IMG/VR virus record: IMGVR_UViG_3300032220_000699
Span: 64,001-128,000 of that record
DNA: 64,000 bases
Direction: 5' to 3' (one strand)
From: a virus
Positions 1 to 64,000 of this stretch are shown here, piece by piece (positions within the stretch are counted from its first letter, which is position 1; each line of letters starts with the position of its first letter). The notes below the pieces were generated by a model. It was not told where the DNA came from. It searched no databases and saw nothing but the letters and a program-made list of their open reading frames with translations. The translations under genes were made by a program, and so were the position numbers.

Positions 1-88
1 CAGAATCGTAAACGGACGCTTTAACGATTTGCATGTTTGCAGGTGTGCTGAATAAATTGTTCTCTGAACACTATCCATTTAATGGCTC

Positions 89-2263
89 CTAAAGGTTTAA
101 GGCTAAAAACTCTAATTGGTCATCACTAGATTGGTTTACCATCCAGGCTGAACCACCTAAATCATTTACAACTTTATTATTAAATAAAAGGTCTACTTTA
201 CTAGTAGATTTACTACCAAATTCTAGTTTAGGAAGAAGTTCAAGTTCATACTTTTCAAGATAACTAAATCCATGGTTAATAACCTGATCGAATTCTAAAG
301 TTTCATCGAGAAGAATTTTATAACCCATATCAATATTTAACTTAAAGAAATCATAATAATATAAACGACTATTTATATCTTCGCTGACAGAACAGCGATT
401 ATCTTTAGGTCCACACAAAGTAGGACTGCTGCTGTAATAGTCATTGATAAGTTGAATTGTATAACTATTAAATTTCTTAAATACTTCAACGAGAGCTTTT
501 TGAATAGTCTTATAACTATTAATAAAGTCAAGTTTATTGTCATAAAGATTATTAAGAATTGAGTAACTCATAGATTCCATAGCACTTGAATCATAAGTCA
601 TTAAATCACTGATACCGATACGAATTAAAAAGTTTTGAACTGTTTCATTATTAAATGTGTAGGTGTCAGACTTACACATTCTTTCAATCATATATTCAAA
701 CTGACCATTGATATCTTTATCGCTATAGTTACATGTGAGCAACCATATTCCGATATTTAAGTTATAAATAGATGAAATGTATTCTTGACACTGTGAACTT
801 GTTGTAACAAAGCTATAGGTAGGAATGCTGTTACGAATATCGTCAATAGTGTCATGGTACCAATATTGAGGATTATAACACATCCCGATAAGCTGCTGTG
901 TCGTAGGAAGATTTTCCTTGAACACACGCTTAATACAGTAGTCTGGAAAATCTGTTAACTCAACATTATTAGATTTATAAAGAACAATTACAAACAACTT
1001 GAAAAGATCTTTAGTTGTTAATTTAAGTTCATTGTTAGTTACAGGGTCTACTATTGTAACAAGATAGTTCATCTTGTTAGTTTTCAATAAATATGCCCAA
1101 TAATCGATAAGCGTAGGAATAAGTTTATGACGAACTGTGTCTGTATTGTCAACAATGATTGTTTCTAAGTCTTTTGTAAGCAAAGTGCTAAATAAAGAGT
1201 TCTTAAATTTATGATCAATAGTTTTAATGTTATAAGTTAACTCTTTAGGATTGCCATGAGTCAATCCAACTTCCTTTGCCTTAATATTGTCCAATGAAAA
1301 ATCATTCGGAGAATAAACAAGGTCAGCTTTATTCAGAAGTTTTTGATTACAGCGATACTTAATGTAATCAGAATCATCTGTATCATTTTCTTGTTTATAG
1401 ATATAGTTCACGAGAGAAATATTTCTATCAGTGAATAACTTATCAATAAGAATATTAAATGTGCTATTATGTCCAGCGTGATTATCAAGATACAATAAGT
1501 TTCTATAAAGGAACAAAGACTGTTTCTTAGTTAGGTAAGTATAGCTTTCATCGAGATAGTGATGACTAGCTAAATAGTTTTTAATGTGGAAAGTATGTGC
1601 TTTCAAAGTCTTAGCATTCTTTAAACGAATAGCCAAGATTTTCATTAGAATGAAGTTATAGAATACGTGATACTGACTAGCTAAGAAAAGATTATCAGAC
1701 AACGTATAATAAGGAATCATACGAATGTTCTTATAGTTATCAATTGCTTGTTGAAGTTCATACATGAGATCATGTTCATTTTCTTCAACTAGCTCAGTAG
1801 CATACGACACAATACTAAAATTCTCTAAACCAATAACTTCTTGAATTGTGTTATAGCGTTTATCACAAATAACAGCTTTAATGTATAACTCTTGTTCTGG
1901 AAATAGATCAATAATCTGTTTATAAAATAAGCCGAACTTTAAAAGTTCTTTCTTCGTTTTACGATGGAGATTAAGAATATTGCTATCCAGAGGAATGGAA
2001 GTGCCATTGTCCAGAGAAGTAATAACAATCTGAGTGTCCACCGCATGATACTCGCCCATTAAATGCTTATAATAACGCCATGTTGTTTTGTCAGATAAAT
2101 CTACAACATATGAAGGATAAGCAAGTTTAATATAGTCGTTATAAAGTTTTGCCTCATTATCATTTTTAATATTGATCGATTTGGTTAAATTGATCGTGTC
2201 TTTAATATATGTGTTAGCTAAGATATTATTACCTAATATCTTTTCAATGATCGGAGTAGACAT
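89..2263 (-). CDS. phiKZ-like virion structural protein (possible baseplate component)
   Basis: 724-aa ORF in the structural block next to the tail fibre and portal; position and composition resemble conserved phiKZ-family virion proteins; exact role not determinable. Confidence 0.6.
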   Translation of the reverse strand: MSTPIIEKILGNNILANTYIKDTINLTKSINIKNDNEAKLYNDYIKLAYPSYVVDLSDKTTWRYYKHLMGEYHAVDTQIVITSLDNGTSIPLDSNILNLHRKTKKELLKFGLFYKQIIDLFPEQELYIKAVICDKRYNTIQEVIGLENFSIVSYATELVEENEHDLMYELQQAIDNYKNIRMIPYYTLSDNLFLASQYHVFYNFILMKILAIRLKNAKTLKAHTFHIKNYLASHHYLDESYTYLTKKQSLFLYRNLLYLDNHAGHNSTFNILIDKLFTDRNISLVNYIYKQENDTDDSDYIKYRCNQKLLNKADLVYSPNDFSLDNIKAKEVGLTHGNPKELTYNIKTIDHKFKNSLFSTLLTKDLETIIVDNTDTVRHKLIPTLIDYWAYLLKTNKMNYLVTIVDPVTNNELKLTTKDLFKLFVIVLYKSNNVELTDFPDYCIKRVFKENLPTTQQLIGMCYNPQYWYHDTIDDIRNSIPTYSFVTTSSQCQEYISSIYNLNIGIWLLTCNYSDKDINGQFEYMIERMCKSDTYTFNNETVQNFLIRIGISDLMTYDSSAMESMSYSILNNLYDNKLDFINSYKTIQKALVEVFKKFNSYTIQLINDYYSSSPTLCGPKDNRCSVSEDINSRLYYYDFFKLNIDMGYKILLDETLEFDQVINHGFSYLEKYELELLPKLEFGSKSTSKVDLLFNNKVVNDLGGSAWMVNQSSDDQLEFLALNL

Positions 2264-2314
2264 AACAGTCCTTTTTCAAATAGTCAGAAAATTTGTTTAA
2301 AAAATAAAAAGAAA

Positions 2315-2340
2315 CATCCAGAGAGTCTCCTCTCTGGATG
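2315..2340 (-). terminator. intrinsic terminator after tail fibre gene
   Basis: Hairpin CATCCAGAGAG-tctc-CTCTCTGGATG with an A-tract on its left (U-tract on minus strand). Representative of about 30 similar hairpins in the window. Confidence 0.8.
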
Positions 2341-2352
2341 CTCTTATATTAA

Positions 2353-5154
2353 TTAGTACTTGATGTAACTATAAGAACCAAATGGTTCATCGGCAGAAAG
2401 ATCAGGTAACAAGAATTTATCAGAATTATTTAAAGGAACTTCACCAAGTTGAGAACCATCAAAATAAGAAGAATAATCATTCATACCACTAGAAATACTA
2501 GCAGTAATAACAACACTAGTAGTTACATTACTACCAGATACATTACCACCCATTAAATAAATTCTATTTTTGGTAATAACAGAAGCAGAATAACCAATTG
2601 CTATAGAAATAGAACTGCCAGTTGTCCAAGTTCCAAGATTACCATTGTCATCAATAGGAGCAGTGTAAACAGCACTAGTTGCTGATGTATTACCGTTGAA
2701 ACCACCAAACATATAGAGACGATTCTTAGTCACAATACACTGTGAAGCAAGAAGACCTCCAGGCATTGTAGAGTGAACTGACCAAGAACTGATAAAACCA
2801 TCACTATTAATTGTAGCATAGTAAACAGTATTACTTAAGCCACCGTTCCAGCCACCACAATAATAAATTTTATTTTTAGTAATAGCAACACCACCTGTGC
2901 AGTAAGCTACAGGTATTGTTGTACCAGTAGTCCAAGTACCTAATGTACCATCACTATTAATAGGAGCAGTGTATGTTACACCAGAGTAACTACTATTGAT
3001 ATAACAACCAATTATATAAATTCTATTTCTAGTAATTACTGCAGTACCATAACCGGCAATCACTGGTAAAGCTGTACCAAGTACCCAAGTTCCTAATGTT
3101 CCGTCGGCATTGATATCAGCAGAATAAACATTAGCTGTACTACCACCTATGATATAAACTTTATTTCTAAACGCGATAACTTGTGACGCACTTATAGCTG
3201 AAGGTAAAATTGTACCGGTCGTCCAGTTACCTAATGTACCATCAGCGTTGATAGGAGCAGTATAAACTGTAGAAACAGATGTTCCACTAACATTACCACC
3301 AAGTAAATATACACGGTTCTTTGTGACAACAGCTTGTGAATTACCTAATTGACCAGGTAAATTACTAGAAGCAGAGGTCCAACCAGTTATATCTGTGGAT
3401 TGTGTAGTATTAATCTGATACTGTTGTTGCCATGGCTTACCAGCACCAGGTGTCAGATAGTTAGTTGTATCTTCACCATAATACGAAGAATAATCATTTA
3501 ATCCGCCATTAATAGGTGCAGAATAAATAGCTGATGTCAGTGTTCCGCCAGCGCCTTGACCACCAATTAAATATATTTTATTTTTAGTACAAATAACTGC
3601 AGTTGTTCCTAAACTAGTAGGTAAAGATGTTCCTATTTCCCAGGTGCCTAATGTGCCGTCGCTATTTATGGTAGTAGTATAAACAGTAGAAACATAAGAT
3701 GAACCATTATACCCACCAAGAAGATAGACACGATTCTTAGTTACGAGTGCTTGTGAATTGGCAAGTAGATTTGGTAAACTTCCTGATGTAGTCCAATTAC
3801 CAATTGTACCATCGTCGTTAATAACAGCTGTATGAATGTTATTAGATTGATAAGAACCTAACAGATATACACGATTCTTGGTAACAATGCATGAATACCC
3901 ACTTCCAGCTTGTGGTAAAGAAGGTCCAGTAGTCCAAGTACCTATAATTCCATCTGAAGATATAGATGCAGTATAAACTGTAGAAACAGAGACAGAACCA
4001 GCCGTATTTCCACCGCAAATATACACACGGTTCCTAGTGATAAAACCACTACTCCAGCCTAAAGCGACCGGTAACGATGTTCCAGTAGTCCAAGTACCCA
4101 AAGTACCATCGGCATTAACAACAGCGGTATAAACTGTTGAAACTTGTACAGAATTATCCGTGTAAGCACCAATTAGGTAAACACGGTTTTTAGTAATAAG
4201 AGCAACAGATAAAGACATAATACCAGGCAAAGCTGTGCCTGCTACCCATGCCCCTAGCGTACCGTCGGCGTTAATTGGTGCTGTTAAAACAGCATTAGTG
4301 TAAACACCATTCCATCCGCCAAGCATATAAACACGGTTCTTGGTAACGATAGCCTGAGAATAATATAATCCATTAGGAAGGGTTGAAGAATCAGCAGACC
4401 AACCTGTAATATCGTTAGACTGTGTTGAATTTATAAGATATTGTTGTTTCCAAGGCTGACCATTACCTACGATATTGTTATTTGAATATTGGTTACCAAT
4501 AACAGAATAAAGATTAGCGTAAGTCGTCTTATCAACTTCAGCGCCGTTACACTTCAAGAAACCGCTAGGTGTGGTCGAATAAGGTTTACGAAGAATATCA
4601 CCAACAGCAATACCACCATTACTGATAAGAGCATCAACATACTGCTTGGTGGCTATATGGCTACCAAGAGTAGGTTCATTTGAAATAGTTAAGAAACCAA
4701 GCATTGTAGCGCCATTAACACTGACACCATTAGTAATTCCGTAACCACTTAAAGTTGAAGGAAGTGATCCTTGATTAATTTTTGACCAGTTAAGTCCAAA
4801 AGGAATGTCAGAGTCATTGATATTTGACCCACCTGTAACAATACCTTTAGAATTAACCGTTACCTTTGAATATTCTCCAGCTATAACGCCGCTATTATTT
4901 AAAGTAAGTTGTGTTGTTCCAGGTGATGACTGAAGATCACCTGTGAAATTCGGAAGACGAGCAGCTGGTAAAGTTCCAGCTGTCAGATTACCGGCATTGA
5001 TACTGTTATAGTATGCATCAACATACTGTTTAGGAACAGCTTCCAGTGTTTGACTAGGATTACCAGCCAGCAGCAAAGGACCAGAAATATTACCACCATT
5101 TTCTGTGATGCCACCGCCAGAATAACCGCCCTCGGCATATAAATCTAATCTCAT
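2353..5154 (-). CDS. tail fibre / receptor-binding protein with tail-collar domain and two 6-bladed Kelch-like propellers
   Basis: Fibre repeats (KQYVD twice; VTVNSKGIVTGG), collar motif GDILRKPYSTTPSGFLKCNGAEVDKTTYANLYSVIG, 12 KNRVYxxGG-type blades, C-terminal FLLPDL. Confidence 0.8.
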   Translation of the reverse strand: MRLDLYAEGGYSGGGITENGGNISGPLLLAGNPSQTLEAVPKQYVDAYYNSINAGNLTAGTLPAARLPNFTGDLQSSPGTTQLTLNNSGVIAGEYSKVTVNSKGIVTGGSNINDSDIPFGLNWSKINQGSLPSTLSGYGITNGVSVNGATMLGFLTISNEPTLGSHIATKQYVDALISNGGIAVGDILRKPYSTTPSGFLKCNGAEVDKTTYANLYSVIGNQYSNNNIVGNGQPWKQQYLINSTQSNDITGWSADSSTLPNGLYYSQAIVTKNRVYMLGGWNGVYTNAVLTAPINADGTLGAWVAGTALPGIMSLSVALITKNRVYLIGAYTDNSVQVSTVYTAVVNADGTLGTWTTGTSLPVALGWSSGFITRNRVYICGGNTAGSVSVSTVYTASISSDGIIGTWTTGPSLPQAGSGYSCIVTKNRVYLLGSYQSNNIHTAVINDDGTIGNWTTSGSLPNLLANSQALVTKNRVYLLGGYNGSSYVSTVYTTTINSDGTLGTWEIGTSLPTSLGTTAVICTKNKIYLIGGQGAGGTLTSAIYSAPINGGLNDYSSYYGEDTTNYLTPGAGKPWQQQYQINTTQSTDITGWTSASSNLPGQLGNSQAVVTKNRVYLLGGNVSGTSVSTVYTAPINADGTLGNWTTGTILPSAISASQVIAFRNKVYIIGGSTANVYSADINADGTLGTWVLGTALPVIAGYGTAVITRNRIYIIGCYINSSYSGVTYTAPINSDGTLGTWTTGTTIPVAYCTGGVAITKNKIYYCGGWNGGLSNTVYYATINSDGFISSWSVHSTMPGGLLASQCIVTKNRLYMFGGFNGNTSATSAVYTAPIDDNGNLGTWTTGSSISIAIGYSASVITKNRIYLMGGNVSGSNVTTSVVITASISSGMNDYSSYFDGSQLGEVPLNNSDKFLLPDLSADEPFGSYSYIKY

Positions 5155-5240
5155 GTTAACTCCTTAAGTTAGCCTGTAAATATGGTTCACAGAATTCTTT
5201 TAATCAATTAGCTATATTAAAAAAATAAACCGAGAATTTT

Positions 5241-7868
5241 GTGACTATATCAAGAGGAATTGCTATGCCTGTCAAACCAAGCAGTTTAGTGTCCATTATT
5301 AATCAAAATAAAGACAAGAAACTTGTAGCGTCTAAGATTATTGAGACTAACCCTAAAGTCCTTCCTGTTCTTCCTAAGCTCATTGCCGATGCCGAAACAT
5401 CGAGAAGTATGGCTAATCCGGATAACAGACTGAACATTAATCGTAGTCTCTTAGAAAATATTTATCATAAAATCAAAAGTGTTAAACAGAATAACAAGAA
5501 CATTATCAAATTGTTTCCTGATATTGAACTTGCCATTCAGATTCTTGTGAGTTCTATTCTGTCTCCTAAAAAAATGACAGATATTCAGTTGAACTATAAA
5601 CTGGATAAGAATTTCGATATCAACACAGTTGTTGTTGCTAACATCATTGAAAAGGTTAAGACCTATATTAATGATGAATATGAGTTAGAAGAAAAGCTTC
5701 CTGAGATTCTTCGTGAAGCTCTCTTTAACTCTGGTGCATATGCATTAGCAGTGATTCCTGAATCGTCGGTTGACGAAATCATTAACACAGATTTGCTTCC
5801 GTCTTATTCTACAGAAGACTTTAAACAACGTGCTGATATTCTTATCAGTAACTTGGTTAAGCCTATTAATATTCTTAACACCCAAGATCGTGTCGTTCCT
5901 TTAGAAACAACTGGTAAACCGACTGCTGATAATCTTATTAAACATATGGCTTCGGAAGCCTTTGTTAGTATCACTGACAATATCGGTGTCCTAAAGTTTA
6001 GTAGTATTCGTGAGAAGATTAATAAGTCTCTTGTGAAGAATGCTATCAAGAGTAATATTGCTATTTCTACTGAGTCAAGAGAAAAGCTTGACTACATGGA
6101 TATATTCCGTCAGAAGAGTTCAATGTCTCAGATTAAAGATATTGAATTCATTAAGACAAAGACTGAAACAAAACGTAAGTCTGTCGGTAAACCGATGGTT
6201 ATTAAGATTCCGACTGAATCAGTTATTCCTATTTTTATTCCTGGTGATGAAACTGAACATATCGGTTATTTCATTCTGTTGGATGAAACAGGTAAACCAT
6301 TAAATACAGAAATTAAGGATACCGATTTAAGTCAACTTAATTCTGTTATTAATCAGAGTTCACAGGCTAGTCAGTTAACTCCTGTTCAGAAGGCTTACAA
6401 TAGTCTTGTAGGGGATAATACATCCAATGTTGATATCAATCAACTATTTAGTCTTTATAAAGATGTTCTTGAACGTCAAATCTATCAGTCCGTAAAGAAT
6501 AGTCTTTACGGTTCTAATATTGAAATTGCCAATAAAAACGATATCTATTTCTTGATGTTTACTCGTGCTCTATCAGAACAAAGGACTTCTGTTCTTTATG
6601 TTCCGAAAGACATGCTTATCTATTTTGCTTTCTATTACAATGAACTTGGTCTTGGTAAATCTCTTCTTGAGAACCTTTCTGTTCTTTGTAGTCTTCGTGC
6701 TATCCTTCTTTTCTCCAAGGTCATGGCCTATGCCAAGCAGTCTATTGACGTGACCAAGGTGAATATTGCTCTCGATCCGAATGATCCTGACCCTGAGAAG
6801 ACTATTGAACAAGTTCAAGACTCTGTTTTGAAACTTCGTCAGAATTATTTCCCATTGGGTATTAATAATCCAGCTGACTTGGTTAACTGGATTCAGAGAG
6901 CAGGTTTGCAGTTTAGCTATAGCAATAATCCATTGTTGCCGAATATTCAGATTGACTTTGAAAATGCTAATCTTCAACACACTGTTCCTAGTTCTGAACT
7001 GGAAGAAGACCTTCGTAAGCAGACTATTCTTGCACTGGGTCTTACACCTGAAACGATTGATAGTGGATTCACACCTGAATTTGCTACAACTGTTGTTAAT
7101 AATAACATTCTTCTCTCGAAGCGTGTTTCTATTTATCAGAAAGCTCTGATTAAACATCTATCATCTTTCTTGTCTGCTATTATCTATAACGATGAAGACC
7201 TTCGTAACGAGCTTCGTAAAGAAGTTCTGGAAAATGTTGATGCATTGAATGATCAACTTAGCGATGAAGAGAAACAACTTCTCACCAAGAGTAAAGATGA
7301 GTTTATCGAATACTTCTTGAATAAGTTTGGTGAAAGCCTGTATATCGAGCTTCCGAAGCCTGAGAATACTAATCTCACTAACTTGTCTGCTGAATACGAT
7401 ATTTATAAAGAAAATCTTGAGAAAGTTCTTGATTCCATTCTTTCTAGTGAAATCTTTACTGAAAATATTGCTGGTGAATTGTCTAATCATATCGACACCA
7501 TTAAAAATGTTTACAAACATCATTTGCTTCGTACTTGGATGGCAAATAACAACTTCTATCCTGAAGCTCTGGAATTTGGCAAACAGAATAATGAAACAGA
7601 TGACGCTGATAAGCTTCTCGAAATCATCCAAGAACACTTGGTTGGTACTTCGAGAAATGCTGATAAGCTTATTAATGTTCTTCAGACCTATAAGGATGCT
7701 CTAAATAAGGATCTTGAAAAGGTTAATGGTGAAGGCGGTGCTTCTTCCTCATCAGGTTCATACGGTGGCGGAGGTGGTGACGATGAATCCTCCACTGGAG
7801 ATAATCCTGACGGTGGTGGCGATGATGCATTCGGACTAGGTGCCGGTGATTTAGATCTAAGTTTGTAA
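5241..7868 (+). CDS. portal protein, phiKZ-type
   Basis: 875 aa, lone plus-strand gene in the head/tail block. Contains LFPDIELAIQILVSSILSP, GLGKSLLE and FTPEFATT segments and an acidic Gly-rich C-tail, as recalled for phiKZ-family portals. Confidence 0.8.
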   Translation: MTISRGIAMPVKPSSLVSIINQNKDKKLVASKIIETNPKVLPVLPKLIADAETSRSMANPDNRLNINRSLLENIYHKIKSVKQNNKNIIKLFPDIELAIQILVSSILSPKKMTDIQLNYKLDKNFDINTVVVANIIEKVKTYINDEYELEEKLPEILREALFNSGAYALAVIPESSVDEIINTDLLPSYSTEDFKQRADILISNLVKPINILNTQDRVVPLETTGKPTADNLIKHMASEAFVSITDNIGVLKFSSIREKINKSLVKNAIKSNIAISTESREKLDYMDIFRQKSSMSQIKDIEFIKTKTETKRKSVGKPMVIKIPTESVIPIFIPGDETEHIGYFILLDETGKPLNTEIKDTDLSQLNSVINQSSQASQLTPVQKAYNSLVGDNTSNVDINQLFSLYKDVLERQIYQSVKNSLYGSNIEIANKNDIYFLMFTRALSEQRTSVLYVPKDMLIYFAFYYNELGLGKSLLENLSVLCSLRAILLFSKVMAYAKQSIDVTKVNIALDPNDPDPEKTIEQVQDSVLKLRQNYFPLGINNPADLVNWIQRAGLQFSYSNNPLLPNIQIDFENANLQHTVPSSELEEDLRKQTILALGLTPETIDSGFTPEFATTVVNNNILLSKRVSIYQKALIKHLSSFLSAIIYNDEDLRNELRKEVLENVDALNDQLSDEEKQLLTKSKDEFIEYFLNKFGESLYIELPKPENTNLTNLSAEYDIYKENLEKVLDSILSSEIFTENIAGELSNHIDTIKNVYKHHLLRTWMANNNFYPEALEFGKQNNETDDADKLLEIIQEHLVGTSRNADKLINVLQTYKDALNKDLEKVNGEGGASSSSGSYGGGGGDDESSTGDNPDGGGDDAFGLGAGDLDLSL

Positions 7869-7881
7869 AAAAAAAAATAAG

Positions 7882-7909
7882 ACTAGAGAGGGAGTGATCC
7901 CTCTCTAGT
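7882..7909. terminator. bidirectional terminator between convergent genes
   Basis: ACTAGAGAGGGA-gtga-TCCCTCTCTAGT hairpin with an A-tract on the left and T-rich sequence on the right. Confidence 0.8.
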
Positions 7910-7919
7910 TCTTTATTGT

Positions 7920-9230
7920 TTACATCTTCTTGATAAAGATCTGACCCTTAAGATTGCGGGACAGTTGGATAACATATTTGTCGATGCTAACCATATAACA
8001 AACAGCAGTGTTCTGTGCTTCAAACATAAACTCAGCAGCAGATAACAGGAACTTGTTAATTAGATTGTCTTCAATCACAGTGAGTGTAGAAGGAGCATTG
8101 ACAATACCAAGTTCATGTGAGTACTTATCGACATAAGCAATGGTGTAAAGTTCCGGAACATATGTAACGGCTTTACCTTCTTGCTGATCAAGTTGTTTCA
8201 AACTATCAAGAGCACCCTTAGTATCTTCAACAAAGGCATTCATATAGTTAATCAATTCGTCTTCAAGATCTTCATCAGTGTCTTCCAGATTACGGAGGAA
8301 CTTAAGAAGTTCATTGAAATCGGTCATGAAGGAATCAATATTGACCGGGACAGGACTGTTGACACCAATGAAGTCATTGATAGCTGTAGTCATGATTGTG
8401 TCAAAAGAATCCAGCAGATGGATATCGTATTTACTAGTCAATGTAGGCCACAAGGCTTTCATTGCTTTATAGATCGCCTTGACATCATTATCAAGGATCA
8501 GTTCGTTAAATTTAGCTTGTTCGAAAGACTTATAGAAGCTATTCTCGACAAGATAATTGCCAATGACCATCAGCTTATTGATACCTTCATCGTGAGCGTG
8601 ATCAATAGCACTTTCAACCGCTTCTTCAAAGCAATCGGTCAGCGTAAGCTTATCCTTAAGCGTGAAGATTTGGTTGGGTTTGATTTCATCATAAAAGCTT
8701 GACAGGATAACTTTTGTATTACCTGCAAACTTAACACCCTTACTTACATCAATGCTAAACACTGACGGGGGTTCTTGTGTTTCAACTTGTTGTTCCACAG
8801 CTTGTGTCCCTGTATTAGTATTCAATGACTGAAAGCGAGAATCGGACATCATTTCCATCTCGCCGCTCATAGTACCTGTAAGATGACCAGATAACGTTTG
8901 ATTTTGATTACCAAAACGTCCTGGGTTAGTAGGCATACCACCTTGCATCGGCATCATTCCGCCATGCATCGGCATTCCTACATTCATAGGCATACCCGTG
9001 TTCATGGGCATCATATTCATATTGTTCGGCATTTGCAAAGCTCCACTAGCTATCAGAGCCTGTGCCTGTTGTGGAGTTACTTGCTGACCATTAGGAAGTA
9101 CAATCAATCCATTCGGCAACTGAACCAGTCCGGGAACTTGTTGTTGCTGTTGCTGAACCATTTGCTGATGCTGTTGTTGCATCTGCATGTGGCCACCAGC
9201 TGGATGTGGACTAGAAAAACGATGATGCAT
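7920..9230 (-). CDS. hypothetical protein with Q/M/G/P-rich N-terminus
   Basis: 436-aa ORF; GGAG RBS upstream; low-complexity first ~110 aa followed by an acidic helical domain. Confidence 0.7.
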   Translation of the reverse strand: MHHRFSSPHPAGGHMQMQQQHQQMVQQQQQQVPGLVQLPNGLIVLPNGQQVTPQQAQALIASGALQMPNNMNMMPMNTGMPMNVGMPMHGGMMPMQGGMPTNPGRFGNQNQTLSGHLTGTMSGEMEMMSDSRFQSLNTNTGTQAVEQQVETQEPPSVFSIDVSKGVKFAGNTKVILSSFYDEIKPNQIFTLKDKLTLTDCFEEAVESAIDHAHDEGINKLMVIGNYLVENSFYKSFEQAKFNELILDNDVKAIYKAMKALWPTLTSKYDIHLLDSFDTIMTTAINDFIGVNSPVPVNIDSFMTDFNELLKFLRNLEDTDEDLEDELINYMNAFVEDTKGALDSLKQLDQQEGKAVTYVPELYTIAYVDKYSHELGIVNAPSTLTVIEDNLINKFLLSAAEFMFEAQNTAVCYMVSIDKYVIQLSRNLKGQIFIKKM

Positions 9231-9250
9231 ATCTACTATTCTCCTTTGAC

Positions 9251-10993
9251 TTAATCAGTGTCAATTTGTTCCATCAATTCAAAATCGTCAGACGAACTAT
9301 CATCGTCTTCGAGTTCGACCCCTTCTGCTAACAGTAGATCCGGAACAAACTCGTCACCATCCTGAATGTCTTCCGACACAGTGATGTTAGCGAGCAGTCT
9401 ATCCGTTTCTTCAATAATGTTATTAAAGACAGGATGCGGGAGCACAGATCCCGTAGCCAAATCAATATTAACGTAAGGGTTAAGACGAACCACAGGAACA
9501 GGGTTCTTCTTACTCAGTCCGAGAATACTTCCAACTGTCGCCATACTAGCCACAATCTTCTTTCTCTCGGATGTATTTACGTCAGCATTATTAATGTTAA
9601 CGAAATCAGATTCTTGTTGAACAACCATAGCCGTATTTTTCGGATACAGATGATCACCAGAATACTCGATACTCGTTACATATTGTTTGTCTTTCTTAAG
9701 CGAAAATATCGCTCGAGTGACGAAGTATTTCTTAAAGATTTTATCAACAATCTTAGAGTCAAGCTTTTCGTTATTGATACGAAGCTCTTCTTTATTAATA
9801 TCAAGAACTATACGAGTGATACGAGAAGTCAGATGCGACAAAATAAACGATTCGATCTCATATGTCTTGTTATGATATAGACTACGAACTTCTGCATTCA
9901 TAATCCAGTTATTAAACTGTTTAAAGATAACACCAAGCAACCCGATCAGGTTGTTAGAGTCAACACCAATATCACGCAGTTTACCAATCGTAATCGTATC
10001 AAAGCTCGAGTTCAGATCGTTAAAGTGTGCATTGATTTTTTCACTGAGATAAGCAAGACCGTGATTACCAGAGTGGATGATCTCACCAAGCAAACGTTTC
10101 CAGATAAGCGTGTTATCCAGTTCGTCAATGCTAATAGCTTCAGGGAAGTTATCGATGATGTAAAACAGATTACCAACAACGTAAAGAACATCTTCGTTGT
10201 ATTTGTCTTCATCAACAACAAACTTAATACTCGTCTTCTGATAGAGTTGTTTGTTCCTGATATAACCATGAGGTGCGTTACCAGTGCTTGATAACACAAC
10301 CTTATCAGTCTTACTATAATCATACATCGGCTTAGGAACAAACCCAAGCAACATATGCATAGTCTTTGTGAAACCATAGTTAGCAAGCAGGTAATGCATA
10401 ACCGTAGTGTTAGCCTTGGTCGTATCTTCCAGCTTCTTAACTTGATTCTTATAAAGTTCAGTGTTCACAATAGAAACACGATTAAACACACCACTGGTTT
10501 GACCAGGTTGCTGAACTTGAATACTGAAGTAAGTACGAGTGAAACTATACTTAGCAGTCAGGATGTTAATGAAGATGATCTTATCACCGATACTGATAAC
10601 CTTATCCGATAGAACAGGCATCACAAGGAAGTTATTACCACTCAGATGAATGATGTTACCCTTGTTCATATACGGGATATAGAAATGATGACGACGAATA
10701 TTTTCTTCATCACCATACTTAAACATAAACTCAACAAGATAAATATCGTTTTCAGCGATATCGTGAATAACCTTGCTAGTCTTATTAAACAAAAACTTAT
10801 TTTCTTCCTTAGGCAACAGTTCCCTGTAGCCTAAGTATTGTAAATGGGTGTTCGTCTTACTGTTACATGAATACTTAATAAAGTTATCGATATATGCAAT
10901 AGCATTGTTCAATCGGTGGTAGCAGAGACCTTCTACTGCCTGTTGATTGAATTTAGGAGTTTTATCCGCGATAAATTGGGCTAGTGTTTTCAA
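9251..10993 (-). CDS. non-virion RNA polymerase beta-like subunit (phiKZ gp123-like)
   Basis: 580 aa; FYIPYMNKGNIIHLSGNNFLVMPVLSD matches the beta-subunit N-terminal motif of split jumbo-phage RNAPs; located just downstream of the capsid gene as in phiKZ. Confidence 0.75.
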   Translation of the reverse strand: MKTLAQFIADKTPKFNQQAVEGLCYHRLNNAIAYIDNFIKYSCNSKTNTHLQYLGYRELLPKEENKFLFNKTSKVIHDIAENDIYLVEFMFKYGDEENIRRHHFYIPYMNKGNIIHLSGNNFLVMPVLSDKVISIGDKIIFINILTAKYSFTRTYFSIQVQQPGQTSGVFNRVSIVNTELYKNQVKKLEDTTKANTTVMHYLLANYGFTKTMHMLLGFVPKPMYDYSKTDKVVLSSTGNAPHGYIRNKQLYQKTSIKFVVDEDKYNEDVLYVVGNLFYIIDNFPEAISIDELDNTLIWKRLLGEIIHSGNHGLAYLSEKINAHFNDLNSSFDTITIGKLRDIGVDSNNLIGLLGVIFKQFNNWIMNAEVRSLYHNKTYEIESFILSHLTSRITRIVLDINKEELRINNEKLDSKIVDKIFKKYFVTRAIFSLKKDKQYVTSIEYSGDHLYPKNTAMVVQQESDFVNINNADVNTSERKKIVASMATVGSILGLSKKNPVPVVRLNPYVNIDLATGSVLPHPVFNNIIEETDRLLANITVSEDIQDGDEFVPDLLLAEGVELEDDDSSSDDFELMEQIDTD

Positions 10994-11117
10994 GGGAACC
11001 TCCTGGTGGCGACAAACTATTCTAGATTAATTATTAAATTATTAAAAAATAATGACACACCTGTACTTAACAGGTGTGTTATATGTTTTATATATGCGAT
11101 TGAATAGTCTTCTGTCA

Positions 11118-12578
11118 CTAGGCTTTCCCAAGCTGTTTGACAATAACAAAACCAGTAGCAACAACACCAGCAACGGCAGCAACAGTTTTAAGTGTTTCGA
11201 GAGACGAGTCTCGTTCATGCCGAAGATCATCTCGAGCATACTTTCTTTCATCGAAATGATGTTTCATAGTGTTACTACTCCAATCATAGGCTGCTTTAGA
11301 GTTAAGAGATTCTTGCTCTAATTTATGTTTAAAAGCCGCATGGTCTTCTTCCATTTTTCTAAGTTTAATCTTAGATTCATGTTCGAACTGTGCTCTTTCA
11401 AGCTTTAACTCATTCTCCCTTTCTCTGAAACTAGCTTCTCTATCTTTAAGATCACGCTCACGTTTTTCTCTCAAATTGCATGCATCTCGAGCTTCATCTT
11501 GATGCTCAAAAAGAAAGTCAACAGTGTTAATTTCATTTACAGGAATATGGTATGCTTCAACAACATCAAAGTTCTTATCAAATTTACCAATCCAGAGACC
11601 CCTTTCCCTAGACTTTGATTTGATCTTAGGTACAAGATGAACTTTGTTATGTAATGAATAATAACGAGGTTTCATTTCGTTATCAGGATCTACCATGAAT
11701 ATACAAGGAGACCCAGGGACTACATTTTCTTTTAACTCAGCAAAGTCAGAACTACGGCTACACGCTGGGTTAATAATAGGCACGAAGTTTTTACTCTTCG
11801 TAAAATATAAATCTAAATCACGGAAGAAAACAGAAACTTCTTCTTCAGTTGTATCATCTATAAACATTCTGGGCGTAAGAACACCCATAGTGATAGCTTT
11901 AATTTCTGGAACATCTGTATCTTCATTTTTCTCAATAAAACTATCCCAAGCCTGAGATACGAAATAACGAAGCTTTAAACTCTGATGAAATTTATCACCA
12001 GGCATTTTATCCATTTCAGATGGATTAAATTTATGATGATCCAGATAGTCTTTTAAATAATTACCGCTGATTCCAGTTGCTCTACTATGGTTAGTAGGCG
12101 TTGTTATACGATGAATTGCAAAAACAATAATTTTACCTTCAAAGGCTTTTGTTAGTCTATTCTGTTCTACTGGATGGAAAACAGTTGACCCATTTAGATT
12201 GTCATAAACAGTGATCGGTTCAGTCGTGAAATTAGCAACTATAAAAGCAGGACCTAGGGAGAGACCACCCTTTTCAATGATAAATTTATTTTCTTTACGA
12301 ACATTGATGTGTAGATTTTTTCTACTATTATTAGGATCATAGTCCTCGATATCTCTGCTAACATTTGTATGGATAACAGGAGAATCAGAATTTAAACCCT
12401 TTTTAACTTCATAGTAACAAAACTTAATACCAGCAGTTGGATTGATATCAAATTGTTGTATAACAGGAAGATAGTTTGTTTCGTACGTCTTATCGTTAAC
12501 ACCCAAGAATGCTTTATTGAGACTAGTTAAATAGGCAGCAACATTCACCATTCTTAGACTTTTTGTAACTACTTTCAC
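11118..12578 (-). CDS. conserved jumbo-phage protein with C-terminal coiled coil and hydrophobic tail
   Basis: 486 aa, GTG start; E/R/K-rich coiled coil, then VAAVAGVVATGFVIV; lies between the capsid and RNAP genes. Confidence 0.65.
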   Translation of the reverse strand: MKVVTKSLRMVNVAAYLTSLNKAFLGVNDKTYETNYLPVIQQFDINPTAGIKFCYYEVKKGLNSDSPVIHTNVSRDIEDYDPNNSRKNLHINVRKENKFIIEKGGLSLGPAFIVANFTTEPITVYDNLNGSTVFHPVEQNRLTKAFEGKIIVFAIHRITTPTNHSRATGISGNYLKDYLDHHKFNPSEMDKMPGDKFHQSLKLRYFVSQAWDSFIEKNEDTDVPEIKAITMGVLTPRMFIDDTTEEEVSVFFRDLDLYFTKSKNFVPIINPACSRSSDFAELKENVVPGSPCIFMVDPDNEMKPRYYSLHNKVHLVPKIKSKSRERGLWIGKFDKNFDVVEAYHIPVNEINTVDFLFEHQDEARDACNLREKRERDLKDREASFRERENELKLERAQFEHESKIKLRKMEEDHAAFKHKLEQESLNSKAAYDWSSNTMKHHFDERKYARDDLRHERDSSLETLKTVAAVAGVVATGFVIVKQLGKA

Positions 12579-12649
12579 GTGAACTCCCTATGTCATATGA
12601 ACAAGTACTATATATGGTATTAACATTTCTTCAGAAACAAAAGATAAAA

Positions 12650-12679
12650 ATACCAAGAGGCATTGCTGCCTCTTGGTAT
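12650..12679 (-). terminator. terminator after major capsid gene
   Basis: ATACCAAGAGGCA-ttgc-TGCCTCTTGGTAT hairpin plus A-tract. Confidence 0.8.
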
Positions 12680-12695
12680 CTTATATTGCTACTGA

Positions 12696-14849
12696 TTAAA
12701 CAGTATGCATATTGACAGTAACCTTGCCAGTAACTTCCGGCAGACCGGTCACTTCGAGCATGGTCATCATCGGCAGATTGACAGTGTGCAGGAAGCGCGG
12801 AGAAACGATCAGTTCCTTAGAAACTTGACCATCGCGGCTAACCGGCATAACAACGGTCAGTTCCGGCGACCACAGCATGTTGCCGAAGTTCAGCGGATTG
12901 ATACCGGTGTTACGAGCAGAGTCAAACACACCGAAGGACACGAAGATCTTGCCCTTGACACGGCTATCCAGAGTCGAAACGATACGGACGTCGAAGGTTT
13001 CACCCAGCGTACGCAGATCGCCATCGGCTTGCAGATAGTTGTAGATCACCGGATCGGTACCAACGATAATGGTCGGCTTGAAGCCAGTGTTGCCAGTCAG
13101 AACAGCGGCAGCAGCCTTGTATTCCGAAGAGCGATACATTTCATTAGCGTAGTAACGCAGCTTTTCAACCAGAGCAGCACGGATGTCCTTGATCTTCTCA
13201 TGGGACTTCAGGCTGTCAACGGTGCCTTCCAGATTGATAGCTTCGTGGAAGTAGATCGGCTTGACATACAGATGACCGAAAGCATTGATTTCTGGCAGGT
13301 CGCCGTTAGCGTCAGCAACCGGAGCGTACGAAGCCAGGGAGACTTGAGCACGCAGCAGAGCTGAAACAGCTTCGTTCGAAACACGGATACCAGTGGTGGT
13401 GATCAGGGTTTGCAGAGCGGAGTTGTCATCACCAGAAGCATTAACAACCGGCATGATGATGGACAGCGGTGAACGGTACGGAACCGGAATCACACGGTAT
13501 TCGACTTGAGAGTCGAGCAGCTGACCACGTTGACGGATGTTGCTGTTAGCACGGAAGGCAGTCAGCGTATAGCCGATGACTTCAGCAGCAGCGATCTTAC
13601 CAGCCAGGGTGTTGAAGGTAGCACCAGAGACCAGCATGTCGGAAGCATTACGCAGAGCAACCAGACCCAGCGTACCACCAGAAACCAGGCAGTCACCCTT
13701 GTCCAGAGACACGTTACCAGAGATAGACAGCTGGATACGAGCCTTGTGAGTAGCCAGTTCAGGCAGAGAAGCCGGAGCAGCACCAGTGACGTCCAGAGTC
13801 GAAGCGTCCAGAACCAGAGCGTCCGAATCCATTGCCAACAGCATACGACGATAGTTGCCTTGCGGAGCATACGTGAACGTAGAGCCCGGCTTTTCGTCAA
13901 CTTGAACGCGGATGACATCGGTGTTGGTACCGTCGGTAACCTTCAGGTAAACTGATTCCAGCTTGATGAAGGTGTCCAGAGCGTCTGAAGGACCCATGAT
14001 ACCGCTGTTCAGCAGTTCGTTGGTCTGAGAAATACCGATCAGATCGATCTTGGTGTCAACCTTAACAGCACCAGTTTGGATACTGATACCACCGCCGACA
14101 GCAACAGTCCAGGCCGGAACATCAGCAACCGGAACGAACTTGTCAGAGTTGTCGTCAGAACCGCCACCGTTACGGAGAACCGGAATAGCACGGGTCATTT
14201 CGTTCTTCAGGATTTCAGCATCAGCATAGGCGCGGATAACACTCTTACGAGCATAGTTAGCCAGCGATCCGGTGACAGAACGCTTGAAGTCATTGAAGAC
14301 GTAGAACAGCTTAGCGGACAGGGTAACACCGACTTCATTCGGGTTAACAACGATCGTCGGGAAGAAGGTTTCGCCGAATTCGTCTTGACGTGAGGCCAGC
14401 AGATTGTAGATGATCGAGAACAGCTGTGCATTACGGTTGTCACGCTCGTCATAAGCTTCGGTAGCGACTTGCGGACGTTCCATGAAGCTATCAGCAACAC
14501 CAGAAACCATAACGATAGCGTCAGAACCAACGCTCTTCGGCTTGGTGCTCAGGAATTGCTTCGGATTGCTGCCCAGCATACCGGACAGAGTTGCAGCTTC
14601 CAGTTGGAAACCTTCAACAGCCAGACCGAATTGTTGAGCGATCGTCTTCATCGAAGATTCGATGTTGTTATAGACGTTCGTCAGGGCGCTTTCAGCAGCA
14701 GAGTCAAGGCTTTCAGCAGCCAGATATTGACCGATCTTTTCGTCATTGAAACTGCGGGAAGCAGTGATCTGACCAACTTGTTCAGTCAGTTGACCAATCG
14801 GATCAACAACCAGCGACTTACGACCAGCGAGAAGTTTGTGAATAGACAT
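12696..14849 (-). CDS. major capsid protein, phiKZ-type
   Basis: 717 aa; N-terminal propeptide with S/A/G-x-E cleavage-type motifs (LAAE, LAVE, VATE-AYDERDN); LLASRQDEFGETFFPTIVV; strongly biased codon usage. Confidence 0.88.
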   Translation of the reverse strand: MSIHKLLAGRKSLVVDPIGQLTEQVGQITASRSFNDEKIGQYLAAESLDSAAESALTNVYNNIESSMKTIAQQFGLAVEGFQLEAATLSGMLGSNPKQFLSTKPKSVGSDAIVMVSGVADSFMERPQVATEAYDERDNRNAQLFSIIYNLLASRQDEFGETFFPTIVVNPNEVGVTLSAKLFYVFNDFKRSVTGSLANYARKSVIRAYADAEILKNEMTRAIPVLRNGGGSDDNSDKFVPVADVPAWTVAVGGGISIQTGAVKVDTKIDLIGISQTNELLNSGIMGPSDALDTFIKLESVYLKVTDGTNTDVIRVQVDEKPGSTFTYAPQGNYRRMLLAMDSDALVLDASTLDVTGAAPASLPELATHKARIQLSISGNVSLDKGDCLVSGGTLGLVALRNASDMLVSGATFNTLAGKIAAAEVIGYTLTAFRANSNIRQRGQLLDSQVEYRVIPVPYRSPLSIIMPVVNASGDDNSALQTLITTTGIRVSNEAVSALLRAQVSLASYAPVADANGDLPEINAFGHLYVKPIYFHEAINLEGTVDSLKSHEKIKDIRAALVEKLRYYANEMYRSSEYKAAAAVLTGNTGFKPTIIVGTDPVIYNYLQADGDLRTLGETFDVRIVSTLDSRVKGKIFVSFGVFDSARNTGINPLNFGNMLWSPELTVVMPVSRDGQVSKELIVSPRFLHTVNLPMMTMLEVTGLPEVTGKVTVNMHTV

Positions 14850-14893
14850 GGTTACTCCTGTTTACGAAAAAAGGGAAAGTTGAAAAATCTGTT

Positions 14894-15448
14894 TTAGTTA
14901 AAACGAGACTTGATAAGATTGAAGTAAGTATCATTCAGCTTCATGCTGACATAGGTCTTGAACAGAGAACTGAACAAGTTAAATTTATATTGATAACAGA
15001 GGCAATCTAGGATAAACTGTAAGAAGTTTTCCTTAGACTCTGTTACAAATGTCAAGAAGCCTTCTTCGACAACAATCAAAAGAGTGTTATCAGGAAGGAC
15101 AACAATTTCATAATATTTTTTATCACTGTAACATTCAGGGGTTACCTTGCCACAGAAATTGACCTTGAAGCTATCTTTTACATACTGACGTTCTTGAGCA
15201 CTCAGAAGAATCAGAGCGTCGTAGAAATCATCAGACAGTGATGAGAAGTACAAGAGTTTATTAAGTTCACGATTCAAATTAACAATAGAAGCTCTTGTCA
15301 ACAATGAAACATTAGGGAAGTCTTTATAGGGAATTTTAGAAACATCTTCGTTACTAAAACTTGCACCTTGTAAACTTTCATAATTAGTTCGGTCAACAAA
15401 GACCAAAGTTGTATATTTCTTTTCCATGGATATTCTCCTATAGCTCAA
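14894..15448 (-). CDS. hypothetical protein
   Basis: 184-aa ORF co-oriented upstream of the capsid gene. Confidence 0.65.
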   Translation of the reverse strand: MSYRRISMEKKYTTLVFVDRTNYESLQGASFSNEDVSKIPYKDFPNVSLLTRASIVNLNRELNKLLYFSSLSDDFYDALILLSAQERQYVKDSFKVNFCGKVTPECYSDKKYYEIVVLPDNTLLIVVEEGFLTFVTESKENFLQFILDCLCYQYKFNLFSSLFKTYVSMKLNDTYFNLIKSRFN

Positions 15449-15828
15449 AGAATATCGAACGGAATGCCTAGTAATCTAAGCTGATCACGGACAGCACTAT
15501 ATTGTGCATTAGAAATGTTGTTCAGTCTAATGGTGTAATTCAAACCAGATGACTCTTCAACACTACCACTGATAATCCAAACATCAGCAATCACAACATC
15601 CTTATCATTGTGTTTGAACAAGTAATAAGTATATTCAATGTGATTAGAATTTGTACCAGGAGGAAGATACGGATAGATTTGTTTATGCAGAAGTTCAATA
15701 TTAGAAAACTTCAACGCAGTATTGTAATCCAAAATAGAAACAAGTTTGGCATTCTTATAAACAGTACCCAGAACAGAGTTAGGATAAAGAGAGAAGCCGT
15801 AGTGCTTGTTAAGTGACAAAGTAGGCAT
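15445..15828 (-). CDS. conserved phiKZ-like small protein
   Basis: 127 aa from MPTLSL (start refined); overlaps the next gene by 4 nt. Confidence 0.65.
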   Translation of the reverse strand: MPTLSLNKHYGFSLYPNSVLGTVYKNAKLVSILDYNTALKFSNIELLHKQIYPYLPPGTNSNHIEYTYYLFKHNDKDVVIADVWIISGSVEESSGLNYTIRLNNISNAQYSAVRDQLRLLGIPFDIL

Positions 15829-15914
15829 ATTTGTATCCCGATTGTAATTAATCAAAAAATTCACCTAAAACCAAAAAAAAAAAGAACAGAGACTTAACTC
15901 TGTTCTTATATTAC

Positions 15915-16214
15915 TTACTTCTTTTTATTATGTTCTAGCATACATTCAGAAGTCATTACTCGAAGAGTGGTTTCATCACAAATGTCAATATACCAGACAG
16001 CCTTGCTAAATTCCACAAACTCTTTAATAAAGGTATGAACATGTTCTTTAGCTTTAGACATTAAATAATGAACCTGGTCATCAACTTCTTTGTCATCCGA
16101 CTGATTGATAATAGCAGAAACAACCGGGCGATTGTCCTGTAGATGACGAATAACAACAGCAATTAATTTACCATGATGACTATTACTCATAACTTTCTCC
16201 TTGGTTAAGTTCAA
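15915..16214 (-). CDS. hypothetical protein
   Basis: 99-aa ORF between promoter motif (16219) and terminator (~15886). Confidence 0.65.
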   Translation of the reverse strand: MNLTKEKVMSNSHHGKLIAVVIRHLQDNRPVVSAIINQSDDKEVDDQVHYLMSKAKEHVHTFIKEFVEFSKAVWYIDICDETTLRVMTSECMLEHNKKK

Positions 16215-16271
16215 TAAGTATATATGTAACTATAGAAAAATCAGAGACCGGTCACCCGGTCTCTGACTTGA

Positions 16272-16553
16272 CTATTTTACTTTAAGATTACCAGAGATAA
16301 TCTTTCCGCCTTTACGTTTCACCTTAGCTTCTGTGTCGAGAGGAATAGTTCCATATCGAAACACATAAGCTTTGTGCATACGGTTTAACTTCGCAATATC
16401 GTCATCATTAAAGACAGTCACGTTTAATCGACGAGCAGCTCGACTAAGCATCATAAGCTCATGATCATCTTTGAGCAAATGAACAAGTGACTTCTCAATA
16501 AAAACGACAGGTTTGAAACCTTGAGCTTGGACTTCTTGAATTTGTTGTTCCAT
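16272..16553 (-). CDS. hypothetical protein
   Basis: 93-aa ORF ending at a terminator hairpin. Confidence 0.65.
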   Translation of the reverse strand: MEQQIQEVQAQGFKPVVFIEKSLVHLLKDDHELMMLSRAARRLNVTVFNDDDIAKLNRMHKAYVFRYGTIPLDTEAKVKRKGGKIISGNLKVK

Positions 16554-16576
16554 TGCTACACCTAGTTAGGTGACAG

Positions 16577-17023
16577 TTATTTTTGTGCTAACAGTTTAAT
16601 TTCAAAAATCTTCAGAGGGAGAACAGGATCAGCGTCTGACAGATAATTGATTAAAAGAAGAATATTCTTTACAGGACTCTTGCCGAACATCTGGGTGTAG
16701 ATATTATCCTCATCACTGTGTTCGTCCAAATAAACTTCAAAATTGGCAAGGTTAACCGCGATCGGATGAACACGATCACCTTCCATCTTATCAGAGTAAT
16801 AAAAGTAATCAGGTTTCAGTGAGTTAGCATCAATCTTAGCAATAAAATCATTAAGATCGGTGACCCAGTTACCAGACACTTTATCTTTAATACGGTACTG
16901 TTCAATACCATCACCATGAACTTTACGTTCAATCAGACGAGTAAGAAAAGCTTGAATAGAGAAAATGCGATCATCGCCAAGATTTGCGACGATAACATCT
17001 TTTACTTGTGAGTTGGTCATCAT
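16577..17023 (-). CDS. hypothetical protein
   Basis: 148-aa ORF, GGAG RBS. Confidence 0.65.
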   Translation of the reverse strand: MMTNSQVKDVIVANLGDDRIFSIQAFLTRLIERKVHGDGIEQYRIKDKVSGNWVTDLNDFIAKIDANSLKPDYFYYSDKMEGDRVHPIAVNLANFEVYLDEHSDEDNIYTQMFGKSPVKNILLLINYLSDADPVLPLKIFEIKLLAQK

Positions 17024-17036
17024 TTAAAAAAACTCC

Positions 17037-17471
17037 TTACGAAATTTCAACAGGGTTAATCGGTGTCATGAACTCGTGAAAATCCTTAACAGAAATTTTC
17101 ATGCTGAGATCTATATTGTAAATAACTTCACGCATAGTTAAGCGAATGTTTACAATATCATTCACTTCATTAGTTTCAGTTTCAACACCAACAATATCAA
17201 AAGTCATGCCTTCAAGTAAAGCAGTGTTAAACTTATGACATACTCCTGGTATTTCTTTCACATTGAAATAGAACTGAGCTAATTTATTCAGTTCACCATT
17301 ATTTATGATTTCACCTTTTTTAAGACGATCAATCAATGGACCAATTTCTGGATCAAGATCTCGTTTAGCGTTTGATCCCTGAGTAGCATCTGTTGTCGTA
17401 GAACTAAACTTTTTTAATACATCTTTCTTACCAATAAGTCTTTGTAGAAATTTTTTCATTTTTAATCTCAC
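17037..17471 (-). CDS. hypothetical protein
   Basis: 144-aa ORF overlapping the upstream gene by 4 nt. Confidence 0.65.
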   Translation of the reverse strand: MRLKMKKFLQRLIGKKDVLKKFSSTTTDATQGSNAKRDLDPEIGPLIDRLKKGEIINNGELNKLAQFYFNVKEIPGVCHKFNTALLEGMTFDIVGVETETNEVNDIVNIRLTMREVIYNIDLSMKISVKDFHEFMTPINPVEIS

Positions 17472-18907
17472 TTACTATTAACAAATACCTGTAAGGATGT
17501 GTGAGCAGTTAAACTAACAGTTTGACTGCGTTGAGACATAACAGGACTCGGATTTGGATTACTATAACTGATGATAGCCATATGAATAACGCCGAAGACT
17601 TCAGTAATACCACCACCTTTATCTTCGTACAAAATTTTACATTTAGCAGCTGGGTATATAAAATCATGGTCTAAGTTGCTAACCTCAACTTTAATATAGT
17701 TCCCATTCTTACGTAGAAGGTCTGCAGTCAATTTAAACTGATTACCTGACACACTCTTATTAGGTGCAAAATTAAGACCGTCAGAACGCGATTTAAAGAT
17801 AACTTCAGAGCTAAGTTCATTACGTTTAAACTTAGGACCAGATTCAGTCATTTCAACAGGTTTCTTCATAAAGCTATTGGCGTTAGACATTCTAAAACCA
17901 CTACCTGAAGACATCACAGAAGTTTCTTTGTTATCACTGATCTTGGATATGTTATGCGGCAATATTCTAAGAACTTTATCTTTATACTTATAGGTGTTAT
18001 CACCACCAGAGTGACTTGACGAAATAGGAGCAAAGAACATTGTCTTAAACTCTGATTTTTGATATTTGTCTCCATTGTAGAGACTATAAATAAACATATT
18101 CTTTTTATAAGTATAAGGGTCAGTTCCAAACTTCTGAACATAACATCCTATACCACCGTTATAAACACCAATATTCTTTTCTTGAATTAACTCAGGAAGT
18201 TCAATAATTCGTGTGAATGAAGGAACAGTGACTGCCTTTAAATTATCGGAGTTATCTGGTTCTTCAATATCAATACCATCTAGAGCTGGTTTATTTTCAA
18301 TAAGTATCTTATTGGATTGTTCTGAGATTAGACTCTTAAAGAAAGTCGCAATCCCCATGTCTTTATTACCATTGATACCTTTATCAAAGTTACCTTGAGT
18401 CGTTTTTATCCGCAATGTTTCAACCGAACGATCTAACAACTGAAAAGTAACAATCAACGGCATCTGATTATTTAAATCATCTTTTGTTTGTTTAATAGTG
18501 TTAGGAACAGAACTATTCTTTTCTAATAAGTAAACACCCTTATAACGTTCTTTAACAGTTAAAGGTGAACCATTGGTTTGACGAAGTTGTTTCGTCGTAA
18601 TAATAGTGATTTCGATATTATCGAGTTTATCGTAAACATCATATAAGAAAGTACCAGGAGGTATGCTCAGTTTAACTTCAATATAGTCAGAAATATTTTC
18701 AATATAATCTCTAACAATATAGATATCAACAAGAGCAATACCATCAGTATAATCTAAGTCTTTTTCATCTGTATGCAGTTTTGTTTCGAAAGCAAAAATT
18801 GCATCATAATCTTGAGCTGGATTCTCGATGATGTCCTGAATATCTGGATAGAGCATCGAGGATTCTACGGACATTGCAGACATAATAATCCCAGAATGAT
18901 AGGTCAA
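17468..18907 (-). CDS. putative virion structural protein (possible baseplate hub-like)
   Basis: 479 aa; RDYIENISDYIEVKL and GIGCYVQK segments resemble conserved phiKZ-family tail proteins (recollection only). Confidence 0.5.
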   Translation of the reverse strand: MTYHSGIIMSAMSVESSMLYPDIQDIIENPAQDYDAIFAFETKLHTDEKDLDYTDGIALVDIYIVRDYIENISDYIEVKLSIPPGTFLYDVYDKLDNIEITIITTKQLRQTNGSPLTVKERYKGVYLLEKNSSVPNTIKQTKDDLNNQMPLIVTFQLLDRSVETLRIKTTQGNFDKGINGNKDMGIATFFKSLISEQSNKILIENKPALDGIDIEEPDNSDNLKAVTVPSFTRIIELPELIQEKNIGVYNGGIGCYVQKFGTDPYTYKKNMFIYSLYNGDKYQKSEFKTMFFAPISSSHSGGDNTYKYKDKVLRILPHNISKISDNKETSVMSSGSGFRMSNANSFMKKPVEMTESGPKFKRNELSSEVIFKSRSDGLNFAPNKSVSGNQFKLTADLLRKNGNYIKVEVSNLDHDFIYPAAKCKILYEDKGGGITEVFGVIHMAIISYSNPNPSPVMSQRSQTVSLTAHTSLQVFVNSK

Positions 18908-18967
18908 ATCATGAATAGGATAAGTTAAAAAAAAAAAAGCACCAGAGTGTTACCTCCGGTGTCTTTT

Positions 18968-19270
18968 TTATTCTGGTTGACTTAAATCTAAAGACTTAGG
19001 AAGTTTGATAGTTCCATTAGCAATAGCCTTAGACAACATATCGTCTATTTCCTGTAAATCTTTCCTACGTTCTATATCGTCAGGATGCATTGGTTTTTCA
19101 TCTTCCTCGATAGGAACAGGTTTCCAATCCATCCAGCTTTGTTCTCTATATTGAAGTTGATCATGATGAACCAATACATATTGAGTAGGTCCACCTAGTC
19201 TTCCATTCCTATCGGGAACATAAGACCAAGATCTAAAGATACGTATTTCCATTATCTTTTCAGCACACAA
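18968..19270 (-). CDS. hypothetical protein
   Basis: 100-aa ORF; likely start at MEIRIF. Confidence 0.6.
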   Translation of the reverse strand: MCAEKIMEIRIFRSWSYVPDRNGRLGGPTQYVLVHHDQLQYREQSWMDWKPVPIEEDEKPMHPDDIERRKDLQEIDDMLSKAIANGTIKLPKSLDLSQPE

Positions 19271-19482
19271 ACTTCATAATCACCAATAGGATTAGCTTTA
19301 TTTAATTTAGCACAATCCTCTTCAGCTTCTTTAAAATCTTCGTAGCTTGGTTTGATATTTAGCGTCATAGCAGTAAAACTTCCATGACAGGAATACGATG
19401 CATGGACTGCATCAAGTTTTGGATCTTCAACAAAATAATGAACCCAAGAAGGTCCAGCATTTTTAACAATAATATATACCAT
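19252..19482 (-). CDS. hypothetical protein
   Basis: 76 aa, GGAG RBS, promoter motif at 19508. Confidence 0.65.
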   Translation of the reverse strand: MVYIIVKNAGPSWVHYFVEDPKLDAVHASYSCHGSFTAMTLNIKPSYEDFKEAEEDCAKLNKANPIGDYEVCVLKR

Positions 19483-19577
19483 GTTTACTCCTGATTAGTA
19501 CAATCAATATATATGTCAACCATTTATTTTCAAATATAAAAAGAGCTACTGGTGATGCCAGTAGCTCTTCTATTTAA

Positions 19578-22088
19578 TTAACCACAGGTTCCTTCGTATC
19601 CACAAGCTTCGCAAATAGAACAACCATCACGTTTAACAAGATTATAAGCACCGCAGTCAGGACACTTTTTACCGGTTGGTGCAAGTTCCTTAACTTCAGA
19701 TGTCTCATTTTTGACTTCATTATTAGTAACAACCTCATCGACTTCATCAGTCATAGGTTCACCAGTGTCATTAACGATCTTATATTTCTTAGCCAATTTA
19801 CCTTCCTTGGTTAAGAAACCATCTTCAATCAGAGCTTGTTCAATAATATAACCCATAGCAGCGGCATCAGAACTATGCCACAGCGGAACAGGTTTGTTAT
19901 CCTTCATCTTGGTGCCATATCGAACAGTGCCATGTTCCCAACTGATCTCGCGCAGATTTTCAATCAGTTTAGTGACAGGAACACCGTAACGCGCACCAAC
20001 ACTCATCGTACGGAAAGCAGAGTCCCAAGAGGAACTGCTAACACCAAAGTTTGCTTCAAGAATAAATTCAACAGGACGACGAATAGTGATAGTACCAAAA
20101 CGAGTCTTGCGAATGATCTTCATGAAGCTAATAACAATCAGGAACTTCTTTTCACCATCGCTGGTATGGAAACGTTCCTTAATAGTAATGCTAGGCAGAG
20201 TACCATCTTTGCGTGACTCAAATGGTTGAGCATACATTTCATCGATGATCTGATCGAGTGTTTTGCCATTATCATCAAATTCTTCCTTGACGACAGGAGC
20301 GACAGTTGTCTCTTCCTTCTTAACAGAAAGAACCGCGCCCAGAATGTCATTCGGACGATAGGTGGCAAGACCTTTCAGACCAGACTTCCAAGCATACATG
20401 TACAGATCTTTAAACTTTTCATACGGATAATCAGCAGGAATATTAACTGTCTTAGAAATAGCTGTATCGATATAAGGTTGAACAGCCTTCATAATGTCAG
20501 TATGTGCTTCAACCGACATTTCCAAAGCTGTCACAAAGTTATCAGGCAACTTAGTCATGTCATGACCCATTGCACGATAATAACGCCAAGCATGGTCTGC
20601 CACTTCAAAAGTCTTCTTACTACCATCAGCCATACGCTTCAAACGGTCATAAACCCACGAGAACGGAGGTTCAATACCATTGGAAGCATTATCAGCAAAT
20701 GCCAAAGAGATCGTGCCGGTAGGAGCGATCGACAGCAGATGGGAGTTACGAATACCATGTTCAGCAATACGATCTTTGATATATTGCGGAAGCCGAGAAA
20801 TAAACTTACCTGACAAATACTTTTCTTTATCAAAGAACGGGAAAGCACCCTTTTCAATAGCAAGATCAATTGAAGTCATATATGCGGTGTCGCGCATAAC
20901 TTCAGAAACATACTTAGCAAAATCAACACCATCGGACTTGTTATACCACTTACCAAGCATGATGATTGCGTCACCAATGCCAAGGAAGCCAAGACCAATA
21001 CGGCGTTTATTCATTGCTTCTTGACGCTGCTTTTCCAGAGGCCAGGCAGTAGCGTCAAGAACATTATCCAACATACGAATAGCGATACGGACAGTATCCC
21101 TGAAGGCGTCTTCATCAAAGTAAGCTTCAGGTGTAAACGGGTTACGAACAAACTTGGTTAGATTGATGGAACCAAGATCACAGCAACCGTAAGGAGGAAG
21201 AGGTTGTTCAGCACACGGATTAGTGGCTTCAATGGTTTCGCAATAGTAAAGATTATTTTCTTCATTCATGCGATCAAGGAACAGGATACCTGGTTCGGCA
21301 AAGTCGTATGTCGACTTCATGACCAGATCCCAAAGATCAGATGCAGGAATAGTTTTCCAAACCCAGACACCTGTTGCTTCATCTAAGTAGCTATTGTTTT
21401 CTTCGATATAACCAGGACAAGGTTTAGCTTTGTGAACAAGTTGCCACATAGCTTTATCTTCAACAGCCTTCATGAACTTATCAGTCACACCGATAGATAG
21501 GTTGAAGTTATTGAATTCACCCTTGGTGCGTTTAGCTGTAATAAAACTAAAGATGTCTGGATGATCACAACGCAGAACACCCATTTGTGCTCCACGACGA
21601 CCGCCAGCAGATTCAACTGTTTCACACGAACGATCGAAAACACGCATGTAAGACAACGGACCTGATGCATGTGACTGAGTACCCTTGACGTACGCATCGA
21701 ACGGACGAATGCGACTAAAGTCATACCCCACACCACCGCCACGACGCATCGTTTCAGCAGCTTCACCCAGGGCAATATAAATAGAAGGATAACCGTCATG
21801 ATCAAAACCACTGACAGCATCACCAACTGGTTGGATAAAACAGTTAATTAAAGTAGATTCAGAGTTCATACCAGCGGCAGAATTAATGCGACCACCAGGA
21901 ATGAAACCATTCTGTTGTGCTTCAAAGAAAACAGGACCCCAATGATTAGGATCTTGCTCAATAGAAGCTAATGCAACCGCTACACGGCTTTGCAGTTGCG
22001 GAATATCTTGTTCACTACCTTTAGCATACTTCTCCATGAAGGCATCAATGCTAATTTCTTGCGGTTCAAGGTGCACAGCGGTGTTCAT
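19578..22088 (-). CDS. nrdJ: class II (adenosylcobalamin-dependent) ribonucleotide reductase
   Basis: FIPGGRI, GGGVG, TNPCAEQPL, CDLGSINL, APTGTIS, SKTVN, GLKGLATYR motifs; C-terminal extension and CxxC...CxxC Zn ribbon. Start refined to MNTAV. Confidence 0.93.
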   Translation of the reverse strand: MNTAVHLEPQEISIDAFMEKYAKGSEQDIPQLQSRVAVALASIEQDPNHWGPVFFEAQQNGFIPGGRINSAAGMNSESTLINCFIQPVGDAVSGFDHDGYPSIYIALGEAAETMRRGGGVGYDFSRIRPFDAYVKGTQSHASGPLSYMRVFDRSCETVESAGGRRGAQMGVLRCDHPDIFSFITAKRTKGEFNNFNLSIGVTDKFMKAVEDKAMWQLVHKAKPCPGYIEENNSYLDEATGVWVWKTIPASDLWDLVMKSTYDFAEPGILFLDRMNEENNLYYCETIEATNPCAEQPLPPYGCCDLGSINLTKFVRNPFTPEAYFDEDAFRDTVRIAIRMLDNVLDATAWPLEKQRQEAMNKRRIGLGFLGIGDAIIMLGKWYNKSDGVDFAKYVSEVMRDTAYMTSIDLAIEKGAFPFFDKEKYLSGKFISRLPQYIKDRIAEHGIRNSHLLSIAPTGTISLAFADNASNGIEPPFSWVYDRLKRMADGSKKTFEVADHAWRYYRAMGHDMTKLPDNFVTALEMSVEAHTDIMKAVQPYIDTAISKTVNIPADYPYEKFKDLYMYAWKSGLKGLATYRPNDILGAVLSVKKEETTVAPVVKEEFDDNGKTLDQIIDEMYAQPFESRKDGTLPSITIKERFHTSDGEKKFLIVISFMKIIRKTRFGTITIRRPVEFILEANFGVSSSSWDSAFRTMSVGARYGVPVTKLIENLREISWEHGTVRYGTKMKDNKPVPLWHSSDAAAMGYIIEQALIEDGFLTKEGKLAKKYKIVNDTGEPMTDEVDEVVTNNEVKNETSEVKELAPTGKKCPDCGAYNLVKRDGCSICEACGYEGTCG

Positions 22089-22373
22089 TATCAGTCCTTT
22101 TCTTGTGTGAAAATTTGAAGAAATCTGTAATCCAAGTGATGGATGATAAAAATAAAAAAATGAATATTCGGGTAAAAATAAAAAGAGAGAGAACAAGTTC
22201 TCTCTCGGTAAAATACCTGTTTCAACTCATAGCGATATTACCAACTTTGAGTCTCAAAACATGAAAAAATAAACTATTCCTGAATCCTTAGTGTCGTTAT
22301 TTTTGTACCTGTGTACAAGGTATTTATAGTAAAATAAATAAAAAATCAGAGGGCTAGATGCCCTCTGATCTTC

Positions 22374-22577
22374 TTACGTTTGACATGTCTCGCAAATAGG
22401 TCTAACGATAATAAAGTACTCTTTAGTTGAAGAGTCTTGATAGTAAAAATTAGGTTGACAATTAGCCATATAAAGAAAATCTTTCAGGCTATATACTTTT
22501 GTCTTTCTTTTAATTTCAGTGTCACATTCAGCACACTGATAGATAACTATTGCCTCAATAGTCTGTTCAATTGTCAT
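22374..22577 (-). CDS. small CxxC zinc-binding protein
   Basis: 67 aa with CAEC and CETC. Confidence 0.6.
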   Translation of the reverse strand: MTIEQTIEAIVIYQCAECDTEIKRKTKVYSLKDFLYMANCQPNFYYQDSSTKEYFIIVRPICETCQT

Positions 22578-22911
22578 TATGATAGTCTCTGAGATTCTTC
22601 AGACAATTATCACAGAGATGGTAAATAGGACCACAGGAACCTTCATCAGGATCTCGTGTAGCAGTTGTTTTACAATCAACAGCTTGACAATGATCACAAC
22701 TATAATTATATTCAGGATTTTCTTTAGCAGACAAGTACTTGTTATAACACTCGTCACACCAATCAATCAACTCACTACCGAATGAGTCAGTTTCCCCTAC
22801 TATACGATGTGTAGCAGGACGATCTTCATGATCATCACACATCATACCTTCAGGAACTTTAAGCTGTTGACCGGGAAGATAACTATTAGGTCCAATAACG
22901 TCAGCCATCAT
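22567..22911 (-). CDS. zinc-binding hypothetical protein
   Basis: 114 aa with CDDH, CDEC, CDHC and CDNC motifs. Confidence 0.65.
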   Translation of the reverse strand: MMADVIGPNSYLPGQQLKVPEGMMCDDHEDRPATHRIVGETDSFGSELIDWCDECYNKYLSAKENPEYNYSCDHCQAVDCKTTATRDPDEGSCGPIYHLCDNCLKNLRDYHNDN

Positions 22912-23300
22912 ACTTCCACAGTAATGAGTTTATTTTCTATCAGATACTTGGTAACAAATACTTCTGTATCCAAATAACACTCAACATGTTCTTTATAAAC
23001 TCCTGAGTCTATTGTGGTTTCCATATTTTCATTTGTTTTATGTACCATATCTTTATTTTTTCTAGCAAAACTATCAAACAACGTAACCTGAATATTAGGT
23101 TGCTCGTGATTAAACGGTAAACGAAGTTTTCCAATTCTTTCATTTTTATAATAGATATAGGTCGACGAGTCAAACTTCAGTCCGATTTCGTTGGACATTT
23201 CATCTACAACAAAAGTACTGTCATCATTTAAATCAAGAAATAGACCAAAGCCTTCATCACCTACATCGAAAGCACGGACATTAATGCAGCGTTCTTTCAT
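22908..23300 (-). CDS. hypothetical protein
   Basis: 130 aa, overlapping start/stop with neighbours. Confidence 0.65.
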   Translation of the reverse strand: MKERCINVRAFDVGDEGFGLFLDLNDDSTFVVDEMSNEIGLKFDSSTYIYYKNERIGKLRLPFNHEQPNIQVTLFDSFARKNKDMVHKTNENMETTIDSGVYKEHVECYLDTEVFVTKYLIENKLITVEV

Positions 23301-23719
23301 TTTGTTACTCCTTTTTCTTCAGGGAATAGATATTCACGACACCAATCAACACGAGTTTGCATAAACTTGTGCATGTAATCAGCAATGATTTTATTATAGA
23401 ATTCTTCGATCGTAAACTTTTCATCAGGTTTAGGACCAAAGATAATACTTTCACCCAAAGGAACAATACCATTGAATGGAGCCATAATGATCTCAAGATA
23501 CAAAGTAGGTCGAGCACCTATCTCGAACTCTTTAATCTGAATCATCTCACGAAAAGCATTATCAATAACAATGAGAATATCTTTCAACCGCATATTGTTA
23601 TGGTATAAAGGACCTAGACACTCACGAAGAGATTCAACAGTAAAAGATTCTGCGTGACGTTTTGAGAAACGAAGAAGCTCGCATAAAGTTTCAGAAAAAG
23701 GTTTTTCTTTGGTTTCCAT
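23297..23719 (-). CDS. hypothetical protein
   Basis: 140 aa, coupled to neighbours. Confidence 0.65.
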   Translation of the reverse strand: METKEKPFSETLCELLRFSKRHAESFTVESLRECLGPLYHNNMRLKDILIVIDNAFREMIQIKEFEIGARPTLYLEIIMAPFNGIVPLGESIIFGPKPDEKFTIEEFYNKIIADYMHKFMQTRVDWCREYLFPEEKGVTK

Positions 23720-23997
23720 TATTTCACCAGTTCAATTTCGTGTTCTCTTACAAGAACGATGTCACTATTATCAGGATAGTTTTCTATCCCGCCCTTACCA
23801 AGTTTATTTTCAAAGAAATCTTGACTTAATAACAAGTAGACCGTAAAAGGTTTACGATCAGTAAAAATATTGGTGAAACCAAAGACATACATGGTTTCAC
23901 CACGCTGAGCGGCAGCCCAGCCATTTTCATTAAATAGAGTTTCTTTAATAATAACTTTATCGTTTTGCTTAAACTTAGTTTTGATCGGCGGATGCAT
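23719..23997 (-). CDS. hypothetical protein
   Basis: 92 aa, coupled to neighbours. Confidence 0.6.
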   Translation of the reverse strand: MHPPIKTKFKQNDKVIIKETLFNENGWAAAQRGETMYVFGFTNIFTDRKPFTVYLLLSQDFFENKLGKGGIENYPDNSDIVLVREHEIELVK

Positions 23998-24322
23998 TAG
24001 TAGCCTCTCTAGCTGCTTTGTTCAAAGCTTTAAGATATTCAATAATCTTTTCATCTGTCCAAGCATGAACCATAGTGTTATCTTTCGTAACATCATCTTC
24101 AGTGATAACTTTACGAATACTAGTATCAGACCAATCAATATTGACAACACGTTTGCGGTTACCAATCTCGATCAAACCAAGTGGAGTCTTAACTAACCAC
24201 CAAGGGTTAGCCATAATCATATCGACATATGCGGAAGGCCAATATTTGTTTTCAAGTTTCCATAATTTAAGAACTTTGATATCTGCAAGCAGGAACAAAG
24301 CCTTTACTTTTTCTTCAGTCAT
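23975..24322 (-). CDS. hypothetical phage protein
   Basis: 115 aa; GGAG RBS; promoter motif at 24353. Confidence 0.7.
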   Translation of the reverse strand: MTEEKVKALFLLADIKVLKLWKLENKYWPSAYVDMIMANPWWLVKTPLGLIEIGNRKRVVNIDWSDTSIRKVITEDDVTKDNTMVHAWTDEKIIEYLKALNKAAREATNASADQN

Positions 24323-24418
24323 TTATTTCTCCTGTACGTTATATACAATTATTATATATGGCATCATAGTACTTTCTAAAACATAAAAAAAAAAACAAGG
24401 GACCGAAGTCCCTTGTTC

Positions 24419-25255
24419 TTATTTGCAAGCAAGCGTTAGCAGAATTTCTTTCATCTGTGTAACACCGCCATTACAGAAGATCAGACCAGGATGTTCACGA
24501 ACACAATCTTGGTGACCGTGATTGATGTGACCAACAATCAGAACAACATAGTCACAGTGCTTTGCCTGAGAACGAATTAGGCTTAGGTTTTCTTCTTGCT
24601 TATAAAAACGCAAGTCGAGCATTTCGCCATATTCCGATTCAGTCTGGAAAGCAACTTCTCCCATAACACCAATCACCATGACTCTTGGCAGTTGTTGTCT
24701 CTTTTGCCCTGTGATCTTGCGAGCATCTTCCAACTTCTTAGCGAAGCTTCGTTCAACATTACCGAGGGCTGTGCTTAAAGCAGCTTCAAGTTCATTGGTA
24801 AGCTGGTCTTCAAACTGCTTTGCCAAACAGCTAGCCATTTCTGAGATCTTGTCACTGAAAGTAAAACGATCAAGAATACCAGGTATTTTCTTTGGCTTGG
24901 TATAATTAGGCATTATTGGCGGAGCAACATCAGGACCTTTGTAAGTCTGTGTTGGTTGAAAACCAGTACCTAGTGATGGAAGTTTGACTTCAGGCTTTTC
25001 AACCGTTTCCTTTGGCTTTTCACCATAGAACAAAGGGTTAACAACAATCTTACCCATGGAGGCTCTTTTCTTCAGATCTTCCGAAATATTGTAAAAAGTT
25101 CCTTTTGAGTAATGTTTTTCCTTAGGAAAAAGATCTGACTGAACTTGCATAAGACAACCGACCCAGGTTGCATTTTTATTTGCATTCTGAAGAATTGCTG
25201 CATTGTGAACAAGTCTGTCAAGATCTTCTTCAGACATTCTGTATTTTTTCGTCAT
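24419..25255 (-). CDS. hypothetical protein with C-terminal DUF2325-like alpha/beta domain
   Basis: 278 aa; C-terminal CDYVVLIVGHINHGH...CNGGVTQM resembles DUF2325. Confidence 0.55.
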   Translation of the reverse strand: MTKKYRMSEEDLDRLVHNAAILQNANKNATWVGCLMQVQSDLFPKEKHYSKGTFYNISEDLKKRASMGKIVVNPLFYGEKPKETVEKPEVKLPSLGTGFQPTQTYKGPDVAPPIMPNYTKPKKIPGILDRFTFSDKISEMASCLAKQFEDQLTNELEAALSTALGNVERSFAKKLEDARKITGQKRQQLPRVMVIGVMGEVAFQTESEYGEMLDLRFYKQEENLSLIRSQAKHCDYVVLIVGHINHGHQDCVREHPGLIFCNGGVTQMKEILLTLACK

Positions 25256-25366
25256 TTAATGCTCCTTACTCATTTAAGAGTGTAGTGGTTAATATTCCAT
25301 TTATTATATATGTAATCATAAAAAATTCAAAAAAAAAAAGAACTAGGTGGTTACCCACCTAGTCTT

Positions 25367-25525
25367 CTATTTCTTTTTAGACTTCTTACAGTCACACTTG
25401 ATTACATCATATTCAGTCATCGATCCGATCTTATAGGCGGGTCGAAGTATTTCACCAGTATCTTTACATTTAGGACAAGGTGGTTTAGGTTTCTTTTTAA
25501 ATAGATTTTTCAACCAGTTAAACAT
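25367..25525 (-). CDS. 52-aa basic zinc-finger peptide (not in ORF track)
   Basis: MFNWLKNLFKKKPKPPCPKCKDTGEILRPAYKIGSMTEYDVIKCDCKKSKKK; ends just before a terminator hairpin. Confidence 0.6.
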   Translation of the reverse strand: MFNWLKNLFKKKPKPPCPKCKDTGEILRPAYKIGSMTEYDVIKCDCKKSKKK

Positions 25526-25526
25526 T

Positions 25527-25940
25527 TTAATCATCCAGTTTAATTGTTTCAGGAGGAACTTCAGAAGGATTGAGAATTTTGTAAGTTAAAAACTCTTGAG
25601 CAGATTCTTTTATTGATTCACAGACACAAGAGATATTTCTATAGACTCCTGTGCCGTGCGATTTAGTATTATGCACACGATAAACAATATGTTCGTAATA
25701 ACCAAACCACCAATGTTTGCTAACAATTTCAATAATACCAATAGAACCATCTTCACGTTGGAAAGCAGTTCCAATAGCTGGATGATTTTTAATACGAGTA
25801 ATAAGTTCAGGTCTTGAAGTATCTTGACCTATGGCTTCTCGATATTTTCGATACTGACCATAGTTAAAACAATGCTTCATAATAACACCACCGATTAGCG
25901 GTGTTTCGAATGTATACATTTCACCATCTCTAGTTAACAT
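25527..25940 (-). CDS. hypothetical protein
   Basis: 137 aa; GGAG RBS; promoter motif at 25968. Confidence 0.65.
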   Translation of the reverse strand: MLTRDGEMYTFETPLIGGVIMKHCFNYGQYRKYREAIGQDTSRPELITRIKNHPAIGTAFQREDGSIGIIEIVSKHWWFGYYEHIVYRVHNTKSHGTGVYRNISCVCESIKESAQEFLTYKILNPSEVPPETIKLDD

Positions 25941-25992
25941 GATATCTCCTTTTTATTAGTCAGTAGATATATATGCAATTATTTAATATTCA

Positions 25993-26700
25993 CTAACCTT
26001 TAAGTTTAGTAGTAACAAGATATTCTAAAGCACCTAATACCTTCTTAAGAGAATCTACCATATTAAAAACATAAATAACTTCGTCTTTGTCAGGTGTTTT
26101 GGTCATGTAAGTAGACCAACCCTGAAGTGCTTTAACAACGTCCTCTTCTTCTGCTAAAGAAGAAACATTCATCGTAACTTTAATTTCTTTATAAAGAGCT
26201 ACAAATTGTGTTTTATTGATATCAAGTTTTACTTTCCTCATGAGTTGTTTAGCACGCGCATAGTCGTACTGTTCAATCATGGAATCACAATTAAATGTAA
26301 TTGGTTTTGTTTTTACAAACCAGTAAAAAGGAATTAATTTTTCAGAATTACTGTCATAGTTAGTTGAAGCATCTGCGTAAGATAAAACAGCATAACTCCA
26401 CTCGTCACAAATTTGTTTATAAAGTTTTAGTTCTTTATCTGTTGTAGGTTTTTTCGGAAGATAAACAAATGTAATTAATTCTGTTTGTAATTTATCAGAA
26501 GGATAAAGATAAGCTTTATATAGAAGATTATAGTTTGTTTGGCTATATTTCTTTGTTGGTGTAATAATAATAGGCGCAGAAGAAACAGTTGTTTCGCGTT
26601 GCATCTCTGGAGGTGATTCTAAAGTTCTTATTTCAGAAACTTTAGTAGCTGAACAACCTGTTATAAAAATTACAGCAAGAAATAAAATAAACTTAGTCAT
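25993..26700 (-). CDS. predicted lipoprotein
   Basis: MTKFILFLAVIFITGC: signal peptide with lipobox; 235 aa. Confidence 0.7.
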   Translation of the reverse strand: MTKFILFLAVIFITGCSATKVSEIRTLESPPEMQRETTVSSAPIIITPTKKYSQTNYNLLYKAYLYPSDKLQTELITFVYLPKKPTTDKELKLYKQICDEWSYAVLSYADASTNYDSNSEKLIPFYWFVKTKPITFNCDSMIEQYDYARAKQLMRKVKLDINKTQFVALYKEIKVTMNVSSLAEEEDVVKALQGWSTYMTKTPDKDEVIYVFNMVDSLKKVLGALEYLVTTKLKG

Positions 26701-26962
26701 TTTCTTCTTTCTCCGCAAGTTGAGTTGGTTCTACCTTTTCTTGAGATAGCTCATAAATCTTTGCTAACAAAAGAAAAATGAAAATTGAAAAAAGAAACGT
26801 GAACATAAAGAAAAGAATAATCTCTTCCTGATCACCTAACCCATAATGCCTAACTTCAACTGCTGTCAGAATAATCGACACAATTAAAGTTAGTAACAGA
26901 CCTAAGGGTGCTACCTTCCCTTGAAGAAAACAGATTAATTTTTCTAACATTATAACTCCCAA
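26693..26962 (-). CDS. small two-TM membrane protein
   Basis: Two hydrophobic segments; overlaps the lipoprotein start. Confidence 0.65.
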   Translation of the reverse strand: MGVIMLEKLICFLQGKVAPLGLLLTLIVSIILTAVEVRHYGLGDQEEIILFFMFTFLFSIFIFLLLAKIYELSQEKVEPTQLAEKEEND

Positions 26963-27027
26963 AAAGCTATTTACCCAAATTAGTTAGAAAAAGAAAAAAG
27001 ACACCAGGAGTAACCTGGTGTCTTCTA

Positions 27028-27264
27028 TCATTCAGCTGTAAGTATAAGCTGATAATTACCTAAATCAGAAACATCAACATTGACATTCAGTTTAGCTTCA
27101 CAAACAGGACATTCAGCTTTCACATTTTCTTCCCTGTCGAATGCCGGACTATATTCTTCCAACCTATCACAGAGTTCATCAATAATTGGACTCTTAGAGC
27201 GTTTGTCAGAAAGCAGCTGAAGAAGTTCTTTATCAGTGTAATTTGAATAGTTAGTGTGACTCAT
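27028..27264 (-). CDS. small Zn-ribbon protein
   Basis: 78 aa from MSHTNY; CPVC motif. Confidence 0.6.
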   Translation of the reverse strand: MSHTNYSNYTDKELLQLLSDKRSKSPIIDELCDRLEEYSPAFDREENVKAECPVCEAKLNVNVDVSDLGNYQLILTAE

Positions 27265-27622
27265 TCTGGTTAGCTTCGCGGTAAGGTTCAAGAGAACTTG
27301 ACAGCAAAGACATAGTGGAAGTAATACTCTTAGCTGCCTCATTGTAAATGTTGATAGCCTTAGATAAACGAAGCAACTCGGCGTGTTGCGACTTCTTATC
27401 ATTTTCCAAAGTCTGAACTTTATGAATCAGAATTTGGTTATCCATCATTAACTTACCAAAAGCAATATTAGCTTGTTCAAGTGTAGCAAACTTACCAACC
27501 ATCTTATAAGGTAAGTCATGATCATTCGGATGAACTTTTGCACAATGTTGAAGAAGTTGATCTTCTTTCTCACACTCAAATCCACAACAGCTACAACGAT
27601 AATTCATTTTCTTCTTACCCAT
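27251..27622 (-). CDS. C2H2 zinc finger plus coiled-coil protein
   Basis: From MGKKK; CSCC...HCAKVH motif followed by heptad-like helix. Confidence 0.6.
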   Translation of the reverse strand: MGKKKMNYRCSCCGFECEKEDQLLQHCAKVHPNDHDLPYKMVGKFATLEQANIAFGKLMMDNQILIHKVQTLENDKKSQHAELLRLSKAINIYNEAAKSITSTMSLLSSSLEPYREANQNESH

Positions 27623-27839
27623 TTTCCTTCTCCCGGAATTTGATAAGAATTTCACAGGTCTTCATGTTGCAGAGCATGCCATCAACATGAGCACAACCTT
27701 CCTTCTTATAAACATCACAGTGTTTAACCGGATCGTCTTTACGACCAAAAATCGCATCATGTCGATTACCAAATTTCTCACGATCGGTAATAGGACGTTC
27801 AGCAGATCCTTTACCACCAGCACCAGTAACGATACCCAT
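27615..27839 (-). CDS. small Cys-rich hypothetical protein
   Basis: 74 aa; GGAG RBS. Confidence 0.6.
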   Translation of the reverse strand: MGIVTGAGGKGSAERPITDREKFGNRHDAIFGRKDDPVKHCDVYKKEGCAHVDGMLCNMKTCEILIKFREKENG

Positions 27840-27865
27840 TTATTTATTCTCCGTATTGGAAAGAG

Positions 27866-28156
27866 TTATTTAAAGTAGTAACTAATCACATCAAGTGCTA
27901 TTGCGCCATAGCGATAAATAATATAACCAACCAAAACAACAATGATTAGTCTAACAGAAATAAAAACGAGTTTATTGTCTACACCACAGTTAGAATCACA
28001 ATCCTCGTGATTTATATTTCTCTGTGTAAAAACAATAGCTGGTGACACACCGCCATGTTTAACAATAGAACATTTACGACATTTTTCACTTTGCTCTTTG
28101 TTAAATACAAAGAAGGATTTTATTTTCTCTATACCTCTGTTGATGAAGTTAAGCAT
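27866..28156 (-). CDS. small membrane protein
   Basis: 96 aa with one C-terminal TM segment. Confidence 0.6.
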   Translation of the reverse strand: MLNFINRGIEKIKSFFVFNKEQSEKCRKCSIVKHGGVSPAIVFTQRNINHEDCDSNCGVDNKLVFISVRLIIVVLVGYIIYRYGAIALDVISYYFK

Positions 28157-28204
28157 ATGCTTCTCCTAATTATATCATGATATTATTATTATAGTAAAAA
28201 ACTA

Positions 28205-28582
28205 TTATAAGCTGTCACGAATAATATTAAGCTTCTTAGTCATCTCGACAGCTGATTCTTTACCACCATGTTTATCAGGATGACAAAGTTGAATAAGAGA
28301 CTTTAGATCTTCTTTACTCAATTGAATACCTGCGGGTTGAAATGTTGCATTTTGAAGAAATTGTTCTCCGCCTTTTTCATTGATACGTTTAACTAACTTA
28401 TTATACTCATTAAGAAGTTGTTCATAACGAGCTTTATACATAATAGAATTAATAGTGTTATCAAAAGCTCTATTAGCTTCTTCTAACTGTTTCTGACGGT
28501 GTTTCTTTTCTTCTTTAATAGCGTAATGAGCTTCCTTGACAGCATACCAGACTCTCATAATTTTCTTAATAAATTCTACCAC
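28205..28582 (-). CDS. coiled-coil protein with truncated J-domain-like C-terminus
   Basis: LKSLIQLCHPDKHGG contains the HPD motif; promoter motif at 28611. Confidence 0.6.
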   Translation of the reverse strand: MVEFIKKIMRVWYAVKEAHYAIKEEKKHRQKQLEEANRAFDNTINSIMYKARYEQLLNEYNKLVKRINEKGGEQFLQNATFQPAGIQLSKEDLKSLIQLCHPDKHGGKESAVEMTKKLNIIRDSL

Positions 28583-28674
28583 GGTAATCTCCTAACAGAT
28601 ATTGTCAAGTTATATATGTGTAATTAAATTAACATCAAGAACAAGATAAGGTAGCCTTAGCTACCTTATCTTTC

Positions 28675-29157
28675 TTAAATCACAAAAGTTGCATTACCTT
28701 CATCGTCTAACTGTAACTCATAAATATCAACATCTACATACTTATTAGGTTTAGTGTAATCAATATTACCACGACGACGAAGATGCATGTCCAGCATATT
28801 ATCGTCATGAGTTCCTATTTCTAAATGATCAGGATTACAACAAGGAGGATTGTCACAAACTTTGTGTCGTACAATCATACCAGGAGGAATTTCAACACCT
28901 TCCGATAAAGTTTTAGCAACACGATGTGCTTTTAGATCATATTTGTTTCTACTTCCATCTGGGTTACGTTCTCCTTCAACCATGATGAGACCGTAACCAC
29001 GTTCAGACACACGCCCTTTCCATTCCCAGCAACGATTACCTTGCTGTATATCTACATTAGACCAGAAACGTTCTTTGTCATTTGCATCCATCTTATCAAG
29101 AATAGGAACTGTAACGTAGTGCGGGTCTTTTTCTTGGTTTTGTACTTCGTTTTGCAT
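28675..29157 (-). CDS. free-standing HNH endonuclease
   Basis: CWEWKG...GYG...AHRV...VRHKVCDNPPCCNPDHLEIGTHDDN: classic phage HNH. Confidence 0.85.
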   Translation of the reverse strand: MQNEVQNQEKDPHYVTVPILDKMDANDKERFWSNVDIQQGNRCWEWKGRVSERGYGLIMVEGERNPDGSRNKYDLKAHRVAKTLSEGVEIPPGMIVRHKVCDNPPCCNPDHLEIGTHDDNMLDMHLRRRGNIDYTKPNKYVDVDIYELQLDDEGNATFVI

Positions 29158-29241
29158 TTTATACTCCTTTTTGCGTTGTATCAAAAAGTTTAATAAAAAA
29201 TAAAAAAAAAGACGAGAGTAACCCCGTCTTTTTTGATTAGG

Positions 29242-30168
29242 TCAATAGTACTTAACTTGACTATTTACGGAAAGTTTATCTTTCATAACTTTCGGTGCAT
29301 TGATTTTGAATTGTGTTCCATTAATCTCTACAGTCTGTTGACCGCGAAGATAAGATGTAACATCAATATCAATACCATTCTTCAGCCTACGTTTATGAGA
29401 CTCAATCAGATGCAGAACAGGTCTTTTACGACCAGTCTCTGTAACTGGCAGAGAGCGCGCATACAGAAGAGATTTTATTTCTTCCTGCATGCAACCAAGA
29501 TGAACTTTTGCCTTTTCTTCTTGAGCAGTAATTGTCCAGCAAAAACGACGGTCGGCCGAGATTTGCAAAACAACTGAACCCATCATTTCTGTTTCTTTGA
29601 GAATAACAGGTTCTGTTTCAATTACCTGGTGTTTGTAATAACCAGCAGGTGATTGAAATACTTGTTTACATGGGAAAACCATTCCGGTTTTATCAACCGT
29701 AATATAACGACGTTCACCCATAATTCCACCAGCTTTAAGGGCGTAAAGAAAAGTCAATTCATATAAAGTTCCACCACTTTGCTGCCGCCAGTATTTCCCG
29801 AGAATATTAGCTTTCTTGAAATGAACAGTGATAGCATAAGTATCGGGATTGGTTTCTGCAGTTTTCCCTTCTGGCAAAATAGTGTAACAACCAGACTCAG
29901 GCAGAACATCGTTTTGCATATCAAAACCCCAACGAGTTTTGAAGATGTCCTCTTCGTCATATGCTTCAGCAGTAAGAAATCTAGAGCTGCTTGCAATATA
30001 AGGACCTGATTGACGTATGGCAAAAAGACGTTCTTCCGTTAAACGATCAGGAGGCGGCGCTCCTTTTAACTTTTTAATCTTGGTTTCAAAACAAGATATC
30101 AAAGCACTAGATACAGTTTCTTCAAAATCTTCTTGTGTCCAAAAATCTTTATCAGTTGCAGTGTTCAT
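29242..30168 (-). CDS. hypothetical protein
   Basis: 308 aa; own promoter motif (30208) and terminator. Confidence 0.7.
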   Translation of the reverse strand: MNTATDKDFWTQEDFEETVSSALISCFETKIKKLKGAPPPDRLTEERLFAIRQSGPYIASSSRFLTAEAYDEEDIFKTRWGFDMQNDVLPESGCYTILPEGKTAETNPDTYAITVHFKKANILGKYWRQQSGGTLYELTFLYALKAGGIMGERRYITVDKTGMVFPCKQVFQSPAGYYKHQVIETEPVILKETEMMGSVVLQISADRRFCWTITAQEEKAKVHLGCMQEEIKSLLYARSLPVTETGRKRPVLHLIESHKRRLKNGIDIDVTSYLRGQQTVEINGTQFKINAPKVMKDKLSVNSQVKYY

Positions 30169-30282
30169 TTATTTCTCCTTAAGGAATTGATAGGTTCCAT
30201 CTTTTAATATATATGTATTTAAAAAAATATCAAAAACAAAAAAAAAACACCAGGAGTTACCCTGGTGTTCTTCTTATCGAGC

Positions 30283-30873
30283 TTATTTGTTGTACAGAAT
30301 ATCTGCGCAAACAAGTTCTGCTTCACGAATCGGCATAACCCGTTTACTGGAACCACTGCCCAGATTCAGGTTACTGTTACCGACATACTTGGCAACAAAG
30401 TAGATCGGACGACCGACAGACACATTGTCACGCAACCACTTGGTTGTCTTAACGGTATTGAGCGAATAACCCCATTCACGAGAACCACCGAGGTTTGTCG
30501 TGCGGGTATAAATCTCACTACCGTTGACACCAATAATTTCCGTCACATCAGAGAACAACTGTCCCTGAGGTTGCGGCTTGATTGCTTCGTTGTTGCGCGT
30601 AACACTGAGACCGTACGGACGAGAGCCGATTTCAGAGCTGGGAATTTTTACTTCAGCAATATCGTTACACGACTTGATATTTGCATAGTTCCCTGCCATG
30701 ACTTGAGACTTCAGCGGAATCTTCTGTTTGTCGAAGAAGTCAGCACCAACTGCCGATTTCTTACCACCGACATAATTGTCTGCGCAGTCATCATCATCCG
30801 GATGACAAGCAGCGATAGCATTCCCACTAACTATCGAAAGAGCAAGAAAAACAATACTAATCAAATGTTTCAT
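30283..30873 (-). CDS. secreted/periplasmic protein
   Basis: MKHLISIVFLALSIVSGNAIA signal peptide; 196 aa; own promoter (30913) and terminator. Confidence 0.7.
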   Translation of the reverse strand: MKHLISIVFLALSIVSGNAIAACHPDDDDCADNYVGGKKSAVGADFFDKQKIPLKSQVMAGNYANIKSCNDIAEVKIPSSEIGSRPYGLSVTRNNEAIKPQPQGQLFSDVTEIIGVNGSEIYTRTTNLGGSREWGYSLNTVKTTKWLRDNVSVGRPIYFVAKYVGNSNLNLGSGSSKRVMPIREAELVCADILYNK

Positions 30874-30981
30874 TTTATCACCTCATGAAGGAATTGAATT
30901 TACTACACTTATTATATATGTAACCAAGATTTTTTCAAACGTATAAAAAAGAAAAAGGTAGCCGAAGCTACCTTAATCTGA

Positions 30982-31317
30982 TTAAATATCGTAATAATCC
31001 CAAGCATGTGGTTCATGCTTATTCATAAAGTCTTGAAAACCTTCTTCAGTGTCCACATACACTTCTTCTTCAAAGTTTCCCCACACTCGTCCGTAGACAG
31101 GATGGATTGCTTCAAAGTCATTAACCCAATAGTAATAATCCTCAACAATCCTACCAGATATGATCCAACCATCAGGATGAACTCTGACGAATGTACCAGT
31201 CTCACGGTTATGATTCTCAAGAACTTCTTCTGGATTTAAAGTATAAGCAGCGGCACTAAAGAATTTTTTCTGCTCTTCTTCAACAAAAAAATCTACACCA
31301 AGTTTTTTCGTAATCAT
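30982..31317 (-). CDS. hypothetical acidic protein
   Basis: 111 aa. Confidence 0.65.
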   Translation of the reverse strand: MITKKLGVDFFVEEEQKKFFSAAAYTLNPEEVLENHNRETGTFVRVHPDGWIISGRIVEDYYYWVNDFEAIHPVYGRVWGNFEEEVYVDTEEGFQDFMNKHEPHAWDYYDI

Positions 31318-31450
31318 GATATCACCTTAGACAGTTAAACAGCTGGTCTAAAGCTAAGATGATCACAATTACCACAATTACTATTTACTTAGTGTCAATT
31401 AATATAGATTTAAATAAAAAAACAAGGTGACCAAAGTCACCTTGTTCCTG

Positions 31451-31600
31451 TTATGCTTCTTTCTTTTTACTGAACTTCGCAGTGAGAGAATCCTTCATAG
31501 CTTTAGCTTTCCAACCAAGCCAGAAGAATAGGACACCAGTCATTCCCATTGCAAGAATAACGTCACCCCGTCCTGCGAATATACCAACCGCTGTGTTCAT
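31451..31600 (-). CDS. 49-aa single-TM peptide (not in ORF track)
   Basis: MNTAVGIFAGRGDVILAMGMTGVLFFWLGWKAKAMKDSLTAKFSKKKEA; ATGA overlap with the lipoprotein stop. Confidence 0.65.
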   Translation of the reverse strand: MNTAVGIFAGRGDVILAMGMTGVLFFWLGWKAKAMKDSLTAKFSKKKEA

Positions 31601-32049
31601 TTACCGGTGAACGACTTGAATGGCAGCTTAATGCCGAGGTTACACTGCTTCAGCTCTTTGTAGAAAGCAGTATCGATAAAGTCCTTCTCAAGGAAGCAAC
31701 CCATCTGAGCAGAGTGGGTCGAGCAGTAAGCCTTGTACTTTTCGACTTCCTTGGTCTTCTCGTTCTTTTCACCCATGAACGAAACCCAGATCCAACCGGA
31801 ACCTTGCAAGCACTCGGATGTCATCATCAAATCAGGATGAGTCACAATCTTCATACCAGTAAGGCGTGGATTAGCATCACGATACTCACGTGCCAGTGTA
31901 TCGGCATTGCTGATCGTGGTGGCACGATAAGAGTCCAGGATATCAGCATTGCGGATAGCCAGTTCATCCTTCGTTGGTGCGCGTTCACCACAACCAACCA
32001 TGATGAATGCGGCCAGAGCAATACAAACCATACCAAACATCTTCTTCAT
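31597..32049 (-). CDS. predicted lipoprotein
   Basis: MKKMFGMVCIALAAFIMVGC lipobox; 150 aa; GGAG RBS. Confidence 0.72.
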   Translation of the reverse strand: MKKMFGMVCIALAAFIMVGCGERAPTKDELAIRNADILDSYRATTISNADTLAREYRDANPRLTGMKIVTHPDLMMTSECLQGSGWIWVSFMGEKNEKTKEVEKYKAYCSTHSAQMGCFLEKDFIDTAFYKELKQCNLGIKLPFKSFTGK

Positions 32050-32099
32050 ACGAAACTCCTTTTTATTGAAAGTTGCTACTGGAAAAAACAAAATAAAAA

Positions 32100-32122
32100 G
32101 ACATGAACTATTTGTTCATGTC
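32100..32122 (-). terminator. terminator closing the tRNA-Leu/ncRNA/tmRNA transcript
   Basis: GACATGAAC-tattt-GTTCATGTC hairpin with U-tract on the minus strand. Confidence 0.75.
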
Positions 32123-32251
32123 TGTAAGGAAAGAGAAGGTCCACCTGCCTATTTGGGTAATAAGGACTCCGTCATGATCGGGAGAGCAGGTGGCTTGGAA
32201 GACCGAAGTCAACCAATGACCCCATCGCTAGTCAACTTAGGCTAACCGCTG

Positions 32252-32299
32252 TTAGGCGGCGAGCTTCAGCTGAGGTGCGAACTGTGCATCATTTGCGGC
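32252..32299 (-). other. tmRNA tag reading frame AANDAQFAPQLKLAA*
   Basis: Follows ATAACT (typical pre-resume context); AANDxxxA start and LAA end; TAA stop. Confidence 0.85.
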
Positions 32300-32387
32300 A
32301 GTTATTGAGTTTGCTAGATTTACGTCATTCGCCTGACGTGTCGTTCCTTATCCACTAGTTATGCGCTGTCGAAACCTGTACATCCCC

Positions 32388-32504
32388 ATCAGAGACAGTC
32401 TGAACCAATCGGTCACAATTAACACGTTGACTGCGGTTTTATCCGGAGGCGCTTAACTGTAAATGCCGTTCGCCTTAAACAAGCAAACGCAACCAGACTG
32501 TCTT
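32388..32504 (-). other. tmRNA intervening segment (117 nt)
   Basis: Between the CCA and the 5' G; closed by 10-bp inverted repeat AGACAGTCTG (32393-32402) / CAGACTGTCT (32494-32503). Confidence 0.8.
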
Positions 32505-32624
32505 TGGTGGAGATGGGGGGAATCGAACCCCCGTCCAACACACTTTCATTTCTAAAGTCTCAGAGAGTTACCTCTCCATACGACAATATTCCTTCGCCAT
32601 TGATGAGCATGGGCCGAAGATTGA

Positions 32625-33120
32625 AGCTAGTTAGTCCTCGGGCATTCTATCCCGAATTAGATGCTCTCACATCCCACTTGTTTTAAAGTTCCTGGTGAGA
32701 GACCAGATCCTCTTTGTCAAGCGTTTACGTCAATGTCCGTAGAACTAAAAAGCAAACTTGCCTGGTTACACATCCAGGTTGCTGGGATTAAGCAATGCGA
32801 ACGGATCTACATTTCAATAGTCCGGTTGTTAATCGAATTACACTTATAGATGAGCGACATCTATAAGACACTTGTGAAAGGTCCCACTTTCATCAAGAAC
32901 TGAGCATGTAAGAGCTAAAGATATGGCAGTGGAGAGATCATGTTTAGACGTGACCATGACCCCTAAACCCCACTATTCTGTCTCGATGTAGCAGACCGCG
33001 ATATCCACATCATCGTCGAGCCATATCCTTAGCAAACTAGTCGGGATTCGTCCTAGCCTTAGACGATATCTCTCCGAGATAGTGAGGAAGTTGAACCTCA
33101 CATAAATCCCTTACTCGTAG
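32625..33120 (-). ncRNA. candidate large structured ncRNA of unknown class
   Basis: No genuine ORF; many helices including a 14-bp long-range stem (32914-32927 with 33020-33033) and a 10-bp hairpin (32843-32867). Confidence 0.6.
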
Positions 33121-33123
33121 TGC

Positions 33124-33456
33124 CTAAGCACAATTCTTTTGTTCAGCTCGCCGCGCATTCAAGCGATCAGCCGTAGTGGTTGACTTGCGAGAATTAAGAC
33201 GGTTAGCCAAAGCGATCGGGTGAATACGATAAACACCCTTAGCGATGCGGCGAGTATATTTACGCCATGTCGGAGAATGTTCGCTGGTATCCATCTCAGC
33301 GTTACTGAGAAGAACACCGGTATAAGACTTCTTGATCTTCTCAAAAAAGTCCATAACTTCCTGACGAGTTACGATCAAACCTTTACCGATTTGACCATCA
33401 AGCATAGCATCCAGAAGCGAGTCATGAATGCTGCTAGTGACGTATGTTGCCATCAC
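33124..33456 (-). CDS. hypothetical protein inside the RNA operon
   Basis: 110 aa; GGAG RBS; lies between tRNA-Leu and the structured RNA. Confidence 0.7.
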   Translation of the reverse strand: MMATYVTSSIHDSLLDAMLDGQIGKGLIVTRQEVMDFFEKIKKSYTGVLLSNAEMDTSEHSPTWRKYTRRIAKGVYRIHPIALANRLNSRKSTTTADRLNARRAEQKNCA

Positions 33457-33511
33457 AGTCTCCTTAAAAGAGAGGGTTAAGATTTACTGCGGTTTATACG
33501 TGAAGAGTTAA

Positions 33512-33597
33512 TGGTGCCGGGAACGGGAATCGAACCCGTACACTCAATGAGCGAGAGATTTTAAGTCTCTTGTGTCTACCAATTTCACCACCCCGGC
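33512..33597 (-). tRNA. tRNA-Leu(TAA)
   Basis: Full cloverleaf with long variable arm, AGAGA-CTTAAAA-TCTCT anticodon arm, encoded CCA. Confidence 0.95.
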
Positions 33598-33646
33598 AAC
33601 TTTAAAACTCTTTAGTACAAATAATATATATGTTATTAAAAAAGTA

Positions 33647-34069
33647 TCAGCTGCAGATCTCTTCGTCAGCATCTGAAGCTAGTGATTTATAACCTTTGTA
33701 AGTAGGATGAATTTTATCCTTACTTAAATCAGACTTTCTAGGACTAATAGTAGTGTCTCTATATATACCAGCAACTTGCCTTACAAATTCATATTGTTCT
33801 GGTTTAATATCTTTATTGGGTAATATCCAAGTAACACATTTACTTCTAATTCCCATCCTTAACTTCAGAAGAGAGTTAAAAGTTGGTGTGACCTTTGTAT
33901 CATTTGTTCCCAAACTAATAATAGTATGTTTATTATATATGTTAACTGGTCCATATCTATTAACATAATTTTCCGAATTGATTCCAGATTGAACGTATGC
34001 TTGACATTCTTTTCTGACTTGTGAAATTCCTACACCAATGGAATCTCCAAGTATCAGGCATTCTAACAC
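33647..34069 (-). CDS. SGNH/GDSL-like hydrolase
   Basis: LILGDSIG (block I), SLGTND (block III), DKIHP (block V). Confidence 0.78.
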   Translation of the reverse strand: MLECLILGDSIGVGISQVRKECQAYVQSGINSENYVNRYGPVNIYNKHTIISLGTNDTKVTPTFNSLLKLRMGIRSKCVTWILPNKDIKPEQYEFVRQVAGIYRDTTISPRKSDLSKDKIHPTYKGYKSLASDADEEICS

Positions 34070-34090
34070 TGTTAACTCCTTGAGAAATGA

Positions 34091-34166
34091 TGGCCTCCCG
34101 TAGACGGTTCGAACGTCTGACCTGAATCTTAGAAGGATTCTGCTCTTCCAACTGAGCTAACGGGAG
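34091..34166 (-). tRNA. tRNA-Arg(TCT)
   Basis: CTCCCGT/ACGGGAG acceptor stem, GAATC-CTTCTAA-GATTC anticodon arm, TTCGAAC T-loop, CCA. Confidence 0.95.
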
Positions 34167-34621
34167 TTATTTTGAAACGGACTATTCTTACTAATTGTAT
34201 TATGAAATCTAGCAGAACAACTTCTAGAACAAAAAAGATGTTGAACACCCTTTCTAATTCTATTATTTATTTCACCTTGAGTTATATAAAATAAATTTCT
34301 ACAATTATCACATGGAACTATTGTCCATTGTACAACCATAGCGGAATACCACCATTGTTGTTTTAATAAATTCTGCTCTTGCGATAGCAATTGTAGATTA
34401 TTAATATCATCATTAGTTTTATCATCGTCCTTATGATCTACTTCAAAGTCATCAGGAACTTCATATCCAAGTTTAATACCCATAAGGTATCTAGCATAAG
34501 AAATAGTTGTTCTATCTGAATTTGAATTAAACAGATCAACTATTCTTCTATTTTCATTTGATATTCTTAAGTAACCTTTTTTCCATTTACTTCTAAAAGG
34601 TTCTTGTAATTCTATTAACAT
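34157..34621 (-). CDS. HNH endonuclease with C-terminal treble-clef Zn finger
   Basis: EVDHKDDDKTNDDINNLQLL HNH core; CDNC...FCSRSC; stop codon lies in tRNA-Arg nt 8-10. Confidence 0.85.
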   Translation of the reverse strand: MLIELQEPFRSKWKKGYLRISNENRRIVDLFNSNSDRTTISYARYLMGIKLGYEVPDDFEVDHKDDDKTNDDINNLQLLSQEQNLLKQQWWYSAMVVQWTIVPCDNCRNLFYITQGEINNRIRKGVQHLFCSRSCSARFHNTISKNSPFQNNSR

Positions 34622-34676
34622 GCTAATGCTCCAAAAGCTATTGACATGTATTATATATGTTATTGAATAAATCCCA

Positions 34677-34698
34677 TATCCAACTGAGCTATAGGCAC
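34677..34698 (-). pseudogene. orphan 5' fragment of a tRNA-Arg-like gene
   Basis: GTGCCTATAGCTCAGTTGGATA = acceptor 5' strand plus D-arm start; shares TAGCTCAGTTGGA with the downstream tRNA-Arg; no anticodon or T arm. Confidence 0.75.
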
Positions 34699-34737
34699 AC
34701 TTACTCTTTACAAACTATGTTGTTATCTAGTATTTTT

Positions 34738-34944
34738 TTAAAACCTTGGTGGCGGTGAAGGATACATAAACATAACAGAAAGATCCATCATAAATTCTCC
34801 AGGCGCGGGATTATCTACAATCTCAAATCCTGGATCTTTTTTCATTCCCTCAAAAAGTTTTTGAAGTTCAGGGTTACCACAGTTTAAAGAAGCTGATTCC
34901 AGATCACCCATATGTCCACGTGACACTCTGATTTTACCAGTCAT
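34738..34944 (-). CDS. hypothetical protein
   Basis: 68 aa; GGAG RBS. Confidence 0.6.
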   Translation of the reverse strand: MTGKIRVSRGHMGDLESASLNCGNPELQKLFEGMKKDPGFEIVDNPAPGEFMMDLSVMFMYPSPPPRF

Positions 34945-34957
34945 TTATTTTCTCCAG

Positions 34958-35467
34958 TTACTTATTGTGAGAAGTTTTATAGATCATATATTCTAGTTCA
35001 CCTCGGCCTATACGTAAATTATTTTTTGCTAATATTGGTACGTCTTTTCCTTCACCACCAATTTCTTCAAATGTGAAAGATTTAAATTCTTTTATTATTT
35101 CTATCTTTCCTTTTGTCAATGCCACTAAATCAATATAACCGATTCTAACCATTTCAATAGGTCTGATAAACCAATGCTCGTGATTTTTTCTAAAATCAGA
35201 CACAGCAGGTGGTAAGTAAGGTCTATCAGAAGTCATATAAATAGCCGGAGGATTCCAACCATTTTCTTCATTTCTGCATTCGATAATAATATCCATACTG
35301 TAAAGTTGTTTATTGCTAGAAATAGATCTTAAGCAATAAAGTAATTCTGGTGCAACACAAACTCTAGGTATATTACCTTCCTTATTTATGATAGCTGATT
35401 CAGGAAGTTTTGGTCTGAATTTAAAAACAGGACCGTGATCCTTTTTTGAAACATGGTAAAACAACAT
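34958..35467 (-). CDS. hypothetical protein, possible ADP-ribosyltransferase-like fold
   Basis: YHVS at the N-terminus and PRVCVA...CL resemble ART-fold phage proteins; weak inference. Confidence 0.45.
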   Translation of the reverse strand: MLFYHVSKKDHGPVFKFRPKLPESAIINKEGNIPRVCVAPELLYCLRSISSNKQLYSMDIIIECRNEENGWNPPAIYMTSDRPYLPPAVSDFRKNHEHWFIRPIEMVRIGYIDLVALTKGKIEIIKEFKSFTFEEIGGEGKDVPILAKNNLRIGRGELEYMIYKTSHNK

Positions 35468-35517
35468 TTATTTCTCCTAGTAAAAAAAGAAGAGAGGGAT
35501 TTCTCCCTCTCTTCTTC

Positions 35518-35703
35518 CTAGTCGTTTAAAGACTCTTCAATGAACTTCCTGAAGAAAACCTTCTCACTACCGCGTTTCTTTTTCCGCATGAACTTAACGC
35601 GCTTAGGTCCTTTAGGAGCAGGAGTGCAACAAGCACACTTCCAACCACCAGGTCCCAGCTCTTCGCTCTGAATCATACGAATAAAACGTTTTTCACTAAT
35701 CAT
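35518..35703 (-). CDS. small basic protein
   Basis: 61 aa; CACC motif; K/R-rich. Confidence 0.55.
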   Translation of the reverse strand: MISEKRFIRMIQSEELGPGGWKCACCTPAPKGPKRVKFMRKKKRGSEKVFFRKFIEESLND

Positions 35704-35772
35704 GATATTGCTCCTGTTAAGATCAATGGTTCATGATAGCCTCCATTTGGTTATTAAACTACAGGAAAAAGT

Positions 35773-35985
35773 TTACATATTAATCAGATTCCGAAAGGCG
35801 TCGCAAGCCTCCTTCGCTTCCTTCAAACTGCACTCATTATTCTGCTTACGATAAGCACGAATACCAAGCACATGAAGATCACGGCTGACCAGATGCCTCC
35901 AGTCATATTCCAAAATCTCCTTATCAAGAAGATCAAGAGTTTTGTTAACGTGTTTGCGAACTTCCAGAATTTCAGTCAAAGTCAT
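35773..35985 (-). CDS. hypothetical protein
   Basis: 70 aa; IRAYR...SLKEAKEACD resembles a ribosomal L7/L12 C-terminal-like motif seen in phage proteins. Confidence 0.55.
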   Translation of the reverse strand: MTLTEILEVRKHVNKTLDLLDKEILEYDWRHLVSRDLHVLGIRAYRKQNNECSLKEAKEACDAFRNLINM

Positions 35986-36044
35986 GATTGTTCCTAAGAA
36001 CTATGGCAACATTACCATAGATTATTCATGACAATCTCCTTATG

Positions 36045-36281
36045 TTAGTTAATGGTTCTAGGCGTTCCTATTTTGTCAAGAACACTACAAGCAGCCTCAA
36101 CACATTCTGTCGGAGACTTATTATTTTTATGTGCATCAAGAAGAGCATGTTTAGCCTCTTCTATACGAGCACACATTTCTCTAATAAAGGCAGCCTTTTC
36201 AGCCTGAGACATGCCTTGTAATTTTTGTTTAACCTTTTCTAACTCTGCGTCAAGATCAGGTATAGGTGGAAATTCAATCAT
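36045..36281 (-). CDS. hypothetical protein
   Basis: 78 aa, helical. Confidence 0.6.
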   Translation of the reverse strand: MIEFPPIPDLDAELEKVKQKLQGMSQAEKAAFIREMCARIEEAKHALLDAHKNNKSPTECVEAACSVLDKIGTPRTIN

Positions 36282-36283
36282 GC

Positions 36284-36598
36284 TTAATAAAGGTTTTCAG
36301 AGTACAGAGTACCACCATTAGCGGTATCCCCACCACAGCGATAAACAATTTGCCCAGCGGCCTCTGCAACTTTCCAAGCCTCTGTGCGAGACATGAAGAC
36401 ACCCCACTGATCGATAAACCCTTGATCATCGTAATCATGAAAGTCAAGATCAAGACACAGACGAACATGCATTCGCATGACATCATCCATATGACGAGGT
36501 CCTAAAACAATACGACCTGTTTTACTTGAACGACATGCTGCGCAGACAACACGACGTTGTTTTGTTAATTCATCTTTAGTACATCCATCTGCAAACAT
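36284..36598 (-). CDS. hypothetical phage protein
   Basis: From MFADG; VVCAAC...RH...QGFIDQWGVFMSRTEA. Confidence 0.65.
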   Translation of the reverse strand: MFADGCTKDELTKQRRVVCAACRSSKTGRIVLGPRHMDDVMRMHVRLCLDLDFHDYDDQGFIDQWGVFMSRTEAWKVAEAAGQIVYRCGGDTANGGTLYSENLY

Positions 36599-36599
36599 T

Positions 36600-37259
36600 T
36601 TATACCTCTGACAGTTTCTTCTGCCTGTAGAAATTATAAGCAGAATAGAATTCAACATAGAAATCTCTTAATTTCAATATATGACTATCATTAGGATTTT
36701 CTAATGCAAGTTCTTGATATTGTTTATACCGAGAACAAACATCTTCATAGGTAAGCTCACCAGCTTTGTGCTTGAGAGCATAAAGATACATCTCTGGATC
36801 TTTAAGTGAACGTTCTGATGCTTTTTCTTGAGCCATCGATATTCTGACAGTGTCAAGAATATTTAATAAAAGAGCAGGTTTGATTTTCTTGATAATGTCT
36901 TTGCAAACAATAAGACATTTTTTAGCTTCTTCAATTTCTTCTTCATCAAAACCCATTGCTTCAAACATACGGTTCTGAAGAATTTGTAATGGATAAGTAT
37001 TGTATGTAACATTGTTCTTGTTACAGTAAATAGAAATGATCTCAATATAAACCTTTAAAGAACTTACAAAGGACTGGTTATTACCAGCACCATCTTTAAA
37101 GATAAACATCCCTTCTCCATCTACTTCAACTTCCCCTGTTTCAAGTAGACGATCAAGTGCTTTCTCAAAAGGAAGAAAGGAGTTCATTTGTGTCACGAGA
37201 CTAGGATAACGAATATCTCTAGGCACGTATTTCTTTTTTGGTTTCTTATTGTTTGCCAT
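36600..37259 (-). CDS. hypothetical protein
   Basis: 219 aa. Confidence 0.7.
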   Translation of the reverse strand: MANNKKPKKKYVPRDIRYPSLVTQMNSFLPFEKALDRLLETGEVEVDGEGMFIFKDGAGNNQSFVSSLKVYIEIISIYCNKNNVTYNTYPLQILQNRMFEAMGFDEEEIEEAKKCLIVCKDIIKKIKPALLLNILDTVRISMAQEKASERSLKDPEMYLYALKHKAGELTYEDVCSRYKQYQELALENPNDSHILKLRDFYVEFYSAYNFYRQKKLSEV

Positions 37260-37261
37260 GA

Positions 37262-37654
37262 TTATTGATTTTTAAAGTCAATAACAACAAAAACAGTTTG
37301 AATAATTTCAACATCATCAGCAGACTGAATAGCTGAACAAAATTCTGGTTTTGATTTCTTACCAGGAAACAATTTTGTTACTTCTCGTGTGACAACATGA
37401 AATGAATGAACAACATCTTTCACAATACCAGCTGTAACATGATTATGAAAAATAATATTATCTTTATGATCGGAATGAACATTCTTAAAAATAAGATCGA
37501 ATAGGTTCATTTTTAATTTTATTGTTTCACCGATCTGAGGTATCTGACCAACTTCAATTTCACAACCACGTCGAATTTCAGTTGAGTCAGTATTACTATC
37601 ACCGTATAAACATGGAATAATTTTCACTTTAATCTCCTTATTAATTACAATCAT
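37262..37654 (-). CDS. hypothetical protein
   Basis: 130 aa; promoter motif at 37655. Confidence 0.6.
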   Translation of the reverse strand: MIVINKEIKVKIIPCLYGDSNTDSTEIRRGCEIEVGQIPQIGETIKLKMNLFDLIFKNVHSDHKDNIIFHNHVTAGIVKDVVHSFHVVTREVTKLFPGKKSKPEFCSAIQSADDVEIIQTVFVVIDFKNQ

Positions 37655-37719
37655 TATATATGGTAATGTTTTTTATTCTAATGCAAAAAAAAGAAGGACC
37701 CAAAGGTCCTTCTTCTTAT

Positions 37720-38118
37720 TTATGCAGCTTTATCACACATAACGCCAGAGCGATTACCCTTAGCAGGAGATGCAAGCATCCGCATAAAGTCCAGAAGACG
37801 CCAGCAGTCATCTGGATTGGTAATATCGATCAGACGAATTTCATGTGACCGAGACACACGAACAGCCAAACGAATACCAACATACTCGTTATTCTTGGTA
37901 AAGGCACGCAGAGTGTATTTGGTGCCTTCGACATTCGTAAACTGATGAACATTGTGACCCTGTTCCCAGGTTTCAAAACCAAGAGTTTCAAGAGGTTTTT
38001 CAAGACGCTCAATGAACGGCTTGATTGCTTCCGCATGGTGATCAGCATTGCGTTTGGTACCAACAATACCAAGACCATTTGCACGAAGAGGGATGATGTT
38101 AGTTTGAGGTTTTTTCAT
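37720..38118 (-). CDS. hypothetical protein
   Basis: 132 aa; ends at a terminator. Confidence 0.7.
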   Translation of the reverse strand: MKKPQTNIIPLRANGLGIVGTKRNADHHAEAIKPFIERLEKPLETLGFETWEQGHNVHQFTNVEGTKYTLRAFTKNNEYVGIRLAVRVSRSHEIRLIDITNPDDCWRLLDFMRMLASPAKGNRSGVMCDKAA

Positions 38119-38217
38119 TTTGTTGCCTTTCTGACGTTCAACGTCGAGTGGGTGCTACTATTAAAATGACCGCTAGGGTCGTTAACACTGGAGCATAAAC
38201 TCTCAGTGGTACTACAA

Positions 38218-39213
38218 CTACAATGTTGCTACTTCTGCTTTATAAGGACGTGAGTAGGTTTTGTTGAGATAGTCAATAAGTTCATCAACTGTTCCAATAT
38301 ACATCTTTTCAATATGATGCAACTTGATATAATCATCGACAGTTTTTAGAATGCCGTCAGGGAAAGCTTCACGAGGTGCAACTTCATGAGGCATGACAGA
38401 GCTTGAAGAAACAAGATCATTAGGAAGATATCCCACACCGATGCAGTAATCATCAGTGAAGAAGAAAACTTCATTGTTCCTGATGCAAGTGATTGTCTGA
38501 CCTTTATCGACTTTCTCTTGCATCTCTTCCTTAGTCAGAACACCCTTGATCTGCTTACCACTCTTAGCAAGCAGTTTTGACATGTGGGAATTGTTTAACA
38601 GTGTTTCCTTATCGAAAACAAAGTCAACCGAATAATCACGTTGATCGATATGATAGTTCATTGCTAAATGATCATTATAGTCTTCTTCCCAGTCCCTTGT
38701 CATTTCATCCAGTGCATCACCCATCTGGTCACATGAGTCATCATGTTCACAGATATAATTGATGTAGCTTACAGCTTTCAGACAAGCGTCCAGGATGTAA
38801 GCTTTGATCTGCCGCTCACTCAAGTATGTCCTGGGACCTTCCTGGTTATAATTGGTGTAGACCGACTCGTAACGATAATCGTTCTTGGGGTCAAGATGAA
38901 GCTGAATGCCACCGTAACGATGATTAAGCTTACGCTTACAGATGATACCAGATTCAACCTGCTTCCAAATTTCCTTGAAAGCGAATTCAGCAAAGCCAGG
39001 TTTACTGGCACCTTCCATCATGGCAGCAAAGCCACCTTTAGCCTTGCGTTGCTCATGATAATGCCGACGAATGTTTTCTTCATCAGGTTTATAACCCATG
39101 AGATAAACATACGCAGCACCTGCGATTGTACGACCAACTTCCGTGTCATTGATCTGCCAAACTTTCTTACCTACACGGAAATTATTCATCAGCCACGACA
39201 TTGTTCTTTGCAT
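38218..39213 (-). CDS. hypothetical protein
   Basis: 331 aa. Confidence 0.72.
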   Translation of the reverse strand: MQRTMSWLMNNFRVGKKVWQINDTEVGRTIAGAAYVYLMGYKPDEENIRRHYHEQRKAKGGFAAMMEGASKPGFAEFAFKEIWKQVESGIICKRKLNHRYGGIQLHLDPKNDYRYESVYTNYNQEGPRTYLSERQIKAYILDACLKAVSYINYICEHDDSCDQMGDALDEMTRDWEEDYNDHLAMNYHIDQRDYSVDFVFDKETLLNNSHMSKLLAKSGKQIKGVLTKEEMQEKVDKGQTITCIRNNEVFFFTDDYCIGVGYLPNDLVSSSSVMPHEVAPREAFPDGILKTVDDYIKLHHIEKMYIGTVDELIDYLNKTYSRPYKAEVATL

Positions 39214-39215
39214 TT

Positions 39216-39746
39216 TTAAATCTCCTTATTGGGATTATCGATCCAATTAATCGCTTCTTCGACAGTGTGGAATCCATCTTTAGCTACCTGTTTGGTATCC
39301 GGTTTATGGAACACACAGACATGGTTTTGACAACCACCCATGGAAATACCTGCTGTTGAAACACTGACCAGATACTCTTTATAGTAGAACTGACAGAGAG
39401 CATCGATCGGAAGATATCCAGACTGTGCGTCACCGATGATATGGAAATCACGAATCTGAAGCATGTCCTTGTGTTCATAAGGTCCCGGCATCGGACAAGG
39501 ACGAAGGTATTTCCAACCTTTGGTATCGACATAAATACCAGTACCGACATTACCTGAATGACTCCAGCGTTGAACACCAGGGTTCCATTGAAGAACAACT
39601 ACTTCGTGCTCACGCCCATCAAAATCGATGTGTTGCACCCAGTGGTGACCACCAAGTCGAGAATGATGACCGGGAGGTTTCGGTTCAACCTGAATTTGTT
39701 CTTTAATCATTTCTATACTCCTTAAGGAATTGAAGATATCCATCAA
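39216..39746 (-). CDS. hypothetical protein
   Basis: 176 aa; promoter motif at 39751. Confidence 0.68.
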   Translation of the reverse strand: MMDIFNSLRSIEMIKEQIQVEPKPPGHHSRLGGHHWVQHIDFDGREHEVVVLQWNPGVQRWSHSGNVGTGIYVDTKGWKYLRPCPMPGPYEHKDMLQIRDFHIIGDAQSGYLPIDALCQFYYKEYLVSVSTAGISMGGCQNHVCVFHKPDTKQVAKDGFHTVEEAINWIDNPNKEI

Positions 39747-39812
39747 CTTTTATATATGCAATCAATTTAATTTCAAATGAAAAAAAAAAAGAAGAGGGAT
39801 TACTCCCTCTTC

Positions 39813-40808
39813 TTATGCCGCTAACAATGTTCCGTTGGTAACACCAACTTCACCAATGTTTGCATTAATATAAGCACCGCGACCTTTCCTACGTTCAGGA
39901 AGAAGTTTAGGTTCAAGGTAATCGACTTCAGAAACAATCAATTCCTTTAATGCCTTATCCTGAGTAATACCGAAGAAGTTAGCTTCTCGCAACAGATCTT
40001 CTTCATTACCAGACTTGACATACATAGCGACCATGAAAAGTTGGTCCAGCATCGGGGTATCTACCGCATATACACAAAGATTTGCGATATGAATCCCTGT
40101 CTTAGTAAATAGTTCTAAACCGAAAGGTGTTCCATGTCCTGGTCTTTCAGTTCTTTCAATGATATTGTTATATCTTCTCTTGGTGAGTACAAACTTAAAC
40201 AAAGAGTCTGGATGACTAACTTCGATCTCATCACCTTTAAGAAAGATTTTAGTATCTTCTTCCATACCAAAGTTATCAAGAAGTTTCAAGGCTCGTTTGA
40301 TAGAGTTCTTAACAGGCTTCCTGACTTCTCGTGGTGTAGATTTTCCACAGACTACTCTTCCTGTTGTATAAACAGGAACACATGGATTACCATTGTAATA
40401 AACAAAGTTACCATTATCCGTTTGATAAACAGCTAATGTTGTCTGTGTTATACAAGTCCCAGTAGTGCTAGCTGTTCCTTCTTGGAAGTAAGGCCATGTT
40501 ACTGAACTTGTTGATGTCGCGGATGTATTAACCCAGATTCTATTCGTTTGAATTTGGTCTGGACCAATTGTTCTATCAGTAATATAGATACCTGTGGCAT
40601 TCGTATAAATACGTGTAGTTCCATTTGCCGGTAACTGTATAGATGTATTATTGGGTAAAGCTATTAAGCCTGTGTTTGGTGTTGCTGGTACCGGATCAGG
40701 CTCAATAACTGGAACAGGAAGATCAGGAATCTCATCAGGAAAGATATTAGCTAGTAACATCGATTGTGTTATTTCTGCTTCCCGTTCCGCAAGCCTAAGG
40801 AAAGACAT
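39813..40808 (-). CDS. hypothetical protein with P/T-rich N-terminal half
   Basis: 331 aa; coupled to the upstream 146-aa ORF. Confidence 0.7.
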   Translation of the reverse strand: MSFLRLAEREAEITQSMLLANIFPDEIPDLPVPVIEPDPVPATPNTGLIALPNNTSIQLPANGTTRIYTNATGIYITDRTIGPDQIQTNRIWVNTSATSTSSVTWPYFQEGTASTTGTCITQTTLAVYQTDNGNFVYYNGNPCVPVYTTGRVVCGKSTPREVRKPVKNSIKRALKLLDNFGMEEDTKIFLKGDEIEVSHPDSLFKFVLTKRRYNNIIERTERPGHGTPFGLELFTKTGIHIANLCVYAVDTPMLDQLFMVAMYVKSGNEEDLLREANFFGITQDKALKELIVSEVDYLEPKLLPERRKGRGAYINANIGEVGVTNGTLLAA

Positions 40809-41248
40809 TACCCGCCACGAATAGGTTTCATAGCAACAGAGTTAGACTCAACAACTTCTTCAGCTGTCTTTGCCTTCTTCATTGCTTGTAGATCCTTACC
40901 TTTCTTGATCTTACCTACACGCGCTTTATCATTCTTAACAAGTGTCGCAAGATCAGCATCATCAAAATCAGCCATCATTTTTTCGAACTGTTCGTCGGTA
41001 ATGATGATATCTTCAAGTTTACCACGGCGAAGATCTCGTTCGGTAACTTCACCTTTACGTTTAATCTGACCGAATAGATACTTCTTGGTTGTGAAGAAAA
41101 CATAACCTTCTTTCATCTTACGACGAATAACCTCAAGGATATGTTCTTTATTCTGTTCATCCCATTGTATAGTAAGATCTCCCAGCATTCCTAAGAATGT
41201 ACAGGAAAAAGTTTGTTCAGTTACAGTGTTTTCAAGAACAGCTTCCAT
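40808..41248 (-). CDS. hypothetical protein
   Basis: 146 aa; GGAG RBS. Confidence 0.7.
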   Translation of the reverse strand: MEAVLENTVTEQTFSCTFLGMLGDLTIQWDEQNKEHILEVIRRKMKEGYVFFTTKKYLFGQIKRKGEVTERDLRRGKLEDIIITDEQFEKMMADFDDADLATLVKNDKARVGKIKKGKDLQAMKKAKTAEEVVESNSVAMKPIRGG

Positions 41249-41263
41249 GAATTTCTCCAGTTT

Positions 41264-41680
41264 TCAGTTTTCAGTTTTAGAAATACCAAGTATTGGTCGC
41301 CAGCCATTAGTTGTAAAAATATAACAACACTCTAAACGATCTTTTGTTTTTTCATCAAGAGGATACCCAAGATAAGTCTTAGGTGTAAAATAAAATGCAT
41401 CACCTTCTTCAGCCACATCTGGAAAGTAATCAGAAGGAGGGTACCATGTCATCCCCGTAAAGAAAGCTGGTCCTGGTACTCTTGCTAAAGATTTTGTATT
41501 AGCGGCGCCGAAATGATCAACAGTTAAATGATCAAATTTACCAAGAGTAACCTTTTTACCATCAACATAGATACCAGGTTCTGGATTAATGATAGTTGGT
41601 TTTTGTTTAGCAGGAAGAGTCGGAGCAACAGCTAACCCAACAAACCCAGCTAAAGATTGAAGAAATCCACGACGTTTCAT
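41264..41680 (-). CDS. protein with twin-arginine-like signal peptide
   Basis: MKRRGFLQSLAGFVGLAVAPTLPA. Confidence 0.6.
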   Translation of the reverse strand: MKRRGFLQSLAGFVGLAVAPTLPAKQKPTIINPEPGIYVDGKKVTLGKFDHLTVDHFGAANTKSLARVPGPAFFTGMTWYPPSDYFPDVAEEGDAFYFTPKTYLGYPLDEKTKDRLECCYIFTTNGWRPILGISKTEN

Positions 41681-41681
41681 A

Positions 41682-42179
41682 TCACACTCCTAGTTGTTTC
41701 TTTTTATCCAGCAATAAAGCATAAATTGCTAGAAGTTCATCAAGACATAATTCACTACCTAATTCAGCGTGAATCTTTCCATCTATAATTTTACACGTCT
41801 TAAAGTTACAATAACCATTAGCACGATATTTATAAACTTGTTCTGCTACATCATATTCCATGATAGGAAGTTTAAGATTATTCTCTTCATCAAATAACAA
41901 ATTAGCACATAAGAAACCATGCTGTGTGTCATCTATTTCTGTAAAGTTAATAATAAAAGGAATATCGATACTAATAACTTCTTGACTAACAACAGCAGCA
42001 TAAACGAATAAAGCATAAATTTCATCTTCAGAAACCATACCATGATCAAACCAATATCGACCACCTTTGCTTGGTGAAAAATAAGGAAGATTGGATGGCT
42101 TTAATTTATTACATGTCTTTTTGTTAATAACCGGATTAGGATTCTCTAATAGAATCTTAAATGCTTCATTGATGTTCAT
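41682..42179 (-). CDS. hypothetical protein
   Basis: 165 aa; promoter motif at 42208. Confidence 0.65.
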   Translation of the reverse strand: MNINEAFKILLENPNPVINKKTCNKLKPSNLPYFSPSKGGRYWFDHGMVSEDEIYALFVYAAVVSQEVISIDIPFIINFTEIDDTQHGFLCANLLFDEENNLKLPIMEYDVAEQVYKYRANGYCNFKTCKIIDGKIHAELGSELCLDELLAIYALLLDKKKQLGV

Positions 42180-42270
42180 AATAACCTCAACTATATATCA
42201 CAATTATTATATATGAAGTTAAAAAACATTCCATAACAAAGAAAAAAGAAGGACCCGAAGGTCCTTCTTC

Positions 42271-42465
42271 TTACATTCCGTTAGCGTCTTTAAACGCTTC
42301 CAGATAACCCTTACGCCACAACCAGTGACGGCAGTCACTTTCAGGATATGGGTTATTAGCACACATGTCCTTACCACCGGCGTGAGCACGATAACCATCA
42401 TCCTTGATTTCCTGTTGCTGCTCAGGAGTATAAAGGTTGTTAGCAGTCGTAGTGTGATCTTGCAT
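42271..42465 (-). CDS. small hypothetical protein
   Basis: 64 aa; GYRAH...NPYP...WRKGY resembles a ribosome-modulation-factor-like motif. Confidence 0.5.
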   Translation of the reverse strand: MQDHTTTANNLYTPEQQQEIKDDGYRAHAGGKDMCANNPYPESDCRHWLWRKGYLEAFKDANGM

Positions 42466-42474
42466 AATTCCTCA

Positions 42475-42978
42475 CTAAGTTTGATTAATCCTCGCTAAAT
42501 CATCAGCAAGGTAAGTTTTAATATACTCTTTGGTTTTCTCGATATAACGTTCAACATTATTATCACGTTCACCAAAGGTATGACCATATTTTAAAAGATC
42601 GTTAGGATCAGTTAATAGTTCAAGAAATACACCATCATCCAAGTTATATTCTTGATCCAGTTCAGAAATATCACGAATGCCTTTAGCGTCAAATATCAGA
42701 TTTGAAGTTGTATCAACAACACAGAAAGCATGGACAAGTCCATTTGCTATTTCTTTAACTTCCTGTAGTGGTGATGGAGTATAACTGACCTCAGGAATAC
42801 CAACCAGCTTTCCTTCTTCGCCGACAATCACGACACGTTTTTCAAGAAGTGCTCCAACTTGAATAGGTGCAGCTAATTCAGCCAGAGCAATCGTGAAGAT
42901 ATGACAACAACCATTTAGATAATCTTCCTTTTCTGACATAGGAAGAACATCAGGTAGATCAAATACTACTTCAGACAT
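42475..42978 (-). CDS. putative papain/transglutaminase-like Cys-His-Asp protein
   Basis: GCCHIFTIAL ... VHAFC ... FDAKG spacing. Confidence 0.45.
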   Translation of the reverse strand: MSEVVFDLPDVLPMSEKEDYLNGCCHIFTIALAELAAPIQVGALLEKRVVIVGEEGKLVGIPEVSYTPSPLQEVKEIANGLVHAFCVVDTTSNLIFDAKGIRDISELDQEYNLDDGVFLELLTDPNDLLKYGHTFGERDNNVERYIEKTKEYIKTYLADDLARINQT

Positions 42979-44249
42979 TACTCAACTCCTTGTGTTGCTT
43001 CATCACCTTTCTGCTCAGCTAAGCGATTAGTGATGGAATTATTAAAACGCAACATGATATCATCCTTCTTTGCGAGAAGTTGACCACCATAATAAAGAAC
43101 AAATAGTTTATAGTCTTCACCATAGTAACGAAGAGCAGTTTCTGTGTCACGAGAACTATCTGTTTTTGTATAACCATCAAATGTTACTTCAGAGTTTTCT
43201 TCTTTTCTATTAAGCAAGCTATAATTAAGAGACTGAGAAACACCATCCAACTTAATTTTAATTTTATCAACAGAACCGAAGTGATGATCTTCAATTTTTA
43301 TATTGATATACTTTCTATTACTAGACGATCCATCTTGGTCATCTGGCAATTTAAATACAAACTGGAAAGTAGTTGCGTGACTACCGACACTAAACTTAAA
43401 GTCAGAATCATATACCAAATCGAAGTTACCATATTCATAGTCTTTACGTTTGATATTTGACCAATCTTCATAACGAGTTTTCAGGAAAGCAGTGAGAAGT
43501 TCTTCCAAGAAAAGCATAAACTGATTATTGACTTCTTGAAATTTAAAGTAGTCAAAACCAAGTTGTTCTTTATAGGCATTATTAACTGCGTGGCTAATAT
43601 TCTCGTCAAGTTCAGGGCAGCTATTTATTGAGCTAAGCCTGACAAAACCTTGTAAGCTATTATCCAGCTGAATATCGAACATATTCATATTGTTATCATA
43701 TCTGAAAGTTACAGGAGCATTTGCTTCCCAGATATCAGATTCAGAACTAGCAATCTTAATATTGTTCTTTACATTATAACCAAACACATTTGATAACTTA
43801 TCCAGAGACATAATTGGATTGGGAATAGTGGTTCTTCCGTCTGTTGAGAACCCCTTAGAATAAGTTTCAGAATAATAATTATTATCCCAGTAAATAAAAT
43901 ATTTCTTAAATGTTCTATCCAAACGTTCACGTTGATTAGGGTCAGCGACAAGCTTCAGAAAATCAATATGACGTTTAAAGGTAGTGATAACTTCGGTGTC
44001 ACCTTGAAGGATATCAATACTATCATTAACAGTGTTGATTAAACTAGCAATGGAACCATGTTGAACAACCATAGGCATAATAGGATTTTGCGGAAAGTTA
44101 GCACGAAAAGAACTTTCTACATTTATACCAACTTGAATTAACATTTGTTCCATTGTGGTGAACTTTGTCATTAAGTCATTTTTGATCTTATCTTTTTCAG
44201 CTTTGATAGACTTAATAGTTTCACGAATAAATTCACGAGTCATTTCCAT
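42978..44249 (-). CDS. hypothetical protein
   Basis: 423 aa; GGAG RBS; variant promoter motif at ~44292. Confidence 0.72.
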   Translation of the reverse strand: MEMTREFIRETIKSIKAEKDKIKNDLMTKFTTMEQMLIQVGINVESSFRANFPQNPIMPMVVQHGSIASLINTVNDSIDILQGDTEVITTFKRHIDFLKLVADPNQRERLDRTFKKYFIYWDNNYYSETYSKGFSTDGRTTIPNPIMSLDKLSNVFGYNVKNNIKIASSESDIWEANAPVTFRYDNNMNMFDIQLDNSLQGFVRLSSINSCPELDENISHAVNNAYKEQLGFDYFKFQEVNNQFMLFLEELLTAFLKTRYEDWSNIKRKDYEYGNFDLVYDSDFKFSVGSHATTFQFVFKLPDDQDGSSSNRKYINIKIEDHHFGSVDKIKIKLDGVSQSLNYSLLNRKEENSEVTFDGYTKTDSSRDTETALRYYGEDYKLFVLYYGGQLLAKKDDIMLRFNNSITNRLAEQKGDEATQGVE

Positions 44250-44359
44250 TTATATAGCTCCTTGAAAACATATGAGAGATTGTTTCAAATAGTATATGTG
44301 TTATTAAAAAAACACCCAACACAAAAAAAAAAGAAGAGACCCGGAGGTCTCTTCTTCTA

Positions 44360-44563
44360 TTACGCAAACAGAATGTGTGCTTCCTTGTGATCCCAGATCA
44401 ACGGAGGGTTACTGTAAATCATGATATCTTCATCATGTTCTACGGCAACAGATTGTTTAACACGCTCACGAGCTTGATCACGACTATTAGCCGTAACCAC
44501 AAACCGTTTGATCTTCTTTTCCTTGTCCTGGGTATGGATAAAGAAAACAGTACGATTACTCAC
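44360..44563 (-). CDS. hypothetical protein
   Basis: 67 aa, coupled to the upstream gene. Confidence 0.6.
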   Translation of the reverse strand: MSNRTVFFIHTQDKEKKIKRFVVTANSRDQARERVKQSVAVEHDEDIMIYSNPPLIWDHKEAHILFA

Positions 44564-44871
44564 ACAGCCTCCTTTCGTTTTTCTTTTCGATCTTGTTCAA
44601 GCTGTTCTATTTTCCGACCAGCTGCAACACCGACATCATAAACAGACCGAAAAACACTGAGAAGACTATCGCCATTTAATAGAGTCTTTCCTTCAAATAG
44701 CTTTTTCATGTTTTCTTCAAATGGTCTGTAGAAGTTATCGGCATGAAGTTTTACAAACATTTCATCGACACCGACAAACCCTTTAAAGGGGTCAGCCGGT
44801 GTCTCAGATGTCGGTGCTATATTAGCAGTTGGCATCCTCAAGATCCTTATCGAATATATGTTCGAGGACAT
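44560..44871 (-). CDS. hypothetical protein
   Basis: Up to 103 aa; true start probably MPTAN. Confidence 0.55.
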   Translation of the reverse strand: MSSNIYSIRILRMPTANIAPTSETPADPFKGFVGVDEMFVKLHADNFYRPFEENMKKLFEGKTLLNGDSLLSVFRSVYDVGVAAGRKIEQLEQDRKEKRKEAV

Positions 44872-45538
44872 AAGTTTCAGCCTTCTCGATCATAGGTAGA
44901 TATTTTTGGTAGTTATCAATAACCCATTGGTCTGACATATGTTTTTCATTGTCACCAAACTCCTTAGTGTAAGTCAACAAGAAAAGCAGACTACCACGAT
45001 TGAAATTGATACCGTGTTTTTCCCAATCACGTTCATACCCACGACACTTATCACCGTGAGCAGAAACAATACCACCGCACCACATTTCAGATGGAGTCTT
45101 ACCGAAGACTTCTTTCCAGAAGGGTTCGAGAATACGATTGAGATAATCATAGTGACTGGAGAAGTAAACCTTCTTAGTATTGTAGACTAAGATTTCGCAA
45201 GGCTTAAAACCCTTACCGGACCAACGCATCGGTGTTTCAGACCACATGCGTTCCATAAAGATATCGATAGCAGAGTCTTGTTGATCGATAGGCCAGTATT
45301 CACCACCGCCACAGATACTGTATTTTTCACCAGGTTCGGTTGCCTCAGGATCAAACTCAGCAAACAGAATCTCGTAAAGATCAACAGGTTCCTTCATCAG
45401 GAACTGAACATCGTTACTACGGCGAATACAGAGGATGTTGTTATTAGGAAGTTTATAGTGAACTTCCAGTCCTTGGTTGAGCTTCTTGATAATGGTTTGT
45501 TTGTCAAGAGCTTCTTTATGAGTGGTGCAGAATTCCAT
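44822..45538 (-). CDS. hypothetical protein
   Basis: From MEFCTT (GAGG RBS). Confidence 0.68.
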   Translation of the reverse strand: MEFCTTHKEALDKQTIIKKLNQGLEVHYKLPNNNILCIRRSNDVQFLMKEPVDLYEILFAEFDPEATEPGEKYSICGGGEYWPIDQQDSAIDIFMERMWSETPMRWSGKGFKPCEILVYNTKKVYFSSHYDYLNRILEPFWKEVFGKTPSEMWCGGIVSAHGDKCRGYERDWEKHGINFNRGSLLFLLTYTKEFGDNEKHMSDQWVIDNYQKYLPMIEKAETYVLEHIFDKDLEDANC

Positions 45539-45548
45539 GTTAACCTCG

Positions 45549-46136
45549 TTAGTGAAGTACTTTGTGTTCTTGTTGTTCGGCTTGTTCATTATCCATATCA
45601 AACATCTGGAATTGAACATTACCACCCAAACTTTCCAGCAAGTGTGTCAAAGGGTTAGTTTGATTTTCGTACTTGTTGTACATAGTCTTCAGAACACTTG
45701 GAAGAGAATCCACGTCAAACTGTGTTTCGACAAATATTTCAGGTGTCAGCAAACCTGTAAGAATAGGTGTCTCTTCCATATGAACATCAGCTCGAAATAA
45801 ACGAAACGCTGCCGCGACCATCTCGTCGATTTCTTCAGACTTTTCATAGATCTGTGTCGGTGACAATGACCCACCTAATCCGACAGTGAAGAAACAGGTG
45901 TCAACAATATAACTAAACACCGGTTTATTATCACGATCTTCAGAGTTTATAAAGGTAGTAATGACATCTTTGAAGTCATTAGTCTGTTTAACTACCGAGT
46001 CAGATGCCAGATTAAACAAACGAGCAAACATCAAAGCAAAAGAAGCAACAAGAAAATCTACACGCTTGTTCAGTGCTTCTTCGGTAGACACACCAGCTTT
46101 ACACCACATGCATTTGCAACCTTCTTCTTTTTCCAT
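45549..46136 (-). CDS. hypothetical protein
   Basis: 195 aa; GGAG RBS. Confidence 0.68.
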   Translation of the reverse strand: MEKEEGCKCMWCKAGVSTEEALNKRVDFLVASFALMFARLFNLASDSVVKQTNDFKDVITTFINSEDRDNKPVFSYIVDTCFFTVGLGGSLSPTQIYEKSEEIDEMVAAAFRLFRADVHMEETPILTGLLTPEIFVETQFDVDSLPSVLKTMYNKYENQTNPLTHLLESLGGNVQFQMFDMDNEQAEQQEHKVLH

Positions 46137-46160
46137 TTTATTCTCCTTGCCATTTAAGGC

Positions 46161-46388
46161 TTAATTGAATACAAAAATTTCCTTGATCAAATTGACAGCA
46201 TGTTCACCGTCTTTCGCATACAGATTATGCAACGAAGTTTGATCATCGATCTTGTGCAGATTCATTTTGTTGTAAAAAGCCTGACCAAGACGCTGGGTAC
46301 CGTACTTACCCTTCTTGAAGTCAGCCATGAAATTATCGAACGTACGTTGTTCGATGCTGGGTTTAACCAACTTAACCGTTTCCGACAT
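46161..46388 (-). CDS. hypothetical protein
   Basis: 75 aa. Confidence 0.62.
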   Translation of the reverse strand: MSETVKLVKPSIEQRTFDNFMADFKKGKYGTQRLGQAFYNKMNLHKIDDQTSLHNLYAKDGEHAVNLIKEIFVFN

Positions 46389-46644
46389 CTTCTTTCCTTT
46401 CAGGTCTTTGAGCCTTAACTGCTAAAATGACACTGCAAACTTCAGGGCCAAGTGCTTCCCATAGCTTATACCAGTGACCTAGCGTGAGTCCTTCAACATC
46501 ACATTTGACCGCTGGCATTTTGTTAAACCCTAAACGACTTTTGATATCTGCTTCGCGACAGATATTCAGCACTGCTTGAATAACAGCGTCAGGATCTTTT
46601 ACCTGAACATCTTTCGGAAGTTTTAGATCAGTGTTGCGTTTCAT
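46372..46644 (-). CDS. hypothetical protein
   Basis: 90 aa. Confidence 0.62.
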   Translation of the reverse strand: MKRNTDLKLPKDVQVKDPDAVIQAVLNICREADIKSRLGFNKMPAVKCDVEGLTLGHWYKLWEALGPEVCSVILAVKAQRPERKEDVGNG

Positions 46645-46761
46645 TTTGACCTCTCAGTTCTACACTGACGAAGAAGTTCTTTAAGAGCAACTTCATCTCC
46701 ATTTTTTGCTAAGCCAGAAAGCATAGGAATACTCATCTTAGAATATTCTTTATCTCTATGG

Positions 46762-47115
46762 TTAATTTTCTTTGGTTTCTTCATCGATCAATTCCACCTG
46801 ATCAAGTCCATATTCAAAGGTACTACCAACAGCATTCTGCATTCCAGAAGCTGTGATAGTCACATAGACCGGAAATCGACCACCTGGATAGAAACCACGA
46901 TCAGAAGTATTCGGTCCTTTGACCACACCAGTGTGACTGGTGTACTTAACCTTACACTTACGACCAATCCAACTAGTCACTAATTCAATAACTTCAGGTG
47001 CTGGTGCATCACGATCACCTTGAAGATCCTTGTAAAGCTTATACACATCGTCCTGAGAAGCTCCATTACTTGCAGCTTGCAAAAGAAGACCAGCAGTAAC
47101 ACCGTCGAATGACAT
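46762..47115 (-). CDS. hypothetical protein (SH3-like C-terminus possible)
   Basis: 117 aa. Confidence 0.62.
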   Translation of the reverse strand: MSFDGVTAGLLLQAASNGASQDDVYKLYKDLQGDRDAPAPEVIELVTSWIGRKCKVKYTSHTGVVKGPNTSDRGFYPGGRFPVYVTITASGMQNAVGSTFEYGLDQVELIDEETKEN

Positions 47116-47415
47116 TTATTTATCCTTATATGGATTTTCGGCATTAGCACCGATATGGTAAATGGTTTCAGTGTTCGATATGTTGCTAACACCAACTTTG
47201 AACTTAATGGTTGCAATCGGATAATCAAAGTTAGAACTTGTGATTTCTATCACATCACCAGGTTGAGCAAAGAACATAACCCAACCAGGAGCTTTGGCAA
47301 CAGCATTTTCAAGTTTGCTGTAATACCGTGTCCAGAGAACAAGAGATATTTTCTTACCCTTGTGACGAAGAAGCTGAGCACGTATCTTACGTTTGTACTC
47401 TTTGAACTTAGCCAT
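47116..47415 (-). CDS. hypothetical protein
   Basis: 99 aa; promoter motif at 47448. Confidence 0.65.
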   Translation of the reverse strand: MAKFKEYKRKIRAQLLRHKGKKISLVLWTRYYSKLENAVAKAPGWVMFFAQPGDVIEITSSNFDYPIATIKFKVGVSNISNTETIYHIGANAENPYKDK

Positions 47416-47512
47416 AATTAAAACTCCTTATCAGAATGATCATTTTTTATATATGTATTTAAAATCATTTCAAATAAAGAAAAAAGAACGGGTAGTTAGC
47501 CCGTTCTTCCTA

Positions 47513-48256
47513 TTACTTCTTCATGATAGCTGATAGCTCTTCATTAGCAATCTCACCAGCAGCCACAGAATCAATCGCTGGCTTGATCAAATGACCAACA
47601 AGCATCATGTGTTCAAGTTTCTCTTTAGAAGCTTCCTGTGACGCATACAGCCACGGGAATTCGTATTCCTTAGCACAGTCTTTACAAAGAACAATAATGC
47701 CAGTCATACGAACAAGTTGAACTTTATCTTGTTGATTTTTACGATTGATAACTTGTTTCAGTTTCCAGTCAGGATAGGTAGCATTAACCTCAATACGACG
47801 AAGAGGGACTTTGTCTTCACCTAGCTCTTTACGAACCATATCACGTACTTGTTGATTAGGACCAAATACACCGTCCTTTACGTCAAAGGCAGGAATAGGT
47901 TCAGAAGAACGAAGTTCTGCTTTGGACATATTAATTAAGTAACGTTCCATAATGATATGTTCATAAACACCATCCTTATGACAACACCAGCAATGTTTAT
48001 TGGGATCTTTAAATCCCATTGATGAAAACATCTCATCACGTGTCATCTCTGGTTGGTTCTTATTAAAGTTCCAACTAGGACGTTCAGCACGATGTTTGCT
48101 TTGTTCAAGATCAGCTTTCTTAGCTTGTTCATTAACACTATGAGCTTCTTGAACTTCAGGGTGGTGTCGACAAGCACGACCATCCTTGTAAGCGTAAGAC
48201 TGAGGTTTACTAACTTCAGCTTGACAGATCACACATTGAAAAGTTTTAGCAGCCAT
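47513..48256 (-). CDS. multi-zinc-binding hypothetical protein
   Basis: 247 aa; CVIC...CRHH, CWCC, CKDC. Confidence 0.68.
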   Translation of the reverse strand: MAAKTFQCVICQAEVSKPQSYAYKDGRACRHHPEVQEAHSVNEQAKKADLEQSKHRAERPSWNFNKNQPEMTRDEMFSSMGFKDPNKHCWCCHKDGVYEHIIMERYLINMSKAELRSSEPIPAFDVKDGVFGPNQQVRDMVRKELGEDKVPLRRIEVNATYPDWKLKQVINRKNQQDKVQLVRMTGIIVLCKDCAKEYEFPWLYASQEASKEKLEHMMLVGHLIKPAIDSVAAGEIANEELSAIMKK

Positions 48257-48270
48257 TTTATCCTCTTGTA

Positions 48271-48462
48271 TTAAGAAGTAAGAACCTTGACCGCAACTTC
48301 CAGCCAGGCGTCTTTAGAACGACGTTCAAGATACTCAAACTTCTTACAATAAGTATCTTGGATAAGATTCATTCTTTTTTGATAAACATCAAAAAGTTCT
48401 TCAGCTTTTGCTTGAATTACTTCTTGCGGAATAGTGACAGTTACTGAACCATCAGCGTTCAT
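48271..48462 (-). CDS. hypothetical protein
   Basis: 63 aa; GGAG RBS. Confidence 0.58.
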   Translation of the reverse strand: MNADGSVTVTIPQEVIQAKAEELFDVYQKRMNLIQDTYCKKFEYLERRSKDAWLEVAVKVLTS

Positions 48463-48604
48463 TTTTTATCTCCTAACAGTTAATGTCAATTAATAAATAT
48501 GTAATTAAAAAAACTTCTATCGTAGAAAAAAAAAATAACAATCCACGGCCAGTGATAGCCGTGGATTGTTTAAAAAGTCGCCGTAGCGCGACTCAAGGGG
48601 TTCG

Positions 48605-48681
48605 TGGTGGGCCCAGTCTGACTTGAACAGACGACCAATGGATTATGAGTCCACTGCTCTAACCAACTGAGCTATAGGCCC
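48605..48681 (-). tRNA. tRNA-Ile2(CAT), lysidine type
   Basis: GGGCCTATAGCTCAGTTGGTTAGAGC...CTCATAA anticodon loop...GGGCCCA-CCA; body resembles ileX-type rather than Met tRNAs. Confidence 0.85.
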
Positions 48682-48689
48682 TAAAACTT

Positions 48690-49010
48690 TACAACTAGTA
48701 GGCGAAAGGATACTTGGCAGTACACTTTCGGCTACTACTCTGAATTCTATCCAGAGCACTAGATTTAACACCGATAGTCAGATGGGCCTTATCCGACAAT
48801 GGCGCCGGTTGCTTCTCACTGCGGCTAAACGGTTTCCAAAGAAAGGATACCAACGCGGCTAGAGAAACAGCTTCAAGTCCAATTGAGTTTACCCAACACT
48901 CAAAAGTTCCTGCGTACAGTTTATGACTGGGTTGTCAAACTTGTATAGGACGCGCGCTTTACACTGTTAGTTAGCGGACGAACATTTGGCAAACAGCATG
49001 GAGCTATAAG
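48690..49010 (-). ncRNA. candidate ~320-nt structured ncRNA
   Basis: ORF-free, GC-richer than its flanks, directly behind promoter motif 49019; several helices. Confidence 0.55.
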
Positions 49011-49055
49011 CCAAATAGTATATATGTAACCAGTTATTTTCCAGTTACATAAATG

Positions 49056-49131
49056 TGGCTCCCCGACCTGGGCTCGAACCAGGGACCTACGGATTAACAG
49101 TCCGGCGCTCTACCGACTGAGCTATCGAGGA
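49056..49131 (-). tRNA. tRNA-Asn(GTT)
   Basis: TCCTCGA/TCGGGGA acceptor stem, CTGTTAA loop, CCA. Confidence 0.94.
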
Positions 49132-49174
49132 ATTACGTTACTCTTTTCAAATAATACTGGAAACTAGTAACTTT

Positions 49175-49642
49175 TTAATATGGTTTAGGAATAGGTCCAA
49201 AAACCTCAAAGATTTCTAGGGCTTGACTATTACCTTCGTAGGCCCAGTAATTCATATTGTTAACTTGTAACCATTTTCTATTAGGTTCAGTGTCATCCCG
49301 GCATTCAGCAGGGAAGAAAGGACCATTTGTTCCTTTGCTACAAACCCAATAATAATGATTAGCTATTAACTGATTATTAGAAGTGATCTTCTCGAAATGA
49401 AGATTGTTTTTCTCCGGATCTCGAGATTTCAATAAAGCTTCGATCTGGTCAACCAAAGCTATGCGTTTATTGAGTTCTTCATCATTATCCAAAATAAATG
49501 GATATTGTTTATCTTTATACCAAACTGACAACTTCACACTGTTATCAGAGTAGTACAATGCATGTGCTTTATTTTCACCAGGAGGAAGTCGTCTGTGCAA
49601 TTCTTGTAGAACTACACCAATAGAAGTTGACATTGTAGTCAT
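49175..49642 (-). CDS. hypothetical protein
   Basis: 155 aa. Confidence 0.65.
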   Translation of the reverse strand: MTTMSTSIGVVLQELHRRLPPGENKAHALYYSDNSVKLSVWYKDKQYPFILDNDEELNKRIALVDQIEALLKSRDPEKNNLHFEKITSNNQLIANHYYWVCSKGTNGPFFPAECRDDTEPNRKWLQVNNMNYWAYEGNSQALEIFEVFGPIPKPY

Positions 49643-49651
49643 TTATTTCCC

Positions 49652-50434
49652 TTACATCTTAGGAAGAACTGGTCCTGCTTCCTGATGCTGATATTTACCA
49701 TCACGATCAGCATAAGAAGTGAAACAATTCTCACCTTCAAAGAAAAGCACTTGTGCAGCGCCTTCGTTTGCGAATAGCATTGCAGGAAGAGGTGTCGTAT
49801 TGGAGAACTCCAATGTAACATAACCTTCCCATTCTGCTTCAAGTGGTGTAGCAATACACACAATACCACAACGAGCATAAGTAGACTTACCAAGAACAAC
49901 TCCAGTCACATTGCGTGGCATACGAATATATTCTTTCGATGCTGCAAGTACAAATGAGTTCGGAGGAATAATACAAACATCACCTTCAAACTCACTAAAC
50001 GAACCACGGTCAAAGTTCTTAGGATTAACAACTGTAGAATTAATATTGGTAAAGATTTTAAATTCATGACCAATACGAAGATCATAACCGAAACTTGATG
50101 TTCCATAAGAAATAATCTTATCACCTTTTTCATTTTTATTAACGCTACCAAAATGGAAAGGTTCAATCATGGGTTTCCAATTGTCCAGTTCCTTTTCAGT
50201 GATAGGACGAATAATATTGGTTTCCATTACAGGAAGTTGTGGGTGTCCTACCTTACCAATTTCTTCATTGGTAACAAGTAGTTCATGATAAACATCTTGA
50301 TGATGTTGAATTTGTTGCTGCATTGGAGTAAAGAATGGATGCACTGCGTATTCAATACTACCATCATACTTCTCAACAACATGCGTCGGCCGTTGAGATT
50401 GTGCACGTAGCCACAGATCAGACTTGATGCTCAT
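49652..50434 (-). CDS. dcd: dCTP deaminase with N-terminal insertion
   Basis: [51 protein letters not shown]. Confidence 0.92.
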
Positions 50435-50904
50435 TTCCTTTTCTTCCTTTTTGGACGACCGATATAAGAGGTCTTGTTTTGTTTCTGGAGTTTCATTAGC
50501 TCCAGCTTAAGGTCAATTCGATTCGGATGTTTTTGTACAGCTTTTTGCAACTCCTCAAGTGTCCACTGAGTATGCATTTTATTATACGCAGACTCGGTGA
50601 ACACTTGGGTTATTTTCTTCATACCGTTCCAGATAACTTTACAAGCTTTAGCAAAATCTTCTTGCTCTTTAGTTACACCTGGACGTTCTTGTCTTATTTT
50701 TTCATGAAGTTCTGGAAATGCAAACCGAAGTCTATCTTTTTCATAATCTTCACGAGGAATAATAAATGGCATAGGAGGACGATGACAAGCCTCTTTATAA
50801 AGTCTCTCCATTTCTTCCGGAGATCTATTAAGTAGAGAATGACCATAATTGATATTCTCTATAATTTCTTCATGAGATAATTCTTTCCAACCAGGAAGTA
50901 TCAT
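50431..50904 (-). CDS. hypothetical protein with basic C-terminal module
   Basis: 157 aa; ends [23 protein letters not shown]...RPKRKKRK. Confidence 0.65.
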
Positions 50905-51179
50905 TTCTTTTTCTTCCTTTTACCGATCTTCGGTTTGACTCGACTTTGAAGTTTCATTAACTCCATTTTCAAATCGGTACGTTGTGGATGTTTAGCAACA
51001 AGTTTTTGCAGTTCAGCTAAACGATCAAGATCCACATGACTATTGCCACGAACATCAACACTATTAAAATTAGTTTGATGATGATATGGATAAATTACAT
51101 TAATAGATGTCCCGGCAGTAATACAACCAGTGATTGTTAAAGTCCCACTGGTTGCGTTATAGTCAGAAAATAACCCCAT
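50901..51179 (-). CDS. hypothetical protein with the same basic C-terminal module
   Basis: 92 aa; ends ELQKLVAKHPQRTDLKMELMKLQ...GKRKKKK. Confidence 0.65.
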   Translation of the reverse strand: MGLFSDYNATSGTLTITGCITAGTSINVIYPYHHQTNFNSVDVRGNSHVDLDRLAELQKLVAKHPQRTDLKMELMKLQSRVKPKIGKRKKKK

Positions 51180-51188
51180 AACTTTCTC

Positions 51189-51434
51189 CTAAACAGGAAT
51201 TTGCATTGGTCGATAATGCGAGTTATAATTGCGACGCTGGATTGATAAATTAATACCGATACGTTTTGATTCTTGTTCACATTTAATCTGGAACCAAGTC
51301 TTACGTTTGGTGACACGGTTTTCATAACGAAGACGCCTAAGAGTACCACGAACGCCAGCGGGACGATGTCGAACAAAACGCTTAGTCCAGAAAATCGAAA
51401 TATAAGGACTGATATACTTAAAACAATTAGCCAT
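51189..51434 (-). CDS. small basic protein
   Basis: 81 aa; promoter motif at 51464. Confidence 0.6.
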   Translation of the reverse strand: MANCFKYISPYISIFWTKRFVRHRPAGVRGTLRRLRYENRVTKRKTWFQIKCEQESKRIGINLSIQRRNYNSHYRPMQIPV

Positions 51435-51481
51435 TTATTATCTCCTATCATATAGACAGTTATTATATATGTAGGTAAAAA

Positions 51482-51889
51482 TTATCCTATTGTTAAAGAT
51501 TGCAAATGTTCAGAATAAGGTTCAATATACTGTCTATCATCATGATCAACATGTTCTAAAAGAATTTTATGCAGTCTCTGAATTAATAAATATTTATTAC
51601 TACCTTTATCTTTTAAACTAGTAATAATTTTATTAAACTCACATTTAAGTCTGGTGTGAGAATCAAAGTGAGCTACTATATATTTGAAATTAATTTGTCT
51701 CATTAATTCTTCTTCATATTCTAAATGATAAATAAAAATTTTATTTAACTCTTCTATTTTTTCAAACAACGTTTCTATTGCTGAAGTTTTATTTCTTAAT
51801 ATTTCATTTGATATCATGAGAATAGATAGATGTTGTTTATCTATTTCTTCTATGTTTGTTTTGTAGTGTACAAATGCTTCAGGGGACAT
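51482..51889 (-). CDS. hemerythrin-like protein
   Basis: IDKQH...HLEYEE.LM...HFDSH...HVDHDD iron-ligand pattern. Confidence 0.82.
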   Translation of the reverse strand: MSPEAFVHYKTNIEEIDKQHLSILMISNEILRNKTSAIETLFEKIEELNKIFIYHLEYEEELMRQINFKYIVAHFDSHTRLKCEFNKIITSLKDKGSNKYLLIQRLHKILLEHVDHDDRQYIEPYSEHLQSLTIG

Positions 51890-51916
51890 CGCTAAATCTT
51901 TCTTTAAACTAATTAA

Positions 51917-52483
51917 TTATGAGAAACGACCACCAGAATCACCACCACCAGGTTTACGTTTAATTAGATTACGTATGCCTTGGTAATCTGGTTTCTCAAC
52001 AACCTTGCGCTCTTCTTCAGCTCTAACCAATGGGTTAACCAAACCAATGTTAACCTTCTTACTAATAAACAGATTATCAATAACTTCACGAGGTTTAGCT
52101 TTCTCGTAAATATGTTTAGATAGTTTTTCAAGAGCCGTTATAAGCTCTTTATTATTCTGAGCATCCATTTGTCCATGAATACTCACACGAATATATTCTT
52201 TCCATTCTGCAAGATATAATTCAATATGCTTATGCATAGTAATCATATCTTCACGATTAGGAATTTGTACTTCTATACCTCGATCATAATAATCAAGAAT
52301 TTTGCTAATAGGAATTTTAACCATTGTAAGATTATTTTCAAGCATCTTATCAACGTTTTTATTCTGAGTAATATAAGTTCCAAAACGTCTAATGTGTTCT
52401 GGATCTAATGTAGTTTGTTCTGGAATATAAACTGTGTAAAGATTATCCCATATCTTCGGCGCGTGCATTGACGGGAACGTCAT
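51917..52483 (-). CDS. conserved phiKZ-like protein (probable virion)
   Basis: 188 aa; IRRFGTYIT segment; family recollection only. Confidence 0.55.
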   Translation of the reverse strand: MTFPSMHAPKIWDNLYTVYIPEQTTLDPEHIRRFGTYITQNKNVDKMLENNLTMVKIPISKILDYYDRGIEVQIPNREDMITMHKHIELYLAEWKEYIRVSIHGQMDAQNNKELITALEKLSKHIYEKAKPREVIDNLFISKKVNIGLVNPLVRAEEERKVVEKPDYQGIRNLIKRKPGGGDSGGRFS

Positions 52484-52563
52484 GATGTACTCCTAGCATT
52501 AATCAATTTATTTTGTTAAATATAAAAAAAGAAAAGAGACTACCATATGGTAGTCTCTTATTT

Positions 52564-53613
52564 TTAATACCGAACTGTTTTAATTTTCATGATGATGGTG
52601 TCACCATTTCTTAAAACAAAAGTAAAAATATCACCGCTGACAGATACAGCCTCATTTATATTTGTAGGTTCAATATACTCAGGCATACTGAATTTATCTG
52701 TAGAAATAAAGTTAAAGTTTATATAATTATCACGAACATCAGGTCGAATAGTTTTAGGATCTACTTTTGTACCATCAGCCTTTGTATACGAGATAACCTG
52801 AACTTCTTCTTGTTTAGGGTCACGACAGAGGCTAACATTTAATATTTCCAAATGTTCAGCCAATTTACCGCCATAGAGTTTCCACTCATTGATTAAGCAA
52901 CTAACAATATCAAAACTCAAGACCTTTAACTTTGTACAAAGTGCAAGAAGTTCTTTAGTAACTTTTTCAGGAACTTTCATATCGTCACAATACTCCTGAA
53001 TAACATCATCACTAAGGCGAGCATACTTGAAGTGGTAGTGAACACGACCAGGTCGATTTAATAAATATTCAGAAATAAGCCCAACATCATTTTCTGTAAA
53101 TAGATGTAGACGCTTAGAATTACCAAGTCCATCTAGTAGACTTAATAAACCAGATTGTGTAGGAACACCACCGCCACTATCATAAGTCTTATAGTTTTTA
53201 CCGAACTCGTCAAAAACCAAAACACAGTTTCCAACGTTTTCGATAAAATTAAATATTTCTGCACCTGGATAAGGTTTATTAATTTGGATAACAGGGGTAC
53301 CTGTGTCAATCATTGCATTTGCAATGAACTTAGTGAAAAGAGATTTACCAGAACCTTTAAGACCTGTTGACAGAATTCCTGTATTACCTTGCTTACGAAG
53401 ATGTGTTTTAATAACACGTTCTGCCGCCGCAGCATAATTCCCATATGTTTTAGCAGGTAATGAATATTTATCAGCAACTTCTAAAAGGTAAAAACCATTA
53501 TCTCTATCAAATTCCAGAGAGTAAAGTTTAGAATTAAGACTTTCAGTCTTTAGTCCATCGGGCAACTTTTCAACAAAAGTCTTTTGCCCAGAAATAATGA
53601 ATTGTACCGACAT
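52564..53613 (-). CDS. AAA+ ATPase
   Basis: Walker A GLKGSGKS, Walker B LVFDEFGK, NRPGR arginine finger. Confidence 0.88.
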   Translation of the reverse strand: MSVQFIISGQKTFVEKLPDGLKTESLNSKLYSLEFDRDNGFYLLEVADKYSLPAKTYGNYAAAAERVIKTHLRKQGNTGILSTGLKGSGKSLFTKFIANAMIDTGTPVIQINKPYPGAEIFNFIENVGNCVLVFDEFGKNYKTYDSGGGVPTQSGLLSLLDGLGNSKRLHLFTENDVGLISEYLLNRPGRVHYHFKYARLSDDVIQEYCDDMKVPEKVTKELLALCTKLKVLSFDIVSCLINEWKLYGGKLAEHLEILNVSLCRDPKQEEVQVISYTKADGTKVDPKTIRPDVRDNYINFNFISTDKFSMPEYIEPTNINEAVSVSGDIFTFVLRNGDTIIMKIKTVRY

Positions 53614-53741
53614 GTTTCGTCCTCAATAAGTTTCAACCGATGTGACAAATATTTTTTATTCAATCAAAGCCAATTATTATATGTATAGTTATAACTGATT
53701 CAAAAACAAATAAGACTGGAGGGTAACCTCCAGTCTTATCA

Positions 53742-54236
53742 TTACCAATTTTCTAAACTCTTTTTATCTTTGATCATCTCTTCTAATTTATCAAGAGCTT
53801 GTAATTTATCAGGTATATATTCTTTATCTGACGCAGAGTTAATTTTTTCACGTGCATTTTTCATAGTTTCCCATGAATAAGGCACAGCGTCTCCTTCTGA
53901 ATCATGTTTAGAATCATCTTTACGTACATATTCAGCAGTAACCCAGATATCTGTACTACCTTTATAAAGTTTAGCTCTTTCAGGTTTATCAAACTCAAAT
54001 TCATGAGTAATCTCTAATCCAATAGGTTTTACATTTTTAATAAGAATACCAACTTCTTCTAAACATTCTTTAATAGCCGTATTGATAAGATCATCGCCAT
54101 TATCAAATCCACCGCCAGGAAAAATATATGAAGAAAATTTACCTTTAATATATTTCTTACAAAGAAGAATAGAGTTACCATTTGTGATAATAACTCTAAC
54201 ACATTTTCGAAGTGTTCTTGTATCTTGTTCCGACAT
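53742..54236 (-). CDS. Nudix hydrolase
   Basis: FPGGGFDNGDDLINTAIKECLEEVG Nudix box; start refined to MSEQ. Confidence 0.85.
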   Translation of the reverse strand: MSEQDTRTLRKCVRVIITNGNSILLCKKYIKGKFSSYIFPGGGFDNGDDLINTAIKECLEEVGILIKNVKPIGLEITHEFEFDKPERAKLYKGSTDIWVTAEYVRKDDSKHDSEGDAVPYSWETMKNAREKINSASDKEYIPDKLQALDKLEEMIKDKKSLENW

Positions 54237-54247
54237 ATTAACCTCAG

Positions 54248-55621
54248 TTAAGAATTTACTTTTATTAAGAACCAAAGGACAGGAAGCAAATAAAGCTGAT
54301 GAAGTAAACTAAACTCCATATACTTTTCAATAGCAATAACTAGATCTTCTTTAGCAATAGCTTGTTTAGTCACATGCTTAAAGATTAAAAGTTCAATATA
54401 ACTCAGATTAGCAAAGGTGGAATTATCTGTTATATAGTTATAAAAGTTTTCAGATACTACATAGTAGTCATCTAAGAATAATTCATGTAAAAGATGCTGA
54501 TTAAAAACAGCATTATTATTGACAGCCTGGATAGGAATAACAGGAACAAAATAGTTCTTAGTCGACTTAACTGACTCAATAAAGGAATTCAGTTCAGCGT
54601 CAGGAGCAATTTCATCTATATTTACAGACGTATTAGGTTCCACAGGAAAATTAATGTAGTCAGCACCTGTGTGAAATACAGTCCCAAGCCTAGCTCTATT
54701 CGGAAGCATATGACTTGGTATAAAATTATAACGTTTATTAATACCGCTGATAGTATTAATATTTCTGGTAAATAATAAGTCAAATATGGATTTTTGGTTA
54801 ATGTACTTATTATCACCGTAATTGTGCCTAAAGAATGGAACATCTGCTAACTCACGATAGTCAATGATCTTAGAGAGAAAACCTAATAACAAAGGATCAT
54901 AGACTTTGTAAGGTAATCCAGGAATAAGAATAGTACCAGCTTCTTTTTGCGCAAACGTGGAGAAGTAGTAATCCTTAGATTCCTGTGTTAAAACTCTAAG
55001 ACGATCAATAGCTTCTTTAACAGACGGCTTTATAAGCACATCACGATTAAAGTAGTTTGTATCTTTGTTAAAGAAATAAGAATCCTGGATACGTGCTTTA
55101 AGACTAGCAATGAAATCAGGTTCTTCTGATGTATAGTAAAGAAGATTATAATTAATTTCGTAAATAGAATCTTTACGGAATGTTTTACGAACAACACTGT
55201 TAACCATGAAGACAGCATCTTCACCAGAGTCAACAGGTGCAATGAAGATATCACCTACATTAGGTGTTAAACTATAAGGACTTAGCGCTGATCCAGTAAC
55301 AGTAGTGATACCTGTAGCGGCATCATAACTACTAGATAACGGAGAAGAAACTTGAATAACCATACCGTTAACTTCATAGTAAGGTTGATTCAGGTTAGGA
55401 ACACTCGGATCAAAGTTCTCAAGTGTATTATTCTTATTTAGAATTTGTCCATAGAAGTTAACAGTCCAAGGATAACCTTCAACATACTTCAATAAAGATG
55501 TAATTTTAGATTCAGGTACCAAGGTTGTAAATATAGATTTAGATGGTTCTTGAATTGCCTGTGGCAGTGTTTGTTCTGCCGCAACCGGTGGTTGGTCAGG
55601 TTGTAATCTAACTAAGCCCAT
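54248..55621 (-). CDS. phiKZ-like virion structural protein
   Basis: From MGLVRL; LLKYVEGYPWTVNFY and PNVGDIFIA segments typical of the family (recollection). Confidence 0.6.
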   Translation of the reverse strand: MGLVRLQPDQPPVAAEQTLPQAIQEPSKSIFTTLVPESKITSLLKYVEGYPWTVNFYGQILNKNNTLENFDPSVPNLNQPYYEVNGMVIQVSSPLSSSYDAATGITTVTGSALSPYSLTPNVGDIFIAPVDSGEDAVFMVNSVVRKTFRKDSIYEINYNLLYYTSEEPDFIASLKARIQDSYFFNKDTNYFNRDVLIKPSVKEAIDRLRVLTQESKDYYFSTFAQKEAGTILIPGLPYKVYDPLLLGFLSKIIDYRELADVPFFRHNYGDNKYINQKSIFDLLFTRNINTISGINKRYNFIPSHMLPNRARLGTVFHTGADYINFPVEPNTSVNIDEIAPDAELNSFIESVKSTKNYFVPVIPIQAVNNNAVFNQHLLHELFLDDYYVVSENFYNYITDNSTFANLSYIELLIFKHVTKQAIAKEDLVIAIEKYMEFSLLHQLYLLPVLWFLIKVNS

Positions 55622-55702
55622 GATTGTTCCTTTATATAGAGTCAAATCATTTTTAAACAAAAAAAAAAACACCTACCCCCTGTTTGGGATAGGTGCTCTT
55701 TA

Positions 55703-56224
55703 TCAGTTCACAGTCTTACTGACAGGAACAGTTGCGCTGCTATCCATCATATCAGCTTGAAGTGTGTGAGCAAGATTATCAATGAACTGATCAAACCCAC
55801 CAGCATCTTGAATCATTTCATCAACTTTCTCATGGTTAATTGTGATAATACCTGGTTCATTAGGAATAGTAAAACCATCCCACCAGTGACCACAATAATC
55901 CATAGCAGCTTGCAACACTTCTCGAATATCCTTAATTCTGATCTGACCATTCTTATGTTCGATCAAACCAGATATTTCAGGATGAGCCATTTGATTATAA
56001 ACCCTAGCGTGTTGCAAAGGCTTAATCCAACGGAACAATTCATGCTGACCAAAATTGATCGATGTTTTTTCTTCTTTCTCCATCATGGTGACCATGAGTA
56101 TATCATCAACGATACTTTGCCGAAGTTCCTCATCCGACATATTGTTGATGCTGAAGATATTATTATGAACAACGCTAAACATCAAAACGTCATTCATTGT
56201 TTCTTCAATACTTCTTTTAAACAT
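55703..56224 (-). CDS. hypothetical protein
   Basis: 173 aa. Confidence 0.65.
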   Translation of the reverse strand: MFKRSIEETMNDVLMFSVVHNNIFSINNMSDEELRQSIVDDILMVTMMEKEEKTSINFGQHELFRWIKPLQHARVYNQMAHPEISGLIEHKNGQIRIKDIREVLQAAMDYCGHWWDGFTIPNEPGIITINHEKVDEMIQDAGGFDQFIDNLAHTLQADMMDSSATVPVSKTVN

Positions 56225-56232
56225 GTCAGCTC

Positions 56233-56838
56233 CTAGCAGACGTATTTAACTTTCTGAGATTGATGAATTTCTTCCAACCGTTTACAGTGCGGTGTGTTGA
56301 CAGTATAGAAAGAATCTTTCTTGACCCGTTGCATGAAGGCTTCTACAGAAAAAGCAATATCATCCGGAGAAAAGTACTGACCGTTAGCCATCATGTAATG
56401 ATGACTATTTTCTTCATCATCGGAATCACCGCTGTAAGTACCCTTGAAGTATTCACCGAAAGTCAGTTCGATATATTCCACCCAAACAGTTTCATTGTTC
56501 AGATGGAACAAACCCCAGCTATGAGACAGAACAACAATGTCTTCATTTTCCAGTTTTACCTGGATACTGTTACTGGTTTTCAGAATGTTCAGGATATCAG
56601 TCATAGATTTCATCAAGAAATCATTCTTATTTATTTCGAAATTCTTGAACGGCACCCATTCTTTTTTCTGTTGATCACGATAATGGGTGTTGGAAATACC
56701 ATTATCATACCAATCAACAGCATTAACAGAACCACCGCCATAACCGGCAGCTGCGAAAGCTTTGTCGATGGTTTCGCCATAGATATGAGACTTCGAACCA
56801 TCCAGCCAGTAGACGGTAAACCATTGATTCCTATCCAT
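56233..56838 (-). CDS. hypothetical protein
   Basis: 201 aa; GGAG RBS. Confidence 0.7.
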   Translation of the reverse strand: MDRNQWFTVYWLDGSKSHIYGETIDKAFAAAGYGGGSVNAVDWYDNGISNTHYRDQQKKEWVPFKNFEINKNDFLMKSMTDILNILKTSNSIQVKLENEDIVVLSHSWGLFHLNNETVWVEYIELTFGEYFKGTYSGDSDDEENSHHYMMANGQYFSPDDIAFSVEAFMQRVKKDSFYTVNTPHCKRLEEIHQSQKVKYVC

Positions 56839-56897
56839 TTGTTTCTCCTAATAACTTAATAATTTAAAAAAACAAGAGACCCGAAGGTCTCTTATTC

Positions 56898-57134
56898 TTA
56901 GAAGTGGATAACCACTTGTTCTTCTTCAACAACCGGTTCCCATTTGAAAGGGAGATCTGCTGACGTCAAACCGTCGAGCGGAGTATGGATGGTCAGGTAA
57001 ATTTTACCTGTACCTTCTTTACCGTTGTTAAACACAGAAAACGGTTCCATCTCTTTGCCAGCAAAAACAGCATCGATGATGGTGTCAGATTTTTCACGAA
57101 CAGACAATTGTTTTTGCCCTTGAATCAGTTCCAT
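56898..57134 (-). CDS. hypothetical protein
   Basis: From MELIQ; promoter motif at 57210. Confidence 0.6.
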   Translation of the reverse strand: MELIQGQKQLSVREKSDTIIDAVFAGKEMEPFSVFNNGKEGTGKIYLTIHTPLDGLTSADLPFKWEPVVEEEQVVIHF

Positions 57135-57272
57135 TTTTTTAACTCCTTTGTCCTTTTGGTGGAATAGTTTAAAGTAAGGACATAAACTTTGAACTATATA
57201 GTCAGATTTTATATATGTAACCAAACATTTTTCAAACACAGCTAGCAGGGATTTCTCCCTGCTAGTTTTTTA

Positions 57273-58070
57273 TTACTGAAACTCGTGTTTGTGTTTAGCC
57301 CAAAGGTCATTAATTTCTTCATCATCAAAACCAATAAAGAAGTTAACAGGCGCTACACCGTGCATTAATACTTCTAATACACTATTAGGTTGAATAGTAA
57401 GCGAGGTTTGTTCAGGCACTATCTGAACATCTACCATAGATAAGAAATTTTTATTTTGTTCAGTATTATACTTATGCCCAGTAATAAGTGATTTAATTAC
57501 ATCGTTCTTAAAATGGGTAAGTTCAATAGAAAATTGTTCTGTTAATTGCGGCGATACACCATTAGGCATCGCCTGAGTTTTAATCTTTTCAACAGTGTAA
57601 TCAAACAACTGTTGAGCAAATTCTTTTTGTCTAATAGGATTATAAATAGTTGTCAAACACTCTATTACTCTATCTTTTTCAACAAGAGTTGGATATTCAA
57701 AAAAGTTTGTCTTTGGTTCAGTGATAGGAATAACTGCCTGTGTAACTGTACCAAGTTCTTTAGCAACTTCCATATACTTCAGAACTTTTCTCTTCTTGGC
57801 TTCAATCTTGTCACGATTGTCAATTCCGAAAAGAGGAACACCGGCTTCTTGAAGAAGTTCAACACAAGCTTTCAGATCAATTAGCTCATTAACAAGCATC
57901 TCGATCTTAGTCAATCCAGTTGCAGGATCAACATCAGTAAAGCCAAAACGAAGAGCTTTGTGAAGATCTTTCGAAAGCTTAAGAGATACCTTACCAAGTT
58001 CAAAAGCTAGTTCAGCAACTTCACCAGCTTCTTCAGATGTACAAACAGTCAGATGGTTAATTGGTGTCAT
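57273..58070 (-). CDS. MazG-like NTP pyrophosphohydrolase domain fused to unknown C-terminal domain
   Basis: SEEAGEVAE...ELIDL EExxE/ExxD acidic motif in the first ~100 aa. Confidence 0.65.
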   Translation of the reverse strand: MTPINHLTVCTSEEAGEVAELAFELGKVSLKLSKDLHKALRFGFTDVDPATGLTKIEMLVNELIDLKACVELLQEAGVPLFGIDNRDKIEAKKRKVLKYMEVAKELGTVTQAVIPITEPKTNFFEYPTLVEKDRVIECLTTIYNPIRQKEFAQQLFDYTVEKIKTQAMPNGVSPQLTEQFSIELTHFKNDVIKSLITGHKYNTEQNKNFLSMVDVQIVPEQTSLTIQPNSVLEVLMHGVAPVNFFIGFDDEEINDLWAKHKHEFQ

Positions 58071-58257
58071 TTTTTTCTTTCAGTTTCCAGTTACAGTTTT
58101 CATTATCCCAGACATAGTCATCATTATTACCTTTAAACCCGAAAGTATATTCCTTCAAACCTAATGCATCACAGGCACCTTGAAAGGAAGTGGCATTGAT
58201 GACATGGCGTTTACCATTGCTGGAATAAATGGTAAACGCCTCAAATTTAACTTGCAT
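58057..58257 (-). CDS. hypothetical protein
   Basis: 66 aa, coupled to neighbours. Confidence 0.58.
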   Translation of the reverse strand: MQVKFEAFTIYSSNGKRHVINATSFQGACDALGLKEYTFGFKGNNDDYVWDNENCNWKLKEKNDTN

Positions 58258-58664
58258 TAGTGAATAGGGTTGATATAAGCTTCATCAGTGTTAGGATTAA
58301 CCGTAACATGAATAGACTTAGCATTGGACATAAGTTCTTTCACATGGTCGGTATCTTCGATTGCTTCATAAGCAAACTTAAGGATATCACCATTAAGCAG
58401 AGCTTCTTCAATCTTCTCTTTGTCGATAGAGAAGTGAATACTCAACAAAATATAAAGCGTCATATGGAATATCTTATCACTACGACGATACAACGTATGG
58501 TACATATTCTTATGTTGATCGAAGAATGCATTCATAGGTTCTGAATTTTCAGGTGAACCATACATATCACGATTAGTTTTGTTACGGATATAGTCATTCA
58601 GTAAATAGATCTTGGCACTGTCGTCCACATATTCAGCATCAATATGAGCTGTAGGGTGAGTCAT
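58257..58664 (-). CDS. hypothetical protein
   Basis: From MTHPTA (GGAG RBS); the longer track start overlaps tRNA-Tyr and is rejected. Confidence 0.65.
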   Translation of the reverse strand: MTHPTAHIDAEYVDDSAKIYLLNDYIRNKTNRDMYGSPENSEPMNAFFDQHKNMYHTLYRRSDKIFHMTLYILLSIHFSIDKEKIEEALLNGDILKFAYEAIEDTDHVKELMSNAKSIHVTVNPNTDEAYINPIH

Positions 58665-58694
58665 TTTATTCTCCTTGGTGGTGAAAGATGAAAA

Positions 58695-58726
58695 AGTATA
58701 GACAGAGGTTAACCTCTGTCTATACT
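58695..58726. terminator. strong hairpin terminator after tRNA-Tyr
   Basis: Perfect palindrome AGTATAGACAGAGGTTAACCTCTGTCTATACT flanked by A- and T-tracts. Confidence 0.8.
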
Positions 58727-58736
58727 CTTTTAGTTG

Positions 58737-58821
58737 TGGTGGACCGGGCATGATTCGAACATGCGAAGCACGAGGCGTCAGATTTACAGTCTGATGGGTT
58801 TGACCGCTCCCCAACCAGTCC
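58737..58821 (-). tRNA. tRNA-Tyr(GTA)
   Basis: TCAGA-CTGTAAA-TCTGA anticodon arm, long variable arm, CCA. Confidence 0.93.
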
Positions 58822-58838
58822 AGAGTACTACAAATGTT

Positions 58839-58926
58839 TGGCGGAGGCGGTGAGATTCAAACTCACGAAGGGTTTCCCCTTGCTGGTTTTCAAGACCAGT
58901 GCAATCGATCGCTCTGCCACACCTCC
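58839..58926 (-). tRNA. tRNA-Ser(TGA)
   Basis: GGAGGTG/CGCCTCC acceptor stem, CTGGT-CTTGAAA-ACCAG, long variable arm, G73, CCA. Confidence 0.93.
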
Positions 58927-58927
58927 T

Positions 58928-59413
58928 TTAATCTTTATATTTAGTTCCATGCTGTCCATATTGATTTGCAGCATTGTATTTGGATCTACAAGATCTGCTA
59001 CAGCATAAATCATCTGTAACTTTTATTCTGTCTTTATACTCACTGTCTGAAAGATAAAACAATTCATTACAGTAAGAACAAGGTAATATATGATAGTTAA
59101 GCAATTCTTCAAACTGCTTCAACTCATATTTCTTTTTGTTTTCCTCAGATGTAAGAACCTGAAGATTATTAATATCATCGTTGGTTTTATCATCGTCCTT
59201 ATGATCTACTTCTTCATCAGGAGTTAATAAACGATCAAGTTTATCTTCCATCATTACTCTTGATAGAGCTTTAGACGGAGTGTTACCTTTTTCAAAATAG
59301 ATGACGCATCTTTTCCTACCATCCTTACTTTCATAAGGACCTAAGATGTTTTTGCATCCATATAGCTTCTTCAGCTTTTCTTTGTCAAATGGTATATCTG
59401 TTTCTTTCGACAT
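58928..59413 (-). CDS. HNH endonuclease with C-terminal treble-clef Zn finger (paralog of 34157..34621)
   Basis: EVDHKDDDKTNDDINNLQVL; CSYC...CCSRSC; stop codon 1 nt before tRNA-Ser. Confidence 0.85.
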   Translation of the reverse strand: MSKETDIPFDKEKLKKLYGCKNILGPYESKDGRKRCVIYFEKGNTPSKALSRVMMEDKLDRLLTPDEEVDHKDDDKTNDDINNLQVLTSEENKKKYELKQFEELLNYHILPCSYCNELFYLSDSEYKDRIKVTDDLCCSRSCRSKYNAANQYGQHGTKYKD

Positions 59414-59473
59414 AATGATACTAACTGTATTGCGACAATTAATATATATGTCATTAATTAGTATTCTATTGGA

Positions 59474-59502
59474 GGTGCTTTCAACCGCTCAGCCAAACCT
59501 CC
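59474..59502 (-). pseudogene. orphan 5' fragment of a tRNA-Ser gene
   Basis: GGAGGTTTGGCTGAGCGGTTGAAAGCACC; 22/29 identical to the 5' end of the downstream tRNA-Ser; stops at the anticodon stem. Confidence 0.85.
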
Positions 59503-59527
59503 TTTTCCAATCTATTATGTAAACTAG

Positions 59528-59722
59528 TTAATTTTTAATGAGTCTATGGTGATGGAAGTCACAACAAACTACATTTGTGTCAGAACTAAAGTGTTCGATT
59601 AATTGATTATTCTTAAACCTAGTTTCTTTAATTAGTTCAAGAGTATTTAGCATTTGTTCTTCCATTTTATCCATTACTTCATTAAGCTTTATAAGATCTT
59701 TAAGCTCAACAGACATGATCAC
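59528..59722 (-). CDS. hypothetical protein
   Basis: 64 aa. Confidence 0.55.
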   Translation of the reverse strand: MIMSVELKDLIKLNEVMDKMEEQMLNTLELIKETRFKNNQLIEHFSSDTNVVCCDFHHHRLIKN

Positions 59723-61443
59723 TTGTCCTGTCTTAAAGCTATAACATGAGTATTCATAACTGACTTCATAACACCTTCAACGTCATTATAGTTGTAAGTA
59801 GATCTAAAGTTTTGTTTTGAATCTTCTATGAATCCACGTTGACTAATATAGTTAAATAGTTCAGGGAACATATTAAACAAAATATCAAATAACTGAGTGT
59901 AGATATAAGGATTAGTTTTTACTACCAATAGAAAATCTTTAAGAGAATTATCATCATCTATCATTCTGTAATGGTTAAGGATGTGAATAAAGACTCTAAA
60001 AAGATCATTCATTGTATCGAATATTCTACTAAATTCTGTTTTAAAGTTATCAAACGCATTCATCCATTCTTTAATAAATAAAAATAGAACAGGTTTATTA
60101 TTAAGTAAACGATCTAAGGCGCGTTTATCAAGCATTGTTATATCGACAATAATGCTTAATGTAACTCTAACTGGTTTAAACAAACTTAATTCATTAACAG
60201 ATTTAATAGTTAAGTTTTGATCTATTTCACCGTAAGCATCAAATAAAGCACCATCCTGATGTAGTCCAACATAAATGAACGACATATAAGGATGTTTAAT
60301 AAATTCATGTTCACCATCACTAATATAATTTAATAGAATATCAGGAATATAAAATGGGTCAATTTCTTTTAGATTTAGTAATGTCTTCTTATCTGTTTCA
60401 TCGACTTCAGTTAAGAATGATGCAAGAATAACATAACCTTTATGAGCTTGACGAAGATTAAAATCGTCGAACGCAGGAACATTAATAGGGTAGTTAATAT
60501 CGACTCTATTTTCTAATTGACGATGAGCTTCAAAATGACTTAAAGCATGAAGGCTCTGTGTATAACTTAAGTTACGCTTTCTTTCTTCAATAGAATTAAC
60601 CTTAGCATCTTCAATGAACTGTACATACTTAGCAGGTAAAAGCTTATTACAGATCATGACAGGATAACGGATACCTATAGCTCTAGGAACATCGAAAGAT
60701 AATTTATAACTGAAACTTACTTTATAGTTGGAGTTTTCATTATCAGCATCAACCTTCTCAGGCATGCTACTAAAATCAAAAAGACCAAGTATACGAACTT
60801 GTTTTTCAAAAATTGCGATCTTTGCATTTTCCTTGTTAGCCATGTCTGTAATCAGATGCATGCGCTTCGTAGAATGCTCTCTGAAATATTCCTCAAGAGA
60901 CTGAGGAACAAGTCTGTTCTTTAGTGTATGTACATCTGCAATAAATTCTTCAACGATATCAGGAAGAAGAATATCGTACTGGATATCATGGATACCAATG
61001 TTTCTGGTTTGGGATAAACGAATACGGATATCATCTCTTATTCTGTTAGCTTCTGTTTTAGAAGGAGTGAAGTAACTGAACTCAATCGTTATATCAGATT
61101 TAACATAAATAGGGAAAACAAAGACATCAATTTGTCTATCTTCAAAAATAGGGAAAGCGTTAACTTGATGAACAGCTGTTGTGGTCAGTTCATCTTCATT
61201 ATACTCTTCTATAATGTTTGCACTGATACGTCTTAATGACGCAGTTGAAGGAAGATTCTTCTTCTCAACTCCTGTTTCATTTGTTTTGTTATCAGTGAGT
61301 GTATAGTCAATATCCTTATGCACAGCAATAACAGCTGTATGTGGGATTTTTGTTGCTTCGACGATATCACCGATAATCTTAAAATAAGCTTCATTCAAGA
61401 TAGTACGGTTTGTATCCTCTAGGGTTAAGGAAACTGTAGGCAT
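59719..61443 (-). CDS. phiKZ-like virion structural protein
   Basis: From MPTVSL (AGGA RBS); YPVMICNKLLP segment; lies next to the head-protein genes. Confidence 0.62.
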   Translation of the reverse strand: MPTVSLTLEDTNRTILNEAYFKIIGDIVEATKIPHTAVIAVHKDIDYTLTDNKTNETGVEKKNLPSTASLRRISANIIEEYNEDELTTTAVHQVNAFPIFEDRQIDVFVFPIYVKSDITIEFSYFTPSKTEANRIRDDIRIRLSQTRNIGIHDIQYDILLPDIVEEFIADVHTLKNRLVPQSLEEYFREHSTKRMHLITDMANKENAKIAIFEKQVRILGLFDFSSMPEKVDADNENSNYKVSFSYKLSFDVPRAIGIRYPVMICNKLLPAKYVQFIEDAKVNSIEERKRNLSYTQSLHALSHFEAHRQLENRVDINYPINVPAFDDFNLRQAHKGYVILASFLTEVDETDKKTLLNLKEIDPFYIPDILLNYISDGEHEFIKHPYMSFIYVGLHQDGALFDAYGEIDQNLTIKSVNELSLFKPVRVTLSIIVDITMLDKRALDRLLNNKPVLFLFIKEWMNAFDNFKTEFSRIFDTMNDLFRVFIHILNHYRMIDDDNSLKDFLLVVKTNPYIYTQLFDILFNMFPELFNYISQRGFIEDSKQNFRSTYNYNDVEGVMKSVMNTHVIALRQDK

Positions 61444-61502
61444 TTGGAATTCCTTCTTATAGGTCAAAAAATGTCCGGAGGTTTCCCTCCGGACATCTTC
61501 TA

Positions 61503-63101
61503 TTAGAATTGCTTGGCACACTTATAGAGATACTTAATCATCTCATATCGACATTCTTGATGAATACCCATCAGTCCAACTGAAACTTCTTTCAAGAGAA
61601 CCTGGATAACATTAAGATAGTTAATAATAAATTTATGCAGATCTTCAAGTTTATCAATAACTTCTTTGCTATGTCTAGTCGGCTTATCGTTATTTCCACT
61701 ATTACCAAAATCTAATTCAGGTTCATCTAAATTAGGTCTTCTGGTAAATCCAGCGGCACCCAACATATCATTAGCCTGACTAGCTGAAATAGTGCTGGAA
61801 GATTCATCTTCATCTGTAGCCGTAACTGGGAAAGGATCGTCTTCCGTTGGCATTACATTTTCAGTAGCAATTGTAAAAGGATCACGAATAGTAGTTGTCA
61901 GTCTGTCAATTTCTTTGTCAAACTTTTCAACAGTTTTCTGAACTTGTTCAATTTTTACTGTTTTACTAAAGTCTTTATAGAAATCATAAAGACGCAAGAG
62001 ATTTTCACGAGAACTAATTGTTTCAAGATTATTCTCTGTGATATTATTTCTTTCTGAGTTAGATGTAATAAGCACCTTAGATGAATTGGATGTTTCACTA
62101 ACAGCAAAATCACACTTAACGTGATAAATATTAAAATCTCTGGGAAGCATTTGATTCGGATTTTTATCCGGGATCGCGCTGAAGAAAGAAGAACCCTTGA
62201 TTTCTGAAGAATCAAAAGCATTCATAATGTCATTCTGAACATCATCAGGCAGATTGTTAAAATGAACAGAATTTGTAAATAAAGTTTGGAAAGTGTCAGC
62301 AAGTCTATGTCTGATATTATCAACATCAGACGCTGTTAAAACAACACTCTTGTCTTTAAGCTTAGAAATAAGACTGTTCATCTCGGCAGTAAAACCAGGA
62401 TGAAAGTTTTTATCAATTTCACCAGTAAAGACTTTAATAAATGTTGAAAGATTAGAAAGCTTCTGTTTACCTTTAGTAATCAGATAATCAGATCTCATCG
62501 TTTCAATATCAGGTGTGCCTAACAAGCTCGGGAGCTTAGAGTCAACCTTAATTTGTGTAACTGAATTTTTATCGCTACGCTTAACTTTATGCATTAAGTC
62601 TTCGATATACATTTCATACTCTTCCATCTGAAGATTAGCATTAACTAATCTCTTAAAGAAAAGCATAACACGTTTAAAGAAGTCCTTAAAGAAGGATTTA
62701 ATCTTTTCCCAAATAGACCGCATGAATTCCATAAAACCTTCCATGGCGATCTTATGTGAAGTTTCAACACCATAAGGATTCTTGAAATCTTCCATAGAAG
62801 GAATTTTAGCTCTTACACCAAGATTGTTAGCAACACTCTTCATGTATAATGAATAATTCTCCATAGACGTGAAGTATTCAACGCTAGAGAGCTTTTTAGA
62901 TTCAATTGATGCCTTGACATCCCTAAGGATATAAAGCTCGTTAGAAGCTCTTGCAACACCTTCCACAGCTACCTGAATAGCATCTTCATGAAATTCAACG
63001 ATATCAGGAATATCACTGTTTTCAATCTTTGCTTCAATAAGCTTTTCGGGAGCTGAAGGCTGCTCTATATCTAGTTCTTCACTTGCGAATAACTTTGCCA
63101 T
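61503..63101 (-). CDS. internal head protein, phiKZ paralog family
   Basis: Propeptide with many S/A-x-E motifs (AVE, SIE, SVE, SME, AME) then AMEGFMEFMRSIWEKIKSFFKDFFKRV amphipathic helix. Confidence 0.78.
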   Translation of the reverse strand: MAKLFASEELDIEQPSAPEKLIEAKIENSDIPDIVEFHEDAIQVAVEGVARASNELYILRDVKASIESKKLSSVEYFTSMENYSLYMKSVANNLGVRAKIPSMEDFKNPYGVETSHKIAMEGFMEFMRSIWEKIKSFFKDFFKRVMLFFKRLVNANLQMEEYEMYIEDLMHKVKRSDKNSVTQIKVDSKLPSLLGTPDIETMRSDYLITKGKQKLSNLSTFIKVFTGEIDKNFHPGFTAEMNSLISKLKDKSVVLTASDVDNIRHRLADTFQTLFTNSVHFNNLPDDVQNDIMNAFDSSEIKGSSFFSAIPDKNPNQMLPRDFNIYHVKCDFAVSETSNSSKVLITSNSERNNITENNLETISSRENLLRLYDFYKDFSKTVKIEQVQKTVEKFDKEIDRLTTTIRDPFTIATENVMPTEDDPFPVTATDEDESSSTISASQANDMLGAAGFTRRPNLDEPELDFGNSGNNDKPTRHSKEVIDKLEDLHKFIINYLNVIQVLLKEVSVGLMGIHQECRYEMIKYLYKCAKQF

Positions 63102-63110
63102 ATTAACCTC

Positions 63111-64000
63111 TTAACCAAAATGTTTCAGAGACAAGACACTGTAGTCAACAACACCGTCAGCTGAATCAAGTGCCATTTCTAAAACGTTCTTGCAGATTTT
63201 GTTGTAATTGTTGAAGAAAGTCTTAGCCATGTTAAGGCGTTTCTTGACTTTATTATTCAACACTTTCTTATATTTACCTAAATTCTCTTCAGGAACTTTA
63301 TTAATATCATTGATAATTTTATCAACCTTATTCAGGTTATCCATAATCTTATCATTAATCTTACCATAAACAGTAGAAAGCTTTTCAGCTTCAGTAATAT
63401 TTTCTAAGACTGACTTGAGAAGTTTGAGCAATGTTGCTTTATCTTCAAGGATAATACCATTAGGTGTTTCTTTTTCTTCGTCAGTCTCAATTTCGATACC
63501 TGATTCAGGATTGACCTTAACTTCCTTAATGATCTTTCCTTTGACTAAGGTTTTGCCTTTGACTTTATTAAGAACATCAGCTAAAGATTTAATGAAACTT
63601 TCAAATTCACGACGGGCTTCTTCACCCTTCTTATCTTCTGTTTCATCGTCAGATTCACCAGCAGTTATTTTACTGATAGTTTCTTTACTGTCAGCAATTT
63701 TATTTGCACTGTCTTTAGCTTCTTTTTCTAAAGAACTATTTTCCTTATTAAGGGCACTATTTTCTTTCATGGTTTGTCTAATTGACTTACCATTAAAATC
63801 AGTATAAGAACCCTTCTTATCATTATTTTCAGACATCTTAGCATTGTTAGAATCAATGCTTTCACGAAGCTTAGAAATATTAGCTACAAAATCTTTATCA
63901 AGAACATCTTTATTAGCAAATGCTTCTGCCTTCTTATTAACTTCACCAAAAGAAGCTAACAAAGTTTCAACAGAAAGAACTGCTTCAGAAATAACATTGA
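63111..64000 (-). CDS. internal head protein-like, 5' part outside window
   Basis: Frame stays open to the window edge; K/E/D-rich helical composition; adjacent to a head-protein gene. Confidence 0.6.
   Translation of the reverse strand, partial: NVISEAVLSVETLLASFGEVNKKAEAFANKDVLDKDFVANISKLRESIDSNNAKMSENNDKKGSYTDFNGKSIRQTMKENSALNKENSSLEKEAKDSANKIADSKETISKITAGESDDETEDKKGEEARREFESFIKSLADVLNKVKGKTLVKGKIIKEVKVNPESGIEIETDEEKETPNGIILEDKATLLKLLKSVLENITEAEKLSTVYGKINDKIMDNLNKVDKIINDINKVPEENLGKYKKVLNNKVKKRLNMAKTFFNNYNKICKNVLEMALDSADGVVDYSVLSLKHFG

Follow-up and report, generated by a model that had tools for sequence, protein, structure and literature searches.

The 64-kb window analyzed here, that is, the whole stretch of DNA under study (bases 64001-128000 of a 189,134-bp IMG/VR virus record, 94% complete, with a G+C content of 37%), holds a single tmRNA gene, which ARAGORN places on the minus strand at 32161-32597 and calls as a permuted tmRNA with the tag AANDAQFAPQLKLAA*. 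Two Rfam families recognize the same locus, namely, tmRNA_permuted (RF04321), the full model of which (positions 1-213) is matched with 102 bits against a cut-off of 47 (E 1e-18), and beta_tmRNA (RF01850), with 96.2 bits against a curated cut-off of 84 (E 6e-28). Across the whole genome, the models of the other tmRNA forms all fall below their cut-offs: the alpha-type model with 32.7 bits against 50, the cyano-type model with 48.1 bits against 70, and the one-piece model (RF00023) with 37.1 bits against 47, the last matching only the 73-nt tRNA-like end (32505-32577). The colinear arrangement of a one-piece tmRNA is absent; rather, the T-arm and the 3' strand of the acceptor stem lie upstream of the 5' half, with an intervening sequence between them. 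The features of alanine identity are all in place (7-bp acceptor stem, G3-U70, discriminator A73, and CCA end), as is a tag frame that starts from an alanine resume codon, GCC, stays open to an end of the (L/A)AA type and is closed by a stop codon, and the two pieces are connected by two further helices, a 7-bp P2a and a 6-bp outer P2. The locus is a complete, phage-encoded, circularly permuted two-piece tmRNA gene of the betaproteobacterial type, and all the parts that would be needed for alanylation and tagging are present in it.

Such a gene had been proposed in an earlier note on this DNA, and the ARAGORN call, together with RF04321 and RF01850, bears this out. The order that it described, with the T-arm/CCA half ahead of the GGGGAUG half, is seen directly on the minus strand; the perfect acceptor stem with G3-U70 is GGGGAUG/CAUCUCC, its U-G pair being invariant in 13 of the 13 aligned sequences; the P2 pairing across the two pieces resolves into P2a and outer P2, both with compensatory changes in relatives; and the tag frame is intact, with 15 codons and a UAA stop. 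The one-piece alternative that the note itself had raised fares worse, given the RF00023 score, and the permuted reading stands. The expectation that standard annotators may miss the gene was too pessimistic, ARAGORN and Rfam both calling it at default settings. It is hardly conceivable that the locus is not a tmRNA at all but a chance tRNA-like fragment, a pseudo-tRNA, or an integration-site remnant. Fragments of ssrA are indeed common in temperate phages as remnants of attachment sites (PMC9004378), but here the gene has its two halves, its tag frame, and its P2 helices, the genome encodes no integrase, and full-length family matches, with E-values down to 6e-28, already refute this reading.

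The phage and the surroundings of the gene

Among the proteins encoded in the genome are a major head protein of the phiKZ type with 717 aa (PHROG 3231, E 5e-156), close to the ~720-750 aa expected of phiKZ-type major capsid proteins, a piece of a multisubunit phage RNA polymerase (PHROG 2943), a phiKZ-type virion protein (PHROG 3004), and a ribonucleotide reductase. A tblastn search with the capsid protein matched 222 phage records, mostly phiKZ-like, the best being Bacillus phage AgentSmith, with 62.6% identity, and no integrase was detected in the genome when tyrosine integrases were searched for. The phage is virulent and phiKZ-like. AgentSmith, the nearest cultured relative, carries no tmRNA, either one-piece or permuted, so that the gene is accessory and dispensable in this phage group. 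Searches of IMG/VR by neighboring protein or capsid returned no close relatives. The remark of the earlier note that the window contains no smpB holds and extends to the entire 189-kb record, in which no SmpB was detected. The lysis enzymes, considered as a clue to the host, yielded nothing decisive, with no Amidase_2 and a single SLT domain inside a 1207-aa virion-type protein, and the tmRNA type is not host-informative.

There are six phage tRNA genes in the window, and the neighboring ORFs have no family match. No terminator was found on the minus strand between the tmRNA gene and a tRNA-Leu gene (33512-33597), and the sequence immediately ahead of the tmRNA gene yielded no promoter; the nearest exact copy of a recurrent, promoter-like intergenic motif, ACATATATA, lies at 33633-33625, just ahead of tRNA-Leu. 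Because of this position of the motif and the lack of an intervening terminator, it is plausible that tRNA-Leu, a 110-codon ORF, a structured non-coding stretch of about 500 nt, and the tmRNA form one transcription unit. The unit would end at a strong intrinsic terminator (32123-32099, minus strand), a 10-bp stem followed by a U-run, with a z-score of -6.8.

Architecture of the predicted two-piece RNA

All elements described below are on the minus strand. The acceptor piece begins upstream of the outer P2 strand UGUCGU (32585-32580), which pairs with ACGACA (32344-32339) of the coding piece. Inserted between outer P2 and P2a is an extra hairpin with a GNRA loop, GGAGAG-GUAA-CUCUCU (32577-32562; fold z-score -2.7), after which come the P2a strand GUGUGUU (32543-32537), the partner of AGCGCAU (32367-32361), and a conserved GGAC. 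The T-arm, GGGGG-UUCGAUU-CCCCC (32532-32516), is supported by both the 3' tRNA domain of ARAGORN and the Rfam alignment, and it is followed by the acceptor 3' strand CAUCUCC, the discriminator A, and an encoded CCA (32515-32505), with the 3' end of the acceptor piece at 32505.

The coding piece starts with GGGGAUG (G1 at 32387), followed by the D-arm analogue GGUUUCGAC and the P2a strand AGCGCAU (the whole segment at 32387-32358), as delineated by the 5' tRNA domain of ARAGORN and by Rfam. Beyond the outer P2 strand ACGACA, a hairpin, CGUCA-GGCGAA-UGACG (32338-32323), occupies the PK1 position and matches the <<<<____>>>> element of RF01850. A pairing of its loop with the resume codon region (GGCG/UGCC) was considered as the PK1 partner and dropped, given that its position shifts between relatives. 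The Rfam alignment puts non-canonical pairs into the outer helices, apparently because the inserted hairpin misleads it, whereas UGUCGU, which is the true partner, is located further upstream. The minimum-energy co-fold of the two pieces offers an alternative to P2a that lacks comparative support, and therefore, we relied on covariation instead.

Between the two pieces lies a 117-nt intervening sequence (32504-32388). This spacer is closed upon itself by an 11-bp helix that opens 1 nt after the CCA and closes 5 nt (CUGAU) before G1, and its minimum free energy of -41 kcal/mol corresponds to a z-score of -3.7, with none of 200 shuffles as good. It contains no ORF and has no copy elsewhere in the phage genome or in the other loci compared, which rules it out as a gene carrier or a repeat. 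The spacers of the relatives are unrelated in sequence and range from 6 to about 150 nt, or 6-94 nt if the longer one of L150 is set apart, but are closed likewise and end in UGAU. Because the spacer folds back on itself, the region resembles a tRNA precursor, and the layout is what would be expected of a substrate for RNase P and 3' trimming; the cut sites predicted in the earlier note, 32505 and 32387, coincide exactly with the CCA end and G1.

The tag frame, GCC GCA AAU GAU ... GCC GCC UAA as given by ARAGORN (32299-32252), comprises 15 codons that read AANDAQFAPQLKLAA. The dinucleotide UA stands at -5/-4 before the resume codon GCC, as it does in relatives, and the stop codon lies in a hairpin, GCCGC/GCGGU (32260-32245). 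The relatives have tags of 10-12 codons, all of which keep the (A)AND... start and the ...(L/A)AA end, the extra length of the tag in this phage lying between the AAND..F start and the LAA end. A back-translated pattern of this tag gave 0 matches in IMG/VR. Further downstream is a UUCG-capped hairpin, UUGGUUGAC-UUCG-GUCUUCCAA (32216-32195), which Rfam aligns to the terminal hairpin of RF01850.

Conservation among relatives

Three uncultured close relatives of the gene were found. Two are metagenome matches to the P2a/T-arm pattern, one on a Ga0307508 contig (hereafter L149, tag AANDEQFRAAA) and the other on a Ga0196971 contig (L148, tag ANDAEYAVKAAA), whereas the third, L150, was recovered by a pattern from the 3' domain (IMG/VR 3300017646_000001, 117 kb, tag ANDSQFRAAA); the P2a/T-arm pattern itself had 0 matches in IMG/VR. 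All three pass RF04321, and L149 passes RF01850 as well. In the comparison with L149, 73% of the ungapped columns are identical, a figure that rises to 91% within the tRNA-like domain, and the three relatives differ from this gene at 27-45% of the aligned positions. They share with it the additional hairpin of the acceptor piece, a long spacer that closes on itself and has UGAU as its end, and the (A)AND tag start, but differ in their unrelated flanking genes, in a G+C content of 43-54% compared to 37%, and in the shorter tags.

The gene was aligned using MAFFT with 12 relatives, namely, the three uncultured ones, four other phage copies, and five genes of Rhodocyclaceae, and base pairs were counted on a structure taken from the sequence of this phage. 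On this structure, the acceptor stem and T-arm are paired in 100% of the cells, with G3-U70 unvaried among the 13 aligned sequences, and P2a is paired in 82%, with double changes from UA to CG and from UG to GC. The outer helix is paired in 72% of the cells, the misses coming from the bacterial genes, where the MAFFT alignment is off by one column. Altogether, 15 pairs show double changes, compared to 8.4 in shuffles, and the covariation score is 0.179, whereas shuffles give 0.096 and slid partners no more than 0.072.

For the elements specific to the subfamily formed by this gene and its close relatives, covariation is read from three or four sequences. The P2 helices are maintained by compensatory changes in L149, in L148, in other phage copies, and in bacterial relatives, outer P2 being UGUUGU/ACAACA in L149 and GGUUGU/ACAACC in L148. 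The stem of the inserted hairpin varies likewise, being AGGGA-GUAA-UCCCU in L149 and GGGA-GCAA-UCCC in L148, with a hairpin at the equivalent position in L150 and a GNRA loop in all but one of the four members, and this hairpin is missing from the bacterial beta-type genes and from most of the phage ones. At the place of the UUCG hairpin, L149 has UUGGUUUAA-GCAA-UUAAACCAA. The 3' domain of this phage recurs in L149 and L150 with an invariant CUCCCGAUCAYGACGGAG. To judge from these comparisons, the inserted hairpin, the self-closing spacer, and, in this phage, L149, and L150, the 3' domain appear to be shared derived traits of the subfamily.

This pattern of change bears on the possibility that the gene is a neutral passenger, picked up recently from a phage or a bacterium, of no benefit to its carrier and perhaps already decaying. 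Its absence from AgentSmith, the lack of a close copy of the tag in IMG/VR, and a G+C content of 49% that stands out from the 37% of the genome are all compatible with such an origin. However, every functional element is intact, a high G+C content is normal for structured RNA genes, and the maintenance of the helices of L149, L148, and L150 by compensatory changes despite 27-45% divergence suggests long-term selection on the subfamily, so that a mere passenger seems very improbable.

The 3' extension

Beyond the Rfam match, the gene continues into a 53-nt 3' domain (32193-32141), consisting of a 7-bp closing stem, CCACCUG/CAGGUGG, around the hairpin CUCC-CGAUCAUGAC-GGAG plus the segment CCUUAUUACCCAAAUAGG. 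The closing stem is wholly different, yet complementary, in the two relatives that possess the domain (GCUGUCA/UGACGGC in L149 and GCCCGGA/UCCGGGC in L150), around the unchanged inner hairpin CUCC-CGAUCAYGAC-GGAG. The segment CCUUAUUACCCAA is identical to the terminal domain of L020, another phage copy, and is similar to CCUUGUAACCCAAG in the bacterial beta-type genes. Given this match and this likeness, the reading we prefer is that the domain represents the terminal pseudoknot-like element of beta-type tmRNAs, probably with one inserted hairpin.

The domain lies outside the RF01850 model, and its order relative to the UUCG hairpin differs. It matches no Rfam family at E-values up to 10, which also disposes of a glutamine riboswitch, and blastn found no match among cultured phages; a 15-mer from the loop has 48 matches in IMG/VR, but these are unrelated, mostly in coding contexts, with no tmRNA nearby, and can be attributed to chance. 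The domain is common only to this phage and the two uncultured relatives. By analogy with the glutamine riboswitch that the ssrA of phage Melnitz is reported to carry at its 3' end, it could be imagined as a grafted functional module, for example, a ligand- or protein-binding element that would gate maturation of the tmRNA or read-through into the downstream gene, but we consider this unlikely and favor the terminal pseudoknot-like element with its additional hairpin.

Probable function

Taken together, these findings make it probable that this virulent phiKZ-like phage employs a complete beta-type permuted ssrA to add ribosome-rescue capacity via host factors. Starting from the observed anatomy, family matches, and covariation, we infer transcription, processing, charging, tagging, and the benefit to the phage from the biology of the Caulobacter and E. 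coli tmRNAs. A single precursor transcript would run, possibly from the ACATATATA motif ahead of tRNA-Leu, to the terminator at 32123-32099, and its 117-nt spacer would fold back to create the tRNA-precursor-like region, which host RNase P would cut before G1 (32387) and host 3' processing would trim back as far as the encoded CCA (32505). This would leave an acceptor piece and a coding piece of ~290 nt, held together by ~20 bp, contributed by the acceptor stem (7), P2a (7), and outer P2 (6). Host AlaRS would then charge the RNA through G3-U70 and A73, and host SmpB, assuming its compatibility, would deliver it together with EF-Tu to ribosomes stalled at mRNA ends. Translation would resume at GCC and add (A)AANDAQFAPQLKLAA, in which the AAND start and the LAA end correspond to the classic adaptor and ClpXP degron elements; the proteins concerned would carry the C-terminal tag AAANDAQFAPQLKLAA. 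The evidence supports, at the level of sequence, a working tmRNA that would depend on the RNase P, AlaRS, EF-Tu, SmpB, and proteases of the host. The net effect would be to put additional ribosome rescue in the hands of the phage at a time when host gene expression is being shut down, and such extra capacity during host shutdown seems to be the simplest benefit to envisage.

The earlier note had proposed a more specific role, in which the RNA is a counter-defence device that rescues ribosomes stalled by tRNA- or mRNA-cleaving defences of the host, such as anticodon nucleases or toxins that cut mRNA during infection. Replacement of cleaved host tRNAs is a function often discussed for phage tRNAs, and the gene does have many phage tRNA genes in its region, six of them in the window; the dependence on host SmpB fits this role too, which is, moreover, compatible with the main mechanism outlined above. 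However, no defence or counter-defence gene is linked to the locus, where the neighboring ORFs have no family match, and AgentSmith, the closest cultured relative, manages without the gene. The same type of tmRNA is also spread over unrelated phages of many hosts, which suggests a benefit that is general rather than defence-specific, and we deem a dedicated counter-defence function distinctly unlikely.

The phage RNA might instead act on the tagging system itself, by competing with the host tmRNA for SmpB and ribosomes, by altering the choice of proteins for destruction through its longer tag, in which the adaptor spacing is changed, or by reporting the translational state of the host. The tag of 15 codons, compared to 10 in the bacterial beta lineage, with at least five extra residues between AAND..F and LAA, could be taken to hint at such a modulator, and there are published parallels: the tag-less tmRNA of phage DS6A is reported to inhibit the host tmRNA (PMC11915505), and a role of tmRNA as a sensor of the host state is mentioned for huge phages (PMC7162821). 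Both degron ends are intact, however, and the tRNA-like domain is canonical, which makes ordinary tagging the simplest expectation and modulation improbable. Thus, rescue of stalled ribosomes by means of an additional, conventionally tagging tmRNA remains the reading that we adopt.

Comparison with known two-piece tmRNAs

Complete two-piece tmRNAs of phages have already been published, with precedents in lytic phages (PMC9004378), and this gene adds another. The view in the earlier note that phage tmRNAs are mostly one-piece is out of date: of the 133 unique tmRNAs counted across 18,146 phage genomes, 53 are permuted (Buchholz et al. 2022, PMC9004378), and we find beta-type copies in at least six further phage records. 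Permuted genes listed in Table S1 of that study come from phages of Caulobacter, Synechococcus, Pelagibacter, Stenotrophomonas, Citrobacter, Bordetella, Sphingobium, Streptomyces, and Pseudomonas (SM1), and the published carriers include pelagimyophages, cyanomyophages, and phiCbK-like Caulobacter phages (PMC9004378); the portion of Table S1 examined contains no phiKZ-like phage. Huge phages have been reported to encode tmRNAs along with SmpB (Al-Shayeb et al. 2020, PMC7162821).

A 22-nt pattern retrieved five IMG/VR contigs that score above the cut-off of beta_tmRNA, and those of them with long records encode no phiKZ-type capsid. Three beta-type contigs (L008, L009, and L010) were considered as kin of this phage and set aside, having no capsid match. 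The beta-type permuted gene of Pseudomonas phage SM1 (NC_041877) scores 111 bits with RF01850 and encodes the tag ANDTSFDVRLAA. Public records can leave such genes unannotated, the RefSeq entry for SM1 having no feature at its tmRNA. Pseudomonas aeruginosa, the host of SM1, has a one-piece tmRNA, and it appears that the beta-type RNA circulates among unrelated phages whatever the form of the host's own tmRNA.

The present locus adds a phiKZ-like phage to the carriers of the beta-type two-piece tmRNA and provides a sound annotation for a type of gene that is often left blank in public phage records. Particular to it are the 15-codon tag, the 117-nt structured spacer, the extra GNRA hairpin, and the expanded 3' domain with its invariant loop. 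Apart from a small, well-delimited subfamily with a conserved 3' hairpin, the locus offers no special handle on why lytic phages carry a tmRNA without SmpB.

The two-piece tmRNA of Caulobacter crescentus, which belongs to the alpha lineage, the alpha model giving only 32.7 bits against a cut-off of 50 here, is the model demonstrated by experiment: tRNA-processing enzymes cut a single precursor into acceptor and coding RNAs, which base pairing keeps in contact (Keiler, Shapiro and Williams 2000, cited by PMC11915505 and PMC9004378). The published permuted tmRNAs of phages share with this gene a complete two-piece ssrA, a lytic phage without an integrase, and a position near tRNA genes, and the SM1 gene is of the beta type as well. 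The OM43 phage Melnitz has a two-piece ssrA with a glutamine riboswitch at its 3' end (PMC9004378); the Melnitz and pelagiphage copies are alpha-type and carry that riboswitch, whereas this gene is beta-type and has a 3' domain without a family match.

The closest known system is the betaproteobacterial two-piece tmRNA (RF01850) of Rhodocyclaceae, such as Azonexus, Dechloromonas, and Azoarcus, described as the "third lineage" (Sharkady and Williams 2004, as cited in PMC9004378 and PMC11915505), which has the same gene order and the same break point. The phage gene shares with its bacterial counterparts the tRNA-like domain (83-85% identity), P2a, outer P2, the hairpin at the PK1 position, the AND..F start and AA end of the tag, and the terminal CCUU..ACCCAA segment. 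The two differ in the 3' end, where CCA is encoded in the phage and ACCC in the bacterial genes, in the T-loop (UUCGAUU and UUCGACU, respectively), in the leader before G1 (UGAU and GGU), and in the length of the spacer, 117 nt in the phage compared to 25-43 nt in the bacteria. To this common framework, the phage-borne gene adds the GNRA hairpin, a tag of 15 rather than 10 codons, and the expanded 3' domain.

Structural elements of the tmRNA gene and its relatives

Two hairpins set the tmRNA gene of this phage apart as a member of a small group of related genes. The first, a GNRA-capped hairpin in the acceptor piece (window 32562-32577, minus strand), is an insertion that separates the outer P2 helix from P2a, and because of it, the Rfam beta_tmRNA alignment mis-pairs the outer helices. 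The insertion is limited to a subfamily that comprises this phage and the uncultured relatives L149, L148, and L150, the last with a larger hairpin. The second, located in the 3' domain, is a CUCC-CGAUCAYGAC-GGAG hairpin with a closing stem (window 32141-32193, minus strand; L149, 649-701, and L150, 4180-4226, both plus strand), for which no Rfam family was matched. Its 10-nt loop is invariant across these three phage-type tmRNA genes, which have diverged outside the hairpin region; the sequence of the closing stem is wholly different in the three genes, but its complementarity is kept.

Genomic neighborhood

Upstream of the tmRNA gene lie about 500 nt (window 32625-33120, minus strand) with several strong hairpins, where we found neither an ORF of at least 60 codons on the gene strand nor an Rfam match at E-values up to 5. 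Directly past the terminator, on the same strand, an ORF (31597-32091) starts with MKKMFGMV...FIMVGCGE, which resembles a signal peptide and includes a lipobox-like VGC; its product, which matched no PHROGs or Pfam family, is possibly a lipoprotein, judging from this N-terminus.

The motif ACATATATA occurs in 14 exact copies in the window, all on the minus strand (16219, 19508, 25305, 28611, 30208, 30913, 33625, 33934, 34652, 47448, 49019, 51464, 57210, and 59443). Allowing one mismatch brings the number of matches to 45, where 30 are expected and shuffled sequences yield at most 43. The motif is probably a phage promoter element; the copy closest upstream of the tmRNA (33633-33625) sits ahead of the tRNA-Leu gene.

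Permuted tmRNAs in other phages and bacteria

On the metagenome contig L148, the permuted tmRNA gene is followed directly at its 3' end, with a slight overlap, by a tRNA gene (954-1040, minus strand; RF00005, 49 bits) with an anticodon that ARAGORN could not assign. Two large phage contigs with a G+C content of 32-33%, L009 (242 kb; 4301-4661) and L010 (172 kb; 5202-5562), carry permuted tmRNAs that pass RF04321 with a score of 81 bits and fall below the cut-off of RF01850. The tag called by ARAGORN in both is atypical, with 21 residues and VLA at the end, so this call may be wrong.

Pseudomonas is a genus with one-piece tmRNA, and the Rhodocyclaceae-like permuted form in a genome labelled Pseudomonas indica NBRC 103045 (contig NZ_BDAC01000014.1; locus L085, 84-413, plus strand; tag ANDERFAVAA, local G+C 64%) is therefore unexpected; taxonomy, transfer, or contamination may account for it. 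Pseudomonas phage SM1 encodes a beta-type permuted tmRNA (RF01850, 111 bits; tag ANDTSFDVRLAA) adjoining a tRNA-Arg gene, at a locus (L199 1183-1625, minus strand; about 53.6-54.1 kb of NC_041877.1) where the RefSeq record has no annotated feature. The tRNA-like end of this tmRNA is common to PaMx31, FBPa45, UF_RH6, and PA_L9 (blastn), and SM1 is entered as 'Permuted' by Buchholz et al. (PMC9004378).

Follow-up and report, generated by a model that had tools for sequence, protein, structure and literature searches.

Three independently inherited structured RNA cassettes between a small protein gene and a two-piece tmRNA in jumbo phages

Introduction

Which RNA, or which RNAs, are encoded by the roughly 500 nt that lie between a small protein gene and the tmRNA of a large uncultured phage? 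The stretch belongs to a window of 64,000 nt, by which we mean the whole piece of DNA that was analysed (bases 64001-128000 of a 189-kb virus record, with a completeness of 94% according to CheckV), and all positions are given in the numbering of this window. The phage proteins include a phiKZ-like large head protein and virion proteins. A first-pass annotation, made from the letters of the window, had offered two readings, one novel ornate RNA or a tmRNA acceptor piece with an unusually long extension on its 5′ side. In tRNA and tmRNA precursors, spacers and intervening sequences are generally regarded as waste. We compare the locus here with its counterparts in sister phages, and argue that it is a mosaic of separable RNA domains.

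Results

A folded stretch outside the known RNA families

On the minus strand, to which all features of Table 1 belong, the order is a promoter-like motif, tRNA-Leu(UAA), an ORF of 109 aa, the ORF-free stretch, the two-piece tmRNA and a terminator. The 499 nt of the stretch fold on this strand with -163.6 kcal/mol (z -4.49; none of 100 shuffles folds as well), which is better by 18 kcal/mol than the plus strand of the same 499 nt (-145.1 kcal/mol). The minimum-free-energy fold includes the 14-bp stem, the arms nested within it and the 10-bp hairpin at 32843-32867. Every stem named in the first reading is indeed present on the minus strand, that is, the 14-bp stem and the 10-bp hairpin as well as GATGTGG/CTACATC, AGTGGGG/CTCCACT and GGGGTCATG/CATGATCTC, and both partners of the possible pseudoknot GTTTAG/CTAAAC are found in the sequence. 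The longest ORFs inside the stretch, of 42 aa and 37 aa, have no Pfam match, and were rejected as small protein genes since they span cassette borders that are absent in relatives or suffer indels (1-nt indels separate cassette C from its counterpart C′, see below). No tmRNA-like tag frame was found in the cassettes. The stretch had thus been correctly described as non-coding, richly structured and placed on the tmRNA strand.

An Rfam scan of 32100-33600, one of the checks proposed at that stage, matched only tmRNA and tRNA even at E ≤ 10, so that the absence of a known RNA family was borne out. Within the same region and threshold there is no covariance-model match to GOLLD, ROOL, HEARO, OLE or raiA, and the stretch has no match to the group I intron model RF00028, to any Rfam riboswitch or to a ribozyme.

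Table 1 Features of the locus in the numbering of the window
Feature	Position	Strand	Basis or remark
Phage promoter-like motif ACATATATA	33625..33633	-	Upstream of tRNA-Leu; likely transcript start
tRNA-Leu(UAA), first gene of the unit	33512..33597	-	ARAGORN; Rfam tRNA, 57.5 bits
Conserved small protein gene, 109 aa (relatives 93-111 aa)	33124..33453	-	Cassette array bordered on the left by its variable 3′ end
Cassette A, 231 nt	32908..33138	-	Last four sense codons and stop of the small gene, then two folded domains
A1, four-way junction: 5-bp closing helix GGGAU/AUCCC and three hairpins	33043..33110	-	Minimum-free-energy and centroid folds agree
A2, domain with the 14-bp closing stem, two arms and a possible GUUUAG/CUAAAC pseudoknot	32914..33033	-	Sequence and fold
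Cassette B, 148 nt, multi-hairpin RNA including a 10-bp hairpin	32760..32907	-	Five variants compared
10-bp hairpin of cassette B, CUUAUAGAUG / CAUCUAUAAG	32843..32867	-	Pair changes in L032 and in L030/L007
Cassette C, 140 nt, five-way junction; interrupted 10-bp closing helix around four arms	32620..32759	-	Consensus and single-sequence fold
Loop CUCUC of cassette C (hairpin 1, on arm 2), kissing partner	32697..32701	-	Pairs with GAGAG in 7/7 sequences
Loop GAGAG of cassette C (hairpin 2, on arm 3), kissing partner	32664..32668	-	Pairs with CUCUC
Two-piece (circularly permuted) beta-type tmRNA: 5′ leader hairpin, acceptor piece, intervening sequence, coding piece with tag AANDAQFAPQLKLAA	32138..32619	-	ARAGORN, RF04321, RF01850
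tmRNA intervening sequence of the window, with 10-bp closing stem	32388..32504	-	Inverted repeat I5; C′ at this position in L022-type relatives
Intrinsic terminator closing the unit of tRNA-Leu, small gene, cassettes and tmRNA	32099..32123	-	10-bp stem, then T run; strong

The stretch is a mosaic in sister phages

Relatives of the locus were found through homologues of the small ORF on about 30 metagenomic contigs and mapped by blastn, and public contigs were aligned to 32100-33650. The comparison divides the stretch into three independently inherited cassettes, A, B and C. In a wastewater contig 33139 is joined straight to 32907, with a TGA replacing the 231 nt and a small ORF that is five codons shorter. 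A freshwater contig passes from a diverged ORF end directly to ~32759, skipping ~32760-33196, and a third public contig contains the entire stretch with ~3% differences. The layouts found in the relatives are collected in Table 2. Cassette A is exactly missing, with TGA in its place, in the X3 contig and in L007 and L021; a search of L021 for a tmRNA found none. In relatives free of cassettes a terminator hairpin or the tmRNA leader hairpin occupies the site. Most locus types occur in several (2 to 5) independent samples, so that they are unlikely to stem from errors of assembly, and the comparison of these genomes shows that closely related jumbo phages have acquired, lost and moved the cassettes independently.

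Table 2 Layouts of the locus, read downstream from the small ORF
Locus type	Order of elements	Found in
1	small ORF, terminator, next gene	L008/9
2	small ORF, tmRNA (3 nt past the stop codon)	L026-28
3	small ORF, C, tmRNA	L016-20
4	small ORF, B, C, tmRNA	X3 contig
5	small ORF, A, B, C, tmRNA	Window; L031 (identical, other sample); L030 (92%)
6	small ORF, B, C, own terminator, 101-aa ORF; without tmRNA	L007, L021
7	small ORF, unrelated 155-nt tRNA-like module, B, terminator, HNH gene; without C and without tmRNA	L032
8	small ORF, tmRNA acceptor piece, C′ (81% identical to C), coding piece	L022-25, L029

A single RNA of about 500 nt, of the GOLLD or ROOL kind, or a giant 5′ extension kept in the mature tmRNA acceptor piece, would account for a contiguous, ORF-free stretch that folds well overall and sits among tRNA genes, as GOLLD and ROOL often do. 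The parts of the stretch, however, occur separately and in other orders in sister phages, and in its best fold there is almost no pairing across A, B and C, the exception being one weak outer helix. The tmRNA of L026-28 is complete without the 500 nt, B and C (L007, L021) or B (L032) are found without a tmRNA, and the domain with the 14-bp stem belongs to cassette A, the rarest of the three, which argues that the stretch is no single ornate RNA and does not extend the acceptor piece. Considering also the lack of an Rfam match, we regard both forms of this proposal as extremely improbable. What stands of the initial description is a non-coding, folded RNA region adjacent to the tmRNA; its unity as one RNA of ~500 nt does not.

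The small ORF that borders the array is a real gene, since the changes in its relatives fall mainly at third codon positions; its homologues (n=20) align with 49 invariant columns. No Pfam family matched the protein, and its AlphaFold model (pLDDT 69) has a weak winged-helix likeness, with a best Foldseek E of ~0.1. The C-terminal tail of the protein varies with whichever cassette comes next, and the presence of cassette B goes together with a C-terminus that is 12 aa longer.

The terminators that follow B or B and C (L007:1497-1540, L021:3612-3660 and L032:740-780) have a common stem base, (A/G)(T/C)CTTCAGC ... GCTGAAGAT, with different stem tops and loops, so that terminators of one type are found at more than one kind of cassette junction. 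In the place of cassette A, L032 has a 155-nt module (L032:425-583) with an acceptor-like 7-bp stem, GCTTAAT/ATTAAGC, and a T-arm-like hairpin, AGAAG-TTCGAAT-CTTCT. Neither ARAGORN nor Rfam calls a tRNA in this module, which folds no better than shuffles, and the junction word AAAGAATTG is the only sequence that it shares with cassette A. From its sequence the module may be a decayed or unusual tRNA.

In more distant relatives (L003, L010, L013, L015) the site is occupied by different non-coding sequence or by another tmRNA. Downstream of the small ORF, 0.3-1.6 kb without a called gene are seen at L015:1177-2766, at L003:1705-2290 and 2711-3500, and at L013:2913-3219, and L013 and L015 have a common 188-nt block with 87% identity. 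These gene-free stretches of L015, L003 and L013 may be further RNA cassettes.

Cassette C is a five-way junction with a kissing loop

The single-sequence fold of cassette C has -44.2 kcal/mol (z -4.16), makes up 29% of the ensemble and is the same as the RNAalifold consensus. In a model-guided alignment of seven distinct sequences, which represent in effect two deep lineages and were fitted to the model, 98.7% of the cells of its 45 pairs are paired, and nine pairs, one of them in the kissing loop, have changed on both sides; 0 of 500 shuffles reach the observed values. When the partners are slid against each other as a control, pairing falls to 36-45%. The kissing interaction comprises 5 bp, and L022 and L029 read CUCUA and UAGAG at this place, which is a compensatory change from C-G to A-U. 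Between the window and L022, 13 of the 14 changed pairs remain paired, and the unpaired junction and loop columns are more conserved than the paired ones (6/39 and 22/90 columns differ, respectively). The identity of cassette C stays at 81-99% over three contexts, the tmRNA leader, the tmRNA intervening sequence and a terminator-ended 3′ region.

In at least C and B, compensatory changes keep the pairings. These changes, together with those to G-U, indicate selection for the RNA fold of the tmRNA strand in C and, less firmly, in B; the conserved G-U pairs of cassette C also assign the RNA to this strand. The comparative evidence shows cassette C to be a compact five-way junction locked by a loop-loop interaction. 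Its covariance model detected no diverged copies in 137 kb of related loci. TTGACA-like words in cassette C were considered as part of a sigma-70 promoter and rejected, since no acceptable -10 stands at the right spacing, and a scan gave no minus-strand site in the stretch.

The size and complexity of cassette C, with its conserved unpaired nucleotides, are typical of aptamers, and it could be a riboswitch-like element that senses a ligand or a protein and controls the downstream sequence. The layout of L007 and L021, in which C is followed by a terminator, a Shine-Dalgarno sequence and the 101-aa ORF, would suit such a function, and a riboswitch in a phage two-piece tmRNA gene provides a precedent (PMC9004378). 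On the other hand, no known riboswitch family in Rfam matches, no conserved antiterminator pairing is seen (the tails of L007 and L021 differ), and L032 has the same terminator type after B alone. The window, moreover, has no expression platform before the tmRNA, and neither has L022, where C′ lies in an excised intervening sequence. We therefore consider control of the downstream sequence by cassette C very unlikely.

Cassettes A and B

The fold of cassette B has a z of -2.44. Its five variants (window, L030, L021, L007 and L032), which amount to three shallow lineages, were compared over 41 consensus pairs. At two of these pairs, which belong to the 10-bp hairpin and to the CCUGG/CCAGG hairpin, respectively, both partners have changed in compensation, and the four one-sided changes each yield G-U, so that no pair is broken and all six changed pairs are still paired. 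In the 10-bp hairpin, L032 has G-C changed to A-U and A-U to G-U, and L030 and L007 have U-A changed to U-G. A long-range helix predicted by RNAalifold from four sequences was dropped, because L032 mismatches two of its seven pairs and RNAalifold with the five variants does not contain it. The covariation of cassette B is weaker than that of C, though consistent in itself, which suggests, less firmly, that its pairs are kept. L032 carries cassette B alone, followed by a terminator.

Cassette A is found in the window, in L031 (identical) and in L030 (three differences), and in no other relative. Its predicted fold (z -3.87) consists of the four-way junction A1 and the 14-bp-stem domain A2. The 14-bp stem, GCTAAGGATATGGC/GCCATATCTTTAGC at 33033-33020 / 32927-32914, has 13 Watson-Crick pairs and one G-U. 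The comparison for this cassette comprises two distinct sequences, and two of the three differences across the whole of A preserve pairing, whereas the third disrupts a pair whichever candidate arm model is taken.

The lack of covariation support for cassette A bears on the idea that the cassettes are functionless recombination debris, that is, leftovers of endonuclease-driven gene conversion and decayed RNA genes that fold by chance. Their variable presence within one phage clade, the HNH-rich surroundings and the tRNA-like remnant at the site in L032 would agree with this origin. Chance folding, in contrast, is difficult to reconcile with the maintenance of 13 of 14 changed pairs in cassette C, the loop-loop pair included, and of six out of six in cassette B. 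Between the window and L007, B and C are also better conserved (94%) than the adjacent protein gene (86.5%), and we judge debris to be a highly improbable origin.

The two-piece tmRNA and C′

The tmRNA is called by ARAGORN at 32161-32597, by RF04321 with 102 bits at 32252-32562 and by RF01850 with 96 bits at 32191-32639, where the first 50 positions are an unpaired leader; no model extends past 32639. In L026-28 the tmRNA cassette begins 3 nt past the stop codon of the small gene, which places the 5′ border of the tmRNA cassette at ~32619. Cassette C was considered as the tmRNA intervening sequence of the window and rejected, as it sits 5′ of the acceptor piece; C′ of L022-25 and L029 has the inside position. 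In L022 both the ARAGORN call (3309-3766) and the RF04321 call (3344-3675, 92 bits) span C′ at 3404-3522, which makes C′ the intervening sequence of that permuted gene.

The T-arm/CCA region of the tmRNA (32495-32536) is 93-95% identical over 42 nt to six ~93-kb Pseudomonas siphophage genomes (PaMx31, SM1 and others), in which no feature is listed there. In a blastn search of 32100-33500 against 50,697 phage records, the tmRNA T-arm was the only match. When cores of the three cassettes and of the leader were used as exact patterns, IMG/VR, JGI metagenomes and GTDB genomes yielded 0 matches, and no additional related loci came to light when the lipoprotein gene, the major head protein and the small-gene alignment served as protein anchors. 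By these searches, the cassettes are so far confined to a single clade of jumbo phages, which are uncultured and come from wastewater and freshwater. Parts of the stretch are present in 13 studies of wastewater and freshwater metagenomes. Runs labelled RNA-Seq that contain the stretch consist of assembled contigs and are flagged as probably DNA.

The transcript unit and its surroundings

The motif ACATATATA has 14 copies in the window, all on the minus strand, with 0.9 expected; they include 30913-30921 and 49019-49027 besides the site upstream of tRNA-Leu. Six sites were compared with the genes (33625, 33934, 34652, 30913, 30208 and 49019), and they lie in short gaps before or between genes. 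The motif is probably a phage-specific promoter. No other copy occurs between 33625-33633 and the terminator at 32099-32123, and no minus-strand terminator was found between 33456 and 32123, from which we infer that the cassettes are probably co-transcribed with tRNA-Leu, the small gene and the tmRNA.

The block 31500-33600, which spans tRNA-Leu, the small gene, the cassettes, the tmRNA and the next, lipoprotein-like gene, is a G+C island (~46% against ~31% in the flanks), whose composition could be constrained by RNA structure or point to a foreign origin. HNH endonuclease genes occupy at least five different positions within ~1.5 kb of the cassette array in the window and its relatives. An antisense role of the cassettes is unsupported, since in RNAduplex the three cassettes pair with the pieces of the tmRNA, or with the 5′ region of the small-gene mRNA, no better than shuffles do. 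A repeat or MITE-like element was likewise rejected because A, B, C and the intervening sequence are each single-copy in the 189-kb genome, and another ORF-free spacer (48682-49055) has no sequence relation to the cassettes.

In several sister phages tRNA-Leu(UAA) is interrupted near the anticodon loop (L003:2292-2600, L021:2293-2892 and L023:31-691; the window counterpart is ~33562-33570). The inserts score just under the threshold of the group I intron model, with 45.7 bits (E 1e-9) for L003 and 34.4 bits (E 6e-7) for L021. The gene of the window, at 33512-33597, is unsplit. The split tRNA-Leu(UAA) of these jumbo phages resembles the classic cyanobacterial tRNA-Leu(UAA) intron.

Discussion

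With modest confidence, we propose that 32620-33138 is probably a non-coding spacer that is transcribed and consists of three autonomous, structured RNA cassettes, which lie between the small gene and the two-piece tmRNA and are co-transcribed, processed out and shuffled. A single transcript would start at the promoter-like motif, run through tRNA-Leu, the small gene, A, B, C and the tmRNA, and end at the terminator. The enzymes that mature tRNA and tmRNA would then cut this transcript, and each cassette would either be freed as a small stable RNA or be kept as the folded 3′ end of the small-gene mRNA. As each cassette is a self-contained, helix-closed domain, it could work wherever it is co-transcribed, which would explain why its position varies between the tmRNA leader (window), the tmRNA intervening sequence (L022-type phages) and a terminator-ended 3′ region (L007, L021 and L032). 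The shuffling would be driven by recombination, the region being a hotspot with many free-standing HNH homing endonuclease genes.

A two-piece tmRNA requires that the CCA end of its acceptor piece be free and that the 5′ end of its coding piece be mature (PMC11915505), so that C′ must be excised in the L022-type phages. The terminators after B in L032 and after B and C in L007 and L021 fit stand-alone or 3′-UTR-derived RNAs. Because the fold and the loop sequences of cassette C are kept in all three transcript contexts, an autonomous RNA released by processing is, in our view, the best explanation.

The same layouts could arise if the cassettes acted purely in cis, as elements for processing or stability, and the excised RNA had no function. 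They would then be 3′-UTR blocks that shield the small-gene mRNA from 3′ exonucleases after removal of the tmRNA, or helix-closed filler that presents the cleavage sites of the tmRNA. Indeed, the cassettes always lie directly after the small gene or within the tmRNA precursor, and their place can be taken by a terminator or the tmRNA leader hairpin. They are closed by helices (14 bp in A2, as compared with 10 bp in the intervening sequence of the window) and are dispensable, as the locus types with none demonstrate, which also fits filler. The longer C-terminus that accompanies cassette B looks as if the gene end and the 3′ UTR were one unit. An exonuclease block or filler, however, needs neither a five-way junction nor conserved loop and junction nucleotides nor a compensated kissing loop, and the preservation of cassette C across its three contexts also speaks against it. 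A role confined to cis thus seems to us rather unlikely.

Among known systems, GOLLD and ROOL are likewise structured non-coding phage sequences near tRNA genes. The present locus differs from them in that it gives no covariance-model match and, instead of a single conserved architecture of at least 400 nt, has three domains of 140-230 nt that can be separated. The tRNA cluster of phage T4 contains two stable RNAs (species 1 and 2, RNA C and D), which are ORF-free, 120-140 nt long and have no assigned function. They are co-transcribed with the tRNA genes and released by tRNA-processing enzymes. By description, the cassettes resemble them as ORF-free RNAs among phage stable-RNA genes; to our knowledge, neither modularity nor a position inside a tmRNA gene is known for the T4 RNAs.

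The intervening sequences of circularly permuted, two-piece tmRNA genes are a further relevant case, reportedly treated by Keiler et al. in 2000 and by Sharkady and Williams in 2004. As far as we could find, the literature contains no description of them as conserved, covarying, position-independent RNA domains. C′ is similar to these sequences, as it lies between the acceptor CCA end and the 5′ G of the coding piece and needs to be excised. Cassette C is different in that it lies outside the tmRNA gene, in its 5′ leader, in the window, and occurs without any tmRNA in other relatives.

Two-piece tmRNA genes were found in 53 of 402 tmRNA-bearing phage genomes, and the two-piece ssrA gene of the OM43 phage Melnitz harbours a glutamine riboswitch, the glnA motif (PMC9004378). 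Like the cassettes, this is a structured module of independent origin that is tied to a phage two-piece tmRNA gene and is present in some relatives and absent in others. The Melnitz module, however, belongs to a known class, whereas A, B and C match no Rfam family. That tmRNA intervening sequences can hold cargo is evident from a whole tRNA-Ala gene within one of them (PMC11915505).

What is new here, on the comparison of related loci, is that one covarying domain occurs in a tmRNA leader, in a tmRNA intervening sequence and in the absence of a tmRNA. Such a distribution sets the cassette apart from the tmRNA and argues that the functional unit is the excised RNA. What looks in one genome like a single RNA of GOLLD size is a mosaic, which becomes visible only through comparison with sister genomes, and the locus offers a natural series of deletions and relocations for experiments, as soon as a host is available.

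A bolder proposal, which we consider unlikely, is that cassette C founds a new class of compact phage RNAs, with a five-way junction and a locking kissing loop, that are plugged interchangeably into the leader or the intervening sequence of tmRNA. Freed as the tmRNA matures, they would intervene in ribosome rescue or in some other process of the host, for instance as binding partners of SmpB or of a different protein, as ligand sensors or through catalysis of their own excision, with B and A as additional cargo RNAs of this delivery system. If this were true, the discarded parts of stable-RNA precursors would be a general launch site for phage effector RNAs.

Returning to the autonomous cassettes that we favour, the retention of cassette C at such identity across three transcript contexts argues that the product is the excised piece itself. 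If so, the stable-RNA operons of phages would carry unrecognised small RNAs, and the annotation of large phages would be missing a class of genes beside their translation-related cargo.

What the first reader, a model, noticed from the sequence alone, without database searches (positions are those of the whole stretch)
34091..59502. Two independent copies of a 'tRNA-replacing' HNH cassette (candidate new mobile element family)
Seen: two related HNH/Zn-finger genes 25 kb apart share the core VDHKDDDKTNDDINNLQ. Both sit in the same order on the minus strand: orphan 5' fragment of tRNA-X, ~20 nt, phage promoter motif, HNH ORF, then a complete but diverged tRNA of the same amino acid abutting or overlapping the HNH stop (X = Arg at 34091-34698; X = Ser at 58839-59502). 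Established: free-standing homing endonucleases occur in phage tRNA regions (e.g. T4 SegB), and integrative elements often restore tRNA 3' ends. Inference: these are intron-less homing cassettes that cut a resident tRNA gene in the D-arm/anticodon region and bring their own promoter plus a whole, cleavage-resistant replacement tRNA, leaving the old 5' end as a scar. That would let the element hitch-hike on, and swap, tRNA alleles. I do not recall this architecture being described, but cannot search.
Basis: partly seen in the sequence, partly recalled or inferred. Interest (0 to 1): 0.88.

Follow-up and report, generated by a model that had tools for sequence, protein, structure and literature searches.

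The report
tRNA-gene-invading HNH homing endonuclease cassettes
Two selfish HNH nuclease genes in a phiKZ-like jumbo phage each sit inside what used to be a phage tRNA gene, leaving its first 22 or 29 bases as a scar and being followed by a different, complete copy of the same tRNA, which shows how such nucleases can turn over phage tRNA genes.

Summary
Each locus reads, on the minus strand: 5' tRNA fragment, the phage's own promoter motif, an HNH_3/zinc-finger ORF, then a complete tRNA with the same anticodon.

Relatives without the HNH carry an intact tRNA-Arg(UCU) (L034, L035) or tRNA-Ser(UGA) (L028, L038) exactly where the scar begins. The scars match those resident alleles at 21/22 and 27/29 bases, but the tRNA behind their own HNH at only 16/22 and 22/29. 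Other relatives carry the same filled alleles (L036, L026) or decayed versions (L032, L025).

The link to tRNA genes is a property of the family. Of 34 viral loci matching across the HNH and zinc finger, 33 have a same-strand tRNA or tRNA fragment within 600 nt. None of 20 loci matching only the HNH core does. Fragment ends cluster at tRNA positions 21-22 or 29-33, with 3' parts starting at 31-48. In three contigs a complete tRNA-Ile plus HNH lies between the two halves of a split tRNA.

Limits: replacement is not universal (Serratia phage Totoro and L039 simply lose tRNA-Tyr), and cleavage was not tested. T4 SegB and the phage T5 HNH enzymes are precedents, so I rate this a new variant of a known kind.

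The parts
34701..34743 (-). Conserved element upstream of the Arg locus (AAAAAATACTAGATAAC..ATAGTTTGTAAAG). It anchors synteny with the relatives.
   Evidence: Aligned in the window, L032, L034, L035 and L036 directly before the tRNA or the scar.
34677..34698 (-). Scar: the first 22 nt (acceptor strand through D-loop, to about position 21) of a resident tRNA-Arg(UCU) allele.
   Evidence: 21/22 identical to the intact tRNA-Arg(tct) of empty allele L034 and 18/22 to L035, but 16/22 to the tRNA-Arg behind its own HNH. Second-best non-tRNA hit of the genome-wide 5'-half scan. Ends at position 21 of a full-length tRNA profile.
34622..34676 (-). Spacer with the phage promoter motif (CATATATA at 34659-34652) and the ribosome-binding region.
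   Evidence: 53/55 identical to L036, while the flanks are 71-72% identical. The motif occurs 36 times on the minus strand and 4 times on the plus strand of the genome, upstream of ORFs and of tRNA-Leu.
34157..34621 (-). HNH_3 + Zn-finger homing endonuclease gene (154 aa, PHROG 14913). It lacks the C-terminal helix-turn-helix-like tail of its L036 orthologue.
   Evidence: Pfam PF13392 at 5.8e-10 and PF06467 at 8.9e-07. phrog_14913 at 2.6e-38. 68% identical to the 188-aa L036 orthologue, which continues for about 35 aa more.
34392..34444 (-). 53-nt HNH-core tract that is nearly identical to the Ser copy (59160-59212). Probably gene conversion between the two paralogues.
   Evidence: 86-91% DNA identity here against 20-57% elsewhere, and higher than to the L036 orthologue (72-77%). 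A contig of run X4 that carries the Arg-copy flanks aligns to the Ser copy only over this tract.
34091..34166 (-). Complete tRNA-Arg(UCU), a different allele (acceptor CTCCCGT/ACGGGAG). It overlaps the HNH stop codon by 10 nt.
   Evidence: ARAGORN. Rfam tRNA at 48.8 bits. 71% identical to the L034 allele and 66% to the tRNA in the orthologous L036 cassette.
59474..59502 (-). Scar: the first 29 nt (to the start of the anticodon stem) of the resident tRNA-Ser(UGA).
   Evidence: 27/29 identical to the intact tRNA-Ser of empty allele L028 and 22/29 to the tRNA-Ser behind its own HNH. Best non-tRNA hit of the genome-wide scan. The same scar is present in L026.
59414..59473 (-). Spacer with the promoter motif (CATATATA at 59450-59443).
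   Evidence: 88% identical to L026.
58928..59413 (-). HNH_3 + Zn-finger homing endonuclease gene (161 aa, PHROG 14913).
   Evidence: PF13392 at 7.3e-08. phrog_14913 at 2.7e-22. Orthologue in L026 at 86% DNA identity. An identical allele is present in contigs of three further studies.
58839..58926 (-). Complete tRNA-Ser(UGA), a replacement allele with G7:C66 and A19:U56.
   Evidence: ARAGORN and Rfam at 51.1 bits. 86% identical to the L028 allele, which has T7:A66 and G19:C56. 74% identical to the L026 cassette tRNA.
58737..58821 (-). Resident neighbour tRNA-Tyr(GUA), not part of the cassette. It serves as a control for normal tRNA conservation.
   Evidence: 95% identical to the tRNA-Tyr of L028.

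Best explanation
Both loci are free-standing HNH-Zn-finger homing endonuclease cassettes that landed inside resident phage tRNA genes: tRNA-Arg(UCU) near position 22 and tRNA-Ser(UGA) at position 29/30.

Shown by comparison:
- HNH-less relatives have one intact tRNA at the scar position.
- Filled alleles keep only its first 22 or 29 nt. After that come a spacer with the lineage's promoter, the HNH ORF, and a complete tRNA of the same anticodon from a different sequence lineage. That tRNA abuts or overlaps the stop codon.

Inferred:
- In mixed infections the nuclease nicks or cuts HNH-less tRNA alleles in the D-arm to anticodon-arm region.
- Repair copies the HNH together with the adjacent tRNA from the donor.
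- The first capture at a new site used tRNA homology on one side and an illegitimate join on the other. That would leave the stub of the old gene, whose end then marks the break.
- The adjacent tRNA is needed by the phage and must escape the nuclease. This would explain why it is the fastest-changing segment.
- RNase P processing of that tRNA probably trims the HNH mRNA, as proposed for T4 segB. At the Arg locus this would remove the stop codon.
For: - Empty alleles: L034 and L035 for Arg, L028 and L038 for Ser. Scar identities are 21/22 and 27/29 to the resident alleles against 16/22 and 22/29 to the tRNA behind the same HNH.
- The replacement tRNA-Ser has co-varying G7:C66 and A19:U56, whereas L028 has T7:A66 and G19:C56. 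Its 5' and 3' parts therefore belong together.
- No relative has two tRNA-Arg(tct) genes.
- Filled orthologues: L036 and L026.
- Decayed forms: L032 keeps a cassette-type tRNA and about 12 nt resembling the ORF end. L025 has a 37-nt insert at the same 29/30 breakpoint.
- Patchy distribution: the empty allele L034 is closer to the window (SGNH gene 85%) than the filled L036 is (71%). Yet the Arg spacer is 96% identical between the window and L036.
- The HNH-adjacent tRNA is the least conserved segment (66% and 74%), while tRNA-Tyr is 95% identical.
- Family level: 33/34 against 0/20 tRNA association. Fragment ends cluster. A tRNA-Ile plus HNH sits inside split tRNAs in L057, L067 and L074.
- Totoro against Kodama: the HNH replaces tRNA-Tyr from position 28 to its 3' end.
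- Precedent: SegB recognises tRNA-gene DNA, and its stop codon lies at the tRNA-Arg processing site (PMC2330249).
Against: - No enzymology: neither target site nor strand was tested.
- The cassette tRNAs of the window and L036 share little beyond the acceptor stem (66%), so HNH and tRNA were not inherited as one fixed unit.
- The window's Arg HNH lacks the C-terminal tail of its orthologue and may be inactive.
- Some empty Ser alleles (L038, L039) also have G7:C66, so that pair alone does not mark a foreign allele.
- In Totoro, L039, L013 and L009 the family destroys or splits a tRNA without replacing it.
- No empty-allele joint was seen in four metagenome runs.
- All relatives are metagenomic contigs of mosaic phages, so the order of events is inferred.
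Confidence: 0.75

Rival explanations
1. The HNH inserts into and destroys a tRNA gene, but the complete cognate tRNA behind it is not part of the mobile unit. It was acquired or restored separately by recombination, and only such restored genomes persist because the phage needs that tRNA.
For: - Replacement is absent in Totoro, L039, L013 and L009.
- The window and L036 have orthologous HNH and spacer but tRNAs only 66% identical, with a changed ORF end.
- The window's tRNA-Arg is closest to the HNH-less L035 allele (79%).
Against: - Two independent loci in one genome show the same layout with exact abutment.
- L057, L067 and L074 have a tRNA plus HNH enclosed together by the halves of a split tRNA.
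- L032 keeps a cassette-type tRNA with a remnant resembling the ORF end.
Confidence: 0.2
2. The nuclease has no preference for tRNA. tRNA clusters are simply dispensable, recombination-prone regions where any selfish nuclease gene accumulates. The fragments are by-products of recombination between similar tRNA genes.
For: - Several different HNH types occupy these loci in relatives: 196 aa in L024 and L025, 189 aa after tRNA-Leu in L036, 190 aa in L039, and a 267-aa gene in contigs of a 77% relative.
- Totoro's downstream tRNA is a chimera of two neighbouring tRNAs.
Against: - The association is specific to the family: 33/34 loci matching across HNH and Zn finger, against 0/20 loci matching only the HNH core.
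- Junctions fall at recurrent tRNA positions (21-22, 29-33) in unrelated phages.
- The ORF abuts the tRNA at -38 to +11 nt in many lineages.
Confidence: 0.1
3. The arrangement is functional RNA biology rather than a scar. Either the HNH region acts as an intron-like insert with the tRNA halves rejoined, or the 5' fragment is a processing or regulatory element for the HNH transcript.
For: - Insertions sit where tRNA introns sit, in the anticodon arm.
- In split cases the halves keep complementary acceptor strands.
- The Ser scar plus the next 3 nt can form a 6-bp hairpin.
Against: - The acceptor strand of each window scar does not match the 3' strand of the downstream tRNA. GTGCCTA does not pair with ACGGGAG at all, and the Ser scar mismatches at position 7.
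- The insert is almost all ORF, leaving no room for a group I core, and Rfam finds nothing there.
- The Ser scar evolves at the same rate as its neighbours (90% against 86-88%).
Confidence: 0.03

Closest known systems
T4 SegB, a free-standing GIY-YIG homing endonuclease in the T4 tRNA cluster (PMC2330249; PMC13096335)
   Same: - It sits among phage tRNA genes and cleaves inside tRNA genes by recognising conserved tRNA-gene sequence.
- It carries neighbouring tRNA genes along by co-conversion.
- Its ORF ends at the 5' processing site of a tRNA-Arg, so tRNA maturation is thought to cut between the last codon and the stop codon.
- It has its own promoter.
   Different: - It has a GIY-YIG fold, not HNH.
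- It recognises the T-psi-C arm, whereas the breakpoints here lie in the D-arm and anticodon arm.
- It is described as intergenic. No leftover stub of a target tRNA and no same-anticodon replacement tRNA has been described for it.
Phage T5 F-TflI/II/IV, and HNH genes next to tRNA arrays in mycobacteriophages and cyanobacteria (cited in PMC2330249, PMC6409571, PMC8421152)
   Same: They are HNH-type nucleases encoded inside or beside tRNA gene clusters. They have been proposed to spread or diversify tRNA sets and to be down-regulated by tRNA transcript processing.
   Different: - No phage T5 record appeared among the 40 tblastn matches, so homology to this family is not shown.
- The papers read here report neighbourhood only, not insertion inside tRNA genes, scars or allele replacement.
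tRNA-targeting integrative elements (tyrosine-integrase islands and prophages)
   Same: They insert into a tRNA gene and carry a copy of part of it, so a working tRNA is restored and a partial duplicate is left at the other end.
   Different: - They use an integrase and a short identical att core and usually duplicate the 3' end.
- Here there is no integrase, a diverged whole tRNA is carried, a 5' stub is left, and the context is a virulent-type jumbo phage.
Group I introns with homing endonucleases in bacterial tRNA anticodon loops
   Same: A nuclease gene sits in the anticodon region of a tRNA gene.
   Different: There is no ribozyme and no sign of splicing here. Function is kept, where it is kept, by a second tRNA copy.
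The 'tRNA-Stop interrupted by ~2.5 kb' noted in the N4-like Vibrio phage pVa5 (PMC5746245)
   Same: A phage tRNA gene is interrupted by ORF-containing DNA. N4-like phages are among the tblastn hits of this HNH family.
   Different: It is a single unexplained remark that its authors flagged as a possible artefact. No nuclease link was drawn. I did not examine that genome.

Membership tests
HNH_3 (PF13392) / PHROG 14913 HNH-Zn-finger endonucleases | Significant match to the family profiles. | tested here: met
   PF13392 at 5.8e-10 and 7.3e-08, both above the curated cut-off. PF06467 zf-FCS at 8.9e-07 for the Arg copy. phrog_14913 at 2.6e-38 and 2.7e-22.
HNH_3 (PF13392) / PHROG 14913 HNH-Zn-finger endonucleases | Catalytic His/Asn motif and Cys4 zinc finger intact. 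| tested here: met
   Columns D62, H63, N70, N75, L76, C104, C107, C131 and C135 are invariant across six homologues and are present in both window copies.
Free-standing homing endonuclease gene | Presence/absence polymorphism at the same site in related genomes. | tested here: met
   Arg: L034 and L035 empty, L036 and the window filled. Ser: L028 and L038 empty, L026 and the window filled. Totoro filled against Kodama and Moabite empty.
Free-standing homing endonuclease gene | Site-specific cleavage of the empty allele and resistance of the filled allele. | not testable with these tools
   Needs purified protein and DNA substrates. The only indirect sign is that fragment ends cluster at tRNA positions 21-22 and 29-33.
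Free-standing homing endonuclease gene | Co-conversion of flanking markers, or a distribution that disagrees with the phylogeny of the flanks. | tested here: inconclusive
   The filled L036 is more distant (SGNH gene 71%) than the empty L034 (85%), and the spacer is 96% identical. Phage mosaicism and selection on the spacer could give the same picture.
SegB-like (Seg family) | GIY-YIG catalytic domain. | tested here: not met
   Only HNH_3 and zf-FCS are found. The resemblance to SegB is functional, not one of family membership.
tRNA group I intron with endonuclease | A ribozyme core flanking the ORF. | tested here: not met
   Permissive Rfam scans of both loci find only the complete tRNAs. Only 55-60 nt of non-coding spacer is available.

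The most novel reading that the evidence does not exclude
PHROG 14913 HNH-Zn-finger genes form a widespread family whose homing site is the tRNA gene as such, in the anticodon arm or D-arm. The conserved tRNA sequence would serve as a portable landing pad. The element would move as a tRNA-plus-nuclease composite between different tRNA genes and between unrelated phages (phiKZ-like, Saclayvirus, Moabitevirus, T4-like and others). It would destroy, split or replace the target. This would make it a main driver of the fast turnover of phage tRNA alleles, which matter for escape from tRNA-cutting host defences.
Probability: 0.45. Interest if true: 0.8.

Novelty: new variant of a known kind. Interest (0 to 1): 0.66.

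Why it matters
Phage tRNA genes are now known to counter host defences that cut tRNAs (van den Berg et al. 2023, Azam et al. 2024 and Burman et al. 2024, as cited in PMC12846349; SegB-driven tRNA-Tyr amplification, PMC13096335). How their repertoires and alleles change so quickly is still open.

These loci give a concrete, sequence-level picture. A nuclease family lands inside tRNA genes. It either kills them or swaps in another allele. The tRNA next to it becomes the most variable segment of the region.

The idea can be tested directly. There are defined substrate pairs: the L034 and L028 alleles against the cassette alleles. There is also a cultured phage pair on one host, Totoro and Kodama.

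It also matters for annotation. Stubs of 22-30 nt and split tRNAs are invisible to tRNA finders.

Tried and rejected
- Near-identity DNA searches of the phage collection with both loci found nothing useful.
- Single-protein scans of viral contigs with either HNH, the 600-aa virion protein or the 169-aa neighbour found no relatives. Relatives came only from the large protein database plus contig look-ups.
- Scar 21-mer: no exact match in viral contigs. The one metagenome match was a bacterial tRNA-Lys and was uninformative.
- Contigs of relatives of the 169-aa gene could not be read as DNA. Their gene maps only show other HNH genes at the site.
- The genome search could not reach the ENA or Logan contigs.
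- LucasX has no close relative in the phage collection, so its scar could not be checked. Relatives of Aeromonas phage Aszh-1 align in many pieces and I did not resolve them.
- Laying contigs of four runs on the Ser locus showed the filled allele in several studies but no joint that skips the HNH. Contigs cannot show absence.
- I tried to derive L025's 37-nt insert from the window cassette by alignment. The result was not convincing, so I call it only consistent with a deletion derivative.
- No PDB relative was found by sequence. I did not fold the protein because the family assignment is not in doubt.
- An intron or split-tRNA reading was considered and rejected. See the rival explanations.

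Full report
**What the window is.** The window is bases 64001-128000 of a 189-kb viral contig rated 94% complete. The phage is related to phiKZ-like jumbo phages. Relatives encode phiKZ-type internal head proteins just upstream of the Ser locus. The nearest GenBank match of the 600-aa virion protein is Bacillus phage AgentSmith at 45%. The whole genome has only six tRNA genes and a tmRNA, all in this window.

**The observation.** Both loci are as described, on the minus strand.
- Arg locus: 22-nt 5' tRNA fragment (34698-34677), CATATATA motif (34659-34652), 154-aa HNH_3 + zf-FCS ORF (34621-34157), and tRNA-Arg(tct) (34166-34091). The TAG stop lies inside the tRNA.
- Ser locus: 29-nt fragment (59502-59474), motif (59450-59443), 161-aa HNH_3 ORF (59413-58928), tRNA-Ser(tga) one base after the stop (58926-58839), then tRNA-Tyr.
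- The two proteins are 39% identical. They are the only homologues in the genome.
- A profile of tRNA 5' halves, run over the whole genome, ranks the two fragments as the two best hits outside real tRNAs. Each lies 55-60 nt upstream of an HNH start.
- The motif is a genuine lineage promoter signal. It occurs 36 times on the coding (minus) strand against 4 on the other, in front of ORFs and of tRNA-Leu.

**Empty and filled alleles at the Ser locus.** Relatives were found through the virion protein and their contigs were fetched.
- L028 (74% relative) and L038 (73%) have no HNH. Behind the same 64-aa ORF they have tRNA-Ser(tga) and then tRNA-Tyr.
- The window scar matches the first 29 nt of L028's tRNA-Ser at 27/29. 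It matches the tRNA-Ser behind its own HNH at 22/29.
- The complete tRNA-Ser of the window differs from L028 by paired changes: G7:C66 against T7:A66, and A19:U56 against G19:C56. It is 86% identical overall, while the neighbouring tRNA-Tyr is 95% identical. Its two ends therefore belong together. It is not a new 5' part joined to the old 3' part.
- L026 (86% relative) has the same scar, spacer and 161-aa HNH, followed by a tRNA-Ser that is only 74% identical to the window's.
- L025 (94% relative) has a decayed tRNA-Ser with a 37-nt insert at exactly the 29/30 breakpoint, followed by a different 196-aa HNH. L024 has only that HNH.
- L039 (64% relative) keeps tRNA-Ser. Its tRNA-Tyr is cut off in the T-loop and followed by a 190-aa HNH, with no replacement.

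**Empty and filled alleles at the Arg locus.** Relatives were found through the SGNH esterase gene downstream. All share a conserved element directly upstream of the tRNA or the scar.
- L034 is empty. It has tRNA-Arg(tct) with acceptor GTGCCTG, then tRNA-Pro. The window scar matches it at 21/22. This settles that the scar is an Arg(UCU) gene start.
- L035 is empty and carries another allele.
- L036 is filled. It has the same scar type, a spacer 53/55 identical to the window's, a 188-aa orthologous HNH (68% identical) and a tRNA-Arg(tct) that abuts the stop.
- L032 has no HNH. It keeps a tRNA-Arg of the L036 type, preceded by a promoter-like remnant and about 12 nt that resemble the end of the L036 ORF.
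- No relative has two tRNA-Arg(tct) genes.
- The flanks of the window and L036 are 71-72% identical. The empty L034 is closer to the window (SGNH gene 85%) than L036 is. The filled state therefore does not follow the flanks.

**What changes fastest.** Between orthologous filled alleles, the tRNA next to the HNH is the least conserved piece. It is 66% identical at the Arg locus and 74% at the Ser locus, against 75-96% (Arg locus) and 86-90% (Ser locus) for the scar, spacer and HNH beside it.
- The window's Arg HNH has lost the C-terminal tail, which looks like a helix-turn-helix and is present in L036, LucasX, Totoro and Aszh-1. The loss lies just where its tRNA differs.
- A 53-nt stretch of the HNH core is 86-91% identical between the two window copies. 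That is more than to the Arg orthologue (72-77%).

**The family.** Homologues in GenBank phages abut tRNAs: CRR8 (tRNA-Phe), LucasX (tRNA-Thr, with a 5' stub upstream) and Totoro.
- Totoro has close relatives without the HNH. In Kodama and Moabite the site holds an intact tRNA-Tyr. Totoro keeps only its first 27 nt, and the HNH replaces the rest up to the 3' end. No other copy of that tRNA-Tyr is detectable in Totoro. The tRNA downstream is a resident neighbour.
- Two scans of viral contigs gave 12 and 59 loci.
- Of 34 loci that match across the HNH and the zinc finger, 33 have a same-strand tRNA or fragment within 600 nt. Of 20 that match only the HNH core, none does. This is an internal control.
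- With a full-length tRNA profile, upstream stubs end at positions 21-22 or 29-33, and downstream stubs start at 31-48.
- All three layouts occur: stub-HNH-complete tRNA, complete tRNA-HNH-stub, and stub-HNH-stub with complementary acceptor strands.
- In L057, L067 and L074 a complete tRNA-Ile(tat) plus the HNH lies between the two halves of one split tRNA. This is the most direct sign that a tRNA can travel with the nuclease.

**Mechanism.**
- Shown: insertion inside resident tRNA genes, a same-anticodon tRNA of another lineage behind the HNH, patchy distribution, and decay products.
- Inferred: the nuclease cuts HNH-less tRNA alleles in the D-arm to anticodon-arm region, and repair copies HNH plus tRNA. 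The first capture joined the broken left end to donor DNA without homology, so the end of the stub marks the break. The adjacent tRNA must both work and escape cutting, which would explain its turnover through paired changes.
- The overlap of the stop codon with tRNA-Arg mirrors T4 segB, where tRNA processing is thought to cut between the last codon and the stop codon.

**Comparison with what is known.** SegB recognises the T-psi-C motif of tRNA genes and drives inheritance of the T4 tRNA region. It can also amplify tRNA-Tyr against a defence system. HNH genes near tRNA arrays have been noted in phage T5, mycobacteriophages and cyanobacteria. My searches found no description of stubs, of split tRNAs caused by this family, or of same-anticodon replacement. 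The only trace was a single remark on an interrupted tRNA in an N4-like phage. I therefore class this as a new variant of a known kind. Its enzymology is untested, and its claim of a new element family is reduced.

Noticed in passing
window 32161-32639 (-): The phage encodes a tmRNA. It is scored both as permuted tmRNA (RF04321, 102 bits) and as beta-proteobacterial tmRNA (RF01850, 96 bits), with tag AANDAQFAPQLKLAA. The same tmRNA lies downstream of the Arg locus in L032 and L033. It could act on the stop-less HNH mRNA expected after RNase P processing at 34166.
   Followed up: partly
window 48690-49010 (-): An ORF-free, comparatively GC-rich stretch of about 320 nt lies between tRNA-Asn and tRNA-Met. 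It starts just after a CATATATA promoter motif (49026). No Rfam family reached its gathering score. L035 has a comparable stretch of about 280 nt after its tRNA-Arg that ends in a T-arm-like sequence.
   Followed up: no
window 34701-34743, 59503-59535 and about 49135-49175 (-): A second conserved element (AAAAA-TACTAG-...-TAGTTTG/ATTGG-AAA) directly precedes the Arg and Ser scars and tRNA-Asn, and is shared with the relatives. It may be a tRNA-specific promoter or a terminator-promoter unit.
   Followed up: partly
window-wide; genome C1: The CATATATA(A/T)T motif is strongly strand-biased (36 minus, 4 plus). It often has TTGAAA about 14 nt upstream and lies 20-40 nt before start codons. It looks like the main promoter class of this phage.
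   Followed up: partly
L057, L067, L074 (about 480-640 and 950-1080): A complete tRNA-Ile(tat) plus HNH is inserted in the anticodon arm of another tRNA. In L057 and L067 both junctions carry an imperfect direct repeat, T(T/A)TTTAAATAA. This may be a duplicated anticodon-loop target.
   Followed up: partly
L021 (Kodama) about 1575-1680; L008 (Totoro) 3110-3186: Kodama has an unannotated tRNA-like gene between tRNA-Tyr and tRNA-Ser. Totoro's annotated tRNA-Ser(gct) carries that gene's 5' acceptor strand fused to the tRNA-Ser body, and the resulting acceptor stem looks mismatched.
   Followed up: partly
L006 (Acinetobacter phage CRR8) 2340-2436: Where relatives have a normal tRNA-Arg(TCT), CRR8 has an odd tRNA-like sequence. 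It keeps the same anticodon arm and a T-arm with CCA end, but it has no normal D-arm and is not called by ARAGORN. It lies just upstream of the HNH.
   Followed up: no
L036 4081-4650; L025 7156-7746; L039 4682-5254: Further, different HNH genes (189, 196 and 190 aa) occupy tRNA-adjacent positions in relatives of this phage. Several nuclease lineages therefore compete for the same tRNA loci.
   Followed up: partly
genome C1 9430-9448 (-), outside the window: A T-arm-like fragment (TGCTGGTTCGAATCCGAAC, E 0.16 against the 3'-half tRNA profile) lies far from any tRNA gene. It may be another tRNA remnant.
   Followed up: no
window 33647-34069 (-): The gene downstream of tRNA-Arg encodes a small SGNH/GDSL-type esterase. 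It is widespread among metagenomic proteins, with 694 hits, many named lysophospholipase L1-like esterase.
   Followed up: no

Follow-up and report, generated by a model that had tools for sequence, protein, structure and literature searches.

How a nuclease gene came to stand between a fragment of one tRNA gene and a complete copy of another is the question raised by a locus on the minus strand of a phage genome. The gene, here called HNH1, is preceded by the first nucleotides of a tRNA-Arg gene and runs into a whole tRNA-Arg gene at its 3' end. The stretch of DNA that we analyzed, referred to below as the window, comprises 64,000 nucleotides and corresponds to bases 64001-128000 of a 189,134-bp IMG/VR record with an estimated completeness of 94%.

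All seven RNA genes of the whole genome (one tmRNA and six tRNAs) are located within the window on its minus strand. The tRNA-Arg(TCT) at 34166-34091 is the sole Arg gene among the six tRNA genes, and the tmRNA encoded by the phage lies 1.5 kb from the locus. The source is a large phage without close cultured kin, since the matches of its 600-aa virion-associated protein (59719-61521, minus strand) are distant, the best of them reaching 44.6% identity. These matches, 153 in phage records, belong mostly to large (200-320 kb) phages of Pseudomonas, Erwinia, Serratia, and Ralstonia, with Bacillus phage AgentSmith as the top match.

Anatomy of the cassette

The original prediction had distinguished four parts at this locus (a tRNA stub, a promoter, an HNH gene, and a tRNA-Arg), and all four are present at the minus-strand coordinates given here. 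Reading along the minus strand, the cassette begins with a tRNA stub of 22 nt (34698-34677) that corresponds to nt 1-21/22 of a former tRNA-Arg and holds its acceptor 5' strand, nt 8-9, the 5' strand of the D-stem, and the D-loop. A 55-nt spacer follows, within which a promoter-like motif of 12 nt (34660-34649) lies 27 nt upstream of the HNH1 start codon. The HNH1 ORF itself (34621-34157, 154 aa; Pfam HNH_3 and zf-FCS, phrog_14913) is the only ORF of the cassette. The last part is a complete tRNA-Arg(TCT) with an encoded CCA end (34166-34091), recognized by ARAGORN, by Rfam RF00005, and by its cloverleaf fold. The ORF and the tRNA overlap by 10 nt (34166-34157), as read from the sequence: tRNA nt 1-10 serve as the final three sense codons of HNH1 and its TAG stop, the stop being tRNA nt 8-10.

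An altered target next to the nuclease gene is a trait of free-standing homing endonucleases such as SegB, SegF, SegG, and MobE, and here a truncated tRNA-Arg is found 55 nt upstream of the ORF and a divergent tRNA-Arg allele abuts it. Two other kinds of element were considered and rejected. An integrase-borne island in a tRNA gene does not fit, as the sole ORF is the HNH gene and it is the 5' part of a tRNA, not the 3' part, that is present twice. A group I intron in a tRNA gene does not fit either: no intron family was detected by an Rfam E-value scan of 33400-35000, the downstream tRNA is whole, and the acceptor strand of the stub is unpaired with its 3' end.

Between the tRNA-Arg and the neighboring tRNA-Leu lies an ORF of 140 aa (33647-34069, minus strand) with no match in Pfam or PHROG. 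A homologue in another viral contig (L011) is found inside a cluster of 21 tRNA genes, with tRNA-Met and tRNA-Lys on either side.

The HNH1 endonuclease

HNH1 matches the Pfam family HNH_3 (PF13392) with 39.1 bits against a cut-off of 24.8, the zf-FCS family, and phrog_14913, annotated as 'HNH endonuclease', with an E-value of 2.6e-38. These matches divide the protein into a nuclease domain of the HNH_3 (I-HmuI-like) kind at the N terminus and a zinc finger with four cysteines at the C terminus. In comparisons of 33 homologues and of 23 sequences, residues D62, H63, N75, and N84 are invariant, as are the cysteines C104, C107, C131, and C135, and HNH1 conserves the catalytic His and Asn of the beta-beta-alpha-metal motif. 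A confident AlphaFold model of HNH1 (pLDDT 90) had I-HmuI (1u3e) as its top Foldseek match in the PDB, with a probability of 1.00 but an E-value of 2.9e-3 and a low TM-score of 0.34 over the whole two-domain model. A profile search of PDB sequences with HNH1 returned only chance zinc-finger matches and did not find I-HmuI. From its domains and conserved residues, HNH1 is predicted to be an HNH_3 (I-HmuI-like) endonuclease of the His-Me finger type.

The protein is a short form, without the helix-turn-helix tail found in relatives of ~188 aa; roughly half of the proteins closely related to it have this additional C-terminal helix-turn-helix. HNH1 and its 22 closest homologues fall into two length classes, both represented among the nearest relatives: forms of ~150 aa terminate in or at a tRNA, and forms of ~188 aa add the C-terminal helix-turn-helix (Pfam HTH_7 in some). 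The three closest proteins (P0001-P0003) are 100%, 79%, and 75% identical to HNH1. In the 79%-identical homologue, the C-terminal residues are nearly the same as those encoded here by the acceptor strand of the tRNA, which may be taken as a weak hint that the HNH gene and the tRNA travel together.

Identity of the tRNA stub

Within the window, the 22-mer of the stub has two matches with at most three mismatches, against 0.01 expected. Outside its own record, the exact 22-mer occurs 28 times over the viral and prokaryote collections: once in IMG/VR, at the start of an intact 77-nt tRNA-Arg(TCT) on a phage contig of 147 kb (L096), and 27 times in prokaryotes (one genome each of ~185,000 species). 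Three of the 28 matches are cut by contig ends and were excluded from the isotype count. According to ARAGORN, the complete genes that start with the 22-mer are tRNA-Arg in 25 of 25 cases (TCT 10, CCG 5, CCT 5, GCG 4, and TCG 1), with no tRNA-Ile2, tRNA-Ile, or tRNA-Met among these 25.

The stub also has an A at position 20, the main arginine identity base of E. coli ArgRS. Because all complete exact matches are tRNA-Arg and position 20 is A, we identify the stub, by sequence comparison, as the opening 21-22 nt of a tRNA-Arg gene. Which anticodon that gene had is not readable from 22 nt, as the same 22-mer starts TCT, CCG, CCT, GCG, and TCG genes. The breakpoint follows 34677. It is placed where the D-loop meets the D-stem, since at this point the intact gene goes on with G and the stub with T.

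The original prediction had called the stub a remnant of tRNA-Arg and had named a 5' end like that of tRNA-Ile2 as the source that would contradict this. The first statement is borne out by the 25 complete genes, all Arg and none Ile2 or Met, and with the same zero count the second source fails. In this alternative, the stub would have arisen by an unrelated partial duplication of another of the phage's own tRNA genes, such as the tRNA(CAT) gene (48681-48605), which begins with a sequence that agrees with the stub at 20 of 22 positions. We consider this extremely improbable: one of the two mismatches falls at identity position 20, where the stub has A and the tRNA(CAT) of the window has T, and none of the complete exact matches in the ~185,000 prokaryote genomes and IMG/VR is a tRNA-Met or tRNA-Ile.

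The resident tRNA-Arg(TCT) is a different allele

The complete tRNA at the end of the cassette scores 48.8 bits with the Rfam tRNA model RF00005, against a gathering threshold of 29, and is called Arg(TCT) by ARAGORN. Its minimum free energy structure is a clean cloverleaf of -24.4 kcal/mol with a fully paired acceptor stem, in which the first pair is an unusual C1-G72.

The stub and the resident tRNA have 13 nt in common (tRNA nt 8-20), and their 7-nt acceptor strands are identical at three of seven positions. When the resident gene is aligned with the intact gene of L096, the loops and the anticodon are common to both, and the acceptor, anticodon, and T stems differ, each on both strands. 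In addition, the D-loop of the resident tRNA is one base shorter than that of the stub's type, exactly at the breakpoint. Since it departs from the stub's type in each of the variable stems, three in number, and by a single base at the breakpoint, the resident gene is identified by the alignment as a different allele, being neither the old 3' part of the stub nor a mended version of the old gene. It had been claimed from the two acceptor strands that the stub could not be the 5' end of the present tRNA; this holds for every variable stem, all of which differ on both strands and pair perfectly within the resident tRNA.

The resident allele was not found elsewhere in IMG/VR when exact matches to a 25-mer and a 17-mer of its 5' end were sought. 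For this reason, the case for HNH1 travelling together with this allele is built on analogy and on the C-terminal residues of the 79%-identical homologue.

A second cassette and a shared promoter motif

A second cassette with the same order of parts is found in the window, also on the minus strand. It begins with a 29-nt stub of the 5' part of a class II tRNA (59502-59474), whose break falls where the anticodon stem begins. The HNH2 gene (59413-58928, 161 aa) encodes a paralogue of HNH1 with 40% identity and has its promoter motif at 59451-59440, 26 nt upstream of its start. A complete tRNA-Ser(TGA) (58926-58839) begins 1 nt past the HNH2 stop. The single best match of the stub in our tRNA classifier, a crude one, is a tRNA-Ser.

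The motif shared by the two cassettes, ACATATATANTA, occurs with at most one mismatch in 20 copies in the window, against 2.8 expected, all on the coding (minus) strand and spanning positions 2203 to 59451. It precedes several genes and RNA genes, including the tRNA-Leu (copy 33633-33622) and both HNH genes, at 27 nt before the start codon of HNH1 and 26 nt before that of HNH2; one copy (33942-33931) is internal to the 140-aa ORF. A scan with the sigma-70 consensus gave no promoter-like site at the motif position, and a sigma-70 promoter for HNH1 was rejected. Judging its function from recurrence only, the 12-nt motif is probably a promoter for the phage's own transcription apparatus. As both HNH genes carry this phage-type motif, it suggests an origin of the cassettes in phages of the same kind, or an adaptation to them.

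A third ORF with an HNH_3 domain (28675-29184, minus strand, 169 aa) belongs to a different subfamily and has no tRNA gene adjoining it.

Recurrence of the layout across the HNH family

HNH1 has hundreds of relatives. From IMG/VR, JGI metagenomes, and GenBank phages, we kept 98 non-redundant loci with E < 1e-10 and both domains covered; 94 of them had enough downstream DNA and 91 had upstream DNA for analysis. A tRNA gene on the same strand starts between -50 and +25 nt of the stop codon in 39 of 94 loci (41%), compared with 8 of 193 (4%) for the control ORFs, which were the remaining ORFs of these loci with a length of 100 aa or more. The stop codon coincides with tRNA nt 8-10 in nine loci, so that the -10 overlap of the first cassette recurs in eight others.

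Upstream of the HNH gene, 5' stubs of tRNA genes were detected in 24 of 91 loci and in 1 of 91 control windows by a scan of the 170 nt before the start, with complete tRNAs masked and a score of at least 16. The layout of stub, HNH gene, and tRNA is thus general in the family and not confined to this window.

Many family members stand between tRNAs of unlike isotypes, which counts against the explanation favored below. In a quick tree of 43 enzymes with a downstream tRNA, the tRNA isotype changes 20 times, compared with a mean of 25.8 after shuffling, and none of 500 shuffles gave 20 changes or fewer.

The frequency of stubs in the family would fit a working role for the stub, be it in RNA processing, as a hairpin, or as a left homology arm on which further homing could land, as would the 13 nt that it has in common with real tRNAs and that are intact although the stub is unable to form a tRNA. 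We nevertheless regard such a role as very unlikely, since the length of the stub and of the spacer varies between loci and the stub region does not fold convincingly (z 0.13 in the first cassette, no better than shuffled sequence, and a weak -1.55 in the second); a functional hairpin was rejected on the folding result. Service as a homology arm would in any case be compatible with the explanation that we favor below and is not a rival to it.

The nearest relatives of HNH1 provide a closer comparison. In the tree, HNH1 pairs with the enzyme of the metagenome contig JACCDR010541242.1 (L132; SH-aLRT 89) and adjoins L126 and L128 (the latter being contig WBZR01115580.1); all four genes precede a tRNA-Arg(TCT). 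L132 has an Arg-type stub broken at nt 22, and the stub of L128 is broken at about nt 19. The sequence of the L128 stub is of the same allele type as the resident tRNA-Arg(TCT) of L132. Because of this match, the pair suggests, at the level of sequence, that cassettes overwrite each other's tRNA alleles serially.

Probable overwriting of a tRNA-Arg allele by a homing cassette

Taken together, these results make it likely that the first cassette is a free-standing homing endonuclease unit, made of a promoter, the HNH gene, and its own tRNA-Arg(TCT), which overwrote a different, host-like allele of tRNA-Arg. We base this explanation on what the sequences show, namely the order of the parts, a stub of Arg identity, a resident tRNA of another allele, and the recurrence in the family, together with the I-HmuI-like nuclease, the second cassette, and the precedent of the phage endonuclease SegB.

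We infer the following mechanism, including the cleavage and its position, the resistance of the resident allele, and the direction in which the cassette moved. During co-infection with a phage that has no cassette, the HNH enzyme would nick or cut the tRNA-Arg gene of that phage at or close to the D-loop (nt 19-22). Repair of the break from the cassette-bearing genome would then copy in the nuclease gene and the linked tRNA allele, which is presumably uncut by the enzyme. The target gene would be destroyed, with its first 21-22 nt left behind, and the carrier would keep a working tRNA with the same anticodon. The overwriting may have taken place in the lineage of this phage, or the stub may have been imported with the cassette from a related donor; the data are compatible with both.

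The overlap of ORF and tRNA would have a further consequence. The last 10 nt of the ORF lie within the tRNA, so that RNase P, in maturing the 5' end of the tRNA, would strip the stop codon from the nuclease mRNA; this loss would probably keep the level of the nuclease low.

The main rival to this explanation is that the resident tRNA is native. The stub would then come from a neighboring upstream tRNA-Arg, perhaps another isoacceptor, and the HNH gene alone would have been inserted, deleting the 3' two thirds of the upstream gene and replacing nothing. Phage tRNA genes do stand head to tail, and a complete tRNA, often of another isotype, ends at most 70 nt before the HNH start in 36 of 91 loci; in L020, for example, the order is a complete tRNA-Met(CAT), the HNH gene, and a tRNA-Arg(TCT). 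It is also in keeping with a native gene that the 22-mer of the stub is common to five Arg isoacceptor types and that the resident allele was found nowhere else. However, the isotypes of stub and downstream tRNA agree in 10 of 22 loci, compared with 4.3 expected (permutation p = 0.002), a rough figure, as each stub was classified by its best match among 348 tRNAs with its own locus excluded, a reference both small and biased. In each of the two cassettes of this phage, the stub and the complete tRNA are for the same amino acid, and the six tRNA genes of the phage include no second Arg gene. Allele replacement would, moreover, predict a likeness such as that of the L128 stub to the tRNA type resident in L132. 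On balance, we consider a native resident tRNA unlikely.

The same comparisons lend support to the original prediction that the whole tRNA arrived with the HNH gene, with the break in the D-loop. As seen from sequence, the HNH genes of L132, L128, and L126 each precede a tRNA-Arg(TCT), the Arg-type stubs of L132 and L128 break at nt 19-22, the agreement of isotypes in the family is above chance, and the L128 stub resembles the L132 resident.

Relation to known systems

Homing endonucleases usually spare their carrier by residing in self-splicing introns, inteins, or intergenic DNA. The cassette described here appears to break a useful gene and to pay with a spare of the same isotype, which would be a third route to harmlessness. 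Homing by overwriting would also explain the stray tRNA fragments, the odd alleles (a C1 start and altered D-arms), and the rapid turnover seen in phage tRNA clusters, and it points to a family of enzymes of about 150-190 aa whose candidate targets lie in conserved sequences of tRNA genes.

The gene for I-HmuI resides in a group I intron within a protein-coding gene, and the enzyme nicks a single strand. HNH1 resembles it (PDB 1u3e; PMC5714182) in belonging to the same Pfam family (HNH_3, His-Me finger group 2), in its conserved catalytic residues, and in having it as the top fold match. Unlike in I-HmuI, there is no intron here, the proposed target is a tRNA gene, and function would be kept by a spare gene instead of by splicing.

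As described in PMC2330249, SegB of phages T4 and T6 is a free-standing GIY-YIG endonuclease encoded in a tRNA cluster, which cuts the tRNA genes of phages that do not carry it, recognizes a conserved T-loop motif, and drives the preferential inheritance of its own tRNA region. In the same paper, cleavage of the segB transcript between the last and the stop codon is proposed to occur during maturation of tRNA-Arg. SegB homologues are statistically associated with tRNA genes across phages, according to PMC13096335. Like SegB, the HNH1 cassette places a free-standing nuclease gene in phage tRNA surroundings, with tRNA genes as the proposed target. Unlike SegB, with its GIY-YIG domain and T-loop motif, HNH1 combines an HNH_3 domain with a zinc finger, and the site indicated by the stubs is the D-loop or the anticodon stem. 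Pfam gives HNH_3 and zf-FCS only and no GIY-YIG domain in HNH1, which by its domains is an analogue of SegB and not a member of the SegB family. The SegB passages of PMC2330249 and PMC13096335 contain no description of a stub combined with a spare of the same isotype.

The homing endonucleases of phage T5 are likewise encoded in a phage tRNA cluster, where processing of the tRNA transcript is proposed to lower their expression (cited in PMC2330249 and PMC5714182); one of them, F-TflIV, is listed among the His-Me finger (HNH) nucleases in PMC5714182. The T5 enzymes are absent from the 38 phage records that match HNH1 at E <= 1e-5, and for this reason we do not count them, on sequence grounds, among its close relatives. 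Phage homing endonucleases that target tRNA genes are already known from SegB and the T5 enzymes, and the stub-plus-spare layout of the HNH_3 family is a recurring variant of known homing endonucleases. In the literature searched, we found no description of a stub plus a spare of the same isotype for an HNH_3 family, a result that does not prove its absence.

Integrative elements that target tRNA genes rely on an integrase, and it is the 3' end of the tRNA that they duplicate, leaving partial copies at attL and attR. As in these elements, a mobile element lands in a tRNA gene, the copy that it carries restores function, and a partial duplicate remains. The cassette differs from them in being without an integrase, in leaving the 5' end behind, and in supplying a whole, divergent tRNA.

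Synthetic cleave-and-rescue drives link a nuclease to a recoded, uncuttable copy of its own target. The proposed cassette follows the same logic, and would be a natural counterpart of these engineered drives. It differs from them as a natural viral element with a probably dispensable tRNA target, the resistance of whose spare is presumed. In its strongest form, a natural cleave-and-rescue drive would have the nuclease destroy the common, host-like tRNA-Arg(UCU) of rival phages and install a recoded allele. Cassettes would overwrite each other serially, as suggested by the L132 and L128 pair, and the altered stems and D-loop would let the tRNA escape tRNA-cleaving defence nucleases of the host. 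Removal of the stop codon by RNase P, together with tmRNA tagging, would set the dosage of the nuclease. We regard this full set of proposals as unlikely; if true, it would mean that a selfish element spreads an anti-defence trait.

Intact genes elsewhere and cultured phages with the layout

Relatives carrying an intact tRNA-Arg of the stub's type at this locus had been proposed as a check of the explanation. One intact gene of this type is present elsewhere, on the L096 contig, and none was found at this locus: a search of IMG/VR via the flanking proteins gave no HNH-free sister phage with an intact gene. The surroundings of the tRNA-Arg(TCT) on L096 have no protein similarity to this genome and no shared neighbors. 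Neither the flanking ORF of 169 aa nor the 600-aa virion protein has syntenic relatives in IMG/VR, and the 140-aa ORF recurs there at four loci with 45-52% identity and no other gene in common.

AgentSmith, the nearest cultured relative, has a tRNA-Lys and a tRNA-Arg(TCT) and is without this HNH gene. It was rejected as an empty site, since it carries a different type of Arg allele and is too remote a relative.

The layout is also present in cultured phages. In Xanthomonas phage LucasX, a Thr-like stub and an HNH gene are followed by a tRNA-Thr 2 nt past the stop codon, and in Acinetobacter phage vB_AbaM_14/CRR8 (PV611675.1) the HNH gene abuts a tRNA-Phe. In the latter locus (L013), a tRNA-like sequence at 1315-1415, just upstream of the HNH gene, has a paired acceptor, a T-arm, and a CCA end. 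It is called neither by ARAGORN nor by the annotation of the record, and may be an aberrant or decayed tRNA.
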